Virus record (IMG/VR): IMGVR_UViG_3300045988_108325 | Location: 1 to 36,581 of that record | Source: a virus | Strand: one strand, 5' to 3' | DNA: 36,581 nt | Position numbers and translations under genes: made by a program | The notes under the pieces: generated by a model | Told to the model about the DNA's origin: nothing | Databases searched by the model: none | Seen by the model: the letters and a program-made list of their open reading frames with translations, nothing else | Shown: positions 1-36,581 of the stretch, in pieces | Layout of the letters: every line of letters starts with the position of its first letter | Numbering within the stretch: position 1 is the first letter of the stretch

Positions 1-644
1 AATTCAAGAACACGGTAAGTTTTGATAATGATGTATTTTACAAGACCAATCGAATACAGTTATATGGGCTTACGGCAAATAACGGCTCGGCTCTTCCTTT
101 GCCTAACAATGATTTGAATTTAGTAACAAAAACGGGTTTATATTCATTAGTTCAGGCTAGCAAAAACACGCCTCCAGACTATAGAAATTTTAACGGCTCA
201 GTATTAAGAGTTACTCACAACAATACAGGTTTAGGCGTTACATTCATCATTCAGGAATATCTAGCGCATAATTGTTACATGTATAGAACGTATACAAGTA
301 ATAATTGGAGTGAATGGAAATATATAATTGACCCTGACACTGATTGGAAACGTCCAGTTTTAGAGAGCGGATGGAAACATGATGCCGATTACGGCGAAAT
401 CTATTTTTCAAAAGTTGGCGATGTGGTATACTTACGAGGGAACATGAAAGAAGGCGCAACGGCTTATGATTCAAAAATATTTACGTTGCCACCAAAATAC
501 AGACCAAAAGTGAACCAGTACTTGATTGCTATTAACGGCTCTTATGACAATGCTTCATTTATCGTACAAAAAAATGGAGATATTCGAGTTCGTTACGTAA
601 AAGGCAATTGGGTCGGATTCGACGGCGTATCATTCAAAATCTAA
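1..644 (+). CDS. 3' portion of the receptor-binding / tail-fibre protein gene that begins at 35131 and wraps through the circular junction; full protein about 680 aa
   Basis: The frame is open from base 3 with no stop before 644 and is identical to the frame of the ORF that starts at ATG 35131 after applying the 36,526-bp offset. The position after Dit and Tal is where the host-specificity protein usually sits. The listed start at 99 is a TTG, not the real start. Confidence 0.75.
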   Translation, partial: FKNTVSFDNDVFYKTNRIQLYGLTANNGSALPLPNNDLNLVTKTGLYSLVQASKNTPPDYRNFNGSVLRVTHNNTGLGVTFIIQEYLAHNCYMYRTYTSNNWSEWKYIIDPDTDWKRPVLESGWKHDADYGEIYFSKVGDVVYLRGNMKEGATAYDSKIFTLPPKYRPKVNQYLIAINGSYDNASFIVQKNGDIRVRYVKGNWVGFDGVSFKI

Positions 645-661
645 AAAGAGAGGTATAAATT

Positions 662-877
662 ATGGAAATCGAACAAGTGAAACAAAAACATCAGCAATTA
701 TCTGAAGAAATTGCAAAGAAAAATGACGATTTAAACAATATTAAGAAATCAAAAGCAAATTTGGAGTCTGATTTAAACGTCGTAAAAGAAAATATTGCAA
801 CTGCCGAGCAAGTGATTTTTGATAAACGTGAGGAATTGAAAAAATTAGAAATCGCAATCGAGGTTATGGAGCGTTGA
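662..877 (+). CDS. hypothetical coiled-coil protein, 71 aa
   Basis: RBS AGAGAGG 8 nt before ATG 662. The protein is charged with heptad-like repeats and lies between the tail-fibre gene and the lysis cassette. Confidence 0.55.
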   Translation: MEIEQVKQKHQQLSEEIAKKNDDLNNIKKSKANLESDLNVVKENIATAEQVIFDKREELKKLEIAIEVMER

Positions 878-1302
878 ATTCATTTTTATCAGACGCAGTT
901 TTAATTGCGGTTATCGGCGGAATCGTTAGTATCGTAACGGCTAAAATCACGGCAGAAAACAAGGAAAACGCCGAACGAATATTGGGGCAATTAAAAGATA
1001 TTAATGACCGTGTTAACAAAGTCCAATGCGAGGTAATTCAGGTTAAAGAAATCGGACTTGATAACCGTTCAGGGATTCAACGGACACAAAGATATAGATT
1101 GCAGGAAGACATGGAACAAGCAATCCGAGACGGTTATATTACGCCGTCAAAGTTGAGAGAAATCGGTAAATTGTACGAAAGTTACACCAACTTGGGGGGG
1201 AATGGAGAAATTAAAGATTTACATGAGGTTATCGTACGTTTACCAATCAAACAAAGGAAAGGAATTAAAGAAATATGGAACAAATTCAAACGGCTATTTT
1301 AA
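874..1302 (+). CDS. lysis-cassette membrane protein with one N-terminal TM segment and a coiled-coil tail, holin-like or holin accessory
   Basis: TTG start overlaps the upstream stop (TTGA) with GAGGT 7 nt upstream. The N-terminus SFLSDAVLIAVIGGIVSIVTA is hydrophobic. The gene sits directly upstream of the holin and endolysin. Confidence 0.5.
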   Translation: MNSFLSDAVLIAVIGGIVSIVTAKITAENKENAERILGQLKDINDRVNKVQCEVIQVKEIGLDNRSGIQRTQRYRLQEDMEQAIRDGYITPSKLREIGKLYESYTNLGGNGEIKDLHEVIVRLPIKQRKGIKEIWNKFKRLF

Positions 1303-1622
1303 ATAGCTTACTAACAATTTTAGTCGCAATGATTGGCTTTGCCTTTCAATGGCTAAAAAAGTTCATCGACGCTAAAACGGATGAGTTAAAAGCAAAAACT
1401 AATGCAAAGGATTTTGAGTTGATTCAATCAATCGCAAAAACAGTTGTAGGAGCGGTTGAGCAAATCGCCAACAATGTAGCTCTTTCATCTACTGAAAAAT
1501 TCGCAAAAGCGGATGAATTGTTAACACAAGAACTTGCGAAACAAGGGTTCACACTTACGGACGAAGCTAAAAAGACACTTATTGAAAGTGTTGTAAATGG
1601 CTATAACTCACTTAAAAAGTAA
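1275..1622 (+). CDS. holin (LL-H-like family: one N-terminal TM segment plus a hydrophilic C-terminus)
   Basis: 115 aa with N-terminal TM LLTILVAMIGFAFQW. It is immediately upstream of the endolysin, and the overall shape is typical of Lactobacillus/Streptococcus phage holins. Confidence 0.65.
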   Translation: MEQIQTAILNSLLTILVAMIGFAFQWLKKFIDAKTDELKAKTNAKDFELIQSIAKTVVGAVEQIANNVALSSTEKFAKADELLTQELAKQGFTLTDEAKKTLIESVVNGYNSLKK

Positions 1623-1627
1623 CGATA

Positions 1628-1645
1628 GAGGGGCAAACGCCCCTC
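1628..1645 (+). other. perfect 7-bp GC hairpin GAGGGGC-aaac-GCCCCTC between holin and endolysin, a weak terminator or RNA stability element
   Basis: Read directly from the sequence. It is followed by AAATTTTG, not a clean U-tract. The same stem sequence recurs at 27785-27804. Confidence 0.5.
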
Positions 1646-1675
1646 AAATTTTGAAAAAAGAAAGAGGTAAAAAGT

Positions 1676-2659
1676 ATGGTAGAAATTATTGAACGTGATA
1701 TTTTCCAAGGAATTGCAGGGAAACGACCAACAGAAGCACCAAAATATTTCATCTTGCATAATGACGCAGGAAGTATGAGTGCTAAACAGTACATTGGTTG
1801 GCTACAATCACGATATGACAACGGACAAGCTTACCTGGGCTTTGCACATTATTACATCGACCGTAACACTATTGTACGTGTTGAAAACACTTATAACGGC
1901 TCATGGTCAACGGCAGACCCTGAAGGAAATATGAACTCAATCGGTTACGAAGTTTGCCAACAATTATCAGCAAATGATGTTGATTTTAGAGAAAATGAAG
2001 AAATGTGCTTACGTCAAATGGCAGAGGATATGAAATTTTACGGCGTTGAGCCTGATTATAATTCAATCAAGCTACACAACGAATTCACGCCTACAAGTTG
2101 CCCTAAACGAACGCTTGAATTGCACGGAAACTCTAACGATAGCGTGAGAGATTTCATTATTCGTAAAATCAAACATTACATGTCATTAGGTAATACAGTA
2201 CAAGAAATGATTGACGCAGAGGTTCAAAAGTCCGATGGTTGGGTTAAAGACGAAAAAGGCTGGTGGTACCGTCGCAAGGATGGTAGCTATCCTGCTGATA
2301 AAGCCGAAATGATTGGCAACGAGTGGTTCCAATTCGATAAAAATGGGTATTGCCTAACTAATCAATGGTATAACGACGGCACATTCTACTACTACCACGA
2401 CGCACGAGGCGCTTCAATTCGTGCACGTTGGGCTGAAATCGATGGTAAATGGTACTATTTCAACTTATCAGGCGAAATGCAAACGGGGTGGGTTAAATAC
2501 AAAGACCATTGGTTCTATTGCGACCCAAGTAACGGCGATATGAAAGTCGACCAATATATCAAGAGTGGCAAAGGATGGTACTACCTCAAACCAAATGGCG
2601 AAATGGCGGACAAAGAAGCGTTCACGATTGAGCCTGATGGGTTGATTACAGTTAAATAG
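1676..2659 (+). CDS. endolysin: N-acetylmuramoyl-L-alanine amidase (Amidase_2/PGRP type) fused to about six choline-binding repeats
   Basis: N-terminal zinc-ligand pattern FILHNDAG...IGYEVCQ...KLHNEFTPTSCP. The C-terminus is built of GW/WYY repeats ending GWYYLKPNGEMADKEAFTIEPDGLITVK, nearly identical in pattern to the C-termini of pneumococcal LytA and phage Pal. RBS AAAGAGG upstream. Confidence 0.93.
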   Translation: MVEIIERDIFQGIAGKRPTEAPKYFILHNDAGSMSAKQYIGWLQSRYDNGQAYLGFAHYYIDRNTIVRVENTYNGSWSTADPEGNMNSIGYEVCQQLSANDVDFRENEEMCLRQMAEDMKFYGVEPDYNSIKLHNEFTPTSCPKRTLELHGNSNDSVRDFIIRKIKHYMSLGNTVQEMIDAEVQKSDGWVKDEKGWWYRRKDGSYPADKAEMIGNEWFQFDKNGYCLTNQWYNDGTFYYYHDARGASIRARWAEIDGKWYYFNLSGEMQTGWVKYKDHWFYCDPSNGDMKVDQYIKSGKGWYYLKPNGEMADKEAFTIEPDGLITVK

Positions 2660-2672
2660 ACGCATCATCATA

Positions 2673-2710
2673 GAGAGTTTGACTATTTAGTCAGACTCTT
2701 TTTTATTTTT
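2673..2710 (+). terminator. rho-independent terminator after the endolysin, which ends the late operon
   Basis: 11-bp stem AGAGTTTGACT / AGTCAGACTCT with one G-U pair, loop ATTT, then TTTTTATTTTTT. Confidence 0.8.
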
Positions 2711-2733
2711 TAAAAATTTTTTCAACAAAACTA

Positions 2734-2762
2734 TTGACAATGTATAACATACATGATATACT
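2734..2762 (+). promoter_or_regulatory. early promoter P1: TTGACA, 17 bp, TGaTATACT (extended -10)
   Basis: Consensus -35 TTGACA at 2734-2739, 17-nt spacer, TG-extended -10 at 2757-2762. It is one of five near-identical copies. Confidence 0.8.
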
Positions 2763-2802
2763 GTATTTGTAAGTAAGAGATAACACAAAGGAGAGAATGA
2801 AA

Positions 2803-3042
2803 ATGACAACAACAGAAAGACTAACACTAAACCAAAAAACAATAGAGTTATTACAAACGAAAGGAAACGATAAGTCAAAAAGAATCGTAAAAGACCATAA
2901 ATTGGTTATTGAGTACTATCAAATGGAGCGTGAGAGATATATTAGAGAAAATAAAGAGATTTGCATTGAGGGGTTAAATAAATTCGCAATCAATACAAGT
3001 GATGAAATGTTATTATTAATGCAACAAGCGGTTTTTAATTAA
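2803..3042 (+). CDS. hypothetical early protein, about 79 aa
   Basis: RBS AAAGGAGAG. The ATG at 2803 has better spacing than the ATG at 2797. It is the first gene downstream of P1. Confidence 0.55.
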   Translation: MTTTERLTLNQKTIELLQTKGNDKSKRIVKDHKLVIEYYQMERERYIRENKEICIEGLNKFAINTSDEMLLLMQQAVFN

Positions 3043-3057
3043 GGAGGAAAAAAGAAG

Positions 3058-3453
3058 ATGATTGCAACAGGTTTCAAAATTGATAGTAAAACAGCAAGAA
3101 AGGTTTTCAATGGTGAGTTTGAAAGTTTACCATTGATATTAGTCAACAGTAAATTAGCATTTATGATTAGAAAAGAAGAGTTGCAAAAAAATTACAGCAG
3201 GTCGGAACACATCAAAAGAGGCGATTTTAACAGATTGCGAAAAATGGAAATCATCGTCAAAAAGATAGATAATTTTGAAAGAGGCGAACACATTTTTAGT
3301 GCATTCATCATGGCAAAAAGTTCGCACAATAATAAATGGTATATTAACGGCAAACAATACTGCAACAGCTACATGGGAGTAGGAACACGTTTCACATTTA
3401 CCGATGAAACAGTGGACGAAATTAATTATATTTATAACCGTGAGGAGGAGTAA
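3058..3453 (+). CDS. hypothetical early protein, 131 aa, paralog of 3674..4090
   Basis: RBS AGGAGG 9 nt upstream. Shares K-A-K-x-F-x-G-F-x2-LPL and GxGTxFTFTxExxDxI motifs with the 3674 product. Confidence 0.6.
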   Translation: MIATGFKIDSKTARKVFNGEFESLPLILVNSKLAFMIRKEELQKNYSRSEHIKRGDFNRLRKMEIIVKKIDNFERGEHIFSAFIMAKSSHNNKWYINGKQYCNSYMGVGTRFTFTDETVDEINYIYNREEE

Positions 3454-3455
3454 CA

Positions 3456-3671
3456 ATGAAAGAGGCAGAAATTTATTCAGAAAAAGCGAACAAATTATTT
3501 TGGTATTACAAACGAAATTACGGGATTTTCATTTTAAGTACATTAGTAAGATACAGAGATACACTATATAAATACTCTAAACTAAAATCACTAGGAAAGA
3601 TTCAAACAAAGCGATACAACGAAATGAAAAAGCATATTGACGAATTAGAAAAAGAAAGAAACGAGGGTTAA
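3456..3671 (+). CDS. hypothetical small basic protein, 71 aa
   Basis: RBS GAGGAGG upstream. The ORF is tightly packed between its neighbours. Confidence 0.5.
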   Translation: MKEAEIYSEKANKLFWYYKRNYGIFILSTLVRYRDTLYKYSKLKSLGKIQTKRYNEMKKHIDELEKERNEG

Positions 3672-3673
3672 AA

Positions 3674-4090
3674 ATGAGAGTAGAAGTCAGCAAGAAAGTG
3701 GCGAAAGAAATATTTATGGGGGATTTTAAAAATCTCCCTCTTGAATACACTAATTTAGATTCAGAAAACCCAATAAATAAAGAATTGTTAAATATAAGAC
3801 ATTCAAAACCAGATATTATAAGGGAAGAAGATTTTGACGGATTGAAATTTATGAGAGTTATTTTGAAAGAATCAGAGTATGACCATTTTTACAAACGCAA
3901 ACAATTTGAAGTGTTTGTTTTAGTCAACATCGAGGGATGTTGGTTTGTATCTTTATTTAAAGATAGTTCATCAATAGGTATCGGAACATCTTATACATTT
4001 ACAAAAGAGCAAATAGATATAATCGGCGAAAGAGTAAAAAACAACCAAACCATTATCAGCAAACAAAAAGATATAAAAATATCTGAATAA
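3674..4090 (+). CDS. hypothetical early protein, 138 aa, paralog of 3058..3453
   Basis: RBS ACGAGGG. Motifs shared with the 3058 product are described under that feature. Confidence 0.6.
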   Translation: MRVEVSKKVAKEIFMGDFKNLPLEYTNLDSENPINKELLNIRHSKPDIIREEDFDGLKFMRVILKESEYDHFYKRKQFEVFVLVNIEGCWFVSLFKDSSSIGIGTSYTFTKEQIDIIGERVKNNQTIISKQKDIKISE

Positions 4091-4110
4091 TGTTTTATGA
4101 GGAATAGAAA

Positions 4111-4446
4111 ATGAAACTAGAAGAAATCAAAAACGTAATTGAATGTATAGACGAAATTGTTAAAGAAGCAAGAGGATTGACAGAAACCGCCGAAAAAACA
4201 TCAATAGACACATTAAAAAATAATTATTTAATAGGGGAGACAGTAAAAATCTATGGTCGAGTGAAAGCGAATAATGCAAAAATAAATGTATTAGAATTGC
4301 GAATTAAAAGTTCAATTCTTAATCAGAGTGATATTGCAACAACTGTTGCGGTAGAAGAAATGTATAGAGCGTTACATTTTATTAGGGTCGATGTAGATAA
4401 TTTGAAAATGTTCTACAAAGAAAGCATTAAAAACTCAAAAAAATAG
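4111..4446 (+). CDS. hypothetical protein, 111 aa
   Basis: RBS GAGGAA. It is the last gene before the strong terminator at 4453. Confidence 0.5.
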   Translation: MKLEEIKNVIECIDEIVKEARGLTETAEKTSIDTLKNNYLIGETVKIYGRVKANNAKINVLELRIKSSILNQSDIATTVAVEEMYRALHFIRVDVDNLKMFYKESIKNSKK

Positions 4447-4452
4447 TACAGT

Positions 4453-4483
4453 AATGGCAGTCAAACGACTGTCATTATTTTTT
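4453..4483 (+). terminator. rho-independent terminator
   Basis: 10-bp stem AATGGCAGTC / GACTGTCATT with one G-U pair, loop AAAC, then ATTTTTT. Confidence 0.8.
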
Positions 4484-4513
4484 AAAAAAATCGAAAAAAG
4501 TTATAAAAAAGTG

Positions 4514-4542
4514 TTGACAATATATAACGTACATGATATAAT
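4514..4542 (+). promoter_or_regulatory. early promoter P2: TTGACA, 17 bp, TGaTATAAT
   Basis: Perfect -35 and -10 with TG extension. The spacer matches the other four copies. Confidence 0.85.
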
Positions 4543-4589
4543 GTAATTGTAAGTGAGAGATAAATAAAAACACAAAAGGAGCAATTAAC

Positions 4590-4850
4590 ATGACAAACTA
4601 TGAAAAACTACAAGCAGAGGCACAAAGAACAAAAGAATTAGTAACTCAAGCGGTTATCATTATACCTGAGGACGAACTAGAGTTTAGCGATATGAGAGAC
4701 ATCAAAAAACTAGCAGAACTAGTTGATGAAAAAGTAAAAATGACTGAGGGAAGAACAGAGGATAGAAGAGAAGAATCAGCTAGAATTAACGTACAATACG
4801 TTAGACATCACAACCAACGACTACTAGAAATCATTGAATCGTATAACTAG
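4590..4850 (+). CDS. hypothetical protein, 86 aa
   Basis: RBS AAAGGAG, first gene after P2. Confidence 0.5.
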   Translation: MTNYEKLQAEAQRTKELVTQAVIIIPEDELEFSDMRDIKKLAELVDEKVKMTEGRTEDRREESARINVQYVRHHNQRLLEIIESYN

Positions 4851-4861
4851 GAGGAGAAAGA

Positions 4862-5146
4862 ATGACATACTTTGAAGAATTAGAAAAAAGCACGGCAATC
4901 ATCAAGGCGCTAGGAGGAGAAATCCTCAAATCTAGCGCCAACGATGACGAAATAATGATTACATCACAAATTGTTAAAGATACAGTTTACCGCTTTAAAA
5001 GAGCGAAAGAAACGGGTTTAAATTCAAGACAATCATATTCAAGAGACGCACTAATTTTCGCAAGAGACGACATTAGAACACTTAAAAAAATCTATTCAGA
5101 GGCGTGTTTTGAACAATTAGAAAAAAATATTGAAAAAAGCCTATAA
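4862..5146 (+). CDS. hypothetical protein, 94 aa
   Basis: RBS AGGAGGAG upstream. Confidence 0.5.
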   Translation: MTYFEELEKSTAIIKALGGEILKSSANDDEIMITSQIVKDTVYRFKRAKETGLNSRQSYSRDALIFARDDIRTLKKIYSEACFEQLEKNIEKSL

Positions 5147-5151
5147 AACTA

Positions 5152-5180
5152 TTGACAACATATAACAAGCGTGATATAAT
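5152..5180 (+). promoter_or_regulatory. early promoter P3: TTGACA, 17 bp, TGaTATAAT
   Basis: Same architecture as the other copies. The spacer is more diverged (acatataacaagcgtga). Confidence 0.8.
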
Positions 5181-5217
5181 AATAATGTAAATAAGAGATA
5201 TAAAGGAGCAAACGAAA

Positions 5218-5718
5218 ATGAAACATTCAAGATGGAGCAAAAAAGACGGAACTTTAAAATTTGGAGATTTTGACAGAGACTACACATTCAAAGGTTTCAA
5301 ACCTGAACAATTCTTAAAATGTTCAAATAAATACGTTGAGTTAACAGGTTCTCACGTATCAGAGGATGGAAACAACGTTGTAATTAAAATCGCACCTAAT
5401 CATGTAATTCCAACAAAATTTGGCTTTGCAATCATTGTAGACGCAAAAAGAGTTGTATTTATCAAACATTGGCAAGTATGGGGCACATCATTTAAAGACG
5501 ATAGCTATATCGTATCTTTCAACCGTCAATTTTATCAAATTAAAGAATGGGGCGACCATTCAGCAGAATTTGGCGAATATGAAGACATCAATGAAAGCGA
5601 CATGGGAAACTTTGACAATCTTGTAAAACTAGCTAAAAAACAAGAAGAATATTACAACGGATATGACATTGACGAGGACGGCGATAAAGTTAGACGTTCA
5701 TTTATGTGGCACTGGTAA
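5218..5718 (+). CDS. hypothetical protein, 166 aa
   Basis: RBS AAAGGAG. The C-terminus is acidic. Confidence 0.5.
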   Translation: MKHSRWSKKDGTLKFGDFDRDYTFKGFKPEQFLKCSNKYVELTGSHVSEDGNNVVIKIAPNHVIPTKFGFAIIVDAKRVVFIKHWQVWGTSFKDDSYIVSFNRQFYQIKEWGDHSAEFGEYEDINESDMGNFDNLVKLAKKQEEYYNGYDIDEDGDKVRRSFMWHW

Positions 5719-5730
5719 GAAGGGGCAACA

Positions 5731-6093
5731 ATGATTAAATATAAACATAAAATGATGTTGCTGATTAAAAACGTCAAAATCATTGCAAAAGAGAGTTCGG
5801 AAGTATACGGATATATCGGGAAGCATTCGGATGATACGCGAGAATGGGGCGAGGGGTTAAATTACATGCAAACCATTCAAGAGAGCGTTTTAAAAATTAT
5901 ACATCTCTTTGAAAGATACGAAAAAGCAAAAGAGGCTTTCGGCGATGGAGTGAATGCTCCATCGTATTTAAAGCTTATGTGGAATCAAGAGATAAATTTG
6001 TTAGAAGCGAGTGCAAACTTGACTATATTACGTGCGAGAGTGAGGGAAAGAAATGAACGAAATACTAAAGACATTGCAAACAGTCGAAAATAA
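5731..6093 (+). CDS. hypothetical protein, 120 aa
   Basis: RBS AGAAGGGG. It overlaps the next gene by 41 nt. Confidence 0.45.
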   Translation: MIKYKHKMMLLIKNVKIIAKESSEVYGYIGKHSDDTREWGEGLNYMQTIQESVLKIIHLFERYEKAKEAFGDGVNAPSYLKLMWNQEINLLEASANLTILRARVRERNERNTKDIANSRK

Positions 6094-6364
6094 CTTAAAT
6101 TATATATATGACGAGGGGAACAGTATTCTTTTAAGAATCGTTTCAGGAAAACGTGGAACAAAAACATATATGCAAGCCGTTGAAATTTTATCGAAAATCG
6201 AACAACTAAAAAACGAGGTTGAATCGACCAGAAACCTCTTTGAAAGGTCGCAAAAACAAGATACGGCTTGCAAAGGATTTTTACTTTTTTGCAACAAATA
6301 CTCAACGATGGCATTAAGTCGATTGAAAAAACTTGAAGAACTTGAGAAAGGGGGAAATGAATAA
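6053..6364 (+). CDS. hypothetical protein, 103 aa
   Basis: RBS GAGGGAAAG 4 nt before the ATG. Confidence 0.45.
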   Translation: MNEILKTLQTVENNLNYIYDEGNSILLRIVSGKRGTKTYMQAVEILSKIEQLKNEVESTRNLFERSQKQDTACKGFLLFCNKYSTMALSRLKKLEELEKGGNE

Positions 6365-6565
6365 ATGAAAGTAAATACAAAGGATATTGAATGGCTATTG
6401 AATAATGCGACTCAATATCGCATTTCAAAAGAGGCGAAAGTACATCAAAGTATTTTATCAGGACTAATCAATAATACACGAAAAATGGAAAATTTATCGG
6501 TTAAAATTGCAAGTCGTTTGACTGATTACGCAGGCGAATTAAAAAAAGAAAAAAATAAAAAATAA
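6365..6565 (+). CDS. small putative DNA-binding protein with an HTH-like segment
   Basis: The segment RISKEAKVHQSILSGLINNTRK resembles an HTH. The protein is 66 aa. RBS AGGGGGAAA. Confidence 0.4.
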   Translation: MKVNTKDIEWLLNNATQYRISKEAKVHQSILSGLINNTRKMENLSVKIASRLTDYAGELKKEKNKK

Positions 6566-6578
6566 TTTATCAAAACTA

Positions 6579-6607
6579 TTGACAACGTATAACATACGTG
6601 ATATATT
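6579..6607 (+). promoter_or_regulatory. early promoter P4: TTGACA, 17 bp, TGaTATATT
   Basis: Same architecture as the other copies, with the AAAACTAT upstream flank. Confidence 0.75.
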
Positions 6608-6633
6608 ATATGTGTAGAAAGGAGGAAACGAAA

Positions 6634-6858
6634 ATGACAAGAATTGAAATTGAACGAGAGCGCCAAAAAGAAAGAAAACGTAAAAAGAACATCATGCGAA
6701 AAGAGTTCTTGAAACAATACTTTAAATTTTTAGGTTTTGTAGCGTTTATCTTCATTACAGGCGTATTTTTTATGTGGTGCTCTTGTGGTGCTCAAGAACA
6801 ACAATTCAATGAGGTTGAAGCTTGGAAAAATAACACATACGTATATCCACAAGGTTAA
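6634..6858 (+). CDS. small membrane protein with one TM segment, about 74 aa
   Basis: The listed 6598 start lies inside the promoter -10. ATG 6634 has RBS GAAAGGAGG. The TM segment is FLGFVAFIFITGVFFMW. Confidence 0.5.
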   Translation: MTRIEIERERQKERKRKKNIMRKEFLKQYFKFLGFVAFIFITGVFFMWCSCGAQEQQFNEVEAWKNNTYVYPQG

Positions 6859-6880
6859 AAAAGAAAGGAGCAAACAAATA

Positions 6881-7069
6881 ATGGATTTTGAACAAATGCA
6901 CAATAGATATTTAGAAGAGGATGAGCCAGTGATTTTTGGTACAGATTGGAAAGGGCATGAAATTTATGAAGGCGATGAATATTTTGATATTGATGGCAAT
7001 TATGTACTTGTAGATGATGTTGAGGAGTTCGTAAGAGAAAATTACAACAAATTTACGGCAGGAGAGTAG
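6881..7069 (+). CDS. small acidic hypothetical protein, about 62 aa
   Basis: ATG 6881 with RBS AAAGGAG. The earlier in-frame stretch has no RBS. Confidence 0.45.
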   Translation: MDFEQMHNRYLEEDEPVIFGTDWKGHEIYEGDEYFDIDGNYVLVDDVEEFVRENYNKFTAGE

Positions 7070-7071
7070 AA

Positions 7072-7740
7072 ATGACTGAATTAAAATTGCATGAAAGATT
7101 ATTGAATGTCCAACATAAGTTGAAGGCACCAAAAGGACAATATAACAAGTTTGGAAATTTTAATTATAGAAGTGCCGAGGATATCCTAGAAGCCGTTAAA
7201 CCTTTAAATTTTGAAAATGGTTTAACGTTGACAATCAGCGATGAGGTTAAAGAGGTCGCAGGAAGAATCTATGTTGTAGCGGTTGCGACTGTAACGGATG
7301 GAACGGACAGTATAAGTGTACAAGCCCTAGCAAGAGAGCCTGAAAATCGTAAAGGGATGGACGAAAGCCAAATAACAGGGGCTACATCATCATACGCACG
7401 GAAATACGCTTTAAACGGCTTATATGCGATTGATGATAACAAAGACTCGGATAACGAGAATAATAATAAAAATGAACAAAACAAAGAGGATGACGGCTCA
7501 AAAGAACTAATTTTATTAGTTTCAAAATATCTTGAAAAATTAGAATCTATGGGCGTTGAAAGAAAAGTAGTAGTTGATTACATTTGCGAAACTTACAAAG
7601 TTAAACAGATTTTAGAAGTCGCACCAAATAAATTAATCGGCGAACTTAAAAAAATCTACTTTAAAAAGAAAAGCGATATTGAAAAACAACAACAAGAACA
7701 AACCAATACACAAACGAATGGAGTCGATGACGAATGGTAA
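7072..7740 (+). CDS. ERF-family single-strand annealing protein (recombinase)
   Basis: The segment NFNYRSAEDILEAVKP...GATSSYARKYALNGLYAIDD matches the conserved ERF core of P22 Erf. RBS GGCAGGAG. Confidence 0.85.
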   Translation: MTELKLHERLLNVQHKLKAPKGQYNKFGNFNYRSAEDILEAVKPLNFENGLTLTISDEVKEVAGRIYVVAVATVTDGTDSISVQALAREPENRKGMDESQITGATSSYARKYALNGLYAIDDNKDSDNENNNKNEQNKEDDGSKELILLVSKYLEKLESMGVERKVVVDYICETYKVKQILEVAPNKLIGELKKIYFKKKSDIEKQQQEQTNTQTNGVDDEW

Positions 7741-8636
7741 CAGATATTGCGAAAATCACTAATAATTTTGAAATTAAACAGAATTTAGCAGGGGATTTTG
7801 AAATCCCCAATCTTCAGCTTTATAAAGATACGTTTCAGGCTTATGCGGATAATATTGATGAGGTTTTAGTCGTAACGACTGACGAAAGTTCAGTAGACGG
7901 CGCAAAAGCTACCAAAAAAGAATTTAAAAATATGAAAGAGGCTATTGAGCTAAAATTTGCTGATTTTAACAAGCAAATTGAAGAGGTCCAAAATGCTCGC
8001 TTGGATTTAAAACGAATCATGACTAGAGCGGAAGAAAACATTGATAAGAAAATCAAAGAGGTTTATAAGAAATGGATTGAAGAAGCTATTGAGGAGCATG
8101 AACGTTTAGCAAGCTTTGATGTAACGTTTGATATGTTGGACGCAAAAGCATTCACTCGTAAACAAACCAAAAAATCTATTTTTGATACAGTTGAGAAAGA
8201 AATTATCAGATTAGAAGAAGAGTTCAAAAAACGTGAAGAAGAACGAGAAACCATCGAAAAATATTGTAAAAAAGCAGGTCAACCAGTAGAGCCGTATGCA
8301 GTTTTAATTGGTCAACGAGATTTGAATGATATTCTTAAATTGATTGATGAGGCTGAGGAACGAGAAGCGAAACGAGTTCAAAAAGAGGAAGAACGACGTA
8401 AAGCCCAAGAAGCCCTACAAAATCAAATGAAAGAGGCTAGAAGCGAAATTGAAAGCGAAATTGTGCCAAATCTAGCACCAACAACGAGCGCAGGGATGTG
8501 GACAGAAAACACGGCGGAACGAAAAGTATTGTGGCAAATTGAGTTGTGGTTAAGTGAGGAAGAAAAAGACGCATTAAAAGAGTACTTATCTCAAAATAAC
8601 ATTAAACTTGAAGGCGTAAGACGTTATGGAGTTTAG
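7734..8636 (+). CDS. hypothetical coiled-coil, Glu/Lys-rich protein, 300 aa, partner of the recombination module
   Basis: Start overlaps the ERF stop. The sequence shows long predicted helices. No family was recognised. Confidence 0.5.
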   Translation: MVTDIAKITNNFEIKQNLAGDFEIPNLQLYKDTFQAYADNIDEVLVVTTDESSVDGAKATKKEFKNMKEAIELKFADFNKQIEEVQNARLDLKRIMTRAEENIDKKIKEVYKKWIEEAIEEHERLASFDVTFDMLDAKAFTRKQTKKSIFDTVEKEIIRLEEEFKKREEERETIEKYCKKAGQPVEPYAVLIGQRDLNDILKLIDEAEEREAKRVQKEEERRKAQEALQNQMKEARSEIESEIVPNLAPTTSAGMWTENTAERKVLWQIELWLSEEEKDALKEYLSQNNIKLEGVRRYGV

Positions 8637-9285
8637 CGCGACCCTAAAATCAAAAAAAGGGGGCATTTTAACGTTTGACGCAGAAAGTGATATAAAACTA
8701 CCACCGTACTATAAAAACACCGTAGATGGCTTATATCGGGCAAATATAACCATACTAGACCCAAGAGGGATAACCTCAGACCAACGAGGATATATTTATG
8801 GATTGTTAAATGATATATCTGAATATACTGGCTATCCCTTAGAGATTGTCAAAGATTTCATGAAAGGCGAATTTTGCACAAACGTAATGACAGAATGGGA
8901 AACATTCAGTCTAGCGTATAATCAAATAAGCATATACGATGCAGGTCAATTCATCGAATACATCATAGAATGGTGCTTTCAACATGAAGTGCCATTTAGA
9001 CATCAGCAGTATTTCGTCGGAAGCGAACATACAAGAATGCTTTTCTTGTATCTCAAATATCGCCGTTGCTTTATTAGTGGCGATAAGGGCGATGTGGCAC
9101 ATTTTGAGCCCGTTGGAATGGGAAGAAATAGAAGAAAGATAGACCATTCAAAACATCGGTTTATGTGTTTAAGGCGTGATTATCATATAGAGCAACATAC
9201 AATCGGATTGACTGCATTTTGCGAGAAATATAAGATAATTCCAATCAAATTAACGCCTGAACAGGTCAAAGAATTTGGGATATAA
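8626..9285 (+). CDS. hypothetical protein with a Cys/His-rich C-terminal half, possibly an HNH-like or zinc-binding nuclease
   Basis: Pattern C-F-I-S-G...AHFEP...DHSKH...C...H-x3-H. The assignment is tentative. Confidence 0.4.
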   Translation: MEFSATLKSKKGGILTFDAESDIKLPPYYKNTVDGLYRANITILDPRGITSDQRGYIYGLLNDISEYTGYPLEIVKDFMKGEFCTNVMTEWETFSLAYNQISIYDAGQFIEYIIEWCFQHEVPFRHQQYFVGSEHTRMLFLYLKYRRCFISGDKGDVAHFEPVGMGRNRRKIDHSKHRFMCLRRDYHIEQHTIGLTAFCEKYKIIPIKLTPEQVKEFGI

Positions 9286-9315
9286 AAATATTTTAAAAAA
9301 AGTTCCATAAAAGTG

Positions 9316-9344
9316 TTGACAACATATAACGTACATGATATACT
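9316..9344 (+). promoter_or_regulatory. early/middle promoter P5: TTGACA, 17 bp, TGaTATACT
   Basis: Its spacer is identical to P2 apart from one base. It drives the replication/accessory operon. Confidence 0.8.
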
Positions 9345-9401
9345 ATGTGTGTAATCAAGAAAGGTTACAAAAAATAAAACAAACCAAAGGAGGAACAACG
9401 T

Positions 9402-9767
9402 ATGAAAGAGAAGGGTTTATACGTAATGAGTACAGAGAGAGGAGAGTTCTTAAGAGAAGCGAAATTTGATAATCAACTAGGATTTAACGCAAATTTCATT
9501 GACAGTTTACTATGTTCAACGCCAGTTGACGTGTATGACAATGACGGAAACATTAATAAAGATAATGTATTATTTACCGAAAAACTTGCGGAATTTCTTT
9601 CTCAAGGTGGCGATGAAATCGTGCCAGTATTCGTTGAAATTGAAATCAAAGTAAAAGGATTTGACGGAACGGAATACAACGTACAAGAAATTCAAAGCAA
9701 ATTCGTTGAAGAGCGAAAAAAGGAAGTTAGCTCGTTTTATGAAAATCTATTTAAGCGTGACATGTAG
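9402..9767 (+). CDS. hypothetical protein, 121 aa
   Basis: RBS AAAGGAGGAA. Confidence 0.5.
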   Translation: MKEKGLYVMSTERGEFLREAKFDNQLGFNANFIDSLLCSTPVDVYDNDGNINKDNVLFTEKLAEFLSQGGDEIVPVFVEIEIKVKGFDGTEYNVQEIQSKFVEERKKEVSSFYENLFKRDM

Positions 9768-9784
9768 AGAGTGAGGAAGAAACA

Positions 9785-10768
9785 ATGGCAAGACCGCCGA
9801 AAATGGGGCTTGATTATTTCCCATTAGACGTTAACTTTTTGAATGACTTAAAAACAAAAAAAGTTGTCCGCAGTTACGGTGCCTCGGCGGTAGCCGTTGC
9901 CTTGAATTTATTTATAAATATATATAGGGATAACGGCTATTATGCACAATGTGATGACGATTTTATTTTTATCATTTCAGACGAGTTAAAGCTTGAAGAA
10001 GAATACGTAAAAAATGTTATTCAAAAAATGGTTGATGTAGAATTTTTTGATAAAAATCTATATGAAAATCACAAAATTTTATCATCTATCGGAATTCAAA
10101 ACAGATATATTTTAGCAAGTGGACGACGTGTTCGTTCAAAAATCAATCCGGTTTATGACCTCATAACCCCTCAAAAAGAGGAGTTTATGTCAACAGAAAC
10201 CGAGTTTATGTCAACAGAAACCGAGTTTATGTCAACAGAAACTCACGAAAACGATAGTTTCTGTCAACAAGAATACGCAAAAGAAAAGAAAAGAAAAGAA
10301 AAGAAAGAAAAAGAAATTAAATTAAAAGAAACTGTTGTGTCCGAAACGGACGAAACTAAAAATTTAGCAGACGAACCTCCTCCAACAACAGAGGCTCAAA
10401 AAATATCTGATGTTTTTGCTTTTTATGAAAATCACTTCGGAATGACTAGTGCTTTTATTCAACAGTCGTTAATGATGTGGTGTAACGACCTGAATCCTGA
10501 ACTCGTAAAACGAGCGCTTGAAATATCAGTCGAGGAAAACGTTTTGAAATTTAGATATGCACAGGCTATACTGCAATCGTGGGCAAATAAAGGCATTGAT
10601 ACGCTAGAAAAAGCGCAAGCGGAATCTAACCGACACCAATTTCAAAAAGGAAATCGTGGCGGATATGTAGAAAATGTGAAAATCTATGATAATAAAGCTA
10701 AAGAGTTAACGGATGATGAGAAGAAAATTCTTGAGGAATTAGATAACGTTGAAGAGGTGGATTTTTAG
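9785..10768 (+). CDS. replication initiator / replisome organiser (DUF4373-like N-terminal domain plus DnaD-like C-terminal domain)
   Basis: N-terminus MARPPKMGLDYFPLDVNF. The C-terminal motif YAQAILQSWANKGIDTLEKA is DnaD-like. It carries internal 21-bp iterons. Confidence 0.8.
   Translation: MARPPKMGLDYFPLDVNFLNDLKTKKVVRSYGASAVAVALNLFINIYRDNGYYAQCDDDFIFIISDELKLEEEYVKNVIQKMVDVEFFDKNLYENHKILSSIGIQNRYILASGRRVRSKINPVYDLITPQKEEFMSTETEFMSTETEFMSTETHENDSFCQQEYAKEKKRKEKKEKEIKLKETVVSETDETKNLADEPPPTTEAQKISDVFAFYENHFGMTSAFIQQSLMMWCNDLNPELVKRALEISVEENVLKFRYAQAILQSWANKGIDTLEKAQAESNRHQFQKGNRGGYVENVKIYDNKAKELTDDEKKILEELDNVEEVDF
10181..10243 (+). repeat. three tandem 21-bp direct repeats (GAGTTTATGTCAACAGAAACC), a degenerate fourth copy and an A-rich (AAAGA)n tract: candidate replication origin inside the initiator gene
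   Basis: Read directly from the sequence. They encode EFMSTET three times. An A-rich tract follows at 10276-10325. Confidence 0.6.
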
Positions 10769-10939
10769 ATGGAGGACCAAGAACGTTTGTTTTACGCTAA
10801 AAACAAAGAAAAATATATAAACTTAGTAAATAGAATTGCCAATTTGTTAACTACAAAAGACAAAGAGGAATTTTTGAGAAAAAAACGTGAAATCATACGA
10901 GGAGGGAAGAAAAAGACTAATGACGAACAACAGAATTGA
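10769..10939 (+). CDS. small basic hypothetical protein, 56 aa
   Basis: ATG overlaps the upstream stop (TAGATGG) with RBS GAGGTGG. Below the ORF-track cutoff; low confidence. Confidence 0.3.
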   Translation: MEDQERLFYAKNKEKYINLVNRIANLLTTKDKEEFLRKKREIIRGGKKKTNDEQQN

Positions 10940-11330
10940 TTTTACAATTCACGGCGAATGTGTACCAAAAGCACGCCCACGATTCTCAAAGTATGGGCAT
11001 ATATATACCACGCCAAAAACGAGAGCATACGAGAATATCGTTAAAACGACTGCTATTGATAACAATGTTCCGTGCATTACAACGGCACTAAACATTAAAA
11101 TCATGGTTTACAAGTCTATCCCAAAGAGTTTCAGCAAAGAAAAGCGACGACTTGCGGAAATGGGAAAGATTTTGCCAACCGTAAAGCCTGATGTTGACAA
11201 TTATGTAAAAGCTATTTTGGACGGATTGAACGGAATTCTTTTCATAGACGACAAACAGATTTGTGATTTGTCAGTTGGCAAAAGATACTCAAATTATCCA
11301 AGGGTGGAGGTTACAGCGTGGAGCGTTTAA
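10920..11330 (+). CDS. rusA: RusA-family Holliday junction resolvase
   Basis: The motifs IHGECVPKARPRF and KPDVDNYVKAILDGLNGILFIDDKQI are typical of RusA. ATG 10920 has RBS GAGGAGGGAAG. Confidence 0.85.
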   Translation: MTNNRIDFTIHGECVPKARPRFSKYGHIYTTPKTRAYENIVKTTAIDNNVPCITTALNIKIMVYKSIPKSFSKEKRRLAEMGKILPTVKPDVDNYVKAILDGLNGILFIDDKQICDLSVGKRYSNYPRVEVTAWSV

Positions 11331-11683
11331 GCGTATTTGAACAAATTTTATTTGAAAAATTGATGTTTGGCGTAGAGAACGCTGTTTCTAGTAAGAGTCT
11401 AGCATACGATTTTAGAACTAGCAGGCGACGGATTGCAAAGACAATTCATGATATGTGTCGTAAAGGAGTTCCAATCGTTGCAACATGAAAAGGACGATAT
11501 AAGGGCTATTTTCTAGCGAGAAATCGTCAAGAAATGGCAATGTATATCAAACCTTTAGAAGCGGAATACAGAGAAGTTATGAAGCGAATTCGCAAGTTGA
11601 AATCATTGCGAGAGGCTGAATATCAAGCGATTTTGAACGAGAAAAAAGAACAAATTTTGAAAGGGATTAATAATCATGAATAG
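11318..11683 (+). pseudogene. 121-codon reading frame interrupted by one in-frame TGA (11486-11488): a possible nonsense-mutated or mis-sequenced gene of unknown function
   Basis: GTG start with GGAGGT upstream. After the TGA, 65 further codons stay open in the same frame until the TAG at 11681, and the downstream segment has no RBS of its own. Confidence 0.45.
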
Positions 11684-12143
11684 CACTCAACTAATAGGAC
11701 GTCTAACACGACCAGTAGATTTAAGATATACGCAATCAGGAGTTGCGTACGGCTCATTCACGCTAGCGGTTACGCGCCGGTTTAAAAACCAAAATGGCGA
11801 ACGTGAGACGGACTTCATCAATTGCGTAATTTGGAAAAAAGGCGCGGAAAATCTAGCAAACTACACACAAAAAGGTTCACAAATTGGCGTGAGTGGTTCA
11901 ATCCAAACACGAAACTATGAAAACGGACAAGGTCAACGTGTATACGTGACTGAGGTACTCGTTGAAAACTTTGATTTACTAGAAAGCCGAAAAACTGACT
12001 CTGACGGCGTTTTAAGAAACGGTAATATAAATACTCAAAACTTTAATAAAAATCAAAATTTGACGGGAAATTTCGCAAAAAACGACCCTTTTACGTCTGA
12101 TGGCGATGTGTTCAAGGTGGAAGACGATGACTTACCATTCTAA
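11676..12143 (+). CDS. ssb: single-stranded DNA-binding protein
   Basis: OB-fold consensus NSTQLIGRLTRPVDLRYTQSGVAYGSFTLAV...CVIWKK and the C-terminal acidic tail DDDLPF. Confidence 0.95.
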   Translation: MNSTQLIGRLTRPVDLRYTQSGVAYGSFTLAVTRRFKNQNGERETDFINCVIWKKGAENLANYTQKGSQIGVSGSIQTRNYENGQGQRVYVTEVLVENFDLLESRKTDSDGVLRNGNINTQNFNKNQNLTGNFAKNDPFTSDGDVFKVEDDDLPF

Positions 12144-13335
12144 AATAGACAAAAAGAAATTTGACAAATCAATAAATATTGATATCGGGGATAAAATCCC
12201 GATTCCTGATTTTAAAAGCGGTCAAATTGAAATAAATAATGATTTTAGCGTTTTGAGCAAAAGCGTACATGACGCACTTTTTGAACAACGAGAAAACGCC
12301 TATAAGAAGCTTGCAGAAAAGTTAGGATATGCGCCTATAAACGTTGTTATAGAGAGCTATCCGCCGACTATGGAAGAACTTCCAAACGGCAATTTAATGT
12401 TTACGACGAATTTCAGATTTAAAGAAGCTGAAAAAGCAAAGGAGAAAAAAGAAATGCAAAAGAAATATAAGTTATTGAAAAACGAAACAAGAAGAAGTCC
12501 TCACGGCGACACACTTTACAGGATTGAAGCTTTAAAAGACTTTTATAACGTTAGAAAAGGCGATAAAGGAGGCTACATTCAATGGGAGTGTAATTTATCA
12601 CAAAGCGGTAATTGTTGGGTGCATGATGAGGCTTGCGTTTGGCAAGACGCAGTCGTTTCAGAAGACGCAACTATTCGTGATGAGGCTAAAATATACGGAG
12701 ACGCAATTGTTCGAGGAGATTCAGAGGTTCACAGTACAGCAAACGTGTTTGAGCACGCTATTATTGACGATGGTGCGGTTGTTGGTTACAGGGCTACTGT
12801 CAAAGGTCATGCTCACATATCAGAGCACGCTTATATTTGCGACCAATCAATCATTCGTGGTAACGCTAAAGTTTTAGGGGATTCACGTATCAGAGGTTTT
12901 TCAGAGGTATATGGCAACACTGTAATTAAGGGAGACTCGTCAATTTCAGATTCATCAATTACAGATTTCGCTATCGTCGACGGTGCGAAAGTGCTTAATA
13001 GTAAAGTATACGATGTTGCGGTTATCGCAGACGGTTCTGAGGTTGAAAATGCAAAAATCGTTGGCAACGCCATCATTAAAAGAGAACTAGACTATTTAAC
13101 CCTAAAAAACAATTGGACTAGCGGAAGAACATTCACATATACACATTCAAACAAAACATACGTTGTAGGATGTTTCAGAGGAACAGGCGAGGAACTTATC
13201 GAAAAAGCGTATAAAGATAGTGAAACATCAGGAAAATTCTATGAAAACGCTGTTAATTACGTTCAAAGTGTTTATAAATTACACGAGGAGTTAGGAAATC
13301 TTGAAGACGATAACCGTTGGTGCGTGCCTTTTTAA
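12127..13335 (+). CDS. hypothetical 402-aa protein whose C-terminal half is about 20 consecutive hexapeptide repeats, predicted left-handed beta-helix
   Basis: Strict 6-residue periodicity [IV]-x-[GDES]-x-[AS]-x from about residue 170 to 330 (IYGDAI/VRGDSE/.../IKGDSS/ISDSSI). RBS GGTGGAAG. No transferase catalytic motif was recognised. Confidence 0.6.
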   Translation: MTYHSKIDKKKFDKSINIDIGDKIPIPDFKSGQIEINNDFSVLSKSVHDALFEQRENAYKKLAEKLGYAPINVVIESYPPTMEELPNGNLMFTTNFRFKEAEKAKEKKEMQKKYKLLKNETRRSPHGDTLYRIEALKDFYNVRKGDKGGYIQWECNLSQSGNCWVHDEACVWQDAVVSEDATIRDEAKIYGDAIVRGDSEVHSTANVFEHAIIDDGAVVGYRATVKGHAHISEHAYICDQSIIRGNAKVLGDSRIRGFSEVYGNTVIKGDSSISDSSITDFAIVDGAKVLNSKVYDVAVIADGSEVENAKIVGNAIIKRELDYLTLKNNWTSGRTFTYTHSNKTYVVGCFRGTGEELIEKAYKDSETSGKFYENAVNYVQSVYKLHEELGNLEDDNRWCVPF

Positions 13336-13693
13336 AATCGTTAAAAAGCTTGAAAATACGTACATTGTCGAAAAAGATAACGAGAGATACGTTTATCACA
13401 AGAAGAAAAAATGTATAGTTATTCCAAACTATGATGTGAGGGCAAAAGTAATTCCTGCTACCGTGAAAACGATAAAAGGGCGCAAGCAAGGAGATAACTA
13501 CTCCTTGACTAGACACTTGAAATTGAGCGAGAGAGTATTAAAAGTTATGGATAAGCGTTCAGATACAAAGAGAATGGAATTTGCGGTTGAAATTGGCGTA
13601 TCCATAACGACTCTTTCAACATTTTTGAAAAATAAAAAAGTAAATGAAAGTACATTGGATGTGATTGAGGCGTGGTTAAAAAAGTATGAATGA
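13301..13693 (+). CDS. hypothetical protein with a C-terminal HTH-like segment; the start is uncertain
   Basis: The C-terminus FAVEIGVSITTLSTFLKNKKV is HTH-like. The listed start is a TTG inside the upstream gene. An alternative start is ATG 13549. Confidence 0.4.
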   Translation: MKTITVGACLFKIVKKLENTYIVEKDNERYVYHKKKKCIVIPNYDVRAKVIPATVKTIKGRKQGDNYSLTRHLKLSERVLKVMDKRSDTKRMEFAVEIGVSITTLSTFLKNKKVNESTLDVIEAWLKKYE

Positions 13694-14204
13694 ATATATT
13701 GTGAAATTTGGAAATATGTATTTTGAGGCTGAAAAAAGCTATAAAAATCAAATGGGATATTTAGACAAAAATCATCCTGAAAACACGGCAGTTTTAACAA
13801 AATTCGATTTTAAGGCTAAACCGTTTGAAACCAAAGAAGAGGCGCTTAAAATTGCTAAAAAATACAAAATGGATTTTGAAATAATTGAAATCCATAAAGA
13901 AATCCAAGTTAAGGATGTTGAATATTATCGTAGTGAGCAAGCGTTGGCAGACGCTATCAGGGAAGAAATTAAAAATTATGGATACGAGCCTTTACAAAAA
14001 ATGCTAAAAATATCAGAGTCAACATTTTACAAATTGTTAAACGGAAAAGCAGATAGTGTATACGAAAGAATTACAATTAATGTGTGCCAAGAATTAGTGA
14101 AATTAGGGCACGAGGGTTTGAGAATGTATATCACTAAAAGGCGTGAATGGATTGCGAAAAAGGTCAAAGAAAGGGCGAAAATGAATGAATTATCTAGTTG
14201 CTAG
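13686..14204 (+). CDS. hypothetical protein, 172 aa
   Basis: Open frame overlapping the neighbouring stops. No family was recognised. Confidence 0.45.
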   Translation: MNEYIVKFGNMYFEAEKSYKNQMGYLDKNHPENTAVLTKFDFKAKPFETKEEALKIAKKYKMDFEIIEIHKEIQVKDVEYYRSEQALADAIREEIKNYGYEPLQKMLKISESTFYKLLNGKADSVYERITINVCQELVKLGHEGLRMYITKRREWIAKKVKERAKMNELSSC

Positions 14205-14487
14205 GCGGATTGCTGAATTGTTGAAAATCACAATCCATGAAGCTGAAAAGCTCGTGCCTATATTACAAAACGAGATATTTTTAAATAACATGATTATTGC
14301 GAATCTTGTTATTTGGTTTGTCATATTTATTTCATCGCTATTAATTGTATTAGCAACGGATGAATATGAAAAAAGATTTAAAATAGCGGTTTGGGCGTGT
14401 AGAATATCGGCAATATTAGTAGTGCTGATTTTAGCCTCATGGCAGTTCTTAGTGCCTACACTGACATTGTTTAAAACGATAAAATAA
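14185..14487 (+). CDS. membrane protein with two TM segments, 100 aa
   Basis: Hydrophobic segments IIANLVIWFVIFISSLLIVLA and ISAILVVLILASWQFLVP. Confidence 0.5.
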   Translation: MNYLVARRIAELLKITIHEAEKLVPILQNEIFLNNMIIANLVIWFVIFISSLLIVLATDEYEKRFKIAVWACRISAILVVLILASWQFLVPTLTLFKTIK

Positions 14488-14500
14488 AGGAGTGCTGAAA

Positions 14501-14986
14501 ATGGATAAAATCGAACGTTTAGAAACGCAACTACAAGCCTTAAAAGATAGAAAAATTGTAATAGATAAAGAGATTGAAGAAGTAACCACAAATATTAAAA
14601 AACTAAAAAATGCAAGGTGGTATGTCAACACATTTGGAGAAATTGGAGAAATTCCTGAAAATTATGACTCATCAACTGTGTTAAACGACATGAATAAACA
14701 AGGGAATGTATTTACGTCGTTTAGAGATGCTGAAAAAGAAGTTAAAAAACGCATTTTGAAAAAAGAAATTGAAGAGTTCAGAAATGAATGTAATGGCGAT
14801 TGGAAACCTTCTTGGAAAATGAGCAATGAAGGCAAGTATTTCATCGGAATGAAAGATGGAGAATTACAAGCTTGTGTAAATTGGACTTTACGCAATTTTT
14901 CAGAATTTGGGATTTTTGAAAACAAATACGATTGCGACCGAGCAGTTGAGATTTTTGGCGATAGAATTTTAGAATTATACAACTAA
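14501..14986 (+). CDS. paralog family member A (about 161 aa; N-terminal coiled coil plus a conserved C-terminal domain with two invariant Cys)
   Basis: RBS AAGGAG 8 nt before ATG 14501. Shares GNVF-T-x-EEAE, FRxECxGDWxPxW and FGxFxNxxDCxxAxExFGDxI with the 16338 and 17474 products. Confidence 0.65.
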   Translation: MDKIERLETQLQALKDRKIVIDKEIEEVTTNIKKLKNARWYVNTFGEIGEIPENYDSSTVLNDMNKQGNVFTSFRDAEKEVKKRILKKEIEEFRNECNGDWKPSWKMSNEGKYFIGMKDGELQACVNWTLRNFSEFGIFENKYDCDRAVEIFGDRILELYN

Positions 14987-15000
14987 AATCGAGGTATTTT

Positions 15001-15258
15001 ATGAAATTCAAAACACAAAAAGGCAAAACGTTATACATTGATTGTGAAAATATCATTGAAATAGCAGGATGGAAAGATACTGACAAATTGGTGGTAGATT
15101 ATTACGCGCAAGTTGCTGACTACTTCTCCCCTGAACAGAAATTGATTGTTTCAAAGAGCGTTGTTGTTGTTGGAAAATTTGAAGAAATTGTGAAAAAAGT
15201 AAAGAAAGAACTTTCAAAAAAAGGAGAGGTGCGAATTCATGAGCGATACCACTACTGA
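15001..15258 (+). CDS. hypothetical protein, 85 aa
   Basis: RBS GAGGT upstream. Confidence 0.45.
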   Translation: MKFKTQKGKTLYIDCENIIEIAGWKDTDKLVVDYYAQVADYFSPEQKLIVSKSVVVVGKFEEIVKKVKKELSKKGEVRIHERYHY

Positions 15259-15526
15259 GAGAGTGTATAGGTCGGCGGATGGAAGCTTGTTTGTTTTAAC
15301 AACGGACACATACGGACTAATAAACGTTAAAAGCGGTGTATCACATTTCATGAAAACGGTCGGACATAAAACTGAAACTTGGACTGAAAATGTTAGTAAA
15401 GAGCGTATCAATGAACTTTTAAAGAAATACGATGAACAAAAAGAGCAACGGATTCACGAGTTGCAAGAAATGTTTAAACAAGCTGAATTGGTAATAGACG
15501 AGGTAAAAAAGTCTTATGAGGGATGA
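15239..15526 (+). CDS. hypothetical protein, 95 aa
   Basis: RBS AAAGGAGAGG upstream. Confidence 0.5.
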   Translation: MSDTTTERVYRSADGSLFVLTTDTYGLINVKSGVSHFMKTVGHKTETWTENVSKERINELLKKYDEQKEQRIHELQEMFKQAELVIDEVKKSYEG

Positions 15527-15641
15527 AAAAACGCACTTGGCTATTCACGGAGAAAATAGATTTGATTTAAACGAGTGGCTTAAAAAGGGCTTGAAATTAA
15601 GCCGTTATCAAAAAAAATCTAGCCAAAATCAAAGGAGATAA
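15516..15641 (+). CDS. possible 41-aa sORF (MRDEKTHLAIHGE...)
   Basis: Its N-terminus resembles that of the next gene (MRTGKTHLALKQ). The frame is short; low confidence. Confidence 0.25.
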   Translation: MRDEKTHLAIHGENRFDLNEWLKKGLKLSRYQKKSSQNQRR

Positions 15642-15646
15642 TAAAA

Positions 15647-15886
15647 ATGAGAACGGGAAAAACGCACTTAGCCCTCAAGCAAACAACGAGATTGAAAATC
15701 AGGATTAAATACTGGTTTGAATATCTTTTTGGGATAAAATCGCCGTCAAGAGAGTTTGCAAAGCTTTTGGAAGGCGATGAATATTCAGAAAAAGAATTTA
15801 GAAAAATATATATACGAAGTGCGGAAGAATTGGCACTTAAAAAATTAAATAAAGCAATGGAGAAAACATCATGGAAAAAAGTTTAA
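15647..15886 (+). CDS. hypothetical basic protein, 79 aa
   Basis: RBS AAAGGAGA upstream. Confidence 0.5.
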   Translation: MRTGKTHLALKQTTRLKIRIKYWFEYLFGIKSPSREFAKLLEGDEYSEKEFRKIYIRSAEELALKKLNKAMEKTSWKKV

Positions 15887-16043
15887 GAGCGTTGGTAATC
15901 GGATTTTGTTTAAGTGGTATACTAGCAAGCGCCAAAATTTTAGGATTTGAGTTTTCGTGGCGTTTTGTATCTCTACCATTTTTGATAACATTATCACTCA
16001 ATTTAGGGCTTATAATTTATTATGTTTATGACCATGAAGAATA
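15871..16043 (+). CDS. small membrane protein, 57 aa, paralog of 16059..16331
   Basis: The segment ILASAKILGFEFSWRFVSLPFLITLSL aligns with LLMSAKLLGFELAWKIVLMPLFIMIGI of the next gene. Confidence 0.45.
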
Positions 16044-16058
16044 AAAGGAGAAAATAAG

Positions 16059-16331
16059 ATGAAAAAAGAAAGTAATTTAAAATTTGCGATTGGTGTTATT
16101 TCAAAAATTATGTGGATTGTAGCGATTAGTTTAACAACTTTATTAATGAGTGCAAAATTGCTAGGCTTTGAATTGGCGTGGAAAATCGTACTAATGCCGT
16201 TATTTATCATGATAGGTATTACATCGGTATTCACATTATTGTTAGTAGTCGGGCTGTTATTTTACATCCCACATCAATATTTTAAAATCAAAAAAGAGGT
16301 CAAAAAAATTATTGAAAATCATAAGGAGTAG
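16059..16331 (+). CDS. small membrane protein with two TM segments, 90 aa, paralog of 15871..16043
   Basis: RBS AAAAGGAG. Two hydrophobic helices. Confidence 0.6.
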   Translation: MKKESNLKFAIGVISKIMWIVAISLTTLLMSAKLLGFELAWKIVLMPLFIMIGITSVFTLLLVVGLLFYIPHQYFKIKKEVKKIIENHKE

Positions 16332-16337
16332 ATGAAA

Positions 16338-16826
16338 ATGAGCAAATTTCAAGAATATATTGAAACAAAAAACCGTTACGAAAGACTAGAGAAACAACTT
16401 AAAAAGGCTCAAGATGACTTTGAAAAAACTATACCTTTTCAAAAATCAAAAAAATATTGGTTTATCGATAGTGAGGGGAACATAAAAGACACAAATTGGT
16501 ATACTGATTCAAGTGACTTAAATAGGTTTAATTTGGGCAACACGTTCAATACGAAAGAAGAAGCAGAAAAAGAACTATTGAGACGTGTTGTAGTTTCAAA
16601 AGTTGGACAATTCAGACGCGAATGCTATGGCGATTGGGTCCCTGATTGGGGCAACGACGATGAAGAAAAATACACAATTACAAGCAATGGTATGTATTTT
16701 TTCGCCACTCAAACAAATTGCGATATTTTCAATATTTTTGGATATTTTAAATATGAGAAAGAATGCAAAAAAGCCTTAGACCTATTTTCTGATGACTTGT
16801 ATAAATGGTTAAATTATGGAAAATAA
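16338..16826 (+). CDS. paralog family member B (about 162 aa)
   Basis: RBS AAGGAG 9 nt before ATG 16338. Carries GNTFNTKEEAEKE, FRRECYGDWVPDW and FGYFKYEKECKKALDLFSDD. Confidence 0.65.
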   Translation: MSKFQEYIETKNRYERLEKQLKKAQDDFEKTIPFQKSKKYWFIDSEGNIKDTNWYTDSSDLNRFNLGNTFNTKEEAEKELLRRVVVSKVGQFRRECYGDWVPDWGNDDEEKYTITSNGMYFFATQTNCDIFNIFGYFKYEKECKKALDLFSDDLYKWLNYGK

Positions 16827-16975
16827 ATACGATTTAAATGACCCTATTATTCAATGGCGTTGCAAGATTGAAAAACAACAAGCCGATGAAAGTTACAGAA
16901 AAATGTGTAATCATGAAATGACACACGCAGTATTGAAAACAATAAAACAAATGAAAAATAGAAAGGAAGATGAAA

Positions 16976-17470
16976 ATGCCAAACTGGTGTAAAGGAGTTA
17001 TTAAAGTACGTGGAAAGAAAGAGGATGTTATTTCATTCTTAGAAAATGAAATTTTAAAAATGCAATATGTAGGACTTTTTGAAAGCCCAAAAAGCGAAAA
17101 TATTAAGATGGAGTATGACGGATATGTGTACTCGTATAAATTAGAAGATGATAAAAAAGAATACTTGTATTTAAACAATAGTACTCGTTGCTTTATCGAA
17201 CAAAACGAAATTGAAATTTATGTCTATTCTGATTCAAACGAAAAAGAAACGTATGTAACTCTTGAATTTAAGCAAGCATGGGATGTTGAAGAAAATCTAT
17301 TCGAGAAATTGAGTGAAAAATACAACATTGATTTTAATATCTATGCTAGTGAACGAGGGATGGAATTTGAACGATACATCACTCTTATCGATGGAGAGTT
17401 CACTAAAAACGAAACAAAAGAATACTATGATTTTATGTTTGAGGCAATCAATCCTGAAATCGGGGGTTAA
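16976..17470 (+). CDS. hypothetical protein beginning MPNWCKG, possibly DUF1281/YubB-like
   Basis: N-terminus MPNWC. RBS GAAAGGAAG 8 nt before ATG 16976. The family assignment is from memory only. Confidence 0.45.
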   Translation: MPNWCKGVIKVRGKKEDVISFLENEILKMQYVGLFESPKSENIKMEYDGYVYSYKLEDDKKEYLYLNNSTRCFIEQNEIEIYVYSDSNEKETYVTLEFKQAWDVEENLFEKLSEKYNIDFNIYASERGMEFERYITLIDGEFTKNETKEYYDFMFEAINPEIGG

Positions 17471-17473
17471 ACG

Positions 17474-17959
17474 ATGGAAACGCTAGAGGAACTAAAAAGG
17501 AAACGTGCGAAATTAGATAAACAAATTGAAGTGTTAGAACGTACAGGATATCCGATTGAAAGGTTTCAAAGATATTATTTATTGACAGCGTTCGGCGGTG
17601 TAACCGAACAAGTGTATGATGATGTGAACTTACACATAAATAGATTTGGTCAAGGCAATGTATTCCTTACTAAAGAAGAGGCGGAATTGGAAGCAAAAAG
17701 ACGGAATTTGGTGCATAGATTCAAAATGTTCAGAGATAAATGTAACGATGGATGGAAGCCTGATTTTGGAGAAAAATGCAACGCTCAAAAGTATTTAATA
17801 GGTTACAGTTGGGATACTAATGATGAAAAATATAAATTGAAATCATTAGAGCTAGGAGCGAGCAATTTATTTAATCAGTTTGGTTATTTTAAAAATCGTT
17901 CAGATTGTGATGAAGCAATCGAATTGTTTGGTTGTGAAATCAAAAAATTATTCTTGTAA
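17474..17959 (+). CDS. paralog family member C (161 aa)
   Basis: RBS GGGGGT 6 nt upstream. Carries GNVFLTKEEAELEAKRR, FRDKCNDGWKPDF and FGYFKNRSDCDEAIELFG. Confidence 0.65.
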   Translation: METLEELKRKRAKLDKQIEVLERTGYPIERFQRYYLLTAFGGVTEQVYDDVNLHINRFGQGNVFLTKEEAELEAKRRNLVHRFKMFRDKCNDGWKPDFGEKCNAQKYLIGYSWDTNDEKYKLKSLELGASNLFNQFGYFKNRSDCDEAIELFGCEIKKLFL

Positions 17960-18037
17960 AGTTTTTTTATACTATAATGACAATCACAAAAAAAGCGTGT
18001 AAAAAGTTTTTTTAAAAGCAAAAATGAGGTATAGTAA

Positions 18038-18075
18038 GAATGTAAACGTGATGTGTTTGCATTCTTCTTTTTTAT
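18038..18075 (+). terminator. rho-independent terminator ending the early/middle transcription unit
   Basis: 10-bp stem GAATGTAAAC / GTTTGCATTC with one G-U pair, 7-nt loop, then TTCTTCTTTTTTAT. Confidence 0.8.
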
Positions 18076-18105
18076 ATAGGCAGACCGCAAATCTGCCTTA
18101 CTCCT

Positions 18106-18179
18106 CACTTACTTGGAGAGCGAGCAGGTTTTATCGTATGATTTAATTGTCGCTAGAGGTTCGATTCCTCTATAAGTGA
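18106..18179 (+). other. tRNA-like segment with a canonical T-arm hairpin AGAGG-TTCGATT-CCTCT and a 6/7 complementary acceptor-like pairing (CACTTAC / ATAAGTG); not a canonical tRNA
   Basis: The GGTTCGATTCC T-loop consensus is at 18159-18169. The 5'/3' acceptor-like strands are 42 nt apart. I could not fold canonical D or anticodon arms, and there is no CCA. Confidence 0.3.
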
Positions 18180-18240
18180 TAGCCTTACGAGGCGACCTTC
18201 CAACCTATTTGTCATTTTCGTTGGACTCCTAAACATTTTT

Positions 18241-18273
18241 CCTCAGTGGTATGCTCCACCACTGAGGTTTTTT
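18241..18273 (+). terminator. rho-independent terminator
   Basis: 9-bp stem CCTCAGTGG / CCACTGAGG, 9-nt loop, then TTTTTT. Confidence 0.8.
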
Positions 18274-18363
18274 AAAAAGTAAATACATAATCCGATATGT
18301 TTCAATGCGCAGAAACAGAAAAACAAAATAAGCACTTGTTACGGTTCGAGGTGCATACATATT

Positions 18364-18392
18364 GAGGCGCAATAGCGTCTCTTTTTTATTTT
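18364..18392 (+). terminator. terminator-like hairpin 13 nt upstream of the late-operon RBS, a candidate leader terminator or attenuator
   Basis: 7-bp stem GAGGCGC / GCGTCTC with one G-U pair, loop AATA, then TTTTTTATTTT. RBS AAGGAGG follows immediately. Confidence 0.55.
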
Positions 18393-18404
18393 AAGGAGGA
18401 AAAT

Positions 18405-19707
18405 ATGGAGATTGAAAGGCTCAAGATAAACGATTTACTGGAATATAAATATAACGCAAAAGAACATCCTGAATGGCAGATTGAACAGATTGTGAATAGT
18501 ATTAAACAATTTGGATTCAATGACCCTATTGCCGTTGATGAAAACAATACAATCATTGAGGGGCACGGCAGATTATACGCCTTGCAAGAAATGGGCGAAA
18601 CAGAGGTTGACTGTATCAGGTTATCTCATTTAGACGAGGAACAAAAACGGGCGTACATTCTAGCTCACAATAAGTTAACCATGAATACGGATTTTGACTT
18701 GGACTTGTTACAGTTAGAGCTAGATAACATCATTGATATTGATATGAGTGATTTCGGATTCACGATTGATGAAGAGGTAGAAAGCCTAAAAGATAAAATC
18801 AAAGAAAACGACTATGCAGGCTCAATTATTGATGATTTTATTATCATGCCTCAAACTATTTTCGATACAAGGCAAGGTCATTGGCAAGACCGTAAAAAGC
18901 AATGGATTGAGTTAGGAATAAAATCAGAACTAGGAAGAGCGGAAGACCTCACATTCGCCAAACAGTTACAAAGTAGCGGACTAGGTGGAACGAGTATTTT
19001 CGACCCAACATTATGTGAAATCTGCTATAAATGGTTTACCCCACACGAAAACGCAAAAATTATTGACCCGTTTGCAGGTGGGGGGGGTAAGAGGTATTGT
19101 TGCTGAAAGGCTAGGATTCACATATACAGGTATTGACTTACGTAAGGAACAGATTGACGCAAACTATACCAACGCTAAAGAAATTGGAACAGATACCGAT
19201 AAAATCAATTGGATATGTGATAATTCATTAAACGTTGATGAACACATTGAAGATGAAAGTGCAGATTTATTATTTACTTGTCCGCCTTATTTCGATTTAG
19301 AAGTTTATAGCGATGATGAGAACGATATTTCAAACATGACCTATGAAGACTTTTGCGAGGCGTATACAACTATCCTTAAAAAGTTCGCAAACAAACTAAA
19401 GGATAATAGATTCGCAATAGTAGTGATTAGTGATGTACGAGATAAGAGAGGCTATTATAGAGATTTGACAGGTATCACGAAACAAGCGTTCAAAGAAATT
19501 GGTGCGCTATTCTACAACGACATCATTCTAGTAAACGTTACAGGCTCAGGAGCATTGAGAGCTAGAAAACAAATGAATAGTGGGCGTAAAGTTATCAGAA
19601 CTCATCAAAATGTATTAGTGTTCTTTAAAGGAAATCCTAAAGAAATCAAAAGTGAATTCGGTCCAATAGCATTACTAGATAAGCTAGAGGATACGGAAAA
19701 AGAATGA
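18405..19707 (+). CDS. ParB-like nuclease domain fused to a DNA (N6/N4) methyltransferase, split into two ORFs by a +1 frameshift at a G8 homopolymer (19079-19086)
   Basis: ParB N-terminal domain (FNDPIAVDENNTIIEGHGRLYAL). Removing one G gives DPFAGGGVRGIVAERLGFTYTGIDL (methyltransferase motif I). Motif IV TCPPY is downstream. RBS AAGGAGG. Confidence 0.8.
19079..19086 (+). repeat. G8 homopolymer tract at the frameshift point of the ParB-methyltransferase gene
   Basis: Read directly from the sequence. G7 would restore the frame. Confidence 0.9.
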
Positions 19708-19739
19708 TTTAAAATCTCAACAGTAAAGGAGGTGGTAGG

Positions 19740-20162
19740 TTGAGCAACGGCAGAGAAAACTTGAAGCCGTTTACCGTGGAAACAGCGAGGGAGAACGGAC
19801 GAAAAGGGGGATATGCTAGTGCAAAGGCAAAAAGGAAGAAAGCGAACCTTAAACAAGCAATGCAAACTCTATTAGCAATGGATGTATCGAGCGAGAAATC
19901 AAAAGAACAACTTGAGGCTTTAGGTGTTGAGGCTACTAATGAAATGTTACTCGCCTTCGCCACTTTCCAACAAGCAGTTAAAGGAAATCAACGAGCGGTG
20001 GAGAACGTCATCAAGCTATCAACAACCGAGAAAGATAAGCATGATATAGCAGAACAGAAAGAACGTATCAAGGCTCTTAAACTGAAAAATAAACAGATTG
20101 AAGAATTGGGAGGTGCGGAAGATGAAGAAATCATCATCATTGCCGACATTCCAAGAGAGTAA
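19740..20162 (+). CDS. terS: terminase small subunit
   Basis: TTG start with RBS AAAGGAGGTGG. The N-terminus ENLKPFTVETARENGRKGGYASAKAKR is typical of Sfi11-like small terminases. It sits directly upstream of TerL. Confidence 0.75.
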   Translation: MSNGRENLKPFTVETARENGRKGGYASAKAKRKKANLKQAMQTLLAMDVSSEKSKEQLEALGVEATNEMLLAFATFQQAVKGNQRAVENVIKLSTTEKDKHDIAEQKERIKALKLKNKQIEELGGAEDEEIIIIADIPRE

Positions 20163-21465
20163 GAACATCAATCCAACCTTTTACGATGTGTGGACTAGTA
20201 AGAAGCCCTATAACGTTTTAAAAGGTGGGCGTAACTCGTTCAAATCGTCCGTTATTTCGCTTTTGTTAGTCTTTAAGATGATAGAGGCTATCAGGGCAGG
20301 AAAACGTGTTGAAATCGTCGTTATTCGTAAGGTAGCAAACACTATTGCCGATTCTGTTTACAACAAAATCATTTGGGCGATTAATAAATTTGGTTTAGGT
20401 AAGAAATTTGATTATCGTAAAAGCCCTTATAAAATTATTCATCAAAAAACAAAGAGCGCATTTCACTTTTACGGTCAGGACGACTTCCAAAAACTGAAAT
20501 CAAACGATGTCGGCTCAATAATAGCGGTGTGGTATGAAGAAGCAAGTGAGTTTAAGAACGCTGAAGAATTCGACCAGACTAACATTACATTTATGCGACA
20601 AAAGCACCCTGAATATGAACAAGTACAGTTCTATTGGACTTACAACCCGCCTAGAAATCCATATAATTGGATAAACGCTTGGACGGATGAAGTAAGGAAA
20701 GACGAAAACTATTTTGTGCATTCAAGTAGTTACTTAGATGATTCACTAGGATTCGTAACTAAACAGATTCTTGATGAGATTGAGCGTATCAAACAGAATG
20801 ATTATGACTATTACAGATATTTGTATCTAGGCGAACCCGTTGGGCTTGGAACTAACGTCTATAACATCGAATTGATGAAGAAAGTCAAAAAGATTCCTGA
20901 TGATGAACGAGTGCTATACATGTACTTTGCAACGGATACAGGACATCAACAGAGTGCGACCGCTAGTTTATGCTTAACTTTAACGCATAAGTTAGGGGAA
21001 GACCTGCCGAGGGTTTATCTGATTGATACTTACTACTATTCGCCAAAAGGGAAAGTGAGAAAGAAAGCTCCTAGTCAGTTATCAAAGGATATGTATGACT
21101 TTGAAACGGTAATGCAGAACGGCTACAAGCGAACGGATGTTCGTAACAGAACAATAGATAGTGCCGAGGGTGCTATACGAAACCAGTATTTTGAAGATTA
21201 CGGAATCAATTTACATCCCGTTGCGAAAAAGAAAAAGGTCGTTATGACTGAATATGTTCAAACGTTATTGGCTCAAGGTAGATTCTATTATCTTGATACG
21301 GAAAACAATAACAAGTATTTCATCGAGGAACATAAGACTTATGCTTGGGAGGAAAAAAGCATAATGAATGACGACCCTCAAGTCGTAAAAGAAAACGACC
21401 ATACGTGTGACGCTTTTCAATATTTCGTGATGGATAACTTGAGAGATTTAAGGCTAGCATACTAA
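20122..21465 (+). CDS. terL: terminase large subunit
   Basis: 447 aa. ATPase and nuclease arrangement between TerS and the portal. RBS GGAGGT 8 nt before ATG 20122. Overlaps the terS end. Confidence 0.85.
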   Translation: MKKSSSLPTFQESKNINPTFYDVWTSKKPYNVLKGGRNSFKSSVISLLLVFKMIEAIRAGKRVEIVVIRKVANTIADSVYNKIIWAINKFGLGKKFDYRKSPYKIIHQKTKSAFHFYGQDDFQKLKSNDVGSIIAVWYEEASEFKNAEEFDQTNITFMRQKHPEYEQVQFYWTYNPPRNPYNWINAWTDEVRKDENYFVHSSSYLDDSLGFVTKQILDEIERIKQNDYDYYRYLYLGEPVGLGTNVYNIELMKKVKKIPDDERVLYMYFATDTGHQQSATASLCLTLTHKLGEDLPRVYLIDTYYYSPKGKVRKKAPSQLSKDMYDFETVMQNGYKRTDVRNRTIDSAEGAIRNQYFEDYGINLHPVAKKKKVVMTEYVQTLLAQGRFYYLDTENNNKYFIEEHKTYAWEEKSIMNDDPQVVKENDHTCDAFQYFVMDNLRDLRLAY

Positions 21466-21477
21466 GGAGGTGTATAC

Positions 21478-23007
21478 ATGCAATGGTTAACAAGATTAGT
21501 ACATTTATTCAAGAAGGGAGGCGGTTATTTGAAAGACATCGCATTTGGGCAAACGATTAAAAACATAACAGACCATCCACGGGTGGGAGTAGATTCAAAA
21601 GAGATTGAAAGGATTTCAGAAAACTTTAAGATTTACAACGGGATTCATAAGCCGATTGAATACCTCAATAGTAACGGCAGACGTGTTAAACGTCCTTTTA
21701 TTTCGTTAAACATGGCAAAAGTAGTATCAGGCTATATTGCAAGTGTAGTATTCAATGAGCAGTGTGCCATAACGGTAGGAAAGCAGGATAGTGAGCAAGA
21801 TAAGTTCATTCAGAAAGTATTTGAAGATAATCATTTCAAGAAGAACTTTGCAAAATATCTAGAGGTAATGTTTGCAACTGGAGGGCTTGCAGTACGTCCG
21901 TACTTAGACGGCAACAAGATTGAGTTTAGTTGGTGCTTGGCTGATACATTCGTGCCATTACAAGCGAATACAAACAACGTAAGCGAGTGTGTTATTTCAA
22001 GCGTGGCTACTGAAGCGGTAGGGCGTAAGACTCACTACTACACGTTATTAGAATTCCATGAGTGGCAGAAAAATGGAGATTACACAATCACTCACGAGCT
22101 ATACTGGAGCGAGAAACAAGAAGAGATAGGGAAGCGAATTCCATTATCTGATTATGAGCCGTACAAGGATTTACAAGAAGTAATCACAATCAAGGGCTTA
22201 TCACGTCCTTTATTCGCTTATGTGAAGCCTTACGGATTTAATAACATCAATCCAAGAAGCCCTTTAGGTTTATCTGTAATTGATAACGCAAAACCAACAT
22301 TACAACAGATTGATGAAACATACGACGCCTTTAGATGGGAAATCAGACAAGGCAAACGTAAGTTCGTTGTATCAGACCACTTCTTACGAGGTAGACAATT
22401 AAAAGACGGAACTTATATCACGTATTTTGACGATGAAACCGATGTATTCGTTGGATTGCCTACTGGAATGGATGATATGACGAAACAGGATATAACAAGC
22501 AGTTTAAGAACGACTGAATACATTGAAGCTATCAATAAGTTCCTATCAACGCTAGAAATGCAAACAGGATTGGCAAGTGGCACATTTACGTTTGACGGAA
22601 AATCTATGAAGACCGCAACCGAGGTAGTAAGTGAGAAATCAGATACTTACCGCACAAGAAACAGTCATGTTTCAGAAGTAGAGGAATTCATCAAAGAGTT
22701 AACAGTATCAGTCTTTGAATTGGCAAAAGCAAGCGGACTATTTAAAGGCGAACTACCAACCAAAAATGATGTTTCAGTAGATTTTGACGACGGTGTGTTT
22801 AACGATAAAAATTCTGAATTAGAATTCTTGTCAAAAGCGACGTTTAATAAGTTGATGAGCCGTAAAGAAGCAATCAAACGCTTGTTTAACTTATCAGACG
22901 AGCAAGCAACTGCCATGATTGAAGAGATTGCCAACGAGGAATACGTTTCAAGTAGCGAATACGCCGAAAAAAAGGCGACTGAGGAAGAATTTGGAGAAAT
23001 TGAATGA
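21478..23007 (+). CDS. portal protein
   Basis: 509 aa. Position after TerL. RBS AGGAGGTG. Confidence 0.8.
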   Translation: MQWLTRLVHLFKKGGGYLKDIAFGQTIKNITDHPRVGVDSKEIERISENFKIYNGIHKPIEYLNSNGRRVKRPFISLNMAKVVSGYIASVVFNEQCAITVGKQDSEQDKFIQKVFEDNHFKKNFAKYLEVMFATGGLAVRPYLDGNKIEFSWCLADTFVPLQANTNNVSECVISSVATEAVGRKTHYYTLLEFHEWQKNGDYTITHELYWSEKQEEIGKRIPLSDYEPYKDLQEVITIKGLSRPLFAYVKPYGFNNINPRSPLGLSVIDNAKPTLQQIDETYDAFRWEIRQGKRKFVVSDHFLRGRQLKDGTYITYFDDETDVFVGLPTGMDDMTKQDITSSLRTTEYIEAINKFLSTLEMQTGLASGTFTFDGKSMKTATEVVSEKSDTYRTRNSHVSEVEEFIKELTVSVFELAKASGLFKGELPTKNDVSVDFDDGVFNDKNSELEFLSKATFNKLMSRKEAIKRLFNLSDEQATAMIEEIANEEYVSSSEYAEKKATEEEFGEIE

Positions 23008-24098
23008 ATGTACTTGATAAGCTAGAAAAGCGCACAAAGCGTATAAGAAACGATTACAGCGACATTACAGTATCAGTCTTTGAGGATATTGCCGAGACAT
23101 TGAAGCCTGCCGATGAAACCAGTTTTATGAATTGGAGAGTTGAAGCAGAAGCGAGCAAACACTTGTTCGTACATCAAGAAGCAAAGAAAATCAGAAATGA
23201 GCTTCTAGATAAAAAAGATACGTTGAGCAATGAGATTCTAGAAGCTAGTAATGATGTTGAGAAAGACAACGCAAAATATTTTAGTAAGCCTGATTTTGAA
23301 TTGGCGAATAAGTCAGTTGAGAAAATCCGTGATGAAGCGTTAAAAGATTTTCATGATAAGATTGAAAAGACACTACTTGATAAAAATATCAGCAATAACG
23401 CCATACGAAAGGCTTATGATGATATTCTAGGGCGAGCAAGTAGAAACGTTGTAACAGGCGAAATGACACTTCAAAGCGCAATAGAAAAAGCCGTAATGGA
23501 AGTCTATGAGAAAGGTTTGCCGTCCGAGTTTTGGGATAGTGCAGGGCGAAATTGGAGCGTTGAAAGATATGCAGAGGCGGTCACTAGGTCAGCAATGCAG
23601 AACACGTACAACGATGTTAGAACGGCTAGAATGGAACAAGAAGAGCTATACACTGTATTAGTATCTTCACATCCAAGAAGCCGTGAAGCGTGTTCTTATT
23701 GCCAAGGTAAGGTCATTGATATACGACCTATCGGAGAGAATACAAGCGGTTATCCAAGCGCTTATGAATACGGATACGGAACTCCCGCAGGTCATAGAGG
23801 GATAAATTGTAAACATCAATGGTTCCCGTTTGACCCTGAAATAAACGTAAACAATCAGATTCAGTACGACCCGCAAGAGGCACAACGGAATGAAGCGATT
23901 GAGCAACAACGAAACATCCTAGCACGCAGAATTAGGAAAACAAAGGGCAAGATTCAGATTGCGGAAAAATTGGGCAGTGATAATGTGAACAGATACAAGA
24001 AACTGCTTAGAAAGCAACAGGAAAGAATGCGGGATTTCATTGACAAATACGAGTTAAAACGAGATTATAATAAAGAGAGGTTAATACCTCGACCATAA
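23004..24098 (+). CDS. minor head / head morphogenesis protein (SPP1 gp7 / Mu F-like)
   Basis: 364 aa immediately after the portal with overlapping start and stop. Conserved C-terminal region with GYPSAYEYGYGTP...INCKH. Confidence 0.7.
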   Translation: MNVLDKLEKRTKRIRNDYSDITVSVFEDIAETLKPADETSFMNWRVEAEASKHLFVHQEAKKIRNELLDKKDTLSNEILEASNDVEKDNAKYFSKPDFELANKSVEKIRDEALKDFHDKIEKTLLDKNISNNAIRKAYDDILGRASRNVVTGEMTLQSAIEKAVMEVYEKGLPSEFWDSAGRNWSVERYAEAVTRSAMQNTYNDVRTARMEQEELYTVLVSSHPRSREACSYCQGKVIDIRPIGENTSGYPSAYEYGYGTPAGHRGINCKHQWFPFDPEINVNNQIQYDPQEAQRNEAIEQQRNILARRIRKTKGKIQIAEKLGSDNVNRYKKLLRKQQERMRDFIDKYELKRDYNKERLIPRP

Positions 24099-24187
24099 AA
24101 ATACAGCCGTTGATTTTAGGCGTAAAATGAAATCAAAAATCACTTATGAGAGGCAACCTCGTATAAAAGCGTAGAGGAGGAAAAAAC

Positions 24188-24748
24188 ATGACTTTCAAAG
24201 AATATTTGAAGGAAAAAGGCTTGGATGAAGCGACAATCGAGGCAATCACAAGCGGAATGGCGGAACACAAACTATATATTGCTAGTGAAGAAAAACTTGA
24301 CGAACGTTATCAGAAAGCCAAAGCAAAAAACAAACAGTATGAGGAAGAGTTAAAGGCTTCAAATGCTCTTGTTGAAGATTTAAAAGCAAAGAGTGTTAAC
24401 AATGAGGATGTTCAAAAGAAATTATCTGAATACGAGAAAACTATTCAGGATTTGACGGCTCAAAGAGAGACGGACGCTTTGAATAATTTCATTGATTTAA
24501 ACCTTACTCAATCGAATGCTAAAAACTTAAAAGCGGTTAAAGCACTGCTAAACATGGATACTATCAAAAAGAACGACAAAGGCGAGTTTGAGGGGTTGAA
24601 TGAACAGATTGAGGAATTAAAACAAAGTGCGGACTATTTATTTAACGGTACCGAGTCAGCAAAAACGCCTCAATTTGCGCAGGGAAATCCAAACAAAGAG
24701 ACGCCAAGTGAAGATAGTGCCTTGTTTGCAGGATTTGACAAAATCTAA
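24188..24748 (+). CDS. scaffolding protein
   Basis: 186 aa, helical and charged, directly upstream of the major capsid gene. RBS GAGGAGG. Confidence 0.7.
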   Translation: MTFKEYLKEKGLDEATIEAITSGMAEHKLYIASEEKLDERYQKAKAKNKQYEEELKASNALVEDLKAKSVNNEDVQKKLSEYEKTIQDLTAQRETDALNNFIDLNLTQSNAKNLKAVKALLNMDTIKKNDKGEFEGLNEQIEELKQSADYLFNGTESAKTPQFAQGNPNKETPSEDSALFAGFDKI

Positions 24749-24772
24749 AACAGAAACGAGGAATAAATAAAC

Positions 24773-25597
24773 ATGGCAAGAAACTATACAACAAAGTTTG
24801 CGAAAAAAGTCGATGAACGTTTTTACAACGATTCTTTATCAACACCAATCGTAAACAACGATTATGAATTTGTGGGCGCGCAAACAATTAAAGTGATGTC
24901 AGTTAACACTGTACCGTTAAACGACTACCAAACAACAGGCACATCACGTTACGGAACGCCAACAGACTTAGAAAACGAATTACAAGAAATGACGGTTACA
25001 AAAGACCGTTCATTTACGTTTGTTATCGACCGTATGAGTATCGATGATAACGATGGTCAAATGGCTGTTGGGGAAGCGTTGGCACGTCAAATCCGTGAAC
25101 GTGTAATTCCTGAGGTTGACTTATACCGTTATGCTAAAATTGTAGCAGGCGCAGAAGCTGACCACGTTGCTACCGCATCAGTCACTAACAAGAATGCTTA
25201 TAGTTCAGTATTAGATGGACAATTGAAATTACATGACGCAAAAGCACCTCGTTCAGGACGTGTTTTATATGTATCAAGCGAATTCTTCAAACTAATCAAG
25301 CAAGATGATTCATTCATTAAAGCTTCAGATTTAGGGCAAAAGATTCTCTTAAATGGTCAAGTCGGAACAATTGACGGTTTGCCAGTAATTGTGTTGGCAA
25401 AATCAGAAATTCCTGAAAATGTAGCATTCTTCATTGCTCATCCATCAGCAACAGTTGCTCCAATCAAACTTGAAACGTATAAAGTCCATGAGGACGCACC
25501 GGGAATTAGTGGATTCTTGGCAGAGGGTCGTATCCGTTACGATGCTTTCGTACTTAACAACAAAAAAGGTGCAATTTATGTACACAAAACAAAATAA
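24773..25597 (+). CDS. major capsid protein
   Basis: 274 aa. Position and composition fit. RBS ACGAGGAA. Confidence 0.75.
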   Translation: MARNYTTKFAKKVDERFYNDSLSTPIVNNDYEFVGAQTIKVMSVNTVPLNDYQTTGTSRYGTPTDLENELQEMTVTKDRSFTFVIDRMSIDDNDGQMAVGEALARQIRERVIPEVDLYRYAKIVAGAEADHVATASVTNKNAYSSVLDGQLKLHDAKAPRSGRVLYVSSEFFKLIKQDDSFIKASDLGQKILLNGQVGTIDGLPVIVLAKSEIPENVAFFIAHPSATVAPIKLETYKVHEDAPGISGFLAEGRIRYDAFVLNNKKGAIYVHKTK

Positions 25598-25611
25598 AAG
25601 GAGTTTTAATC

Positions 25612-25803
25612 ATGGAATTTGAAAAAGACGGTGTGAAATATACAACAGATAATGAAATTGTTGCCTCAGCATTCTTAAATTCAGGATTCAAACGAACTGA
25701 CGTTGATGAAGAAGAAACGGCAGAAGCAGTAGGAACAGAGGAAACCGCTGAACCAGTTGAAGAAACTGAAAAGGCGACGGAATTTGAAGAGGTTGACGAG
25801 TAA
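25612..25803 (+). CDS. small acidic hypothetical protein, 63 aa
   Basis: Glu-rich tail. RBS AAGGAG. Confidence 0.45.
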   Translation: MEFEKDGVKYTTDNEIVASAFLNSGFKRTDVDEEETAEAVGTEETAEPVEETEKATEFEEVDE

Positions 25804-25829
25804 ACCTCTTAAATTAGGAGGTTGAAAGT

Positions 25830-26222
25830 ATGAAATACTTAACAGAACAAGAATTGTTGGAGTTATCGTCTGAATTGGCGATGACTCCAAATGATGTAAA
25901 AAGTCATGTTTTGCAGGCTGAAAAATTAGTAAACATTTATACTAGACGTTTTTATTATAACAATGATTTTGAAACTGATAACAGATTCAGGAAAGAATCC
26001 GTAAAGGACGCAATCAAGGAACAAGTGCGGTATATCGTTTTTAACAACATTACAATACTAGAAGAAATAAACGACGTTCCTCAATCGTTGACGATTGGAA
26101 GAACGACGATAAACAATTCAAGTAAGTACAATAATTCAGGAAAGAATATTTCCAAACCGATTGCATGTTTAGGATTCATGGACGCATTATCAGCAACAGG
26201 ATTGTTGCATAGGGGCGTGTAG
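25830..26222 (+). CDS. head-tail connector / DNA-packaging family protein (putative)
   Basis: 130 aa. Position after the capsid gene. RBS GGAGGTTG. Confidence 0.55.
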   Translation: MKYLTEQELLELSSELAMTPNDVKSHVLQAEKLVNIYTRRFYYNNDFETDNRFRKESVKDAIKEQVRYIVFNNITILEEINDVPQSLTIGRTTINNSSKYNNSGKNISKPIACLGFMDALSATGLLHRGV

Positions 26223-26223
26223 T

Positions 26224-26586
26224 ATGAAAAATATTAATAGTATTTATAAGTCCTTAAAGCCCACACTAGTTCATAAAGTTAAATATTCAGAGTACATTGA
26301 ACAGGATAGAAATCACAAACCAAAGTACGCTGAAGAGGTTGAGATTGAGTTTGTGCGTGTTGATATAACAAGCACTTACAATCAGACCTCAAGCACCGAA
26401 AATAAAGATATAAAAGCCGTGATGTTTATGTATCGAACGTTAACTAAACCATTCAAACGACTTAAAGAAAAATCAAAAATCACTTACGACGGAAAAACAT
26501 ATAGAATATATAAAGTAGCGGATTGTGCCGAGCCGTATAGTGATAATAAATTTTCTTACGAGGTCGAACTAATAAATGAAGATTGA
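26224..26586 (+). CDS. head closure / head-tail adaptor protein (putative)
   Basis: 120 aa. Position only. Confidence 0.5.
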   Translation: MKNINSIYKSLKPTLVHKVKYSEYIEQDRNHKPKYAEEVEIEFVRVDITSTYNQTSSTENKDIKAVMFMYRTLTKPFKRLKEKSKITYDGKTYRIYKVADCAEPYSDNKFSYEVELINED

Positions 26587-26905
26587 TTTTAAGCTTGAAA
26601 CACGTTCGATTGAAAGAAAGCTAGGCAAAGCGAACCAAAAAAGAGGGCGTATTGCTATGGCAGGGCAAATTCTGACTGACTCTAATCAATATGTACCGAT
26701 GAAAGTTGGGACGTTGAGAGGGTCAGCCCACATCAGCAATTCAGGCGATTCTATTTATTGGAATACTCCTTATGCACGTCGCAGGTATTACGAGGAAAAT
26801 GTTAAATTTTCAACGCCTAACACGGGTGCAAAATGGGATGTAACGGCAAAAGCCAAGCATTTAGACAGTTGGAAACGGGTTTTATGCAAAGGAATGGGGT
26901 TTTAA
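26576..26905 (+). CDS. head-tail joining protein (putative)
   Basis: 109 aa, overlapping start. Position only. Confidence 0.5.
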   Translation: MKIDFKLETRSIERKLGKANQKRGRIAMAGQILTDSNQYVPMKVGTLRGSAHISNSGDSIYWNTPYARRRYYEENVKFSTPNTGAKWDVTAKAKHLDSWKRVLCKGMGF

Positions 26906-26908
26906 ACG

Positions 26909-27307
26909 ATGGATTTACAAGAACGATTGGCAGATTATATCGATAGCTTAAAAGTCGGTATCAATCTATATAACGAGTTTAACAGTGAAGAGAATTCAAT
27001 TTCTCTTTATTCTATTGTGGGCGGTAGGACTATTCAGGAATACATGGACGGCTCAAAAAACAAGGACTTAAATTATGAGTTACAGGTAAAAGTGAGACTA
27101 GATGATAGAGATTTAGGATTCAACGCACTTTCAAAAATATGTAATAAATTAGAGAATTTAAAAGAGTTGAATAGCTTGGATAATTCTTTCAAATTTAAAC
27201 ATATTCGTGTAAGTAGCGACCCTTATTTCATGGAAGCGGGAACGGATAACTATATCTATTACAGATTCACATTTACAGTAAATTTGATTGTAGAGGGGGA
27301 AAATTAA
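26909..27307 (+). CDS. tail completion / tail terminator protein (putative)
   Basis: 132 aa. Position before the major tail gene. Confidence 0.5.
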   Translation: MDLQERLADYIDSLKVGINLYNEFNSEENSISLYSIVGGRTIQEYMDGSKNKDLNYELQVKVRLDDRDLGFNALSKICNKLENLKELNSLDNSFKFKHIRVSSDPYFMEAGTDNYIYYRFTFTVNLIVEGEN

Positions 27308-27769
27308 TTGTCAACAACTATGAAAAACGCTTTACGTAAGCACTTTATCGCAGACTGGGCAAAAGAACACACACAAGCGCCAGCAGACGAGAAATTTTTA
27401 CGTTTAGCTAAAAACATCTCAAGTATTACGGATGATACTGATGAGGAAACAGACGACAAAGCCTTTTATGACGGCGACGGAACAAAAGAAAAGAAAGTCG
27501 TTGGTATTTCTGAGGCGTGGAAAGTAGAGGGGTTACGTGATTATGACGACCCTGCTCAGAACTTGATTGCGTCTAAAAAACGTAAGACAGGCGATGACCG
27601 AAAAGTATGGCACCGTATCATTGACTCGGTAGAAAAAACAGTAACAACTGAGGTTGCTACATTATCAGATATTAAGAGCGGTGGAGGAGACGCAGGCGAT
27701 GATGAAGAATTTGGTTGCACAATCACTTACAACAAAATTGCTAAAGAAACTCCTTTTGTTAAAGGTTAG
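27308..27769 (+). CDS. major tail protein
   Basis: 153 aa. TTG start with RBS GAGGGGGA. It is followed by a strong terminator, which is typical of a highly expressed tail-tube gene. Confidence 0.65.
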   Translation: MSTTMKNALRKHFIADWAKEHTQAPADEKFLRLAKNISSITDDTDEETDDKAFYDGDGTKEKKVVGISEAWKVEGLRDYDDPAQNLIASKKRKTGDDRKVWHRIIDSVEKTVTTEVATLSDIKSGGGDAGDDEEFGCTITYNKIAKETPFVKG

Positions 27770-27784
27770 ATAATCATAACTTGC

Positions 27785-27811
27785 GAGGGGCTTAGTTGCC
27801 CCTCTTTTTTT
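27785..27811 (+). terminator. rho-independent terminator after the major tail gene
   Basis: Stem GAGGGGC / GCCCCTC, loop TTAGTT, then TTTTTTT. Confidence 0.8.
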
Positions 27812-27837
27812 ATAAAAATAAGAAAGAGGTAAATAAT

Positions 27838-28275
27838 ATGAGTATTGATATTCAAATTAAAAAATCAGGATTCCCAATCAACGTTGGAGGTCATGAACTA
27901 TGGTTCGATTTACGAGCTGAAAAATTAAAAGAATATGCTGAATTAGAGCAGGAAGTAAATAAACGTTTACAAGAAATCCATAAAGAAATCATGGAAAAAT
28001 CTATTATTGACGGCGATAAAGTCGACTTTGATAATTTTGATGGTGCTATTGAATTGACTAAAGAAGGCACAAAACTAAACTATGATTTAATTTTTGGAGA
28101 TGGAACATTTGACAAACTTTACAATGATTTTCCAGATATTCAAGCCTTAGCAGAGGCGTGGCTTCAAGTTCAGGCTTGCATTGAGGTTAAATTGGAACAA
28201 CTGAAAGAAGAACAAGAAAAAGCAAGCGAACAAAAAGTGCTTGAATTTAAAGCAAAATTTGCTGACAAACAGTAG
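27838..28275 (+). CDS. tail assembly chaperone (gpG-like)
   Basis: 146 aa, acidic. Position upstream of the tape measure gene. RBS AAGAAAGAGG. Confidence 0.6.
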   Translation: MSIDIQIKKSGFPINVGGHELWFDLRAEKLKEYAELEQEVNKRLQEIHKEIMEKSIIDGDKVDFDNFDGAIELTKEGTKLNYDLIFGDGTFDKLYNDFPDIQALAEAWLQVQACIEVKLEQLKEEQEKASEQKVLEFKAKFADKQ

Positions 28276-28290
28276 AAAGAGGAAGTCTAT

Positions 28291-28851
28291 ATGAAATTAA
28301 ACGAACGTTTGCCCAATACGTTTGTTTTCGATAATGATAAGTATTCTATAAACCTTGCATTTGATAGGGTGCTAGACGTTCAGGAAATACAACAAGAGCC
28401 GTTGTTAAACGTTGATACAAAGATTGATTTAATGTTGGAGGCTCTAGAAATAGAGTGCTCAGATAGCAAAAAAATAGAAATCATTGAATACGTCTTATAC
28501 AACGTTATAAACCAACCTGAAAATGAACAAGATATAGAATATGACTTGTTGGGCAATCCTATGATACGACCGATTGAAATCAAGGAGAAAACACTTGATT
28601 TTGAACAAGATTCATCCTTGATTTATAGCGCATTTCGTCAAACATACGGAATAAATTTGTATGAAGAATTTGGTAAAATGCATTGGTATGAATTTATAGC
28701 ACTTTTAGAGGGTTTGCCTGAGGATACGTTGCTATATCAAGTAAGAAGTATCAGACAATGGGAACCGCAAAAAGGCGACAGTAAGGAATATAAGCGTAAA
28801 ATGCGCAAATTGAAAGAGCAATACAAACTAAAATTAAGAAAGGAGGAATAA
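28291..28851 (+). CDS. second tail assembly chaperone (gpT-like), encoded as a separate ORF with its own RBS
   Basis: 186 aa. RBS GAAAGAGGAAG. There is no overlap or slippery site with the upstream chaperone. Confidence 0.55.
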   Translation: MKLNERLPNTFVFDNDKYSINLAFDRVLDVQEIQQEPLLNVDTKIDLMLEALEIECSDSKKIEIIEYVLYNVINQPENEQDIEYDLLGNPMIRPIEIKEKTLDFEQDSSLIYSAFRQTYGINLYEEFGKMHWYEFIALLEGLPEDTLLYQVRSIRQWEPQKGDSKEYKRKMRKLKEQYKLKLRKEE

Positions 28852-28854
28852 TAT

Positions 28855-31800
28855 TTGTCTGATGGAAAATTAGAAATAAAAGTCGTCGTTGATGGCTTGG
28901 ATATGGATAAGCTGAACAAAAAATTGAAAGAGTTGAAATCTGAATTGAGCAAGCCTGCTAAAGGGGCAGGATTCGACGAATTTAAAAAAGAATTAGCGGA
29001 TGTAACTGAAAAATCAACAAAGACTAAAACCAAAGTAAAAGATTTAAAAGAAGAGGTCTCGCAACCGACAAAATCCAAAGGTTTAGATAATGTAAAGGAC
29101 GATTTAGCAAAGACGGGTAAAGAAGCCGACACTACCAAAACAAAGGTAAAAGGGCTAAATGACGAGTTACAAAAGCCTATTCCTGATAATACAAATGGAT
29201 TGCCTGACAAATTCAAAAAAACAGGCGATGAAGCGGACAAAGGTAAAAGTAAAGTAAAAGACTTTTTCCTAGCTTTTAGTGCGGTCAGAATTGCAGAAAA
29301 AGCAATCGGCATACTTTCTAGCTCATTAGATGGAGCTATTAAACGTTTTGACACATTAAACAGTTATCCTCGTGTATTAAAACTAATGGGATATAGTACG
29401 GAAGAGGTTGCTAAAAGTACGAAACAACTTTCGGACGGAATCGATGGGCTACCGACCCGACTTGATGAAGTAGTATCAACGGCGAAACAGTTTACCACGA
29501 TTACGAAAGATATTAAGTTTGCAACTAAACTGACAATTGCATTAAACAATGCTTTTCTTGCTAGTGGTTCAAGTAGTGAGGATGCAGCCCGAGGTTTACT
29601 ACAATTTCAACAAATGTTATCTAGTGGAAAACCCGACATGCAGTCATGGAAAACGTTACAAGAAACAATGCCTATTGCGTTGACGAAAACCGCAGAGGCG
29701 TTTGGATTTACTGGTAAAAGCGCAAAAACTCAATTCTATAATGCACTTAAAGAGGGCAAAATCACTTTCGACCAATTTGGGAAGAAACTTATTGAGTTAA
29801 ACAAAGGTGTGGGCGGTTTTGAAGAGTTGGCAAAAGAAAGTTCACGAGGTATCGGAACATCGTTGAAAAACTTAGCAAACTCTAGTGTAAAAGGTCTTGC
29901 AAGCATGATACAAGCCTTTGACGACCTTTCTAAGGCGGTAACGGGTAAAAACATCGACCAACACATTGACAGCCTTAAAAACCTCATAAACGGCAGTTTT
30001 AATACTATGAACGGCATTATTAGAGGTAGTATACCAACTTTCAAAGAAATTGGGCGTGTGTTTGGAGAAATTTATAGATTTATCCAACCTTTAGAGCCAG
30101 CTTTTGCGGGGCTTTTGGCGTCTATTTTAACATTCAAGAGTGTTAACTTAGTTGTTGATATCCTAGGTAAATTTGGGTTTACCGCTGTAAACTTGAATGG
30201 TATTATTTTAGGACTTACAACTAAAATCATTCAGGCAGGCGGTGTGATTCCTGCTCTAGGCACGGCGATTAGTGGACTAATAGGAACTATTAATACGGTT
30301 ATCAATGCGACAAATGGTTGGACGCTTGCACTAACAACAGTCGTTGGCGGTTTGACTGCTATGTATTTATGGTTAAATCGTGAAAGCGAGGCAAGTAAGA
30401 ACTATAAGGCAGGACTAGAGGAATCTAAAAAAGCAACGGATTCAATGATAACAAGCATTGATGATGTTATTGATAAACAAAAAGAATTGACTGAGGTTTC
30501 CAAGGCTAGTGCGGACGGTAACAGAAAACTTGCGGACGAGATTTTCGCCCTTGCAGGTAAGGAAAATAGAACTGCTGCGGAAACTGTCCTGCTTAAAAAA
30601 CACATTGAAACTCTTAATGGTAATGTTGACGGATTGAACTTAAAATTCGACAAAAACACTAAACTGTTAAGCATGAACAAAGACCAAATTTTGCAACGTA
30701 TCAACGCAGGTTCAGGAAATCAAAAACTTATCGACTTGGAAAAGGCGTTGCAAGATTCGTATGACACAACAGGAAAAGCACAATCAAGATTGCTCGAATT
30801 GAAAGAGAAAATCACTCAAATACAAAATGATGAAAACTTATCCATGAAAGAGGCGTTCGACCTCATAAAGCCGTTAGGCGATGAATACGACAAACTTTCA
30901 GGCAAATTGCCTGAGTTAGAACAAGCTCAAGAAAGTTTAAAGCAAGAAATGGTAAGCGCTAGTCAAGAAATCGCAACAGCCGTAAGCAACGGTGCAAATG
31001 AACAAGTAATCACTTACCAGTCGTTGACACAAAATCAACAACAAGCGGTAGACCAAATGAACTCAAAATACAATGAGTTGAAAGACAGCGCCTCGAATAT
31101 GTTCGACCGTATTCAACAAAAGGCGGTTATCTCTACTCAGGATGTAATTGCGAACATGCAAGCCAATACCGAGGCTGTAAGAGTCATGGGCGATAATATT
31201 CAAGTATTAATGCAACGAGGCGTCGACCAAGGTTTAATTGAGAAATTACGCCAAGCAGGGCCTGAGAGCGCTCAACAAATTCAAGCGTTAGCAAGCTCAA
31301 CCGATGCAGAATTGCAACAATTGAATACTACCTACCAAAATGCAGGGGATACAGCAAAAAAAGCCTTGTTACAATCTCTAAACATTCCCGAAGGCGAATT
31401 AGCGCCACAAATTGAGGGAATGATTACAGCGAGCAAATCGTCCTTGATGTCTGCGGTAGAGTCGGCAGATTTTGGTAGCATTGGTAAAAAGATGACTACT
31501 GACATCGCAGGAAGTATCACGGAAAATGCAACAGCCCCTACCGAGGCAGTTAGTACGGTAGCAACTGACACAAAAACAGCCTTTGATACCGCAATAGGCA
31601 ACTCAATGACTGAGGCAGGCACAAAGATTACAACCGACTTATCAGGCGGTATCAATAGTGGTGCAGGAGAGGTCGGAACTGCTATGGACGGCGTAAAAGG
31701 TAAAGCAGAAGCGGGAATGAATGAGACAGTCTCAGTTGTTCAAGTGAAAGCTAAAGAAATACCAAACAAAATTCGTGATATTTACGGTTCAATGGTTTCA

Positions 31801-32286
31801 AGCGGTCAATACGCTATGAGCGGGCTTTCTAGCGGTATGTCGAACGGTGCAGGTCAAGTTTATGCAATGGCTGAAACAATCGCAAGCAATATTCGTTCAA
31901 AAATTAAAAGTGCATTAGATATTCATTCGCCGTCAAGGGTCATGAGGGATGAGGTCGGAAGATTCATTCCTGAGGGGCTTGCGGTCGGTATTGATAAATA
32001 TTCAAATACAGTTGACAAGCCTATTCAACGAATGAAAGAACGCATTGCAAACTTTGATTTTTCAGCAGATAACCTCATCAATCGAGGAAGAAGAGTTTTT
32101 GAAAATGGTTTGAACGCCTTTTCAAGTAATCAGTATCTACAAATGGAAATTGCGAACGGTGGTTTCACAGTAGAGGTACCAGTCACGGTTGGAGAAAGAG
32201 AGATAGCAAAGGTCATTGCGCCTATTGTTAGAAGCGAAAATAAACGTGTAGAAAGGTTAGAAAGATTTACGAGGGGGGAAAAGTAA
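28855..32286 (+). CDS. tape measure protein
   Basis: 1143 aa. N-terminal coiled-coil repeats, central hydrophobic segments and a C-terminal region. TTG start with RBS AGGAGG. Confidence 0.9.
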   Translation: MSDGKLEIKVVVDGLDMDKLNKKLKELKSELSKPAKGAGFDEFKKELADVTEKSTKTKTKVKDLKEEVSQPTKSKGLDNVKDDLAKTGKEADTTKTKVKGLNDELQKPIPDNTNGLPDKFKKTGDEADKGKSKVKDFFLAFSAVRIAEKAIGILSSSLDGAIKRFDTLNSYPRVLKLMGYSTEEVAKSTKQLSDGIDGLPTRLDEVVSTAKQFTTITKDIKFATKLTIALNNAFLASGSSSEDAARGLLQFQQMLSSGKPDMQSWKTLQETMPIALTKTAEAFGFTGKSAKTQFYNALKEGKITFDQFGKKLIELNKGVGGFEELAKESSRGIGTSLKNLANSSVKGLASMIQAFDDLSKAVTGKNIDQHIDSLKNLINGSFNTMNGIIRGSIPTFKEIGRVFGEIYRFIQPLEPAFAGLLASILTFKSVNLVVDILGKFGFTAVNLNGIILGLTTKIIQAGGVIPALGTAISGLIGTINTVINATNGWTLALTTVVGGLTAMYLWLNRESEASKNYKAGLEESKKATDSMITSIDDVIDKQKELTEVSKASADGNRKLADEIFALAGKENRTAAETVLLKKHIETLNGNVDGLNLKFDKNTKLLSMNKDQILQRINAGSGNQKLIDLEKALQDSYDTTGKAQSRLLELKEKITQIQNDENLSMKEAFDLIKPLGDEYDKLSGKLPELEQAQESLKQEMVSASQEIATAVSNGANEQVITYQSLTQNQQQAVDQMNSKYNELKDSASNMFDRIQQKAVISTQDVIANMQANTEAVRVMGDNIQVLMQRGVDQGLIEKLRQAGPESAQQIQALASSTDAELQQLNTTYQNAGDTAKKALLQSLNIPEGELAPQIEGMITASKSSLMSAVESADFGSIGKKMTTDIAGSITENATAPTEAVSTVATDTKTAFDTAIGNSMTEAGTKITTDLSGGINSGAGEVGTAMDGVKGKAEAGMNETVSVVQVKAKEIPNKIRDIYGSMVSSGQYAMSGLSSGMSNGAGQVYAMAETIASNIRSKIKSALDIHSPSRVMRDEVGRFIPEGLAVGIDKYSNTVDKPIQRMKERIANFDFSADNLINRGRRVFENGLNAFSSNQYLQMEIANGGFTVEVPVTVGEREIAKVIAPIVRSENKRVERLERFTRGEK

Positions 32287-33027
32287 ATGTTTAGCATTCA
32301 GATTGATGGAACTGAAATCGGAAATATTATCAAAGTTACAAACGTGGATAGGGGCGGTTTAGCCCCTATTTCCACCGAATATAGACAATATAGTGCGATT
32401 GATGGTTCAAAATTAATCAATAAGAAGTACACTCATCGTACAATCACGATTGAATATTCAATCTATGATGAAGTGAATACAAAATGGGAATTGATAAAGA
32501 AAATCCTTACTAAAAATGAAGTCTTTAAAGTCGTTTTTGGCGATTATCCTGACCGCTATTTTGAATGTATCTTAGACGGCGATACAACGTTTGAGAAACA
32601 TAGTAAACAATTTGCAAGCGGAACAATCAGCCTTGTAGCACCTCATCCTTTCGCTTATAGTGTTCAAGAGTCAACGGCAGTAAGGGATGGGAATAAATTG
32701 ATTTTCGATAATCAAGGTACATCAAAAGGCTATCCCGTAATTGAATTTGTAGCGGAAAGAGATTACATGATGATTGGATTTTCAGCACCGAAAGACAATT
32801 ACGCCCAATTTGGATACAGTACTAATACCGTGCCGATAATCAAGGTAGAGCAACGGTTTTCGTATGATTCAAAAACGAATAAGGCTTTCGTGGATTCTAA
32901 AAGGATTTATTTAAGTGAGGGCAGGGGTCTTGTTATCAATCCAAACAGAAAAGTAGAGGTTGGTTTAACATTTCCTGATAGTATCAATCAAGTTGTAACT
33001 GGCACGTTAAGGAGTGAGTATATTTGA
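32287..33027 (+). CDS. distal tail protein (Dit)
   Basis: 246 aa directly after the tape measure gene. Confidence 0.7.
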   Translation: MFSIQIDGTEIGNIIKVTNVDRGGLAPISTEYRQYSAIDGSKLINKKYTHRTITIEYSIYDEVNTKWELIKKILTKNEVFKVVFGDYPDRYFECILDGDTTFEKHSKQFASGTISLVAPHPFAYSVQESTAVRDGNKLIFDNQGTSKGYPVIEFVAERDYMMIGFSAPKDNYAQFGYSTNTVPIIKVEQRFSYDSKTNKAFVDSKRIYLSEGRGLVINPNRKVEVGLTFPDSINQVVTGTLRSEYI

Positions 33028-35123
33028 TTACATTTTATTCGAGAGGTTATGAGATAGTTGCTCAGGCTAGTTTCAACCGTGATGGCGGATTGGTAGCGTA
33101 TGACGATGTGTTTCACGACGATTTAAACACGGGAATTTCGACGTTTAAGTTCTCAATAGATAAAACTACCGAGGAAGCCGAAAAAATCGCTCTAGGGCTT
33201 TATATTCGTGTTTTAACGCACGATGATAGGAAGCTATGGTTCGAGATAATGGATATTGATGAAGATAACGGCAGAATGGATATAACCGCCGTTGACGCAG
33301 GAATCGACCTAATAGGGGAAAGTGTTTGGCCTTATGAAGCCGATAAAGCGTATGATATTAGACATTATCTTGAAAGAGATATGTATGATAGTGGATGGCT
33401 CCTTACAATCTCAAACACGATTTTCCAACGTGAAAGAAAGTTAAAATTTGAGGGATTCGAGACGGCTAGTAAACGTATTAGACAAATTGCAAGAGGATTT
33501 GGCGCCGAGATTGAATATGAAATCATTGAGAAAAACGGTAAACCAGTTCAAAAATATGTGAATATCGTTGAAAAAATGGGGAAAGATAAAGAAATACGCT
33601 TGGAATACGGAAGAGAAATATCAAATATTAAAAAGCGCTCAAGTATTCAAAACCTTGCGACCGCCTTACGTGGGCACGGTGCCGAGGGGCTTACCCTAGA
33701 GGGATATTCGTATAATGACGGTCGTTATTGGGTCGGTGGCGATACAATCCACGATTTGAGAGAGGGCGCACGTTGGAGCCGTCATGCGGATGTTGCAAAG
33801 GACGGCGGATATATCGTTTCAACCTATGAAAGTGAAGCAACAACGAAAGAAAGGCTATTTCAGGAAACTTTAGCACAATTAAAGAAACGTGCTTATCCTG
33901 AGGTGGAATATGAGATTGATTTTTCTGAACTACCTGAGGAAGTAAGAAAGGGCGATACGGTCATTATCGTTGATTACGATTTTAAACCCGCTCTTAAATT
34001 GAAAGCTAGGGTTACAGAAATCGAATGCTCGTTATCTAAAGGATTTTATGGCGAGGGTAGGGTAATCGTTTCAAACATCGAAAAAAGAGGAATAAGCGTT
34101 GATGAACAGTTGCGAACTGTTGAAAAATTCTTAAAACAGTCCACTTTTGATTTTAGTAAGGTTCCTGCCGTGGCTCATATCCATTCAGAAAAAGGAACAG
34201 TCTTCAGTAATACGGATAGTGCAAGAACTACACTTGTAGCAAAAGTTACACGTTTCGATATTGATACAACAAGCGAATACACGTTCAAGTGGAAGCGAGT
34301 AAGCGCAAAACCGACTGAAAAGGATGAACAATGGAACGCCGAAAATCGTACAAGCAACCGTATTGAAATCACTAAAGAAGATATCAATGTTCAAGCTGAA
34401 TTCATTTGCGAATTTTACAAAAATGGCGCATTAGAGCTAACAAAAGGTATTGTCTTAAAGGATTTAACTATAAACAAATACAAAGGCGATACAGCCCCTA
34501 AAAATCCACAATCAGGCGATTTTTGGACGGATACCTCAGGACAAAAAGAAGTCTTGAAAGTATACACAAACGGCGAATGGAAGCCTGTAATATCTGATAA
34601 CGCTGATAATATTGATAAATTCAAAAAAGAATGGGAATTGAATAACAGGGAATACGCTGATAAGTTAACGAAAATCATTCAAGAGTTAGAAAGTGTTAAA
34701 GAAGAGGAAAAATACACTCGTGATTTAACAGGTCGTTTTGGAGATTTAGAAAAAGCATATAAACGTATCCTAGAACAAGAAAAGACCATAGAAAAATTGG
34801 GCGAACGACAAAAAGCCTATGAGTTAACGTTGGAACAGTCAAGTGCCATCATTAGTACATTTGGCACATTCTTCAACTTCTCGGATGATGGTTTAGAAAT
34901 CGGTAAAAAGGGCGCAAACATGAAGATGGTGCTTAAAAATGACCGTGTAGAGTTCTTGGACGGTGGTAAACTAACCGCATACATGAGCGGTCAGAAAATG
35001 TTTATCGTATCAGGGGCGTTTTGGCAATCAATCAACATCGGAAATCATACTTTTGAGAAATTTGGCGATGAGTATACAATCGTTTCTTATTCAGGTTCAA
35101 GCGCTATGGAACTAGGGAGGTAG
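33024..35123 (+). CDS. tail-associated lysin / tail endopeptidase (Tal)
   Basis: 699 aa after Dit. The N-terminal region is conserved with siphovirus Tal / prophage tail endopeptidases. Confidence 0.7.
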   Translation: MITFYSRGYEIVAQASFNRDGGLVAYDDVFHDDLNTGISTFKFSIDKTTEEAEKIALGLYIRVLTHDDRKLWFEIMDIDEDNGRMDITAVDAGIDLIGESVWPYEADKAYDIRHYLERDMYDSGWLLTISNTIFQRERKLKFEGFETASKRIRQIARGFGAEIEYEIIEKNGKPVQKYVNIVEKMGKDKEIRLEYGREISNIKKRSSIQNLATALRGHGAEGLTLEGYSYNDGRYWVGGDTIHDLREGARWSRHADVAKDGGYIVSTYESEATTKERLFQETLAQLKKRAYPEVEYEIDFSELPEEVRKGDTVIIVDYDFKPALKLKARVTEIECSLSKGFYGEGRVIVSNIEKRGISVDEQLRTVEKFLKQSTFDFSKVPAVAHIHSEKGTVFSNTDSARTTLVAKVTRFDIDTTSEYTFKWKRVSAKPTEKDEQWNAENRTSNRIEITKEDINVQAEFICEFYKNGALELTKGIVLKDLTINKYKGDTAPKNPQSGDFWTDTSGQKEVLKVYTNGEWKPVISDNADNIDKFKKEWELNNREYADKLTKIIQELESVKEEEKYTRDLTGRFGDLEKAYKRILEQEKTIEKLGERQKAYELTLEQSSAIISTFGTFFNFSDDGLEIGKKGANMKMVLKNDRVEFLDGGKLTAYMSGQKMFIVSGAFWQSINIGNHTFEKFGDEYTIVSYSGSSAMELGR

Positions 35124-35130
35124 CTAAACA

Positions 35131-36581
35131 ATGCAATTTAAAAAATTCTTATATAATGGTTACGTTTCCCTTGTTCTACAAGTAGAAGAAACGAATATCG
35201 ACAAATTAAACAACAAAAGTACAATTGAGTGGATTCTATGGATTCAGAGAGAAAGCGCATATACTTACGACCTGAACAACGGAAGTAAGGCGAGCGTGCA
35301 AATTGGCGATGATGTAGTATTTAATCAATATGTATCTCATGATTTGAGAAATAAAGATAAAGAGGAACTCGGAAGAGGTACGAAAGAAATCTTACACGAC
35401 GATAACGGCGAAAAATCTATCACGGTTTGGGCTAGAATGTTAGAGGTCGCAGGTTTAGCCGATATCGATTGGTTCAGCGGAACAGTCACATTGACTAAAA
35501 TTGAAAGGGAAAGTCAAATTAAAAAAGTGATTGCTACTGAACTTGGGCAACCTGTCGAAATCCAAATAGACAGAAAAGTTCCTGATTTTCGTCATCAAGC
35601 GTGGTATCGTATCAACGGTTCAGGGTGGTTTGATTTAGGCGATAAGATAGCATACGCAAAAATGTTTGTGCCGTCCGTTGACTTAGCAACTCACATCCCC
35701 AATAGTGATACTGGTGTCATTGATGTGTGTGTAAGAACGTATCTAGGAGATAAGCAGATTGGGAATGATGTATATGTACGAGATACGAAAATTAAAGTTC
35801 CTGAAAGCGTTGTTCCAACCATCGAGAATATGACGGTAAGCGAATTTAATAATAAAGTCGCAAGATTAATGCCTCAAAACGAGTATTTAACGACTGTATC
35901 TCACATCAAAGCTGAAATCATAGGCGCAAATGCCGTTCTAGGGGCTACAATTTCGACTTTTAAAATCAGGATGGGTTCTAGTGTCGCTTATTACAAAGAG
36001 GGCTATTTTAGACCTGATAAGGCAGGAACGTTTGATATTATAGGAGAGGTCACTGATAGCCGAGGGCGTGTTGCGAGAGTAACGAAAAGTGTTAAAATTC
36101 ACGACTATAAGACGCCTAAAATCAATGTGTTTCTTCCTTTGAGGTCAGGAAATGGAACTAACAAGAATGTTAAGGCTCAAACGAGTATAACAGTTAGTGA
36201 TGTTAGGATAAATGGGCGCTCTATCAATGAATATAGAGTACAAGTCGAGTATTTAAGCAATGGTTCCCCACAATGGACTACTGCTTTAAACGAAACGTCA
36301 ACGCAACCGAATTATGTAAAAACTATTGATTTAGGAAGCATGTACGAGCTTTCGCAATCTTACGATTTCACGTTAACTGTAAACGATAAATTTGGTTATC
36401 CAGTCAGTGCGACATGGCACGTAAGACCGTCTAGAGTCTTAGCCGTATTTTCAAGAAACGGCTTCCATTTAGGGGAAATGCCCGAGGAAAACGAAAAAGA
36501 CATGTTCACATCGGCGCTACCTGCCAAATTCAAGAACACGGTAAGTTTTGATAATGATGTATTTTACAAGACCAATCGAAT
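35131..36581 (+). CDS. 5' portion of the receptor-binding / tail-fibre protein gene; no stop within the window; continues in frame into 1..644
   Basis: RBS GGGAGG 10 nt before ATG 35131. The frame is open to the window end and the frame arithmetic matches the 1..644 segment. Confidence 0.75.
   Translation, partial: MQFKKFLYNGYVSLVLQVEETNIDKLNNKSTIEWILWIQRESAYTYDLNNGSKASVQIGDDVVFNQYVSHDLRNKDKEELGRGTKEILHDDNGEKSITVWARMLEVAGLADIDWFSGTVTLTKIERESQIKKVIATELGQPVEIQIDRKVPDFRHQAWYRINGSGWFDLGDKIAYAKMFVPSVDLATHIPNSDTGVIDVCVRTYLGDKQIGNDVYVRDTKIKVPESVVPTIENMTVSEFNNKVARLMPQNEYLTTVSHIKAEIIGANAVLGATISTFKIRMGSSVAYYKEGYFRPDKAGTFDIIGEVTDSRGRVARVTKSVKIHDYKTPKINVFLPLRSGNGTNKNVKAQTSITVSDVRINGRSINEYRVQVEYLSNGSPQWTTALNETSTQPNYVKTIDLGSMYELSQSYDFTLTVNDKFGYPVSATWHVRPSRVLAVFSRNGFHLGEMPEENEKDMFTSALPAKFKNTVSFDNDVFYKTNR
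36527..36581. repeat. exact 55-bp duplicate of positions 1-55 (circular-assembly overlap)
   Basis: Base-by-base identity over 55 of 55 positions. Confidence 0.95.

Follow-up and report, generated by a model that had tools for sequence, protein, structure and literature searches.

The concept of a 'lysogeny replacement module' comes from the virulent siphoviruses of Streptococcus thermophilus (PMC8470116). A second described system that bears on the genome studied here is the acr-aca11 locus of streptococcal prophages. The Aca11 family damps acr transcription and is not a family that maintains lysogeny. Published Aca11 promoters have the form TTGACA-17-TATACT with an inverted repeat (AATATATAACAAATGTTATATACT) between the -35 and -10 hexamers, and a further promoter, lying downstream of the aca11 gene, is under Aca11 control as well. 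The residues through which Aca11 contacts DNA have been named as Y18, Q28 and R39 (PMC12282945).

We have analysed a 36,581-nucleotide stretch of viral DNA (IMG/VR record IMGVR_UViG_3300045988_108325, hereafter the window), which contains in full the genome of an uncultured siphovirus found in human oral metagenomes. To our knowledge there is no cultured lytic siphovirus of such size for the S. mitis / S. oralis / S. pneumoniae group; the genome of phage Dp-1 is about 56 kb. The window probably represents a virulent streptococcal siphovirus with a lysogeny-replacement module. We judge it likely that this phage, whose host is probably a choline-bearing mitis-group Streptococcus, descends from temperate phages with the same backbone, does not integrate, grows lytically, and runs its early genes from Aca-type promoter cassettes.

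Results

The window is a circularly closed assembly in which bases 1-55 are identical to bases 36527-36581, indicating a genome that is circularly closed or permuted and amounts to 36,526 bp once the repeat is counted a single time. Oral metagenomes have also yielded independent assemblies, 36,610 bp and 36,544 bp in length, and the nr database already contains an identical protein filed under an uncultured Caudoviricetes genome. The published account of the salivary virus 92-C13 (PMC5869506) offers neither sequence nor lifestyle information that would tie that virus to the window. The comparison with phage genomes proposed alongside the original prediction was run as a megablast search with bases 1-25000 as query, which found no match in 50,697 phage records. 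As that prediction had stated, coding is confined to the + strand, on which every gene, promoter, terminator and tRNA-like element of the window is located. The 62 ORFs of this strand cover 96% of the circle, GC skew and AT skew are positive along the whole genome, and none of the 72 minus-strand ORFs of at least 50 aa has a Pfam match. Roughly half of the genes could not be assigned a function. The circular closure had been missed, as had the last ORF, g62, which spans the junction (35131-36581, continuing to base 644) and encodes a 679-aa tail or receptor-binding protein (phrog_372, E 1e-82).

The late genes are conventional in content. The packaging, head and tail module (19740-35123) encodes terS, TerL (Terminase_3), an SPP1-type portal, minor head protein, scaffold, capsid, connectors, major tail protein, tape measure, Dit and Tal. 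The phage had been described as Sfi11-like, a label that does not survive comparison of all 62 proteins with Sfi11 (NC_002214) by tblastn: TerL, portal and capsid have no BLAST similarity to Sfi11, and the matches are restricted to the tape measure, Dit, Tal and g62 at 23-31% identity. The closest cultured relatives are instead PH15 and the Javan prophages (60-64%). No late promoter or late regulator was identified in the genome.

Lysis is encoded by a holin (Phage_holin_6_1, 1275-1622) and an endolysin (1676-2659), followed by a strong intrinsic terminator with a 13-bp stem (2672-2701) that closes the late operon. The endolysin combines an Amidase_2 catalytic domain (PF01510) with about six C-terminal choline-binding repeats (PF19127 and PF01473, Choline_bind_3 and Choline_bind_1), with all matches above the curated cut-offs, and is thus by architecture a choline-binding (LytA-like) phage amidase. 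It had been called pneumococcal in type, a label that fits its architecture, which is the same, but not its sequence: identity is 36% to pneumococcal phage amidases and 61% to the lysins of S. oralis phages, its best relatives, placing it with the S. oralis/S. mitis phage type. The closest lysin within bacterial genomes is also only 61% identical, and that of a temperate phage in a metagenomic locus (L029) is 94% identical.

Two temperate relatives, contig c074896 (IMGVR_UViG_3300045988_074896) and metagenomic locus L103, define what is missing from the window. Their identities to it are 73-74% for the portal, 74-75% for TerL and 79-81% for the HNH protein. In these relatives the lysin is followed by one strong promoter cassette, a g06-like gene and an aca11-like gene; attP comes next, then four genes on the other strand (int, lipoprotein, ImmA and cI), and finally cro, g16, g17, a recombinase and the replication genes. 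Synteny with the window holds from g16 onward, and the block from int to cro that lies between the aca-like gene and g16 is absent exactly between g15 and g16. The corresponding junction in the window (6566-6633) is where the temperate relatives have attP, the block from int to cro and a 97-aa ORF. In the lineage of the window the locus behind the lysin has grown to ten small genes, with the promoter cassette at five places, so that the lost DNA has given way to about 3.5 kb of new genes together with additional copies of the promoter.

The original statement that no integrase is present is borne out by Pfam, PHROGs and tblastn. Searches of all 62 genes with Pfam and PHROGs, and of the 72 antisense ORFs with Pfam, found no integrase or kindred recombinase, no transposase and no CI, and the Int, ImmA, CI and Cro proteins of the two related temperate phages gave nothing below E = 0.1 in the window. 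A lysogeny-maintenance repressor of the CI, S24 or ImmR type was likewise not found in the genome. Such absences of recognisable genes are negative evidence.

Downstream of the junction, an operon (6634-9285) encodes g16, g17, an Erf recombinase (7072-7740), g19 and an HNHc_6 nuclease. It is followed by the replication and middle region (9402-17959), which encodes a DnaD-like replisome organiser (9785-10768), RusA, SSB and a 411-aa hexapeptide-repeat protein, and which contains two paralogue families (g32/g39/g42 and g37/g38). A non-coding region then precedes the late genes (17960-18404), with terminators at 18036-18066, 18241-18267 and 18364-18381 and a hairpin at 18079-18098. Within it lies a tRNA-like minihelix (18105-18179) made up of a T-arm (AGAGG-TTCGATT-CCTCT) and an acceptor-like helix with 6/7 pairing, and nothing further of a tRNA. 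ARAGORN calls no tRNA gene here, and an Rfam search of 17950-18410 at E up to 10 yielded no tRNA or tmRNA, with sRNA matches at chance level. This element had been thought a possible relic of a lost integration module, a suggestion contradicted by its position 11.5 kb from the deletion site and by its strong conservation. The motif was found in just one other contig in a scan of IMG/VR, too small a sample on which to build a covariance model. Between two diverged phages the element is almost invariant, as expected of a functional sequence and not of a decaying one.

The integrase-less adjacency of the aca gene and g16 is kept in 21 further metagenomic loci, giving 22 with the window. Across these loci, which come from many metagenomes, g15 has diverged to 74-88% identity and the lysins have been swapped. 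Within the clade g12 is 77-80% identical (95% in the closest relative, L022) and g19, which has no match among phage records, about 70% (99% in L022). These data bear on the idea that the window arose only recently, as a defective or clear-plaque deletion mutant of a temperate phage, and does not belong to an established lytic lineage. Such a mutant would fit the fact that the difference from the temperate relatives is chiefly one block lost at a single junction. However, the same junction is common to all 22 diverged loci, with their different lysins, portal identity to the nearest temperate relative is no higher than about 73%, and the lost DNA has been replaced by new genes and promoters. 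We regard a recent mutant as very improbable.

The search for integrated copies that the original prediction had proposed agrees with it: a pattern-based scan of 185,579 species genomes, one per species and liable to miss relatives, turned up neither a portal relative nor an integrated copy. The clade contigs are mostly phage-sized or shorter, and host genes are absent from the stretches examined. The contigs of the metagenome scan reach at most 36.7 kb, one IMG/VR clade contig, examined in part, measures 44.8 kb, and no contig with an identical portal or capsid protein exceeds 50 kb. Integration by a non-canonical route, through host XerS/dif or an unrecognised recombinase among the ORFans, might be entertained given the large share of genes of unassigned function. 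Set against this are the lack of any integrated copy in the scan, the small size of the ORFans of the relevant region (all at most 166 aa), the nature of the larger unassigned proteins (a coiled-coil protein and a beta-helix repeat protein), and a best match with 10/31 mismatches to the streptococcal difSL consensus. This route is the most improbable of the alternatives considered here.

Immediately before the junction lies g15 (6365-6565), a 66-aa HTH protein that is a homologue of the anti-CRISPR-associated repressor Aca11 and is the only clear HTH regulator found in the genome. It matches PDB entry 9lx2_A with E 1.2e-13 over residues 1-61 (phmmer), is 49% identical to Aca11 of Streptococcus sp. 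F0441 and, in the alignment to 9lx2_A, is identical at all three DNA-contact residues. The claim that the phage has no repressor is therefore right as regards CI and Cro and wrong as regards repressors in general. Searching the small early ORFs for cryptic repressors with HMMs had been recommended; Pfam and NCBIfam returned noise only, and it was the sequence search of the PDB that found g15.

A real repressor in the genome might also suggest that the phage is still temperate and persists without integrating, as a plasmid-like prophage or in a carrier state, using a ParB-like protein and an unrecognised repressor. The small HTH-like proteins g25, g29 and g30, which have sub-threshold HTH matches, and the ParB_N domain of g43 point in the same direction. 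This domain, however, forms the N terminus of a DNA methyltransferase (phrog_498) and does not mark a partition protein; the ParB-N / N6-N4 DNA methyltransferase occupies two ORFs (18405-19707) split at a G8 tract (19081-19088). Neither ParA nor centromere repeats nor a plasmid replication initiator turned up in the genome, and g15 belongs to a family that acts on acr transcription, with a CI or S24-type repressor lacking. We consider persistence of this kind quite unlikely, if less so than a recent deletion.

Five promoter cassettes are distributed over the early genes. P1 (2734-2762) has the form TTGACA-17-TATACT with an extended -10 and a TATAAC half-site within the spacer; P2 (4514-4542) and P3 (5152-5180) are 12/12 matches to consensus; P4 (6579-6607) occupies the junction left by the missing block; and P5 (9316-9344) lies upstream of g21 and the replisome organiser. 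All are intergenic, near-consensus sigma-70-type promoters with an extended -10, and their number compares with 0.29 expected from Markov simulations and with none on the minus strand. Five strong promoters had indeed been predicted, but between the endolysin and the replication genes, which does not hold for P5, located inside the replication module. The five are copies of a single cassette of ~65 bp that has both hexamers and 12/17 spacer bases in common with the published Aca11 promoters. The hexamers, the 17-nt spacing, the TATAAC half-site and the dyad axis all match the experimentally characterised Aca11 operator-promoters. Among 38 distinct cassette cores from the clade the best dyad axis falls at position 11.5, as in the published operator, and TATAA at spacer positions 4-8 is near-invariant (fully so at 5, 7 and 8), the cores having been chosen for at least 4/5 matches at these positions, whilst the flanking spacer positions vary. 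P4 sits exactly at the place of the second, downstream promoter of Aca11. Because the cassette matches a published Aca11-controlled anti-CRISPR promoter, the five promoters are probably not constitutive, contrary to how they had first been read.

Binding of g15 to the cassettes is not assured, because the right half-site deviates (TGATA as against the canonical GTTATA) and a perfect local palindrome is present in only two of the five. The palindrome count would also fit ordinary strong early promoters duplicated together with their genes, with spacer conservation reflecting common descent and g15 regulating just its own operon, and the extended -10 TG accounts for part of the conserved right side. 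Common descent explains less well why TATAA is retained where its flanks vary (allowing for the selection of cores on that motif), why the dyad axis coincides with the Aca11 operator, and why a copy stands precisely where Aca11 is known to act downstream of its gene. We find the ordinary-promoter explanation rather unlikely, although it carries more weight than the lifestyle alternatives above. Separately, the hexamers in the CI operators of a temperate relative (ATACAT-A-ATGTAT) recur in the window cassettes (ATGTAT-AAC-ATACAT), a resemblance we set aside since the half-sites are oppositely oriented.

The genes between the lysin and g15 form the lysogeny-replacement block proper (2797-6364), ten small ORFans (g05-g14) that include the paralogues g06 and g08. 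None has a Pfam, PHROG, NCBIfam or PDB match, and relaxing Pfam to E 1 and searching NCBIfam gave noise only. An AlphaFold model of g06 (pLDDT 79) has no Foldseek match in the PDB (best E 0.22). No similarity was detected between g05-g14 and AcrIIA4, AcrIIA5, AcrIIA24-32 or any solved Acr, so that no known acr gene adjoins g15; when Orf1-17 of Song 2022 were included with AcrIIA4/5/24-32, Aca11 was the sole match. On account of their position upstream of an aca-like gene, g05-g14 are candidate anti-defence genes.

Discussion

Synteny and population data support the core of the original prediction, namely that the phage does not integrate, is probably obligately lytic and stems from temperate streptococcal siphoviruses, and within this reading a choline-bearing mitis-group host is also well supported. 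A strictly lytic descendant of temperate phages is the most likely description of the window, since a phage with neither integrase nor CI can neither integrate nor establish immunity, and would be expected to grow lytically.

The arrangement of the early genes suggests how an infection might proceed. After injection, host sigma-A RNA polymerase would fire all five cassettes, with P1-P3 expressing g15 and the ORFans (candidate anti-CRISPR or anti-defence genes), and P4 and P5 expressing recombination and replication genes now freed from CI control. A g15 dimer would then bind the dyad in each promoter spacer and turn early transcription down, as Aca proteins do. We suggest, tentatively and with somewhat less than even confidence, that the Aca11 homologue and its multiplied operator-promoters have replaced the CI/Cro switch, that one Aca protein times the whole early programme, and that the ten ORFans under its control are a reservoir of new functions against Cas9 and other defence systems of oral streptococci.

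The window offers a clean natural example of a temperate backbone turned lytic, by loss of int, cI and cro and rewiring of the early genes to Aca-type promoter copies. Dairy streptococcal phages already provide well-known cases of this familiar kind of evolution, so that specialists will be moderately surprised. The ten small proteins of the block are nominated for anti-CRISPR and anti-defence screening, and the clade, which recurs in human oral metagenomes, could supply lytic phages and choline-binding lysins for use against the mitis/oralis/pneumoniae group.

Among known systems, PH15 (of S. gordonii), the Javan prophages and IMGVR_UViG_3300045988_074896 share the structural and replication backbone and gene order of the window, with TerL identities of 60-64% to PH15 and Javan554 and 75% to the last, but differ in encoding integrase, ImmA, CI and Cro, on the opposite strand. 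The virulent pneumophages Dp-1, Cp-1 and SOCP are lytic phages (PMC4334900) that resemble the window in having choline-binding lysins and choline-bearing streptococcal hosts, although Cp-1 and SOCP are podoviruses. Sfi11 (Brussowvirus), a virulent S. thermophilus siphovirus, likewise has all genes on one strand and a block of small genes between lysin and replication genes, at the position where temperate relatives have int, cI and cro. Its module encodes AcrIIA6 (orf183), and the shared layout speaks for the present reading. Sfi11 differs in having a dairy host and in keeping a cro-like gene where the window has an oral mitis-group setting, a choline-binding lysin, an Aca11-type regulator and five promoter copies. 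The closest parallel in regulation is with the acr-aca11 prophage loci (Streptococcus sp. F0441; Song 2022; NAR 2025; Commun Biol 2025), and S. oralis prophages carry the canonical Aca11 operator and an AcrIIA25-like gene directly after the lysin. Both systems have an Aca11-family HTH protein with conserved contact residues, flanked on both sides by strong promoters of the form TTGACA-17-TATACT, in a locus directly after the endolysin; the dyad that the prophage promoters have between -35 and -10 has a probable counterpart in the window. They differ in that the prophage loci have two promoter copies and the window five, with a diverged right half-site; in that the ten ORFs upstream of g15 match no known Acr; in that two of the window promoters drive recombination and replication genes and not acr genes; and in that the carrier is an integrase-less phage and not a prophage.

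Genome form and gene content

The first and last 55 bases of the window are identical, so we read the contig as the assembly of a closed circle, with 36,526 unique bases. At the window end, the ORF from 35131 passes the edge and runs on to base 644; its product is a 679-aa tail protein (g62). The contigs whose portal and capsid proteins are identical to those of the window were assembled from human oral metagenomes (ERR589621/PRJEB6997, ZHAN15-1); two of them, assembled independently, measure 36,610 and 36,544 bp, and none exceeds 50 kb. GC content is 36.3%, with GC and AT skew positive over the full length. The original prediction of single-strand coding is borne out: 62 genes, all on the + strand, cover 96% of the circle, and the 72 minus-strand ORFs of at least 50 aa are all nested antisense and have no Pfam match.

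The gene map, built from Pfam and PHROGs, runs from the holin (1275-1622) and an endolysin with Amidase_2 and choline-binding repeats (1676-2659) through ten ORFans, g05-g14 (2797-6364), to the 66-aa HTH protein g15 (6365-6565). These are followed by g16, g17, Erf (7072-7740), g19 and an HNHc_6 nuclease, and then by g21, a DnaD-like replisome organiser, RusA, SSB, a 411-aa hexapeptide-repeat protein and small genes up to 17959. After a 445-bp non-coding region come a split ParB-N/DNA methyltransferase (18405-19707), terS, TerL (Terminase_3), an SPP1-type portal, minor head protein, scaffold, capsid and connectors, and finally the major tail protein, tape measure, Dit, Tal and g62.

Several of these genes have features of their own. 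The 411-aa protein (12100-13335), unusual for a replication region, has left-handed beta-helix (hexapeptide) repeats and matches phrog_7964, a family of unknown function (E 2e-77). Three paralogues of ~160 aa with 32-35% identity, g32 (14492-14986), g39 (16332-16826) and g42 (17474-17959), combine an N-terminal coiled-coil with a C-terminal domain bearing conserved Cys/Trp; like the paralogous small membrane proteins g37 and g38 (15871-16044 and 16059-16331), they have no family assignment. A GP20-b RNA motif (24105-24173; Rfam RF03003, scoring 41 bits where the gathering threshold is 36.2) lies directly 5' of the scaffold gene (24188-24748). The methyltransferase is broken into two ORFs at a G8 run (19081-19088) within its FxGxG motif, and with G7 in its place the gene would be read in one frame. 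The four fetched loci with an identical portal all have G8, and at least two of them stem from one sequencing run. The tract looks like a slipped-strand switch that makes the methyltransferase phase-variable, or else like a frameshift that has become fixed.

Loss of the lysogeny module

Pfam and PHROGs searches of the window genes detected no integrase, serine recombinase, transposase, CI, Cro, ImmA, antirepressor or partition ATPase, and scanning the small ORFs singly at E up to 1 still gave no lysogeny, recombinase or partition gene. Likewise, tblastn with Int, lipoprotein, ImmA, CI, Cro and ORF97 from three temperate phages, IMGVR_UViG_3300045988_074896, 7000000393_000004 and a third, returned nothing at E <0.1 in the window or its close relatives. 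The predicted lack of an integrase-type recombinase, CI and Cro thus withstood all of these searches.

The two named phages are uncultured temperate relatives of the window phage (portal 73-74%, TerL 74-75%, HNH 79-81% identity), the first reassembled from three loci. The 7000000393_000004 record is permuted, and its lysogeny region lies in one piece: lysin, a g06-like gene and a g15-like HTH gene are followed by a minus-strand block of int, lipoprotein, ImmA and cI, and then by cro, a 97-aa ORF, g16-like and g17-like genes and Erf. The window is collinear with the temperate relatives on both sides and is missing the whole content of the g15-g16 interval. Taken with the blank tblastn searches, these collinear flanks indicate that the lysogeny module is cleanly lost, with the junction placed by synteny at 6566-6633. 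The post-lysin region has one or two genes in the temperate relatives and ten in the window, so genome size stays near 36 kb.

The cI-cro intergenic region of IMGVR_UViG_3300045988_074896 (2655-2817) contains putative CI operators, ATACATAATGTAT and ATACATTATGTA, which share ATACAT/ATGTAT hexamers, in opposite orientation, with a local palindrome at the window promoters at 2734 and 6579; in DNA this AT-rich, chance is the probable explanation.

An Aca11 homologue and its putative target promoters

The original prediction also held that no repressor is present. However, g15 is homologous over its full length to Aca11, an anti-CRISPR-associated repressor (PDB 9lx2, E 1.2e-13, 49% identity) and keeps all three of Y18, Q28 and R39, for which DNA contact in Aca11 has been established by mutagenesis or proposed (PMC12282945). 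Aca11 represses two promoters, upstream and downstream of its own gene, in which TTGACA and TATACT are separated by a 17-nt spacer, with an inverted repeat, AGTATATAACAAATGTTATATACT or AATATATAACAAATGTTATATACT, between the hexamers (PMC12658196, PMC12282945).

The five best promoter matches in the window, P1-P5 (2734, 4514, 5152, 6579 and 9316), reach 11-12 of 12 and have TG preceding the -10; each lies on the + strand in an intergenic gap. Markov simulations give a mean of 0.29 such sites, and the minus strand has none. All five are copies of a single cassette, aaaacta/aaaagtg-TTGACA-AYRTATAACRTACRTGA-TATAMT-..TGTAAG.., and the closest relative also has five copies, at equivalent places. The cassettes share hexamers, spacing, the TATAAC half-site and 12 of 17 spacer bases with the published Aca11-controlled promoters. 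Among 38 distinct cores collected across the clade, no variation occurs at spacer positions 5, 7 and 8 and very little at 4 and 6 (TATAA), a conservation that partly reflects how the cores were chosen, at least four of five TATAA matches being required; the best dyad axis, position 11.5, is that of the published Aca11 operator. In the window, the right half-site (TGATA) departs from the canonical one, an overlap with the extended -10 being part of the reason. The canonical half-site is present in many clade members in a promoter just 3' of the aca-like gene (TTTACA-AAGTATAATGAATGTTA-TATAAT), and the S. oralis prophages recovered have the canonical operator and an AcrIIA25-like gene upstream of aca11, directly after the lysin.

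From the cassette match and the homology of g15, we conclude that P1-P5 are probably Aca11-type regulated promoters rather than constitutive ones, as they had been described, and we infer that g15 binds them. P1-P3 would drive expression of the ORFans and g15, P4 would stand in for the CI-controlled promoter ahead of g16-Erf-HNH, and P5 would be a further copy serving the replication genes.

The position of g05-g14 makes them candidate anti-defence genes. They match nothing in Pfam, PHROG, NCBIfam or PDB sequences, nor AcrIIA4, 5 and 24-32. The paralogues g06 and g08 belong to this set, and g06-like genes are the only ones between cassette and aca in a temperate relative. The g06 model is confident (pLDDT 79) and has no PDB fold match; an identical protein is held in nr as 'MAG TPA: hypothetical protein [Caudoviricetes sp.]'. 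For g12 there is one relative, in Lactobacillus phage Lv-1 (48% identity).

A structured region before the late genes

The tRNA-like element at 18105-18179 had been proposed as a possible relic of an integration module. It has tRNA length, an acceptor-like helix pairing at 6 of 7 positions (CACTTAC/ATAAGTG) and a perfect T-arm with GGTTCGATTCC; D and anticodon arms are absent, and neither ARAGORN nor Rfam accepts it as a tRNA. The deletion junction is 11.5 kb away, so the element is no marker of the lost module. Compared with shuffled sequences, the 200 nt around it fold far better (z = -4.3; structured stretch 18068-18270). In L008, the sole diverged relative with this region, the element is nearly invariant, the preceding hairpin (18079-18098) remains paired thanks to several compensatory changes, and the terminator has the same stem with a different loop. 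This comparison points to a functional RNA, and the structured stretch may be a small RNA or antitermination element. Terminators at 18036, 18241 and 18364 bracket it just before the late genes; g42 lies directly 5' of this control region. The last terminator leaves too little space for a promoter before the first late gene, so late expression may need read-through.

An integrase-less lineage

A further 21 loci from IMG/VR and metagenome contigs share the order lysin, ORFans, g12, g15, promoter, g16, g17, recombinase, g19 and HNH; all have every gene on one strand, and Int and CI are absent from each. Identity to the window is 74-88% for g15, 77-80% for g12 (95% in the closest relative, L022) and ~70% for g19 (99% in L022), and at least three different lysins occur among them. 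Contigs of the clade from the metagenome scan reach at most 36.7 kb, and one IMG/VR contig, read in part, is 44.8 kb. On these genomic comparisons the integrase-less layout is a lineage, not an accident. A second integrase-less group (L025, L026 and L062; ~35-kb contigs, one-strand coding, lysin 86% identical to that of the window) suggests that lysogeny was lost more than once among oral streptococcal phages. This group has its own small early ORFs, a 60-aa XRE-type HTH protein and an Erf recombinase.

The temperate phage L029 has a classical int/cI/cro module and a lysin 94% identical to that of the window; such near-identity implies that lysis genes are swapped between lytic and temperate phages of the same hosts. 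Its module (10866-15402) encodes int, a 494-aa protein, cI and cro, with a PR promoter of the same design (TTGACA, spacer dyad TAACC-GAAAT-GGTTA, TATAAT).

A scan of 185,579 species, one genome each, found no relative of the portal, in keeping with the original prediction; the best lysin matches there (61% identity) belong to S. oralis and S. mitis prophages. The reading of an integrase-less, lytic phage of a choline-bearing host is well supported at the level of sequence, and the window phage is probably a lytic relative of temperate streptococcal phages infecting a choline-bearing oral host.

Comparison with known phages

Among cultured phages, the closest are temperate ones of streptococci (TerL 60-64% identical to Javan554 and PH15, capsid ~61% to Javan268), and a nucleotide-level search with bases 1-25000 of the window gave no match in 50,697 phage records. 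The likeness to Sfi11 originally proposed is one of design: by sequence, matches are limited to the tape measure, Dit, Tal and g62, at 23-31%, yet virulent Sfi11, coded on one strand with small genes from lysin to a cro-like gene, has the known layout nearest to that of the window. One of its post-lysin genes, orf183, is AcrIIA6 (E 4e-108), and reviews call this design a lysogeny replacement module. Virulent streptococcal siphoviruses with such a module are thus a known kind; the added interest here is that the replacement would be an expanded Aca11-type locus, its promoter spread to the early replication genes.

Follow-up and report, generated by a model that had tools for sequence, protein, structure and literature searches.

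The early region of the phage genome analysed here, a single stretch of 36,581 nucleotides (the window), carries five copies of a promoter cassette that are probably Aca11-type promoter-operator modules and that double as recombination joints. The arrangement may be described as a known promoter-operator module that has been multiplied in this genome, with an Aca11 regulon apparently expanded to all early promoters and repressor binding predicted at each of them. The features that can be read from the DNA include the number of copies, position-specific conservation, the homology of a local gene to aca11, the operator match and the chimeric or permuted junctions, and a homologue of the encoded protein, about 50% identical, has been shown to bind the inverted repeat and to repress two such promoters (PMC12658196, PMC12282945).

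Architecture and conservation of the repeated cassette

Pattern and profile matching over the whole window located five cassettes (P1 to P5), whose -35 elements start at 2734, 4514, 5152, 6579 and 9316, exactly where an earlier note on this DNA had placed them. Also in agreement with that note, all five consist of TTGACA, a spacer of exactly 17 nt and a TATA(C/A/T)T box extended by TG at -15/-14. With the spacer included, the -35/-10 pattern has 5 matches in the window and 0 in 100 dinucleotide-preserving shuffles; without it, there are 15 matches against 8.9 expected, which is not unusual, and the signal therefore resides in the spacer and the flanks. A profile built from the family cassettes finds exactly five matches (E 1e-14 to 2e-19) and no further cassette in the window on either strand. 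These matches cover 74-93 bp, so that the length of ~55 bp first proposed was too short: the repeat unit takes in phased, UP-like A-tracts upstream of the -35 element and about 16 transcribed bases. In P3 the A-tracts fall within the 3' end of the ORF at 4862-5146, and in P4 they overlap the final codons of 6365-6565. Judged by sequence, a single composite regulatory module of ~90 bp is present in five copies, each made up of phased A/T tracts, a consensus sigma-A -35 element, a 17-bp spacer, a TG-extended -10 box, a TGTA start and a purine-rich leader. The spacer reads A-Y-R-TATAAC-R-TAC-R-TGA in P1, P2, P4 and P5, the four copies for which this had been claimed, and P3 deviates by AAGC where the others have RTAC; the two subtypes of upstream flank and the leader shared by P1-P3, tGTAAgTaAGAGATAa, are likewise as described. 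P4 is kept in all relatives, in some of which it reads TTTACA...TGTTATATAAT.

Table 1. Features of the early region. Operator scores are identities to the published Aca11 inverted repeat (PMC12658196).
Feature	Position	Strand	Elements or sequence	Scores
Terminator (intrinsic) 3' of lysin gene	2672-2701	+	13-bp stem	-16.1 kcal/mol, z -5.1
P1 cassette	2709-2782	+	-35 2734-2739, -10 2757-2762, predicted +1 2769	profile E 7.7e-16
Putative Aca11-type operator, P1	2739-2762 (-30 to -7)	+	AATGTATAACATACATGATATACT	19/24; half-site 1 10/11, half-site 2 8/11
Terminator (intrinsic) closing P1 unit	4450-4479	+	13-bp stem	-16.2 kcal/mol, z -7.1
P2 cassette	4469-4561	+	-35 4514-4519, -10 4537-4542, predicted +1 4549	profile E 1.2e-15
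Putative Aca11-type operator, P2	4519-4542	+	AATATATAACGTACATGATATAAT	18/24; half-site 1 10/11; 8/11 self-complementary pairs
P3 cassette	5109-5200	+	-35 5152-5157, -10 5175-5180, predicted +1 5187	profile E 3.2e-15
Putative Aca11-type operator, P3	5157-5180	+	AACATATAACAAGCGTGATATAAT	19/24; half-site 1 10/11, half-site 2 8/11
Three ORFans between P3 and aca11 homologue	5218-5718, 5731-6093, 6053-6364	+
aca11 homologue, predicted repressor of all five cassettes	6365-6565	+	66 aa HTH; last gene of P3 operon
P4 cassette	6548-6624	+	-35 6579-6584, -10 6602-6607, predicted +1 6614	profile E 1.6e-14
Putative Aca11-type operator, P4	6584-6607	+	AACGTATAACATACGTGATATATT	18/24
P5 cassette	9278-9364	+	-35 9316-9321, -10 9339-9344, predicted +1 9351	profile E 2.2e-19
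Putative Aca11-type operator, P5	9321-9344	+	AACATATAACGTACATGATATACT	18/24
Hairpin at predicted 5' end of P5 transcript	9351-9368	+	GUAAUC-AAGAAA-GGUUAC	-5.6 kcal/mol, z -2.4

The conservation of the spacer was compared with that of 86 unrelated TG-extended consensus promoters from other bacterial loci. Among the 37 distinct family cassettes, T, A, T and A at -26 to -23 are each present in 31-35, and A at -22 and A at -13 in all 37, whereas TATAA at -26 to -22 occurs in 2 and A at -13 in 34 of the 86 controls. Across paralogues and genomes, positions -29 to -27 and -19 to -18 are free to vary while -26 to -20 and -13 are nearly fixed, and the pattern holds in seven paralogue groups and about 20 genomes, also between genomes with gene identities of only 70-77%; the 86 control promoters lack it. 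Conservation beyond the needs of the RNA polymerase, as had been claimed, is thus borne out. These data bear on the view that the cassettes are plain, maximally strong sigma-A early promoters, alike through duplication and gene conversion, whose spacer and leader carry no information. The hexamers, the spacing, the TG and the A-tracts are indeed standard promoter features, YRTG at -17 to -14 is general in Firmicutes (T at -17 in 61 and R at -16 in 70 of the 86 controls), and both homogenisation and chimeric cassettes are seen. However, the conservation is position-specific rather than tract-like, with variable positions beside nearly invariant ones, its core is rare among the controls, and the conserved block coincides with an experimentally defined operator half-site in a genome that has the cognate repressor gene; we regard plain promoters as an improbable explanation.

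The putative operator and its predicted repressor

The published Aca11 operator, AGTATATAACA-AA-TGTTATATACT, lies inside a TTGACA-17-TATACT promoter at -30 to -7, that is, from the final -35 base through the -10 box (PMC12658196). The invariant TATAAC of the window, at -26 to -21, occupies the identical position in it, and no other site on either strand of the whole window matches the published repeat as well as the five promoter sites do (18-19 of 24 positions). Half-site 1 is the conserved part, with 9-10 of 11 positions across the window sites, and scrambling it in the published repeat abolished Aca11 binding in EMSA (PMC12658196, PMC12282945). Furthermore, P2 aligns without gaps to the tested acrIIA25.1-aca11 promoter of Streptococcus sp. 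F0441 with 71/92 identities (77%), including 29/34 upstream of the -35 element and the TGTAAG start; the whole cassette, and not the core alone, is homologous to the tested promoter. A shared operator for a phage-encoded regulator, one of the two readings of the earlier note, is supported in that the spacer matches the Aca11 inverted repeat in position and sequence.

The protein encoded at 6365-6565, a small HTH protein already named as a candidate regulator, is an Aca11 homologue according to HMMER, BLASTP and fold. It matches Aca11 (PDB 9lx2) over its full length (HMMER E 4.9e-19 with a profile, 1.2e-13 with the single sequence) and is about 50% identical to the tested Aca11; within the family, BLASTP identity to Aca11 WP_009730540 reaches 51% (best E 8e-20, for the relative L129). 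Its predicted fold (pLDDT 93.8) superposes on Aca11 with a TM of 0.89-0.90 and an rmsd of 0.5-0.7 Å. Residues V3, T5, Y18, K22, Q28, S32, R39 and L44 are invariant among 14 homologues, and mutagenesis of Aca11 has revealed that Y18, K22, Q28 and R39 matter for DNA binding and V3, T5 and L44 for dimerisation (PMC12282945, PMC12658196). The layout is canonical as well, since the aca gene is the last of an operon headed by such a promoter and has a second promoter with an operator immediately behind it; Streptococcus sp. F0441 shows the same arrangement.

Several observations count against the Aca11 reading. Half-site 2 is weaker (7-8 of 11), with G at -14, part of the extended -10, where the published operator has T, and further differences at -17/-16; the window operators have only 6-8 of 11 self-complementary pairs; control by an Aca protein of more than two to three promoters, or of replication genes, is not documented (PMC13551039); and no ORF under the five promoters resembles a known Acr. 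Two unrelated window sites score 17/24 against the published repeat, so that the Hamming margin alone is small. The protein at 6365-6565, only about 50% identical to the tested Aca11, would have to bind variant, somewhat degenerate sites. In phage Javan128, another palindrome occupies the spacer of the promoter upstream of the Aca11 homologue, and therefore specificity can drift within the Aca11 family. The imperfect sites, together with the part of the spacer that Staphylococcus and Listeria phage promoters have in common, could point to a different regulator. This might come from the host or from the phage itself, for example the second HTH candidate, 13301-13693, which has a weak LacI-type match. 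However, this match falls short of the threshold (E 0.0046; 17 bits, cut-off 27). The early region yielded a single clear DNA-binding protein, the Aca11 homologue, which is invariant across the family and lies in the canonical position, and the cassette is homologous along its full length to a promoter for which Aca11 binding is proven. Another regulator is accordingly very improbable.

The closest known system is the Streptococcus sp. F0441 prophage, with its acrIIA25.1-aca11 and acrIIA3-AP2 operons (PMC12658196, PMC12282945). Shared features include TTGACA-17-TATACT, upstream A-tracts and the TGTAAG start, the inverted repeat at -30 to -7 with TATAAC at -26 to -21, the terminal aca11 gene followed by a second, duplicated promoter with operator, a repressor with conserved contact residues and ~50% identity, and up to 77% cassette identity over 92 bp. 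Unlike the two sites of F0441, there are five here and up to eight in relatives, and the operons that they head include those for ERF recombination and replication, not just small ones of the acr type. In addition, half-site 2 carries the TG-extended -10 (RTGA vs GTTA), which makes the repeat less symmetric; no lysogeny module is seen in the genome, in contrast to the prophage locus; and its cargo genes lack resemblance to known Acr. A cassette of the same scaffold, with A-tracts, TTGACA, TTATATAACAAATGTTA, TATAAT and TGTAAG, follows the lysin gene of PH15, a temperate Streptococcus gordonii phage (FM163528), with an Aca11 homologue downstream. Unlike the window, PH15 yielded only one such cassette in the 6.5 kb covered; a second one nearby retains the scaffold but has a different spacer palindrome.

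Transcription units, proposed regulation and leaders

The two strong terminators reported ahead of promoter copies were confirmed for P1 and P2, and none is present upstream of P3, P4 or P5. The T-run of the first merges into the A/T tracts of P1. The second lies directly 5' of P2 and is conserved with it in relatives, homology with which starts at 4451-4452. The operon headed by P3 has the aca11 homologue as its last gene; P4, directly 3' of this gene, heads an ERF recombinase/HNH unit (Pfam ERF, HNHc_6); and P5 heads the replication unit (DnaB_2/Lin1244_N, RusA, SSB), which extends to terminators at 18241-18381. The three ORFans of the P3 operon have no match in PHROGs, Pfam or the AcrIIA24-32/A4/A5 set, and are candidate anti-defence genes because their position is that of the acr genes in an acr-aca operon.

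According to the proposed mechanism, host RNA polymerase would fire all five promoters upon infection, presumably early, and produce a burst of transcripts from the replication unit, the ERF recombination unit and the ORFan modules, whose genes likely serve in host takeover or anti-defence. The Aca11 homologue, as the last product of the P3 operon, would accumulate until its dimer sits on the operator of every cassette, where it may occlude the polymerase and would damp the whole early region together. The first two units would be insulated by the terminators that follow the lysin gene and 4111-4446. The multi-operon Aca regulation predicted by Feussner et al. 2026 (PMC13551039) similarly involves a motif upstream of the own and neighbouring operons, the latter carrying unknown, possibly anti-defence, genes, with up to three motifs clustered near the aca operon. 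Here, by contrast, all sigma-A consensus promoters of the genome bear the motif, and its copies extend over 6.6 kb of the early region and take in core replication functions.

The published operator, which ends at -7, does not account for the conserved leader (TGTA from -1, with G at +1, and AAGRRA at +7 to +12). These elements may act at the RNA level: they could protect the 5' end from RNase J/Y, or the Aca protein could bind them as an RNA motif, in the way described for Aca2 and Aca1. A hairpin flush with the predicted +1 is found in 25 of 48 distinct family leaders, compared with a mean of 0.57 and a maximum of 4 in shuffles, and its stem exists in at least five sequences, with A-U to G-C changes and G-U pairs among them. 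The Aca11-type cassette of PH15 has such a hairpin too, and in other Aca families the acr-aca 5' UTRs are documented to contain RNA motifs (PMC13551039). Within the window, however, only the P5 leader folds. The leaders of P1-P4 are unstructured (MFE 0) yet retain TGTA and AAGRGA, and therefore the hairpin cannot be the reason for that conservation; moreover, an RNA motif for Aca11 is not reported in the literature, and the transcription starts are predictions. An RNA-level role is possible but rather unlikely.

Cassettes as recombination joints

About 20 related oral-metagenome phages have 5-8 cassettes each, heading shuffled ORFan modules as well as recombination and replication operons, and module order is permuted between genomes. 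In 21 related loci, from the lysin gene to 5218, all boundaries of permuted, duplicated or deleted modules are at a cassette. Collinearity with the closest relative (87-90% identity) ends at 2762 (the end of the P1 -10 box), 2704, 4451 and 5111. In P1, where collinearity with L129 stops at 2762, the upstream half is 85-100% identical to P0 of L005, the relatives' post-lysin cassette, and the part from the -10 onward is 100% identical to P1 of L008 and L012, their second cassette. By this comparison, P1 of the window is a chimera of two ancestral cassettes, P0 and P1, and therefore the cassettes also act as recombination joints. Since the genome encodes ERF, RusA and SSB and the cassettes form long direct repeats that are nearly identical, homologous recombination between them would delete, duplicate, permute and exchange promoter-plus-gene modules. 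The mobile or duplicated promoter module that had been offered as the other reading is consequently also supported, by 5-8 copies at module boundaries, permuted order and the chimeric P1; the two readings do not exclude each other.

The promoter-early stem-loops (PeSLs) of T4-type phages (PMC2839356, PMC4122927) are likewise composite regulatory cassettes, ~100 bp long, that recur 5' of ORFans in a plastic region; they combine an AT-rich tract with a strong early promoter of host type, and some copies also have a terminator. In both systems, indels and replacements between relatives end inside cassettes, and a gene between two cassettes in one phage corresponds to a single chimeric cassette in another. 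They differ in host and phage (a Gram-positive host and small siphovirus-type genome here, a T4-like myovirus there), in the stem-loop terminator being at just two of the five copies, and in the repressor operator within the cassette; PeSLs have no sequence homology with the cassettes, and the relation is one of functional analogy, not membership. This published parallel (PMC2839356), the location of all the rearrangement boundaries, the chimeric P1 and lineage-wide concerted changes would suit a repeat selected as a recombination device, its promoter and operator similarity being a by-product of long identical tracts. Recombination, however, needs identity and not particular bases, and predicts neither 6-7 fixed spacer positions beside variable ones nor the match to the Aca11 site. 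We give this explanation little credence, and recombination is better taken as a second consequence of the Aca11-type module than as an alternative to it. The paralogues of the window differ less from one another (4.0 differences in 29) than do the paralogues within any relative (5.9-7.0).

Promoter cassettes of the early region

The five repeated promoter cassettes of the window (P1-P5) are likely to be Aca11-type promoter-operator modules that are fired together, damped by a homologue of the anti-CRISPR-associated repressor Aca11, and used as joints for the exchange of gene modules. According to this explanation, the host polymerase would fire all five together on phage entry, presumably early, the Aca11 homologue produced from the P3 operon would bind all five and damp the early region, and the length and near-identity of the cassettes would make them joints for module exchange. 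The explanation builds on direct results of this analysis, namely the copies, the constraint on them, the homology at both protein and site level, and the junctions that are chimeric or permuted. The coordinates of the features are collected in the table.

Cassettes and associated features in the window and, where a locus is named, in compared loci
Feature	Position	Detail
Identical ends	1-55, 36527-36581	55 nt each
Terminator before P1	2672-2701	13-bp stem, ~-16 kcal/mol
P1	-35 box from 2734	predicted +1 at 2769
Paralogues in P1 unit	3058-3453, 3674-4090	same BLASTP family
Terminator before P2	4450-4479	13-bp stem, ~-16 kcal/mol
P2	-35 box from 4514	predicted +1 at 4549
P3	-35 box from 5152	predicted +1 at 5187
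ORFans of P3 operon	5218-5718, 5731-6093, 6053-6364	acr position (5218-6364)
Aca11 homologue	6365-6565	66 aa, 3' end of P3 operon
P4	-35 box from 6579	predicted +1 at 6614
P5	-35 box from 9316	predicted +1 at 9351
P5 leader hairpin	9351-9368	-5.6 kcal/mol
Hexapeptide-repeat protein	12100-13335	411 aa
Place of extra cassette in relatives	14487-14501	between orthologues of 14185-14487 and 14501-14986
Tandem intrinsic terminators	18241-18267, 18364-18381	close P5 unit
Leader hairpin, L121	6779+35	
Leader hairpin, L131	about 4685-4710	
TGGACA cassettes, L121	6779, 7867, 8796, 12989	no TG
Variant palindrome, L131	3493-3556	
Variant palindrome, L003	2392-2460, 3002-3073	
Variant palindrome, L132	3845-3917	
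CACGTTATAACGTG cassettes	L010 966, L014 791, L060 5448, L097 7151	post-lysin
Listeria Pecentumvirus promoter	L001 3001-3115	
Staphylococcus Sextaecvirus promoter	L002 3001-3091	

All five cassettes lie on the + strand, exactly where the earlier note had placed them, and each consists of TTGACA, 17 nt and TATA(C/A/T)T, with TG one base 5' of the -10 box. The bare hexamer pattern (up to two mismatches) is not unusual in the AT-rich window, with 15 matches against 8.9 expected; the pattern including the spacer has five matches and none in 100 shuffles. A profile built from cassettes of the family recovers exactly P1-P5 (E 1e-14 to 2e-19) and gives no sixth match on either strand of the window. 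Its matches also revise the size of the repeat unit, first given as 55 bp, to a homologous stretch of 74-93 bp, which runs from phased A-tracts (at -64..-60, -55..-50 and -42..-39) ~65 bp 5' of the start point to ~16 nt into the transcript. With a hexamer score of 11-12/12, TG in every copy and UP-like tracts, the cassettes have the features of sigma-A promoters; they are the five top-scoring promoter sites in 20 kb and the sole sigma-A consensus promoters found in the genome. From the sequence, transcription is predicted to start ~7 nt downstream of the -10 box, and the leader hairpins of the family begin exactly at this predicted +1. Two copies, P1 and P2, do stand behind strong terminators as originally described, and none is present upstream of P3, P4 or P5.

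The identical ends mark the window as a circular assembly, which probably represents a complete phage genome (about 36,526 bp). All genes are encoded on one strand, and no lysogeny module is seen in the genome. The gene order proceeds from the end of the tail genes through the holin, the lysin (Amidase_2 plus choline-binding repeats), a terminator and P1 to small ORFans, followed by the ERF recombinase and an HNH protein in the P4 unit, by a DnaB_2/Lin1244_N replication protein, RusA and SSB in the P5 unit, and by two strong terminators that precede the packaging and structural genes. According to the predicted functions, the genes driven by P4 are clearly for recombination and those driven by P5 for replication. 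Late transcription presumably needs a phage factor, since no sigma-A consensus promoter lies ahead of the late genes. A side feature of the replication module is a protein with sub-threshold matches to bacterial-transferase hexapeptide repeats, an unusual function there.

Megablast returns no close relative among deposited phages. The large terminase (TerL) is ~64% identical to those of Streptococcus siphophages, and distant blastn yields only promoter matches of ~100 bp, in Listeria, Staphylococcus and Streptococcus phages. The Pecentumvirus and Sextaecvirus promoters have ATATAA..ACATGATAT, within the spacer, in common with the window cassettes.

Spacer constraint and a probable Aca11 operator

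Relatives were collected by an exact-pattern scan of IMG/VR, which provided nine related contigs, and by selecting contigs that encode the 66-aa protein, which provided a further 12 from human oral metagenomes. DNA identity between their genes and those of the window is 70-77%, or 87-90% for L129 and L130, and all of the relatives keep the cassette, in 5-8 copies per locus and at syntenic positions. Position-specific conservation over 37 distinct cassettes reveals free variation at -29..-27 and -19..-18. Fixed or transition-only positions include, upstream of the start, T-26 A T A A-22 Y-21 R-20, Y-17 R-16 and A-13 and, around it, T-1 G+1 T A R+4 and A+7 A G R R A+12. In a control set of 86 TG-extended consensus promoters, unrelated and drawn from other bacterial loci, the YRTG block is general (T at -17 in 61 and R at -16 in 70), whereas TATAA at -26..-22 occurs in two and A at -13 in 34. 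Measured against these controls, the conservation of the spacer exceeds what the polymerase requires, as the earlier note had proposed; the scarcity of TATAA at that position in other promoters of the same loci also led to the rejection of a general Firmicute promoter feature.

The one clear DNA-binding protein of the early region is an HTH protein, the product of the 3'-terminal gene in the P3 operon, and its homology to Aca11 spans the whole protein. HMMER aligns it over its full length with the structure PDB 9lx2 (single-sequence E 1.2e-13, family-profile E 4.9e-19), the best BLASTP match of the family to Aca11 of Streptococcus sp. F0441 (WP_009730540) has 51% identity (E 8e-20), and the AlphaFold model (pLDDT 93.8) superposes on 9lx2 with a TM of 0.89-0.90 and an rmsd of 0.5-0.7 A. 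The protein is near-invariant across the family (89% mean column identity). Y18, K22, Q28 and R39, needed for DNA binding according to mutagenesis of Aca11, and V3, T5 and L44, needed for dimerisation (PMC12282945, PMC12658196), are invariant in 14 family members; position K38 of the KKR motif is T in the window protein. Among deposited phages, Aca11 homologues are confined to Streptococcus, mostly at prophage ends.

The layout of the P3 operon agrees with the published case, as the aca gene is last, with no terminator or promoter between P3 and it, and a second operator-bearing promoter follows directly 3'. The three ORFans that precede it occupy the acr position of acr-aca operons and are candidate anti-defence genes. 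These three ORFans have no similarity to AcrIIA24-32, A4, A5, Pfam or PHROGs, and searches of the early ORFs against the same sets found no homology to known families or Acrs. Acrs are notoriously diverse in sequence, so this lack of similarity does not decide the identity of the cargo.

The function of Aca11 has been studied by EMSA and reporter assays in two 2025 papers, in which binding and repression of transcription are demonstrated for the F0441 homologue only (PMC12658196, PMC12282945). Its inverted repeat, AGTATATAACA-AA-TGTTATATACT, lies within a TTGACA-17-TATACT promoter, where it covers the final base of the -35 box, the spacer and the whole -10 box, and the probe sequences of the published EMSA indicate that replacement of half-site 1 abolishes binding (PMC12658196). 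In all of P1-P5 the operator has the same register, -30 to -7, overlapping the -35 and -10 boxes, and nowhere else in the window is the published repeat matched as well as at these five sites (18-19/24). Half-site 1, A(G/A)TATATAACA, is matched at 9-10 of 11 positions, and the invariant TATAAC stands where it does in the published repeat. Half-site 2 matches at 7-8/11, with 6-8 of 11 pairs self-complementary; its G at -14 creates the extended -10 box and breaks the symmetry of the repeat. Homology also extends beyond the operator core. Compared with the acrIIA25.1-aca11 promoter of the F0441 prophage, with its sequence taken from the oligonucleotides printed in PMC12658196, P2 is identical at 71 of 92 ungapped positions, including 29/34 upstream of the -35 box, and has the TGTAAG start in common with it. 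With an Aca11 homologue present and a site matching the published repeat, the proposal of a shared operator for a phage-encoded regulator is supported, and the homologue would be expected to bind the less symmetric sites of P1-P5.

Other readings of the spacer were considered and rejected. TATAAC as the -10 box of a second, overlapping promoter lacks a usable -35 box or a correctly spaced TG upstream, and the hairpins of the family begin at the +1 that belongs to the downstream -10 box. Flexibility from purine-pyrimidine alternation is inconsistent with relatives in which the alternation is broken at -29..-27. A dyad seen by eye in P1 (ATGTAT-AAC-ATACAT) and P4 (ACGTAT-AAC-ATACGT) is absent from P2, P3 and P5, its centre differs from that of the palindrome in L010 and L014, and it was replaced by the published Aca11 register (centre -18.5). 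To our knowledge, no host operator among cre, CodY, LexA/Cheo, Fur/PerR, WalR, CtsR, CIRCE and the ComX box fits the spacer. A scan of 185,579 genomes with TTGACR-N3-TATAAY-R-N2-YRTGATAYAMT gave 103 matches, mostly Clostridia and CPR promoters, which by rough estimate is about the chance number among real consensus promoters; its sole useful by-product was two Gemella prophage cassettes.

The Aca11 promoter-operator module itself is already known, and the new element would be, judging from the sites, an Aca regulon extending over every early promoter, including those of replication genes. F0441 has two sites, ahead of small acr-type operons, whereas the window has five and its relatives up to eight, with P4 and P5 heading recombination and replication operons. 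Frequent co-regulation of neighbouring operons by Aca proteins, with up to three clustered motifs, is predicted in a 2026 survey (PMC13551039). A bolder proposal, with slightly less than even odds, is that the Aca11 homologue acts as a Cro-like master early switch over all host-polymerase promoters and that the cassettes are sockets for anti-defence genes. If so, a single HTH protein would shut five promoters here and up to eight in relatives, recombination and replication included, and would not be a local acr-operon autorepressor, in apparently virulent phages of oral Streptococcus. Aca proteins could then act as global early regulators of a lytic programme, beyond the two promoters demonstrated experimentally and the three predicted in surveys. 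What was an anonymous repeat can now be tested as a circuit for which the repressor is named, the site defined and the five targets listed. The operator would also offer a sharper guilt-by-association filter for anti-defence candidates; at least 12 ORFan families lie directly under Aca11-type cassettes in human oral streptococcal phages and are candidate inhibitors of Cas9 or other defences.

Cassettes as probable recombination joints

In all 21 loci the gene order is fixed from 5218 onward, and between the lysin gene and this point modules are permuted, duplicated, deleted or replaced, with every boundary at a cassette. The shuffled modules comprise gene families 5-6-7, 9-10, 39-43, 43 and 44 in the numbering of this analysis. 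With respect to L129, the closest relative, collinearity stops at 2762, where the P1 -10 box ends, and resumes at 2704, at 4451 (start of the terminator before P2) and at 5111 (start of the P3 A-tracts). The terminator, the A-tracts and the -35 side of P1 match the post-lysin cassette of L005 at 85-100% identity; from the -10 box onward the match, at 100%, is with the second cassette of L008 and L012, and the window lacks the genes that separate these two cassettes in relatives. By this comparison, P1 is a chimera of two cassettes. The P2 leader in the window is of the P1 type and differs from the leaders of its orthologues, and the paralogous cassettes of the window differ at 4.0 of 29 core positions, against 5.9-7.0 within any relative. 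ERF, RusA and SSB are encoded by the phage. The idea of a mobile or duplicated promoter module is upheld by the copies in relatives, the permuted modules and the chimeric P1. Cassettes themselves are gained and lost, because several relatives have an extra one where the window has only an RBS (14487-14501). Of the family to which the two paralogues of the P1 unit belong, relatives have one copy, in variable order relative to its neighbours.

The arrangement resembles the promoter-early stem-loop cassettes (PeSLs) of T4-type phages, in which a single chimeric cassette can replace the flanked ORFan (PMC2839356). The window likewise has a cassette repeated five times in front of ORFan modules, with 13-bp-stem terminators at two copies, breakpoints between relatives that fall in cassettes, and a chimeric cassette. 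It differs in being a 36.5-kb genome with siphovirus-type tail genes and not a T4-type myovirus, and there is no sequence homology between its cassettes and PeSLs, which by analogy makes them PeSL-like in mechanism only and not PeSL members. Cassette-mediated shuffling, described for T4-like phages that infect Gram-negative bacteria, would thereby extend to small phages with Gram-positive hosts, with the twist that here the joint carries its own regulatory wiring. Under the bolder proposal, anti-defence genes would be plugged in, duplicated and swapped at cassettes by homologous recombination, each acquired gene arriving pre-wired into a burst-then-repress circuit.

Leader hairpins and probable operator variants

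The leader elements T-1 G+1 T A and A+7 A G R R A+12 are unexplained by the published operator, because it ends at -7. A hairpin starting exactly at the predicted +1 is found in 25 of 48 distinct leaders of the family (shuffles, mean 0.57 and maximum 4). The stems are of at least five kinds, and PH15 also has such a hairpin in its Aca11-type cassette. Within the window only the P5 leader folds; the P1-P4 leaders are unstructured (MFE 0), which rules out RNA structure as a general feature of its leaders. In Firmicutes, a hairpin at the extreme 5' end stabilises mRNA. By analogy, the leader hairpin could act in this way, or it could be an RNA motif to which the Aca protein binds, as is documented for Aca2 and Aca1 (PMC13551039). 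A possible alternative is that the linear leader motif works in initiation or promoter escape.

In the sub-lineage L119-L128, nearly all cassettes of each genome have TGGACA as the -35 box and AATGTTA-TATAAT without TG. These genomes carry the canonical half-site 2, TGTTATATAAT, a concerted lineage-wide change in which this half-site is restored and the consensus promoter weakened. The trade-off is opposite to that of the window, with symmetry kept and the extended -10 box absent.

Cassettes of the Streptococcus phages PH15, Javan288 and Javan128 have the same A-tract/-35/-10/TGTAAG scaffold with differing spacer palindromes, and the spacer appears to be an exchangeable operator slot in them. 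In the 6.5 kb examined of PH15, one canonical cassette is accompanied by a neighbour with the same scaffold and a different palindrome, and Javan128 has another, distinct one; judging from these palindromes, which serve as a warning, binding specificity drifts within the Aca11 family. Aca11 is structurally related to the N-terminal HTH domain of AcrIIA15 from staphylococci. Finally, post-lysin cassettes with the same scaffold and a perfect 14-bp spacer palindrome, CACGTTATAACGTG, are found in two other viral contigs and in two loci of Gemella sp. 27098_8_92. This palindrome probably serves a different repressor as a variant operator, and the Gemella loci hint that related phages infect Gemella.

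Follow-up and report, generated by a model that had tools for sequence, protein, structure and literature searches.

A conserved tRNA-derived RNA module in a putative late-operon leader of a Streptococcus-type siphophage

In phage lambda, a promoter-proximal terminator (pR'-tR') cuts late transcription to a short leader RNA, the 6S RNA, unless the polymerase has been modified by Q. The c4 RNAs of phages P1 and P7 and the CI RNA of P4 occupy an operon-leader position and pair with ribosome-binding site (RBS) regions. For the siphophages of Gram-positive bacteria, temperate as well as virulent, late control is currently pictured as simple DNA-level activation by RinA, ArpU and Ltr. Activators of the Ltr type bind direct repeats just 5' of the late promoter (Quiles-Puchalt 2013, PMC3753634). 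The ltr-terS intergenic region combines this late promoter with a terminator, which in reporter experiments was passed only by Ltr-dependent transcription (PMC3753634). Enzymes of tRNA maturation also act on viral RNAs: RNase P processes phage regulatory RNAs such as the P1/P7 c4 (PMC4919922), and the TMERs of MHV68, which consist of a tRNA-like element and two hairpins, are cut by tRNase Z (PMC4838037).

The DNA considered here, referred to as the window, is the whole 36,581-nucleotide stretch of virus record IMGVR_UViG_3300045988_108325. All of its phage genes lie on the plus strand. Between the last early ORF and the ParB-methylase/terminase genes there is a gap of 445 bases (17960-18404), and no ORF longer than 74 aa overlaps it on either strand, in agreement with an earlier note on this DNA, which had described the gap as lacking a credible ORF and whose listed features we could all locate. 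The same note held that every other intergenic gap is below 150 bp. This is nearly right, the exceptions being gaps of 345 nt (11331-11675) and 172 nt (15887-16058), both of which hold ORFs of 40-59 aa; the final 1458 nt of the window, for their part, contain no complete ORF of at least 40 aa (one running off the window end would go unlisted). We read the gap, at a probability of roughly one half, as an activator-dependent late promoter followed by a 5' leader of about 360 nt, with a tRNA-derived core, that belongs to the late operon of a Streptococcus-type siphophage. In the explanation that best fits the data, the operon comprises the ParB-methylase, terminase and structural genes, and the leader is a member of a modular family of structured leader RNAs in related phages.

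In 17500-18900 there are three terminator-like sites, compared with 0.5 +/- 0.8 in shuffles, and the RNA fold has a z-score of -3.5 to -4.0. The T-arm pattern GGTTCRANNCC has a single match on the two strands of the window, against 0.19 expected, and at least one match arises in 17 of 100 shuffles. Chance is excluded as the origin of the locus by its conservation and covariation in relatives.

Related sequences were found in about 20 viral and metagenome contigs. The closest, L013, aligns over 18086-18403 at 82% identity and forms subfamily A together with the window, whereas subfamily B comprises about 10 viral and 12 metagenome contigs. As the earlier note had suggested looking for, homologous regions thus exist in related phages, and they carry compensatory base changes: 96% of the cells are paired and seven pairs are changed on both sides, a result reached by none of 500 shuffles. 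A covariance model, R1, matches the window at 88.5 bits (E ~7e-17), although partly by construction, because the window is among the 16 sequences from which R1 was built.

In most relatives the region is preceded by the gene of a late-transcription regulator (RinA, ArpU or sigma-like) and followed by the first packaging gene; the upstream gene is of the RinA family in L010, sigma-70 region-4-like in L085 and ArpU in phage PH15, and the downstream gene is ParB or terS. In the window itself no late regulator gene was recognised upstream of the gap, and the downstream side (ParB-methylase, terminase) fits the position of a late leader. The placement in relatives argues that the gap is a late-operon promoter with its 5' leader rather than a free-standing gene. 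The earlier proposal of a separate gene for a small RNA, delimited by a terminator on each side, is not supported as it stands, since the unit in relatives comes after the late regulator gene and before the first late gene. Streptococcal satellite phages partly share this leader slot, which may therefore be relevant to the exploitation of helper phages.

Four subfamilies, A to D, can be distinguished. The leaders of subfamily C do not carry the tRNA-like element and those of subfamily D have only a terminator hairpin that resembles a T-arm, from which we conclude that the element is accessory. L084 and L085 have minimal leaders, which keep the terminator-like hairpin T2 and are without the tRNA-like element and the hairpins P0, P5 and P6. 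DNA similarity searches with the gap, with 24 kb of the window and with a B-type leader against 50,697 GenBank phage records gave no match, and the family is therefore either absent from deposited phages or too diverged in them. The exception is a weak relative in Streptococcus gordonii phage PH15, which has a T-arm-like hairpin and TTGTTATTCAT and which R1 matches at E = 0.65. With the pattern CGCTAGNGGTTCRANTCCNCTATA, further copies of the subfamily A type were found only in the contig of L013 and in a second module of L010, and an exact-protein look-up yielded nothing beyond 100%-identical copies of the window's own phage. The source samples of the related phages are apparently human-associated. 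The literature searched gave no description of tRNA-like elements in Streptococcus phages or linked to ArpU, and the RNA element itself is apparently undescribed, with neither an Rfam family nor a paper found for it.

The gap begins with a promoter-like region. Three direct repeats AAAAAG(C/T), 11-12 nt apart (17986-18019, plus strand), recur in L013 upstream of its -10-like element and, judging from how Ltr-type activators bind, are a candidate binding site for a late activator. They are followed by the -10-like element TGAGGTATAGT (18025-18035, with TATAGT at 18030-18035), a candidate late promoter without a good -35 and with a predicted start near 18042. In all four subfamilies the motif (A)TGATATA(G/T)T occupies this position 5' of the leader, and the same -10 sequence, TGATATAnT, is found with an additional TTGACA in the five consensus early promoters of the window.

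At three sites on the plus strand (18036-18075, 18241-18273 and 18364-18387), a G+C-rich hairpin is directly followed by a T-run, as in intrinsic terminators, and termination is predicted at each of them. The earlier note had reported the first two and had missed the third, together with a second structured module at 18277-18363. The first site, T1 (18036-18075), is a hairpin of 12-14 bp followed by CTTCTTTTTT, and may be either a terminator of early transcription or the 5'-proximal stem-loop of the leader. Its hairpin is strong in the window only; relatives keep the pyrimidine tract and have weaker hairpins. Next comes P0 (18079-18097, plus strand), with the sequence GGCAGA / CCGCAAA / TCTGCC. 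In L013 this hairpin reads GGGGAG / CTCGCAAAA / CTCCCC, so that both bases are replaced in four of the six pairs around an unchanged loop core, CGCAAA. Subfamily B also has a hairpin at the position of P0, in which ACGGGG/CCCCGT is replaced in a compensatory manner by ACGAGG/CCTCGT in L110.

The core of the leader is a tRNA-like element of 74 nt (18106-18179, plus strand). Its acceptor stem joins 18106-18111 to 18173-18178: the acceptor-like pairing previously noticed between CACTTAC (18106-18112) and ATAAGTG (18172-18178) amounts to six base pairs and a C.A mismatch at 7:66. A 6-nt linker, TTGGAG, stands in the place of the D-arm, and a long irregular hairpin follows, the stem of which (AGCGA, 18119-18123, with TCGCT, 18150-18154) encloses 26 nt. 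The T-arm, AGAGG-TTCGATT-CCTCT (18155-18171), has the canonical sequence; A73 is at 18179 and is followed by T at 18180 (TAGCC follows A73), and no CCA is encoded. Folded alone, 18106-18179 has as its minimum-free-energy structure exactly the three-way junction of acceptor stem, long arm and T-arm, whereas the full-length fold favours an alternative pairing around the 5' strand of the acceptor.

Comparison among relatives supports the three-way junction. In 12 distinct sequences, canonical pairs are kept at 6/6 positions of the acceptor stem, 5/5 of the long-arm stem and 5/5 of the T-stem, with two, three and three pairs, respectively, changed on both sides. It is important to note that subfamily A consists of only two sequences, which are 95% identical in the element, and for its acceptor and long arm the covariation therefore has to come from comparisons, guided by structure, to subfamily B and to second modules. 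An acceptor stem and a T-arm of the tRNA type (TTCRANN, G53-C61) are thus present, with pairs compensated in 12-16 distinct sequences. The earlier suggestion of a structured, non-coding segment with a tRNA-like T-arm and acceptor pairing is thereby borne out: the segment is a conserved RNA element whose T-arm and acceptor stem are genuinely of the tRNA type, with homologues and compensatory changes in related phages.

The window copy has no D-arm and no 7-nt anticodon loop with an anticodon. The checks that the earlier note had proposed with ARAGORN and Rfam turned out negative for the window: ARAGORN finds no tRNA or tmRNA in it, RF00005 has no match in 17900-18450 up to E = 10, and no family of Rfam 15 (C4, tmRNA, YrlA, GOLLD and ROOL included) reaches its gathering score in the gap, the best sub-threshold match being a non-significant one to LhrC (23.9 bits vs a gathering score of 110; E 0.27). 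Ancestry is clear from subfamily B, whose copies score 37.7 (L012) and 32.1 (L010) bits with RF00005 against a gathering score of 29, are folded as a cloverleaf by RNAalifold unaided, and have an insertion of 64-66 nt in the place of the anticodon loop; ARAGORN reports L010 3788-3862 as "tRNA-???". A coding reading of this insertion was considered and rejected, since B1 and B2 do not have the same frames. In B-type leaders two to four tRNA-like modules stand in tandem. The T-loop is T-T-C-R-A in every module found, a motif that the module scan itself required, only loop positions 59-60 and the stems being left free. The element is tRNA-derived and non-decoding, and it is neither a working tRNA gene nor the remnant of an integration site. 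The best explanation for the core is an exapted phage tRNA in which the "top half" of acceptor and T-arm and the T-loop consensus are under strong selection.

A decaying pseudo-tRNA, that is, a former phage tRNA gene in the late leader that is now a functionless relic, would also account for the clear tRNA ancestry, for the loss of the D-arm and anticodon loop in the window, and for the absence of the element from subfamily C and its reduction to a T-arm-like hairpin in subfamily D. We nevertheless consider this improbable, because 18106-18179 is the best-conserved stretch of the locus (95% identity to L013 vs about 78% in flanking coding DNA), its stems are compensated with the T-loop consensus intact in every module, and B-type leaders maintain two to four modules in tandem. 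The earlier note's alternative of a remnant or mimic of a tRNA-derived attP core fares worse still. In its favour there is only the T-arm with the 3' acceptor sequence, the part of a tRNA gene usually duplicated by attP sites. Here, however, the 5' acceptor strand is present too, the stems co-vary between phages instead of being fixed by a host sequence, and the element is located in the late leader between late regulator and packaging genes, not beside an integrase; no integrase was seen among the window ORFs searched, which included some of the small ones. The 27-nt pattern GGTTCRANNCCNNTANNAGTGATNGNC, which covers the T-arm and 3' acceptor and which the window matches, was searched by exact pattern matching in the genomes of 185,579 species, one per species, and gave five unrelated hits, none in Streptococcus, so that a match to a tRNA 3' half is lacking as well. 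We regard an attP origin as almost inconceivable.

Downstream of the tRNA-like element, the leader continues with two hairpins and a conserved single strand. P5 (18182-18193, plus strand; GCCT / TACG / AGGC) starts 3 nt past the discriminator position; three of its pairs are conserved in 16 distinct sequences, with 98% of the cells paired, while the length and sequence of the loop vary. P6 (18199-18225) is formed by TCCAAC and GTTGGA around a 15-nt loop, CTATTTGTCATTTTC, which contains the "anti-start-codon" TCAT; pairing in its helix amounts to 91%, one pair having both of its bases replaced, and all four subfamilies retain the loop motif GT(C/T)AT. The single-stranded segment CUCCUAAACAUUUUU (18226-18240) carries the anti-Shine-Dalgarno motif ACTCCTAA, which is kept in all four subfamilies, including leaders without the tRNA-like element. 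In 92 sources, the gene strand contains 16 copies of the combined pattern TCAT-N6-14-ACTCC, all but one of which are in late leaders. T2 (18241-18273), a 10-bp G+C-rich hairpin followed by TTTTTT, is conserved and resembles an intrinsic terminator: nine pairs are 96.5% paired, three of them are changed on both sides, and its loop is inverted in L013 (ATGCTCC vs GGAGCAT).

Read on the minus strand, the anti-RBS motif becomes AGGAG-N9-ATG, and this RBS-like sequence with its ATG is conserved in all subfamilies, as expected if it began a small protein (ORF 18153-18215 or 18153-18236). The reading is rejected, because neither length nor sequence is conserved: the ORF has 20-27 aa in the window, about 35 aa in subfamily B and 6 aa in subfamily D, with unrelated sequences. 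In addition, changes in the stems preserve pairs and not codons, the genes of the phage are all on the plus strand, and no minus-strand promoter-like site points into the ORF, which leaves a peptide here very hard to credit. That the anti-RBS motif represses the first late gene in cis was also considered and dropped; the duplex energies are unremarkable (background fractions 0.1-0.6), and the motif has no special complementarity to the RBS of that gene.

The anti-RBS motif could instead act in trans, as the antisense part of a free-standing small RNA gene with its own promoter, which would end at T2 and repress early genes, the tRNA-like part only stabilising or processing the RNA; this gives the main idea of the earlier note a more specific form. 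Hairpins, a C/U-rich single strand and a terminator are an architecture typical of Gram-positive small RNAs, and both a -10-like element (18030-18035) and T2 are present. Positions 18209-18222 are a perfect 14-nt complement of the RBS/start region of early ORF 6634 (6627-6640), a duplex that at -27.8 kcal/mol is the best among 56 gene starts, and three of the five consensus early promoters have first genes that rank 1, 3 and 6 of 56 (hypergeometric estimate p ~0.007, calculated post hoc). Against this, the 14-mer match is also obtained with 1.7-2.6% of control queries, the matches of L013 (11 nt) and L093 (12 nt) are equalled by 13% and 7% of shuffles, and the targets are not orthologous across phages, none being consistent across subfamilies. 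The matches of B-type motifs fall on unrelated genes, and D-type phages have the same early promoter cassette with an RBS that is not complementary to their own motif. Moreover, the unit is plainly the 5' UTR of terS or ParB in relatives; in L117, L084 and L085 the terS RBS comes directly 3' of T2, which argues that the unit is the 5' leader of a late operon. A separate small RNA gene is therefore unlikely, and the antisense targets are retained as a weak lead for the window alone; a small RNA could still arise from the leader by termination or processing.

The remaining part of the leader, module 3 (18277-18363, plus strand), is 77% identical to L013 and includes two hairpins. The first (18299-18316) is GTTTC / AATGCGCA / GAAAC in the window and TATCAC / GATGCGCA / GTGATA in L013, so that, in a comparison of these two sequences only, the stem is changed on both sides and the loop is kept; the second (18332-18354) is GCAC...GTGC. 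T3 (18364-18387), detected in the terminator scan, is a 7-bp hairpin (GAGGCGC / AATA / GCGTCTC) followed by TTTTTT, with about 6 nt between it and the RBS of the first late gene. T3 and this RBS are together 93% identical to L013, and a hairpin with a T-run stands at the position of T3 in subfamilies B and D. The RBS AAGGAGG and the ATG (18392-18407) belong to a gene for a ParB_N / N6_N4 DNA methylase, with the terminase genes farther downstream at 19740-21465.

In all subfamilies, two to three terminator-like hairpins separate the late promoter from the first late ORF, which raises the possibility that the leader is a cis-acting device for processive antitermination, with folded modules comparable to the HK022 put RNA or to nut/boxB sites recognised by a phage protein. 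Polymerases from the late promoter would then pass T2 and T3 unaffected, with the tRNA shape serving as a binding surface rather than as a processing signal. The conserved loops on co-varying stems in P0 and in 18299-18316 are in line with such a device, as are the published reporter data on ltr-terS regions (PMC3753634). It is doubtful, however, since the minimal leaders of L084 and L085 retain T2 without P0, tRNA-like element or P5/P6, no candidate antiterminator protein was identified, and inspection revealed no antiterminator pairing with T2 that is conserved across subfamilies.

Returning to a late-operon leader with a tRNA-derived core, we propose the following course of events. Transcription would start near 18042, from the TATAGT behind the three direct repeats, and the polymerase would meet up to three intrinsic terminators, T1, T2 and T3, ahead of the first late ORF. 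Because of these terminators, many transcripts would end at T2 as an RNA of about 230 nt, and expression of the late genes would need read-through or antitermination, as at lambda pR'-tR'. The tRNA-like minihelix, with C1-G72, A73, U74 and no CCA, may be a handle for the host enzymes of tRNA maturation, with RNase P cutting 5' of 18106 and RNase Z after 18179. Cleavage would free a stable tRNA-like RNA of 74 nt and a downstream piece whose new 5' end would be shielded by P5; this piece would be either a small RNA of about 95 nt (P5, P6, CUCC and T2) or the late mRNA. Through the anti-RBS sequence CAU...CUCCU, contributed by P6 and the single strand, the small RNA might pair with ribosome-binding sites. 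An RNase P / RNase Z handle in a multi-terminator late leader is our best guess at the function of the element. The fit is purely architectural, consisting of the minihelix, A73, U74, the missing CCA and a P5 that begins 3 nt downstream; C1 and position -1 are presumably not optimal for RNase P.

A bolder and rather unlikely extension is that the locus is a phage counterpart of the TMERs, in which the exapted tRNA brings in RNase P and RNase Z to excise an anti-RBS small RNA (P5, P6, CUCC, T2) that acts in trans: by pairing with the RBSs of the genes first in line after consensus early promoters (6634, 2797 and 5218), it would shut off early expression. If so, the small RNA would be made in bulk by termination at T2 as soon as late transcription starts, the tRNA-like modules, up to four in tandem, would be the punctuation of a processed regulatory leader, and the passage of T1-T3 would imply that Ltr-type "activators" act in concert with an antitermination step.

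The leader family adds to the picture of DNA-level activation that the late transcript can begin with a long, selected and modular RNA, composed of exapted tRNAs, an anti-RBS motif and several terminators. It points to a layer of unstudied RNA-level control, by attenuation or antitermination, by processing with tRNA enzymes and possibly by antisense shut-off of early genes. The family is also a clean case of a tRNA gene that has become a non-decoding structural module, and this evolution explains why tRNA finders and Rfam miss or only half-detect such phage elements.

Compared with tRNA genes (RF00005), the window element shares an acceptor stacked on a 5-bp T-stem, T54-T55-C56-R57-A58, G53-C61 and A73, and, as in many Firmicute tRNA genes, CCA is not encoded; the window copy differs in having no D-arm, 7-nt anticodon loop or anticodon and in its mismatched 7:66. 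The tRNA-like domain of tmRNA also combines an acceptor and a T-arm with no D-stem and a long helix instead of the anticodon arm, but the window element is without G3.U70, CCA, a tag reading frame and pseudoknots, and the only match to Rfam tmRNA is a 17-nt T-arm in L010. The MHV68 TMERs are units of about 200-250 nt composed of a tRNA-like element that is not aminoacylated and two hairpins after it (PMC4838037), and the window has a similar layout, in which the tRNA-like element, P5 and P6 and the terminator fit into about 200 nt from T1 to T2. TMERs and the MALAT1 mascRNA are tRNA-like handles for RNase P and tRNase Z; they are eukaryotic, driven by Pol III or Pol II, and feed Dicer, whereas the window element stands in a bacterial mRNA leader and its cleavage is predicted. 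The P1/P7 c4 and P4 CI RNAs are, like it, phage-encoded and placed in an operon leader, and are processed by tRNA-maturation enzymes (PMC4919922); they control immunity in Gram-negative phages and have no sequence or Rfam similarity to the window leader. The lambda late leader has in common with it one or more terminators between late promoter and late genes, and lambda and HK022 differ in that no Q-like protein or put-like fold was identified in the window, which has several terminators and a tRNA-like module. Lastly, the promoters controlled by RinA, ArpU and LtrA-C have been described as activated at the DNA level only, in a report that does not mention "tRNA" (PMC3753634), and a long structured leader with tRNA-like modules sets the present family apart from them; the slot is nonetheless the same, with an ltr gene, direct repeats, a terminator, the terS promoter and the packaging genes (PMC3753634).

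The window looks like a complete siphophage genome (36% G+C). All its genes lie on the + strand, in the order tail end and endolysin; Erf, replication initiator, RusA and SSB; the non-coding gap at 17960-18404; ParB_N/N6_N4 methylase; terminase; and portal, head and tail. The large terminase shares 64% identity with its counterparts in Streptococcus phages Javan554 and PH15; at the DNA level the gap and 24 kb of the window match none of 50,697 deposited GenBank phage records, and the identical phage is present in at least seven metagenome contigs. The ParB_N/N6_N4 DNA-methylase gene (18405-19707) consists of two overlapping frames (18405-19106 and 18985-19707) that join near a G-run (..DPFAGGGG / ..QVGGVRG..). 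This split (233 aa and about 210 aa) is called alike in three independent assemblies 100% identical to the window, which excludes a one-off sequencing error; the gene could be frameshifted or slippage-prone, or it could be two genes. The sole Rfam match of the window at gathering score is a GP20-b motif (24105-24173; 41 bits vs 36.2), just 5' of ORF 24188-24748 in the head-scaffold slot.

The gap holds no ORF longer than 74 aa on either strand in the ORF list. Every feature described there in the earlier note is present at its stated position, all on the + strand: the T1 hairpin with its T-run (18036-18075), the perfect 6-bp hairpin P0 (18079-18097), the T-arm AGAGG-TTCGATT-CCTCT (18155-18171), its pairing flanks CACTTAC (from 18106) and ATAAGTG (from 18172), and the terminator-like hairpin T2 (18241-18273). 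The terminator scan, which also returned T1 and T2, added T3 (18364-18387) immediately 5' of the ribosome-binding site (RBS), giving three terminator-like sites against 0.5 +/- 0.8 in shuffles. The whole window has a single GGTTCRANNCC motif (0.19 expected). No other internal gap is as large, but the statement that all others are under 150 bp is only nearly right: two more, with small ORFs, exceed 150 nt. ARAGORN found no tRNA or tmRNA in the window, and Rfam has no match in the gap and no family for the element.

Comparison loci were collected via the neighbouring ParB gene and the 161-aa upstream gene. In these, an nhmmer search gave L013 as the one close homologue of the gap (82% over 18086-18403), with L010 and L012 as two distant ones. 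A pattern over the T-arm and 3' acceptor strand then brought in about 10 viral and 12 metagenome copies, so homologous regions do exist in related phages. The leaders form four subfamilies: A, the window and L013; B, L010-like, with a D-arm-bearing tRNA-like element carrying a 64-72-nt insertion; C (L084, L085), a minimal leader without any tRNA-like element; and D (L001-L004, L007-L009, L011, L028), with none at this position and a T-arm-like terminator hairpin farther down. All four have in common a -10-like (A)TGATATA(G/T)T, a pyrimidine tract, the motif TCAT-N6-14-ACTCCTAA and the G+C-rich hairpin T2, while T3, the extra terminator 5' of the RBS, is found only in A, B and D. The T2 loops of the window (18251-18257, ATGCTCC) and L013 (3250-3256, GGAGCAT) are exact reverse complements on identical stems, i.e., the loop is inverted inside a palindrome; in subfamily D the entire hairpin has the opposite polarity (GAGGGCG...CGCCCTC).

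In 12 distinct sequences, all pairs of the acceptor, T-stem and long arm (the hairpin in the anticodon-arm position) are canonical, with two, three and three pairs, respectively, changed on both sides, so that the stems keep pairing through compensatory changes. In a model-based alignment of the half from T-arm to T2, 96% of cells are paired and seven pairs are changed on both sides, which none of 500 shuffles reach. Four of the six P0 pairs differ between the window and L013, all compensated. The T-loop T-T-C-R-A, a motif required by the scan, is intact in every module found, and the window and L013 share 95% identity in the tRNA-like element (18106-18179), against about 78% in flanking coding DNA and 32-78% in other parts of the gap. 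From this identity, the compensated stems and the intact T-loop, comparative analysis identifies the element as a selected RNA structure of tRNA descent. The same identity and compensation argue against a decaying pseudogene or a conserved DNA core.

For 14 subfamily-B sequences, RNAalifold independently predicted a cloverleaf (acceptor, D-arm, 5-bp 'anticodon' stem, T-arm), and the Rfam tRNA model scores B copies at 37.7 and 32.1 bits, above the gathering score, with 64-66 nt inserted into the anticodon loop. The window copy is more derived: its acceptor stem has 6 bp with a mismatch at 7:66, the linker TTGGAG replaces the D-arm, the AGCGA/TCGCT stem is prolonged as a long irregular hairpin, the T-arm is canonical, and the 3' end is A73 followed by U, without CCA. 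That so derived a copy is a relic is nevertheless very improbable given its conservation. Folded alone, 18106-18179 adopts exactly the tRNA-like three-way junction as its minimum-energy structure; in longer sequence context it competes with an alternative pairing. Immediately 5' of the acceptor strand (window 18100-18118) stands a second ACTCCT motif (18100-18105), which is able to pair with GGAG(AG) at 18115-18120 in a hairpin that would mask the acceptor 5' strand, and the full-length minimum-energy fold favours this hairpin; such pairing may constitute a conformational switch that exchanges the tRNA-like fold for alternative ones.

In B-type leaders, which are 700-900 nt long, two to four tRNA-like modules stand in tandem, the first element plus one to three more (e.g., L010 3788-3862; L012 about 1290-1390 and 1539-1555; L083 7206 and 7305; L099 460, 725 and 824). 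After most second or later modules comes ..ATCC(T/G)T(T/A)AAGGAGAAACCATATAAATACA, and ARAGORN calls one tandem module 'tRNA-???'. The window element resembles second B modules in long-arm loop and T-arm (nhmmer E = 0.023). A normal tRNA-Glu(UUC) within a five-tRNA cluster (L112 6110-6181, metagenome contig ERZ1033931.90) shares its unusual acceptor stem (CGCTCG../..CGAGTG, C1-G72) and its 3' trailer ATTGG with the subfamily-B element, and is possibly a relative of that element's ancestor.

The suggestion of a tRNA-derived attachment core fails every available test: the element has both acceptor strands and co-varying stems, and it is located in a late leader. No integrase was seen among the window ORFs searched, and no tRNA 3' half matches the element among 185,579 species genomes (one each), which gave five unrelated pattern hits, none in Streptococcus.

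In relatives a late transcription regulator is encoded directly 5' of the leader: it is of the RinA family (TIGR01636) in L010, sigma-70 region-4-like in L085 and of the ArpU family (TIGR01637) in PH15, and the gene 3' of it in relatives is ParB or terS, the first packaging gene. The region between the late transcription regulator gene (ltr) and terS is known to contain regulator-bound direct repeats, a terminator and the late promoter (Quiles-Puchalt et al. 2013, PMC3753634). In the window and L013, three AAAAAG(C/T) repeats stand closely 5' of the -10-like element, and in L117, L084 and L085 the terS RBS is immediately 3' of T2. Judged by gene order and motifs, the locus is thus probably a late promoter plus 5' leader rather than a free-standing RNA gene between operons, and a small RNA may still come from it by termination. 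Five near-identical consensus promoters, TTGACAA-NN-TATAAC-N5-TGATATAnT (2734-2762, 4514-4542, 5152-5180, 6579-6607 and 9316-9344), each precede an early gene block, and this cassette is found with its conserved 5' UTR/RBS in nine viral contigs; the late-leader -10-like element has the same TGATATAnT form, but no -35.

Downstream, hairpin P5 (18182-18193) begins 3 nt past the discriminator, and the 15-nt loop of P6 (18199-18225) includes GTCAT, after which comes single-stranded ACTCCTAA; taken together, their reverse complement reads as a consensus RBS and start codon. This anti-RBS motif occurs 16 times on the gene strand in 92 sources, 15 of them in late leaders. Read on the minus strand as 'RBS+ATG', it precedes ORFs that span 6 to about 35 aa and are unrelated in sequence, and is therefore not a gene. 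It has no special complementarity to the RBS of the first late gene. In the window, the motif is perfectly complementary over 14 nt to the RBS/start of the early ORF at 6634, and among 56 gene starts ranked by duplex energy, the first genes behind three of the five early promoters take places 1, 3 and 6. Controls are only moderately favourable (1.7-2.6% of control queries reach a 14-mer match), and B- and D-type phages have no consistent target, so antisense targeting of early genes is a lead, not a finding. That the whole unit is a free-standing antisense sRNA seems unlikely, despite this complementarity, given its place in the late leader.

The arpU-terS gap of PH15 (NC_010945, 2419-3022; 604 nt) has three GCGGTAA repeats and, 5' of TTGTTATTCAT, a T-arm-like hairpin (CTGG-TTCGATT-CCAG). 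Its final ~140 nt (TGGTATAAT ... terminator-like hairpin) are 70-84% identical to about 35 'Streptococcus satellite phage Javan' records, which suggests partial copying of the helper's late leader or promoter by satellites. In the standard paper on this class of late promoter (PMC3753634), tRNA is not mentioned, and full-text literature searches found no paper on such an element. Both tRNA-like modules and terminator-rich late leaders are already known; their combination in this slot appears undescribed.

What the alignments establish is a conserved structured leader of tRNA ancestry, with conserved terminator-like hairpins and a conserved anti-RBS motif. Transcription would start 3' of the direct repeats, and without promoted read-through much of it would stop at T2 or T3, the same logic as in lambda pR'-tR'. 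We consider it doubtful that the leader is itself a put- or nut-like antitermination device acting on such hairpins. Because the tRNA 'top half' is the part recognised by RNase P, RNase Z and the CCA enzyme, a processing handle would be the most economical role for the element. Processing would yield two products from the leader, a stable tRNA-like RNA and a downstream piece whose 5' end is protected by a hairpin. In architecture, the closest precedents are the MHV68 TMERs, in which a tRNA-like element with two hairpins is cut by tRNase Z (PMC4838037), and regulatory RNAs of phages that RNase P matures (PMC4919922).

Follow-up and report, generated by a model that had tools for sequence, protein, structure and literature searches.

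A poly-G tract in the SAM-binding motif of a ParB-methyltransferase gene, a probable contingency-type locus in an uncultured human oral phage

Switching by poly-G and other homopolymer tracts is already known both for phage DNA-modification genes and for bacterial methylases. The methylase gene of Bordetella phage BPP-1 has a poly-G run of variable length (Liu 2004, as relayed in PMC4791379 and bioRxiv 10.1101/2025.10.21.683753). In phage T2, A-run homopolymers in agt, which encodes an alpha-glucosyltransferase, have been shown experimentally to be reversible contingency loci, with agt mutants evading modification-dependent restriction and later showing a reversion about 1000-fold faster than that of point mutants (bioRxiv 10.1101/2025.10.21.683753). 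Campylobacter Fletchervirus phages contain poly-G tracts of 7-11 residues within ORFs and form ON/OFF subpopulations (Sorensen 2021, Cell Rep 35:109214, as cited in bioRxiv 10.1101/2025.10.21.683753). On the bacterial side, the systems known as phasevarions involve the Mod methylase of Type III R-M systems, which is phase-variable in Haemophilus, Neisseria, Helicobacter and Moraxella (PMC6902483, PMC5149525). Finally, fusions of a ParB fold to an N6_N4 methylase form a phage-enriched architecture of unproven role (PMC12704722), and ParB domains have been proposed to guide DNA-modification enzymes at packaging (PMC8256090).

Here, we describe a gene of this fused architecture that is interrupted at a run of eight Gs. 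It is found in a stretch of viral DNA of 36,581 nucleotides (IMG/VR record IMGVR_UViG_3300045988_108325), which was analysed at its full length and is referred to below as the window. As judged from sequence comparisons between strains, the window probably carries the OFF allele of a phage methylase whose SAM-binding loop harbors a slippage-prone, hypermutable locus of the contingency type.

The interrupted gene and its setting

The methyltransferase gene is frameshifted at a G homopolymer eight residues long on the + strand, and all features discussed here are collected in Table 1. The sequence from 19074 to 19106 reads GCA GGT GGG GGG GGT AAG AGG TAT TGT TGC TGA, and the C-terminal end of the upstream ORF is DPFAGGGGKRYCC, followed by the stop. 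The rest of the methylase is found in ORF 18985-19707, which lies in the +1 frame relative to ORF 18405-19106. This split into two ORFs had been described in an earlier note made from the letters of the window, and it is borne out by the sequence. The G8 run reported in that note is also real, although it was placed one position too early, at 19079-19086, where 19079 is in fact a T. Likewise, the claim that either G7 or G10 restores an intact gene is correct: removing one G (G7) creates a single frame of 433 aa and adding two (G10) creates one of 434 aa, while G6, G8 and G9 are out of frame. The fused protein, whether from G7 or G10, contains DPFAGGGVRGIVAERLGFTYTGIDL, and the repaired protein displays, as the note had stated, the two motifs expected of a methyltransferase, that is, motif I (DPFAGGG, residues 221-227) and motif IV (TCPPY, residues 291-295, within an FTCPPY stretch spanning residues 290-295). 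It is within motif I, which binds SAM, that the gene is broken.

The tract is the only G/C homopolymer of eight or more residues in this 36.6-kb window with a GC content of 36%. Matches to G7 or longer number three in the window, against a mean of 0.56 in dinucleotide shuffles, and 4 of the 100 shuffles reach three. A second long run, the G7 at 1194-1200, is located inside an intact ORF (874-1302; 142 aa; phrog_4257), where it encodes ...NLGGNGE.... Since that ORF is unbroken, a second split-gene site at this position is ruled out.

Table 1. Features of the interrupted gene in the window, and tract alleles of the strains in the census
Feature or strain	Position or source	Strand	Tract or motif	Remark
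Terminator-like hairpin	18364-18381, T run after	+		upstream of methylase gene
Ribosome-binding site	18393-18399	+	AAGGAGG	precedes ATG 18405
Whole interrupted ParB_N-N6/N4 DNA methyltransferase gene	18405..19707	+		433 aa at G7; intact 433-aa homologues, 96% identity
ORF1, putative OFF-allele product	18405..19106	+		233 aa, TGA stop
Motif I codons (FxGxG SAM-binding loop)	19065..19085	+	DPFAGGG	D221, F223, A224, G225, G226 family-invariant
G8 homopolymer	19080..19087	+	G8	relatives: G7 where in frame, G8 or G6+C where broken
+1-frame methylase remainder (V228-E433 + stop)	19088..19707	+		open, undamaged
Motif IV codons (catalytic (D/N/S)PPY-type)	19276..19290	+	TCPPY	+1 frame; C292, P294, Y295 invariant
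L001	SAMEA10741111		GGA-G7	in frame
L002 / L003	SAMEA10740944; ERZ27319509		GGA-G7	in frame
L004 / L005 (79% nt identity)	SAMN26268039; SRR18150572		GGA-G7	in frame
L178-180	SRR31504478-80		GGA-G7	in frame
L181	ERR15003723		GGT-G7	in frame
Window / L008-L012	ERR589621, ERR589687 + others		GGT-G8	out of frame
L173	ERZ27279277		GGA-G8	out of frame
L177	SRR17239184		GGA-G8	out of frame
L174-176	SRR11562297-9		GGA-G6, next T changed to C	out of frame

Pfam assigns the repaired protein to N6_N4_Mtase (PF01555), with a score of 49.5 bits against a cut-off of 26.7. At its N terminus there is a weak ParB_N match, of 16.6 bits against a cut-off of 26.3, which is a single-sequence score; nearly all close homologues have a precomputed PF02195 match, and G53, H54 and R56 in the ParB-like domain are invariant in the family. 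In an alignment of 33 family sequences, every invariant residue is present in the repaired protein of the window, and the residues around DPFAGGG and TCPPY are invariant and common to 32 homologues. The first residue of motif IV is a Cys, which is unusual. Full-length homologues with about 52% identity exist in Listeria phage B054 and Enterococcus phage phiFL3A, while a search for a solved structure or a characterised homologue close to the methylase found none. The gene is directly upstream of the genes for the small and large terminase subunits. We infer an anti-restriction role for the methylase, and an orphan phage ParB-methylase of this kind presumably acts on phage DNA.

In public annotation the gene is represented by two CDSs, ORF2 by itself being annotated as PF01555, and the exact protein encoded by ORF1 is present in NCBI nr (DAV68508.1, "MAG TPA ... 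Caudoviricetes sp."). That gene callers annotate two CDSs could be taken literally, with one ORF giving a ParB protein and the other a methylase protein and the two cooperating, the more so as stand-alone methylase homologues lacking a ParB domain do exist (the phiCTP1 protein aligns from residue 140). However, we find such a functional split scarcely credible because the break is at motif I, inside the methylase domain, and not at a domain boundary. ORF1 consists of the ParB-like N-terminal domain and a linker, followed by ~85 residues from the start of the methylase domain as far as motif I and by five out-of-frame residues, KRYCC. The +1-frame remainder has neither a Shine-Dalgarno sequence nor an ATG start of its own. 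Gene callers start it at GTG 19078 or TTG 19072, the former of which is missing from the GGA-G8 alleles, and its first ATG is at residue 311. Moreover, the family is dominated by intact single-ORF forms. As the break falls within motif I and there is no proper start in the downstream frame, the OFF product would be a ParB-only protein.

As for the phage itself, all the credible genes in the window are on the + strand, and no integrase-sized gene or divergent lysogeny gene was seen in it. Related contigs are all 35-37 kb in length, and the portal protein of the window is at most 47% identical to that of any cultured phage. The element looks like a complete siphovirus-type genome from an oral Bacillota host, and the phage is probably virulent. 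Several 4-base palindromes are much rarer in the window than Markov expectation, with observed counts of 0 for GATC (~123 expected), 2 for GGCC (~57), 3 for CCGG (~37) and 7 for CGCG (~66). No GATC was found either in 12-20 kb of each of seven relatives (L001, L002, L173, L174, L177, L178 and L181). GATC is hence ruled out as the target of the enzyme, and a bet-hedge between DpnI and DpnII, which concern that same sequence, is rejected because the genome and its relatives contain none. The palindrome avoidance itself looks like passive restriction-site avoidance operating alongside the methylase. DNA-modification genes appear to be swapped in and out of the slot upstream of the terminase genes. 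In one related lineage (L183, positions 3823-5407; also L182 and L184), this pre-terminase slot contains a ParB-only gene split into ORFs of 44 and 71 aa, with an extra C in GACCCCTATTGCG, followed by a 113-aa ORF and by a PF20691 TET-associated glycosyltransferase gene split into ORFs of 155 and 122 aa. The DNA-modification genes of that lineage look truly decayed.

Tract alleles in natural strains and the origin of the run

Our census consisted of two protein clusters at 90% identity, drawn from a collection of 15 billion proteins, for which DNA was fetched in order to make strain calls. It comprises nine distinct tract-bearing strains, five of which are in frame (all G7) and four out of frame (the window and two others with G8, and one with G6+C). 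In all four broken alleles the lesion is located in the tract and nowhere else. The exact 233-aa ORF1 is found on eight contigs, and the five that were retrieved are all G8 and all identical to the window. Contigs of the window type were assembled from at least two runs (ERR589621 and ERR589687, from a human oral metagenome project) and from three assembly pipelines. One of them (L009), with 99.87% identity, was considered as a diverged G8 strain and rejected, since its differences are scaffold Ns and it is the same clone. The window-type contigs thus represent one identical clone, which may have a single person or cohort as its source. Forms of the window's own strain with G6, G7, G9 or G10 are absent from the 15-billion-protein collection.

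Indels at homopolymers are a frequent type of error, all the data are metagenome assemblies, and one relative (L096) is frameshifted at an A7 run. These points speak for a sequencing or assembly error that hides a true G7 and an intact gene, an explanation that we nevertheless consider quite improbable. The same G8 was obtained in MEGAHIT, scaffold-based and Logan assemblies and in both of the above runs, and the same sequence context assembles as an in-frame G7 in other strains, which means that there is no systematic bias from G7 to G8. In three replicate sets, the tract of a given strain has the same length whatever the run or assembler, with agreement across three runs each for the G6+C strain (L174-176) and for one of the G7 strains (L178-180). 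In addition, one base is substituted in the G6+C allele, which does not look like an error. Project PRJEB6997 was sequenced on Illumina HiSeq, and consensus errors of Illumina HiSeq at 8-mers are rare.

When the gene and 17 kb of the window were used as queries, no DNA match of near identity was found in GenBank phages. A scan of genome contigs returned only distant relatives, at most 63% identical, and tract variants were sought by pattern in IMG/VR and JGI metagenomes, with no matches. The intact 433-aa proteins with 96% identity come from the 15-billion-protein collection, and their contigs are syntenic with the window at ~91% DNA identity. In these intact relatives the site reads GCA GGA GGGGGGG TA, corresponding to G7 and in frame.

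With 160 more relatives retrieved from genomes and IMG/VR, motif I could be located in 156 of 172 loci. The motif I region reads AGGSV in 142 of the 156, and AGGGV encoded with GGG GGG G is present only in the immediate clade of the window. Residue 227 is a Ser in more than 90% of the relatives and a Gly (GGG) only in that clade. This distribution rejects the tract as a conserved feature of the family. Since AGGGV with GGG GGG G is confined to the window's clade, the alignment of motif I indicates that the G7 run was created by a Ser-to-Gly change at residue 227 and is not an old family feature. At the nucleotide level, GG. GG. AG. G would have become GG. GGG GGG G, that is, a run of seven Gs. 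The clades of the P0003 lineage and of the window group form a polytomy at ~85% identity, which is compatible with one or two origins of the tract.

The tract-less AGGSV sister clade (P0004 cluster, 78 members) is full length, at 435-437 aa, in 11 of the 15 members listed. Three of its shorter members that were read (P0142, P0147 and P0137) have lesions elsewhere and none at motif I. Among distant methylase relatives in IMG/VR there are frame breaks elsewhere, at 3990-4000 in L096 (the A7 run), 4146-4155 in L105 and 3360-3366 in L151, and the background of broken alleles in metagenome-derived copies of this family is about 2%.

Selection on the broken alleles and what the tract may do

If the tract alone is normalised, each of the four broken alleles reads as a clean 433-aa ORF, free of any stop or frameshift elsewhere. 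In a neighbour-joining gene tree, the window is sister to a G7 strain (L001), and the three other broken strains (L173, L174 and L177), which group at 94.5-95.4% identity, are nested among G7 strains. The tree requires at least three independent tract changes. In the half of the methylase 3' of the tract, dN/dS (Nei-Gojobori) is 0.037-0.073 for OFF-OFF pairs at a dS of 0.20-0.35, which is essentially the same range as the 0.014-0.045 of ON-ON pairs. Nonsynonymous changes account for 6-9 of the 29-41 differences between OFF alleles, against 0.80 expected under neutrality (P <= 2e-10). As there are 100 single-step routes to a stop codon in this downstream half, it would not remain open at that divergence without selection.

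Together, the tract-only lesions, the purifying selection and the replicate agreement lead us to reject both a lone sequencing error and a decayed pseudogene as explanations of the G8, and they make an artefact unlikely. At the level of sequence comparison, a real hot spot of mutation is evident in a gene kept functional by selection. Of the two origins of the G8 weighed in the earlier note, sequencing error is thus unlikely in view of the identical G8 from at least two runs and three assembly pipelines. The decayed, fixed pseudogene, which it had allowed for, is refuted by the lack of a second lesion, the presence of the invariant residues and a dN/dS of ~0.05. The comparison with homologous genes of related phages that it had suggested reveals G7 and an intact gene in five strains. 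The phase-variable switch it had put forward is supported between strains, with G7, G8 and G6 interleaved on the gene tree and at least three events, and we infer that switching may be reversible and frequent within one population.

The mechanism that we propose is the following. Slipped-strand mispairing at replication would cause the tract to gain or lose a G. G7 (or G10) would be the ON state, producing the full 433-aa ParB-methylase, and G8 would be the OFF state, producing the 233-aa ParB-only protein and leaving the methylase body untranslated; in G6 the frame would be broken too. Natural phage populations would each be dominated by the ON or by the OFF state, so that virion DNA would be either methylated or unmethylated at the target of the enzyme. 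The ON state would protect from host restriction, while the OFF state would spare the phage a cost or an attack by methylation-dependent restriction. The truncated ParB product may keep a role. Counting against a switch, the tract is restricted to one small clade and is not family-wide. Tracts of G7-G8 are also among the shortest expected of classical phase variation where the host is proficient in mismatch repair.

The same hot spot might instead lead to one-way loss. The methylase would be conditionally dispensable, G7 would be its most mutable site, and OFF alleles would sweep locally and end as dead ends. We regard this as unlikely, though as an explanation to be taken seriously. While four of the nine strains are OFF, a second lesion is found in none of them, and the strong purifying selection in the OFF-OFF divergence implies that OFF lineages are either very young, with a very high forward rate, or reverting. 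Furthermore, GGG GGG has not been swapped for safer synonymous codons despite a dS above 0.5. In favor of loss, the slot is dispensable in relatives, with other lesions in the tract-less sister clade (P0142, P0147 and P0137) and, in a related lineage, a ParB remnant and a TET-associated glycosyltransferase instead, both of them frameshifted. The absence of a G7 revertant of the window strain from the 15-billion-protein collection points the same way.

The immediate surroundings of the tract are unusually conserved. Both tract codons are GGG in nine of nine strains, while four-fold sites are invariant in 22% of cases, which for two codons only corresponds to about p = 0.05; GGG is the rarest Gly codon (14%). 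The tract and the next 31 nt (19080..19118, + strand) form the longest nucleotide-invariant stretch of the gene in eight strains, 38 nt in G7 numbering. The eight strains, with a synonymous divergence of 0.2-1.1, all have the same 31 nt 3' of the tract (TAAGAGGTATTGTTGCTGAAAGGCTAGGATT). These 31 nt are rich in rare codons (AGA, AGG and CTA), to which the tract adds GGG GGG, and no RNA structure is predicted for 19080-19118. The invariance of GGG GGG and the conservation of the 31 nt are weak hints that favor maintenance of the tract, and the invariance of the 38-nt neighbourhood could equally come from recombination. It is possible, if somewhat doubtful, that the tract is an evolved and maintained contingency locus that hedges between hosts whose defences are methylation-sensitive and hosts whose defences are methylation-dependent, with the 31 nt being part of the device.

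Conservation of the 31 nt 3' of the tract in eight strains would also fit programmed recoding, in which G8 is the working form and is read through by a +1 ribosomal slip on GGG GGG G or by slippage of RNA polymerase. A +1 slip of tRNA-Gly on GGG_GGG_G would give the exact wild-type sequence, and three OFF alleles cluster on the tree and are under purifying selection. We nonetheless deem recoding very improbable, since five of the nine strains are in frame, whereas programmed sites keep the shifted configuration. There is no downstream structure, the fold of 19060-19160 (-13.7 kcal/mol, z = +2.08) being less stable than shuffles, and the A site has neither a slow nor a stop codon, the next zero-frame codon being the common GGU. 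Moreover, one strain (L004) has the tract without the conserved downstream sequence. Low-level, unprogrammed leakiness of the G8 allele is possible.

Implications and comparison with known switches

What the OFF-allele reading of the window adds to the known cases is evidence from natural populations of an uncultured human oral phage, and an origin of the tract by a Ser-to-Gly change in the SAM loop. Should the switch be both real and reversible, methylated and unmethylated genomes would always be present together in one phage stock. The host range and the restriction escape of uncultured oral phages would then need rethinking, and the laboratory claim of phage contingency loci in DNA-modification genes would gain support from natural populations. 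In practical terms, a "split" gene of this type, deposited as two CDSs, should be annotated as one gene with a tract-dependent frame, and not as an error or a pseudogene.

The architecture of the oral phage protein is that of the surveyed fusions between a ParB-CTPase fold and N6_N4 methylases, with which it shares the combination of PF02195 and PF01555 and the association with phages and prophages; homopolymer switching, however, is not described in that survey (PMC12704722). In the Fletchervirus phages, as cited above, the tracts are in genes for receptor-binding proteins and alter host range rather than DNA modification. The likeness to phasevarions lies in a simple-sequence repeat within a methyltransferase ORF that leads to random ON/OFF expression. 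Phasevarions, however, are chromosomal parts of R-M systems that reprogram host expression, whereas the oral phage has an orphan ParB-methylase beside packaging genes.

BPP-1 offers, in the secondary accounts cited above, a phage DNA methylase gene that is broken or restored by a variable G homopolymer, as we propose for the oral phage. BPP-1 belongs to another phage group, being temperate, with a high GC content and a Gram-negative host, and its methylase lineage is apparently unrelated to that of the oral phage. The BPP-1 case comes from isolate genomes, whereas ours comes from nine natural strains and tests of selection. The T2 agt loci differ in being A-runs of a virulent coliphage with its own polymerase, as opposed to a poly-G tract in a phage of a low-GC host that is documented by sequence. 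In both T2 and the oral phage, the homopolymer is in a phage DNA-modification gene in which a +/-1 frameshift would switch modification off, and in T2 this amounts to bet-hedging between defences against modified and defences against unmodified DNA.
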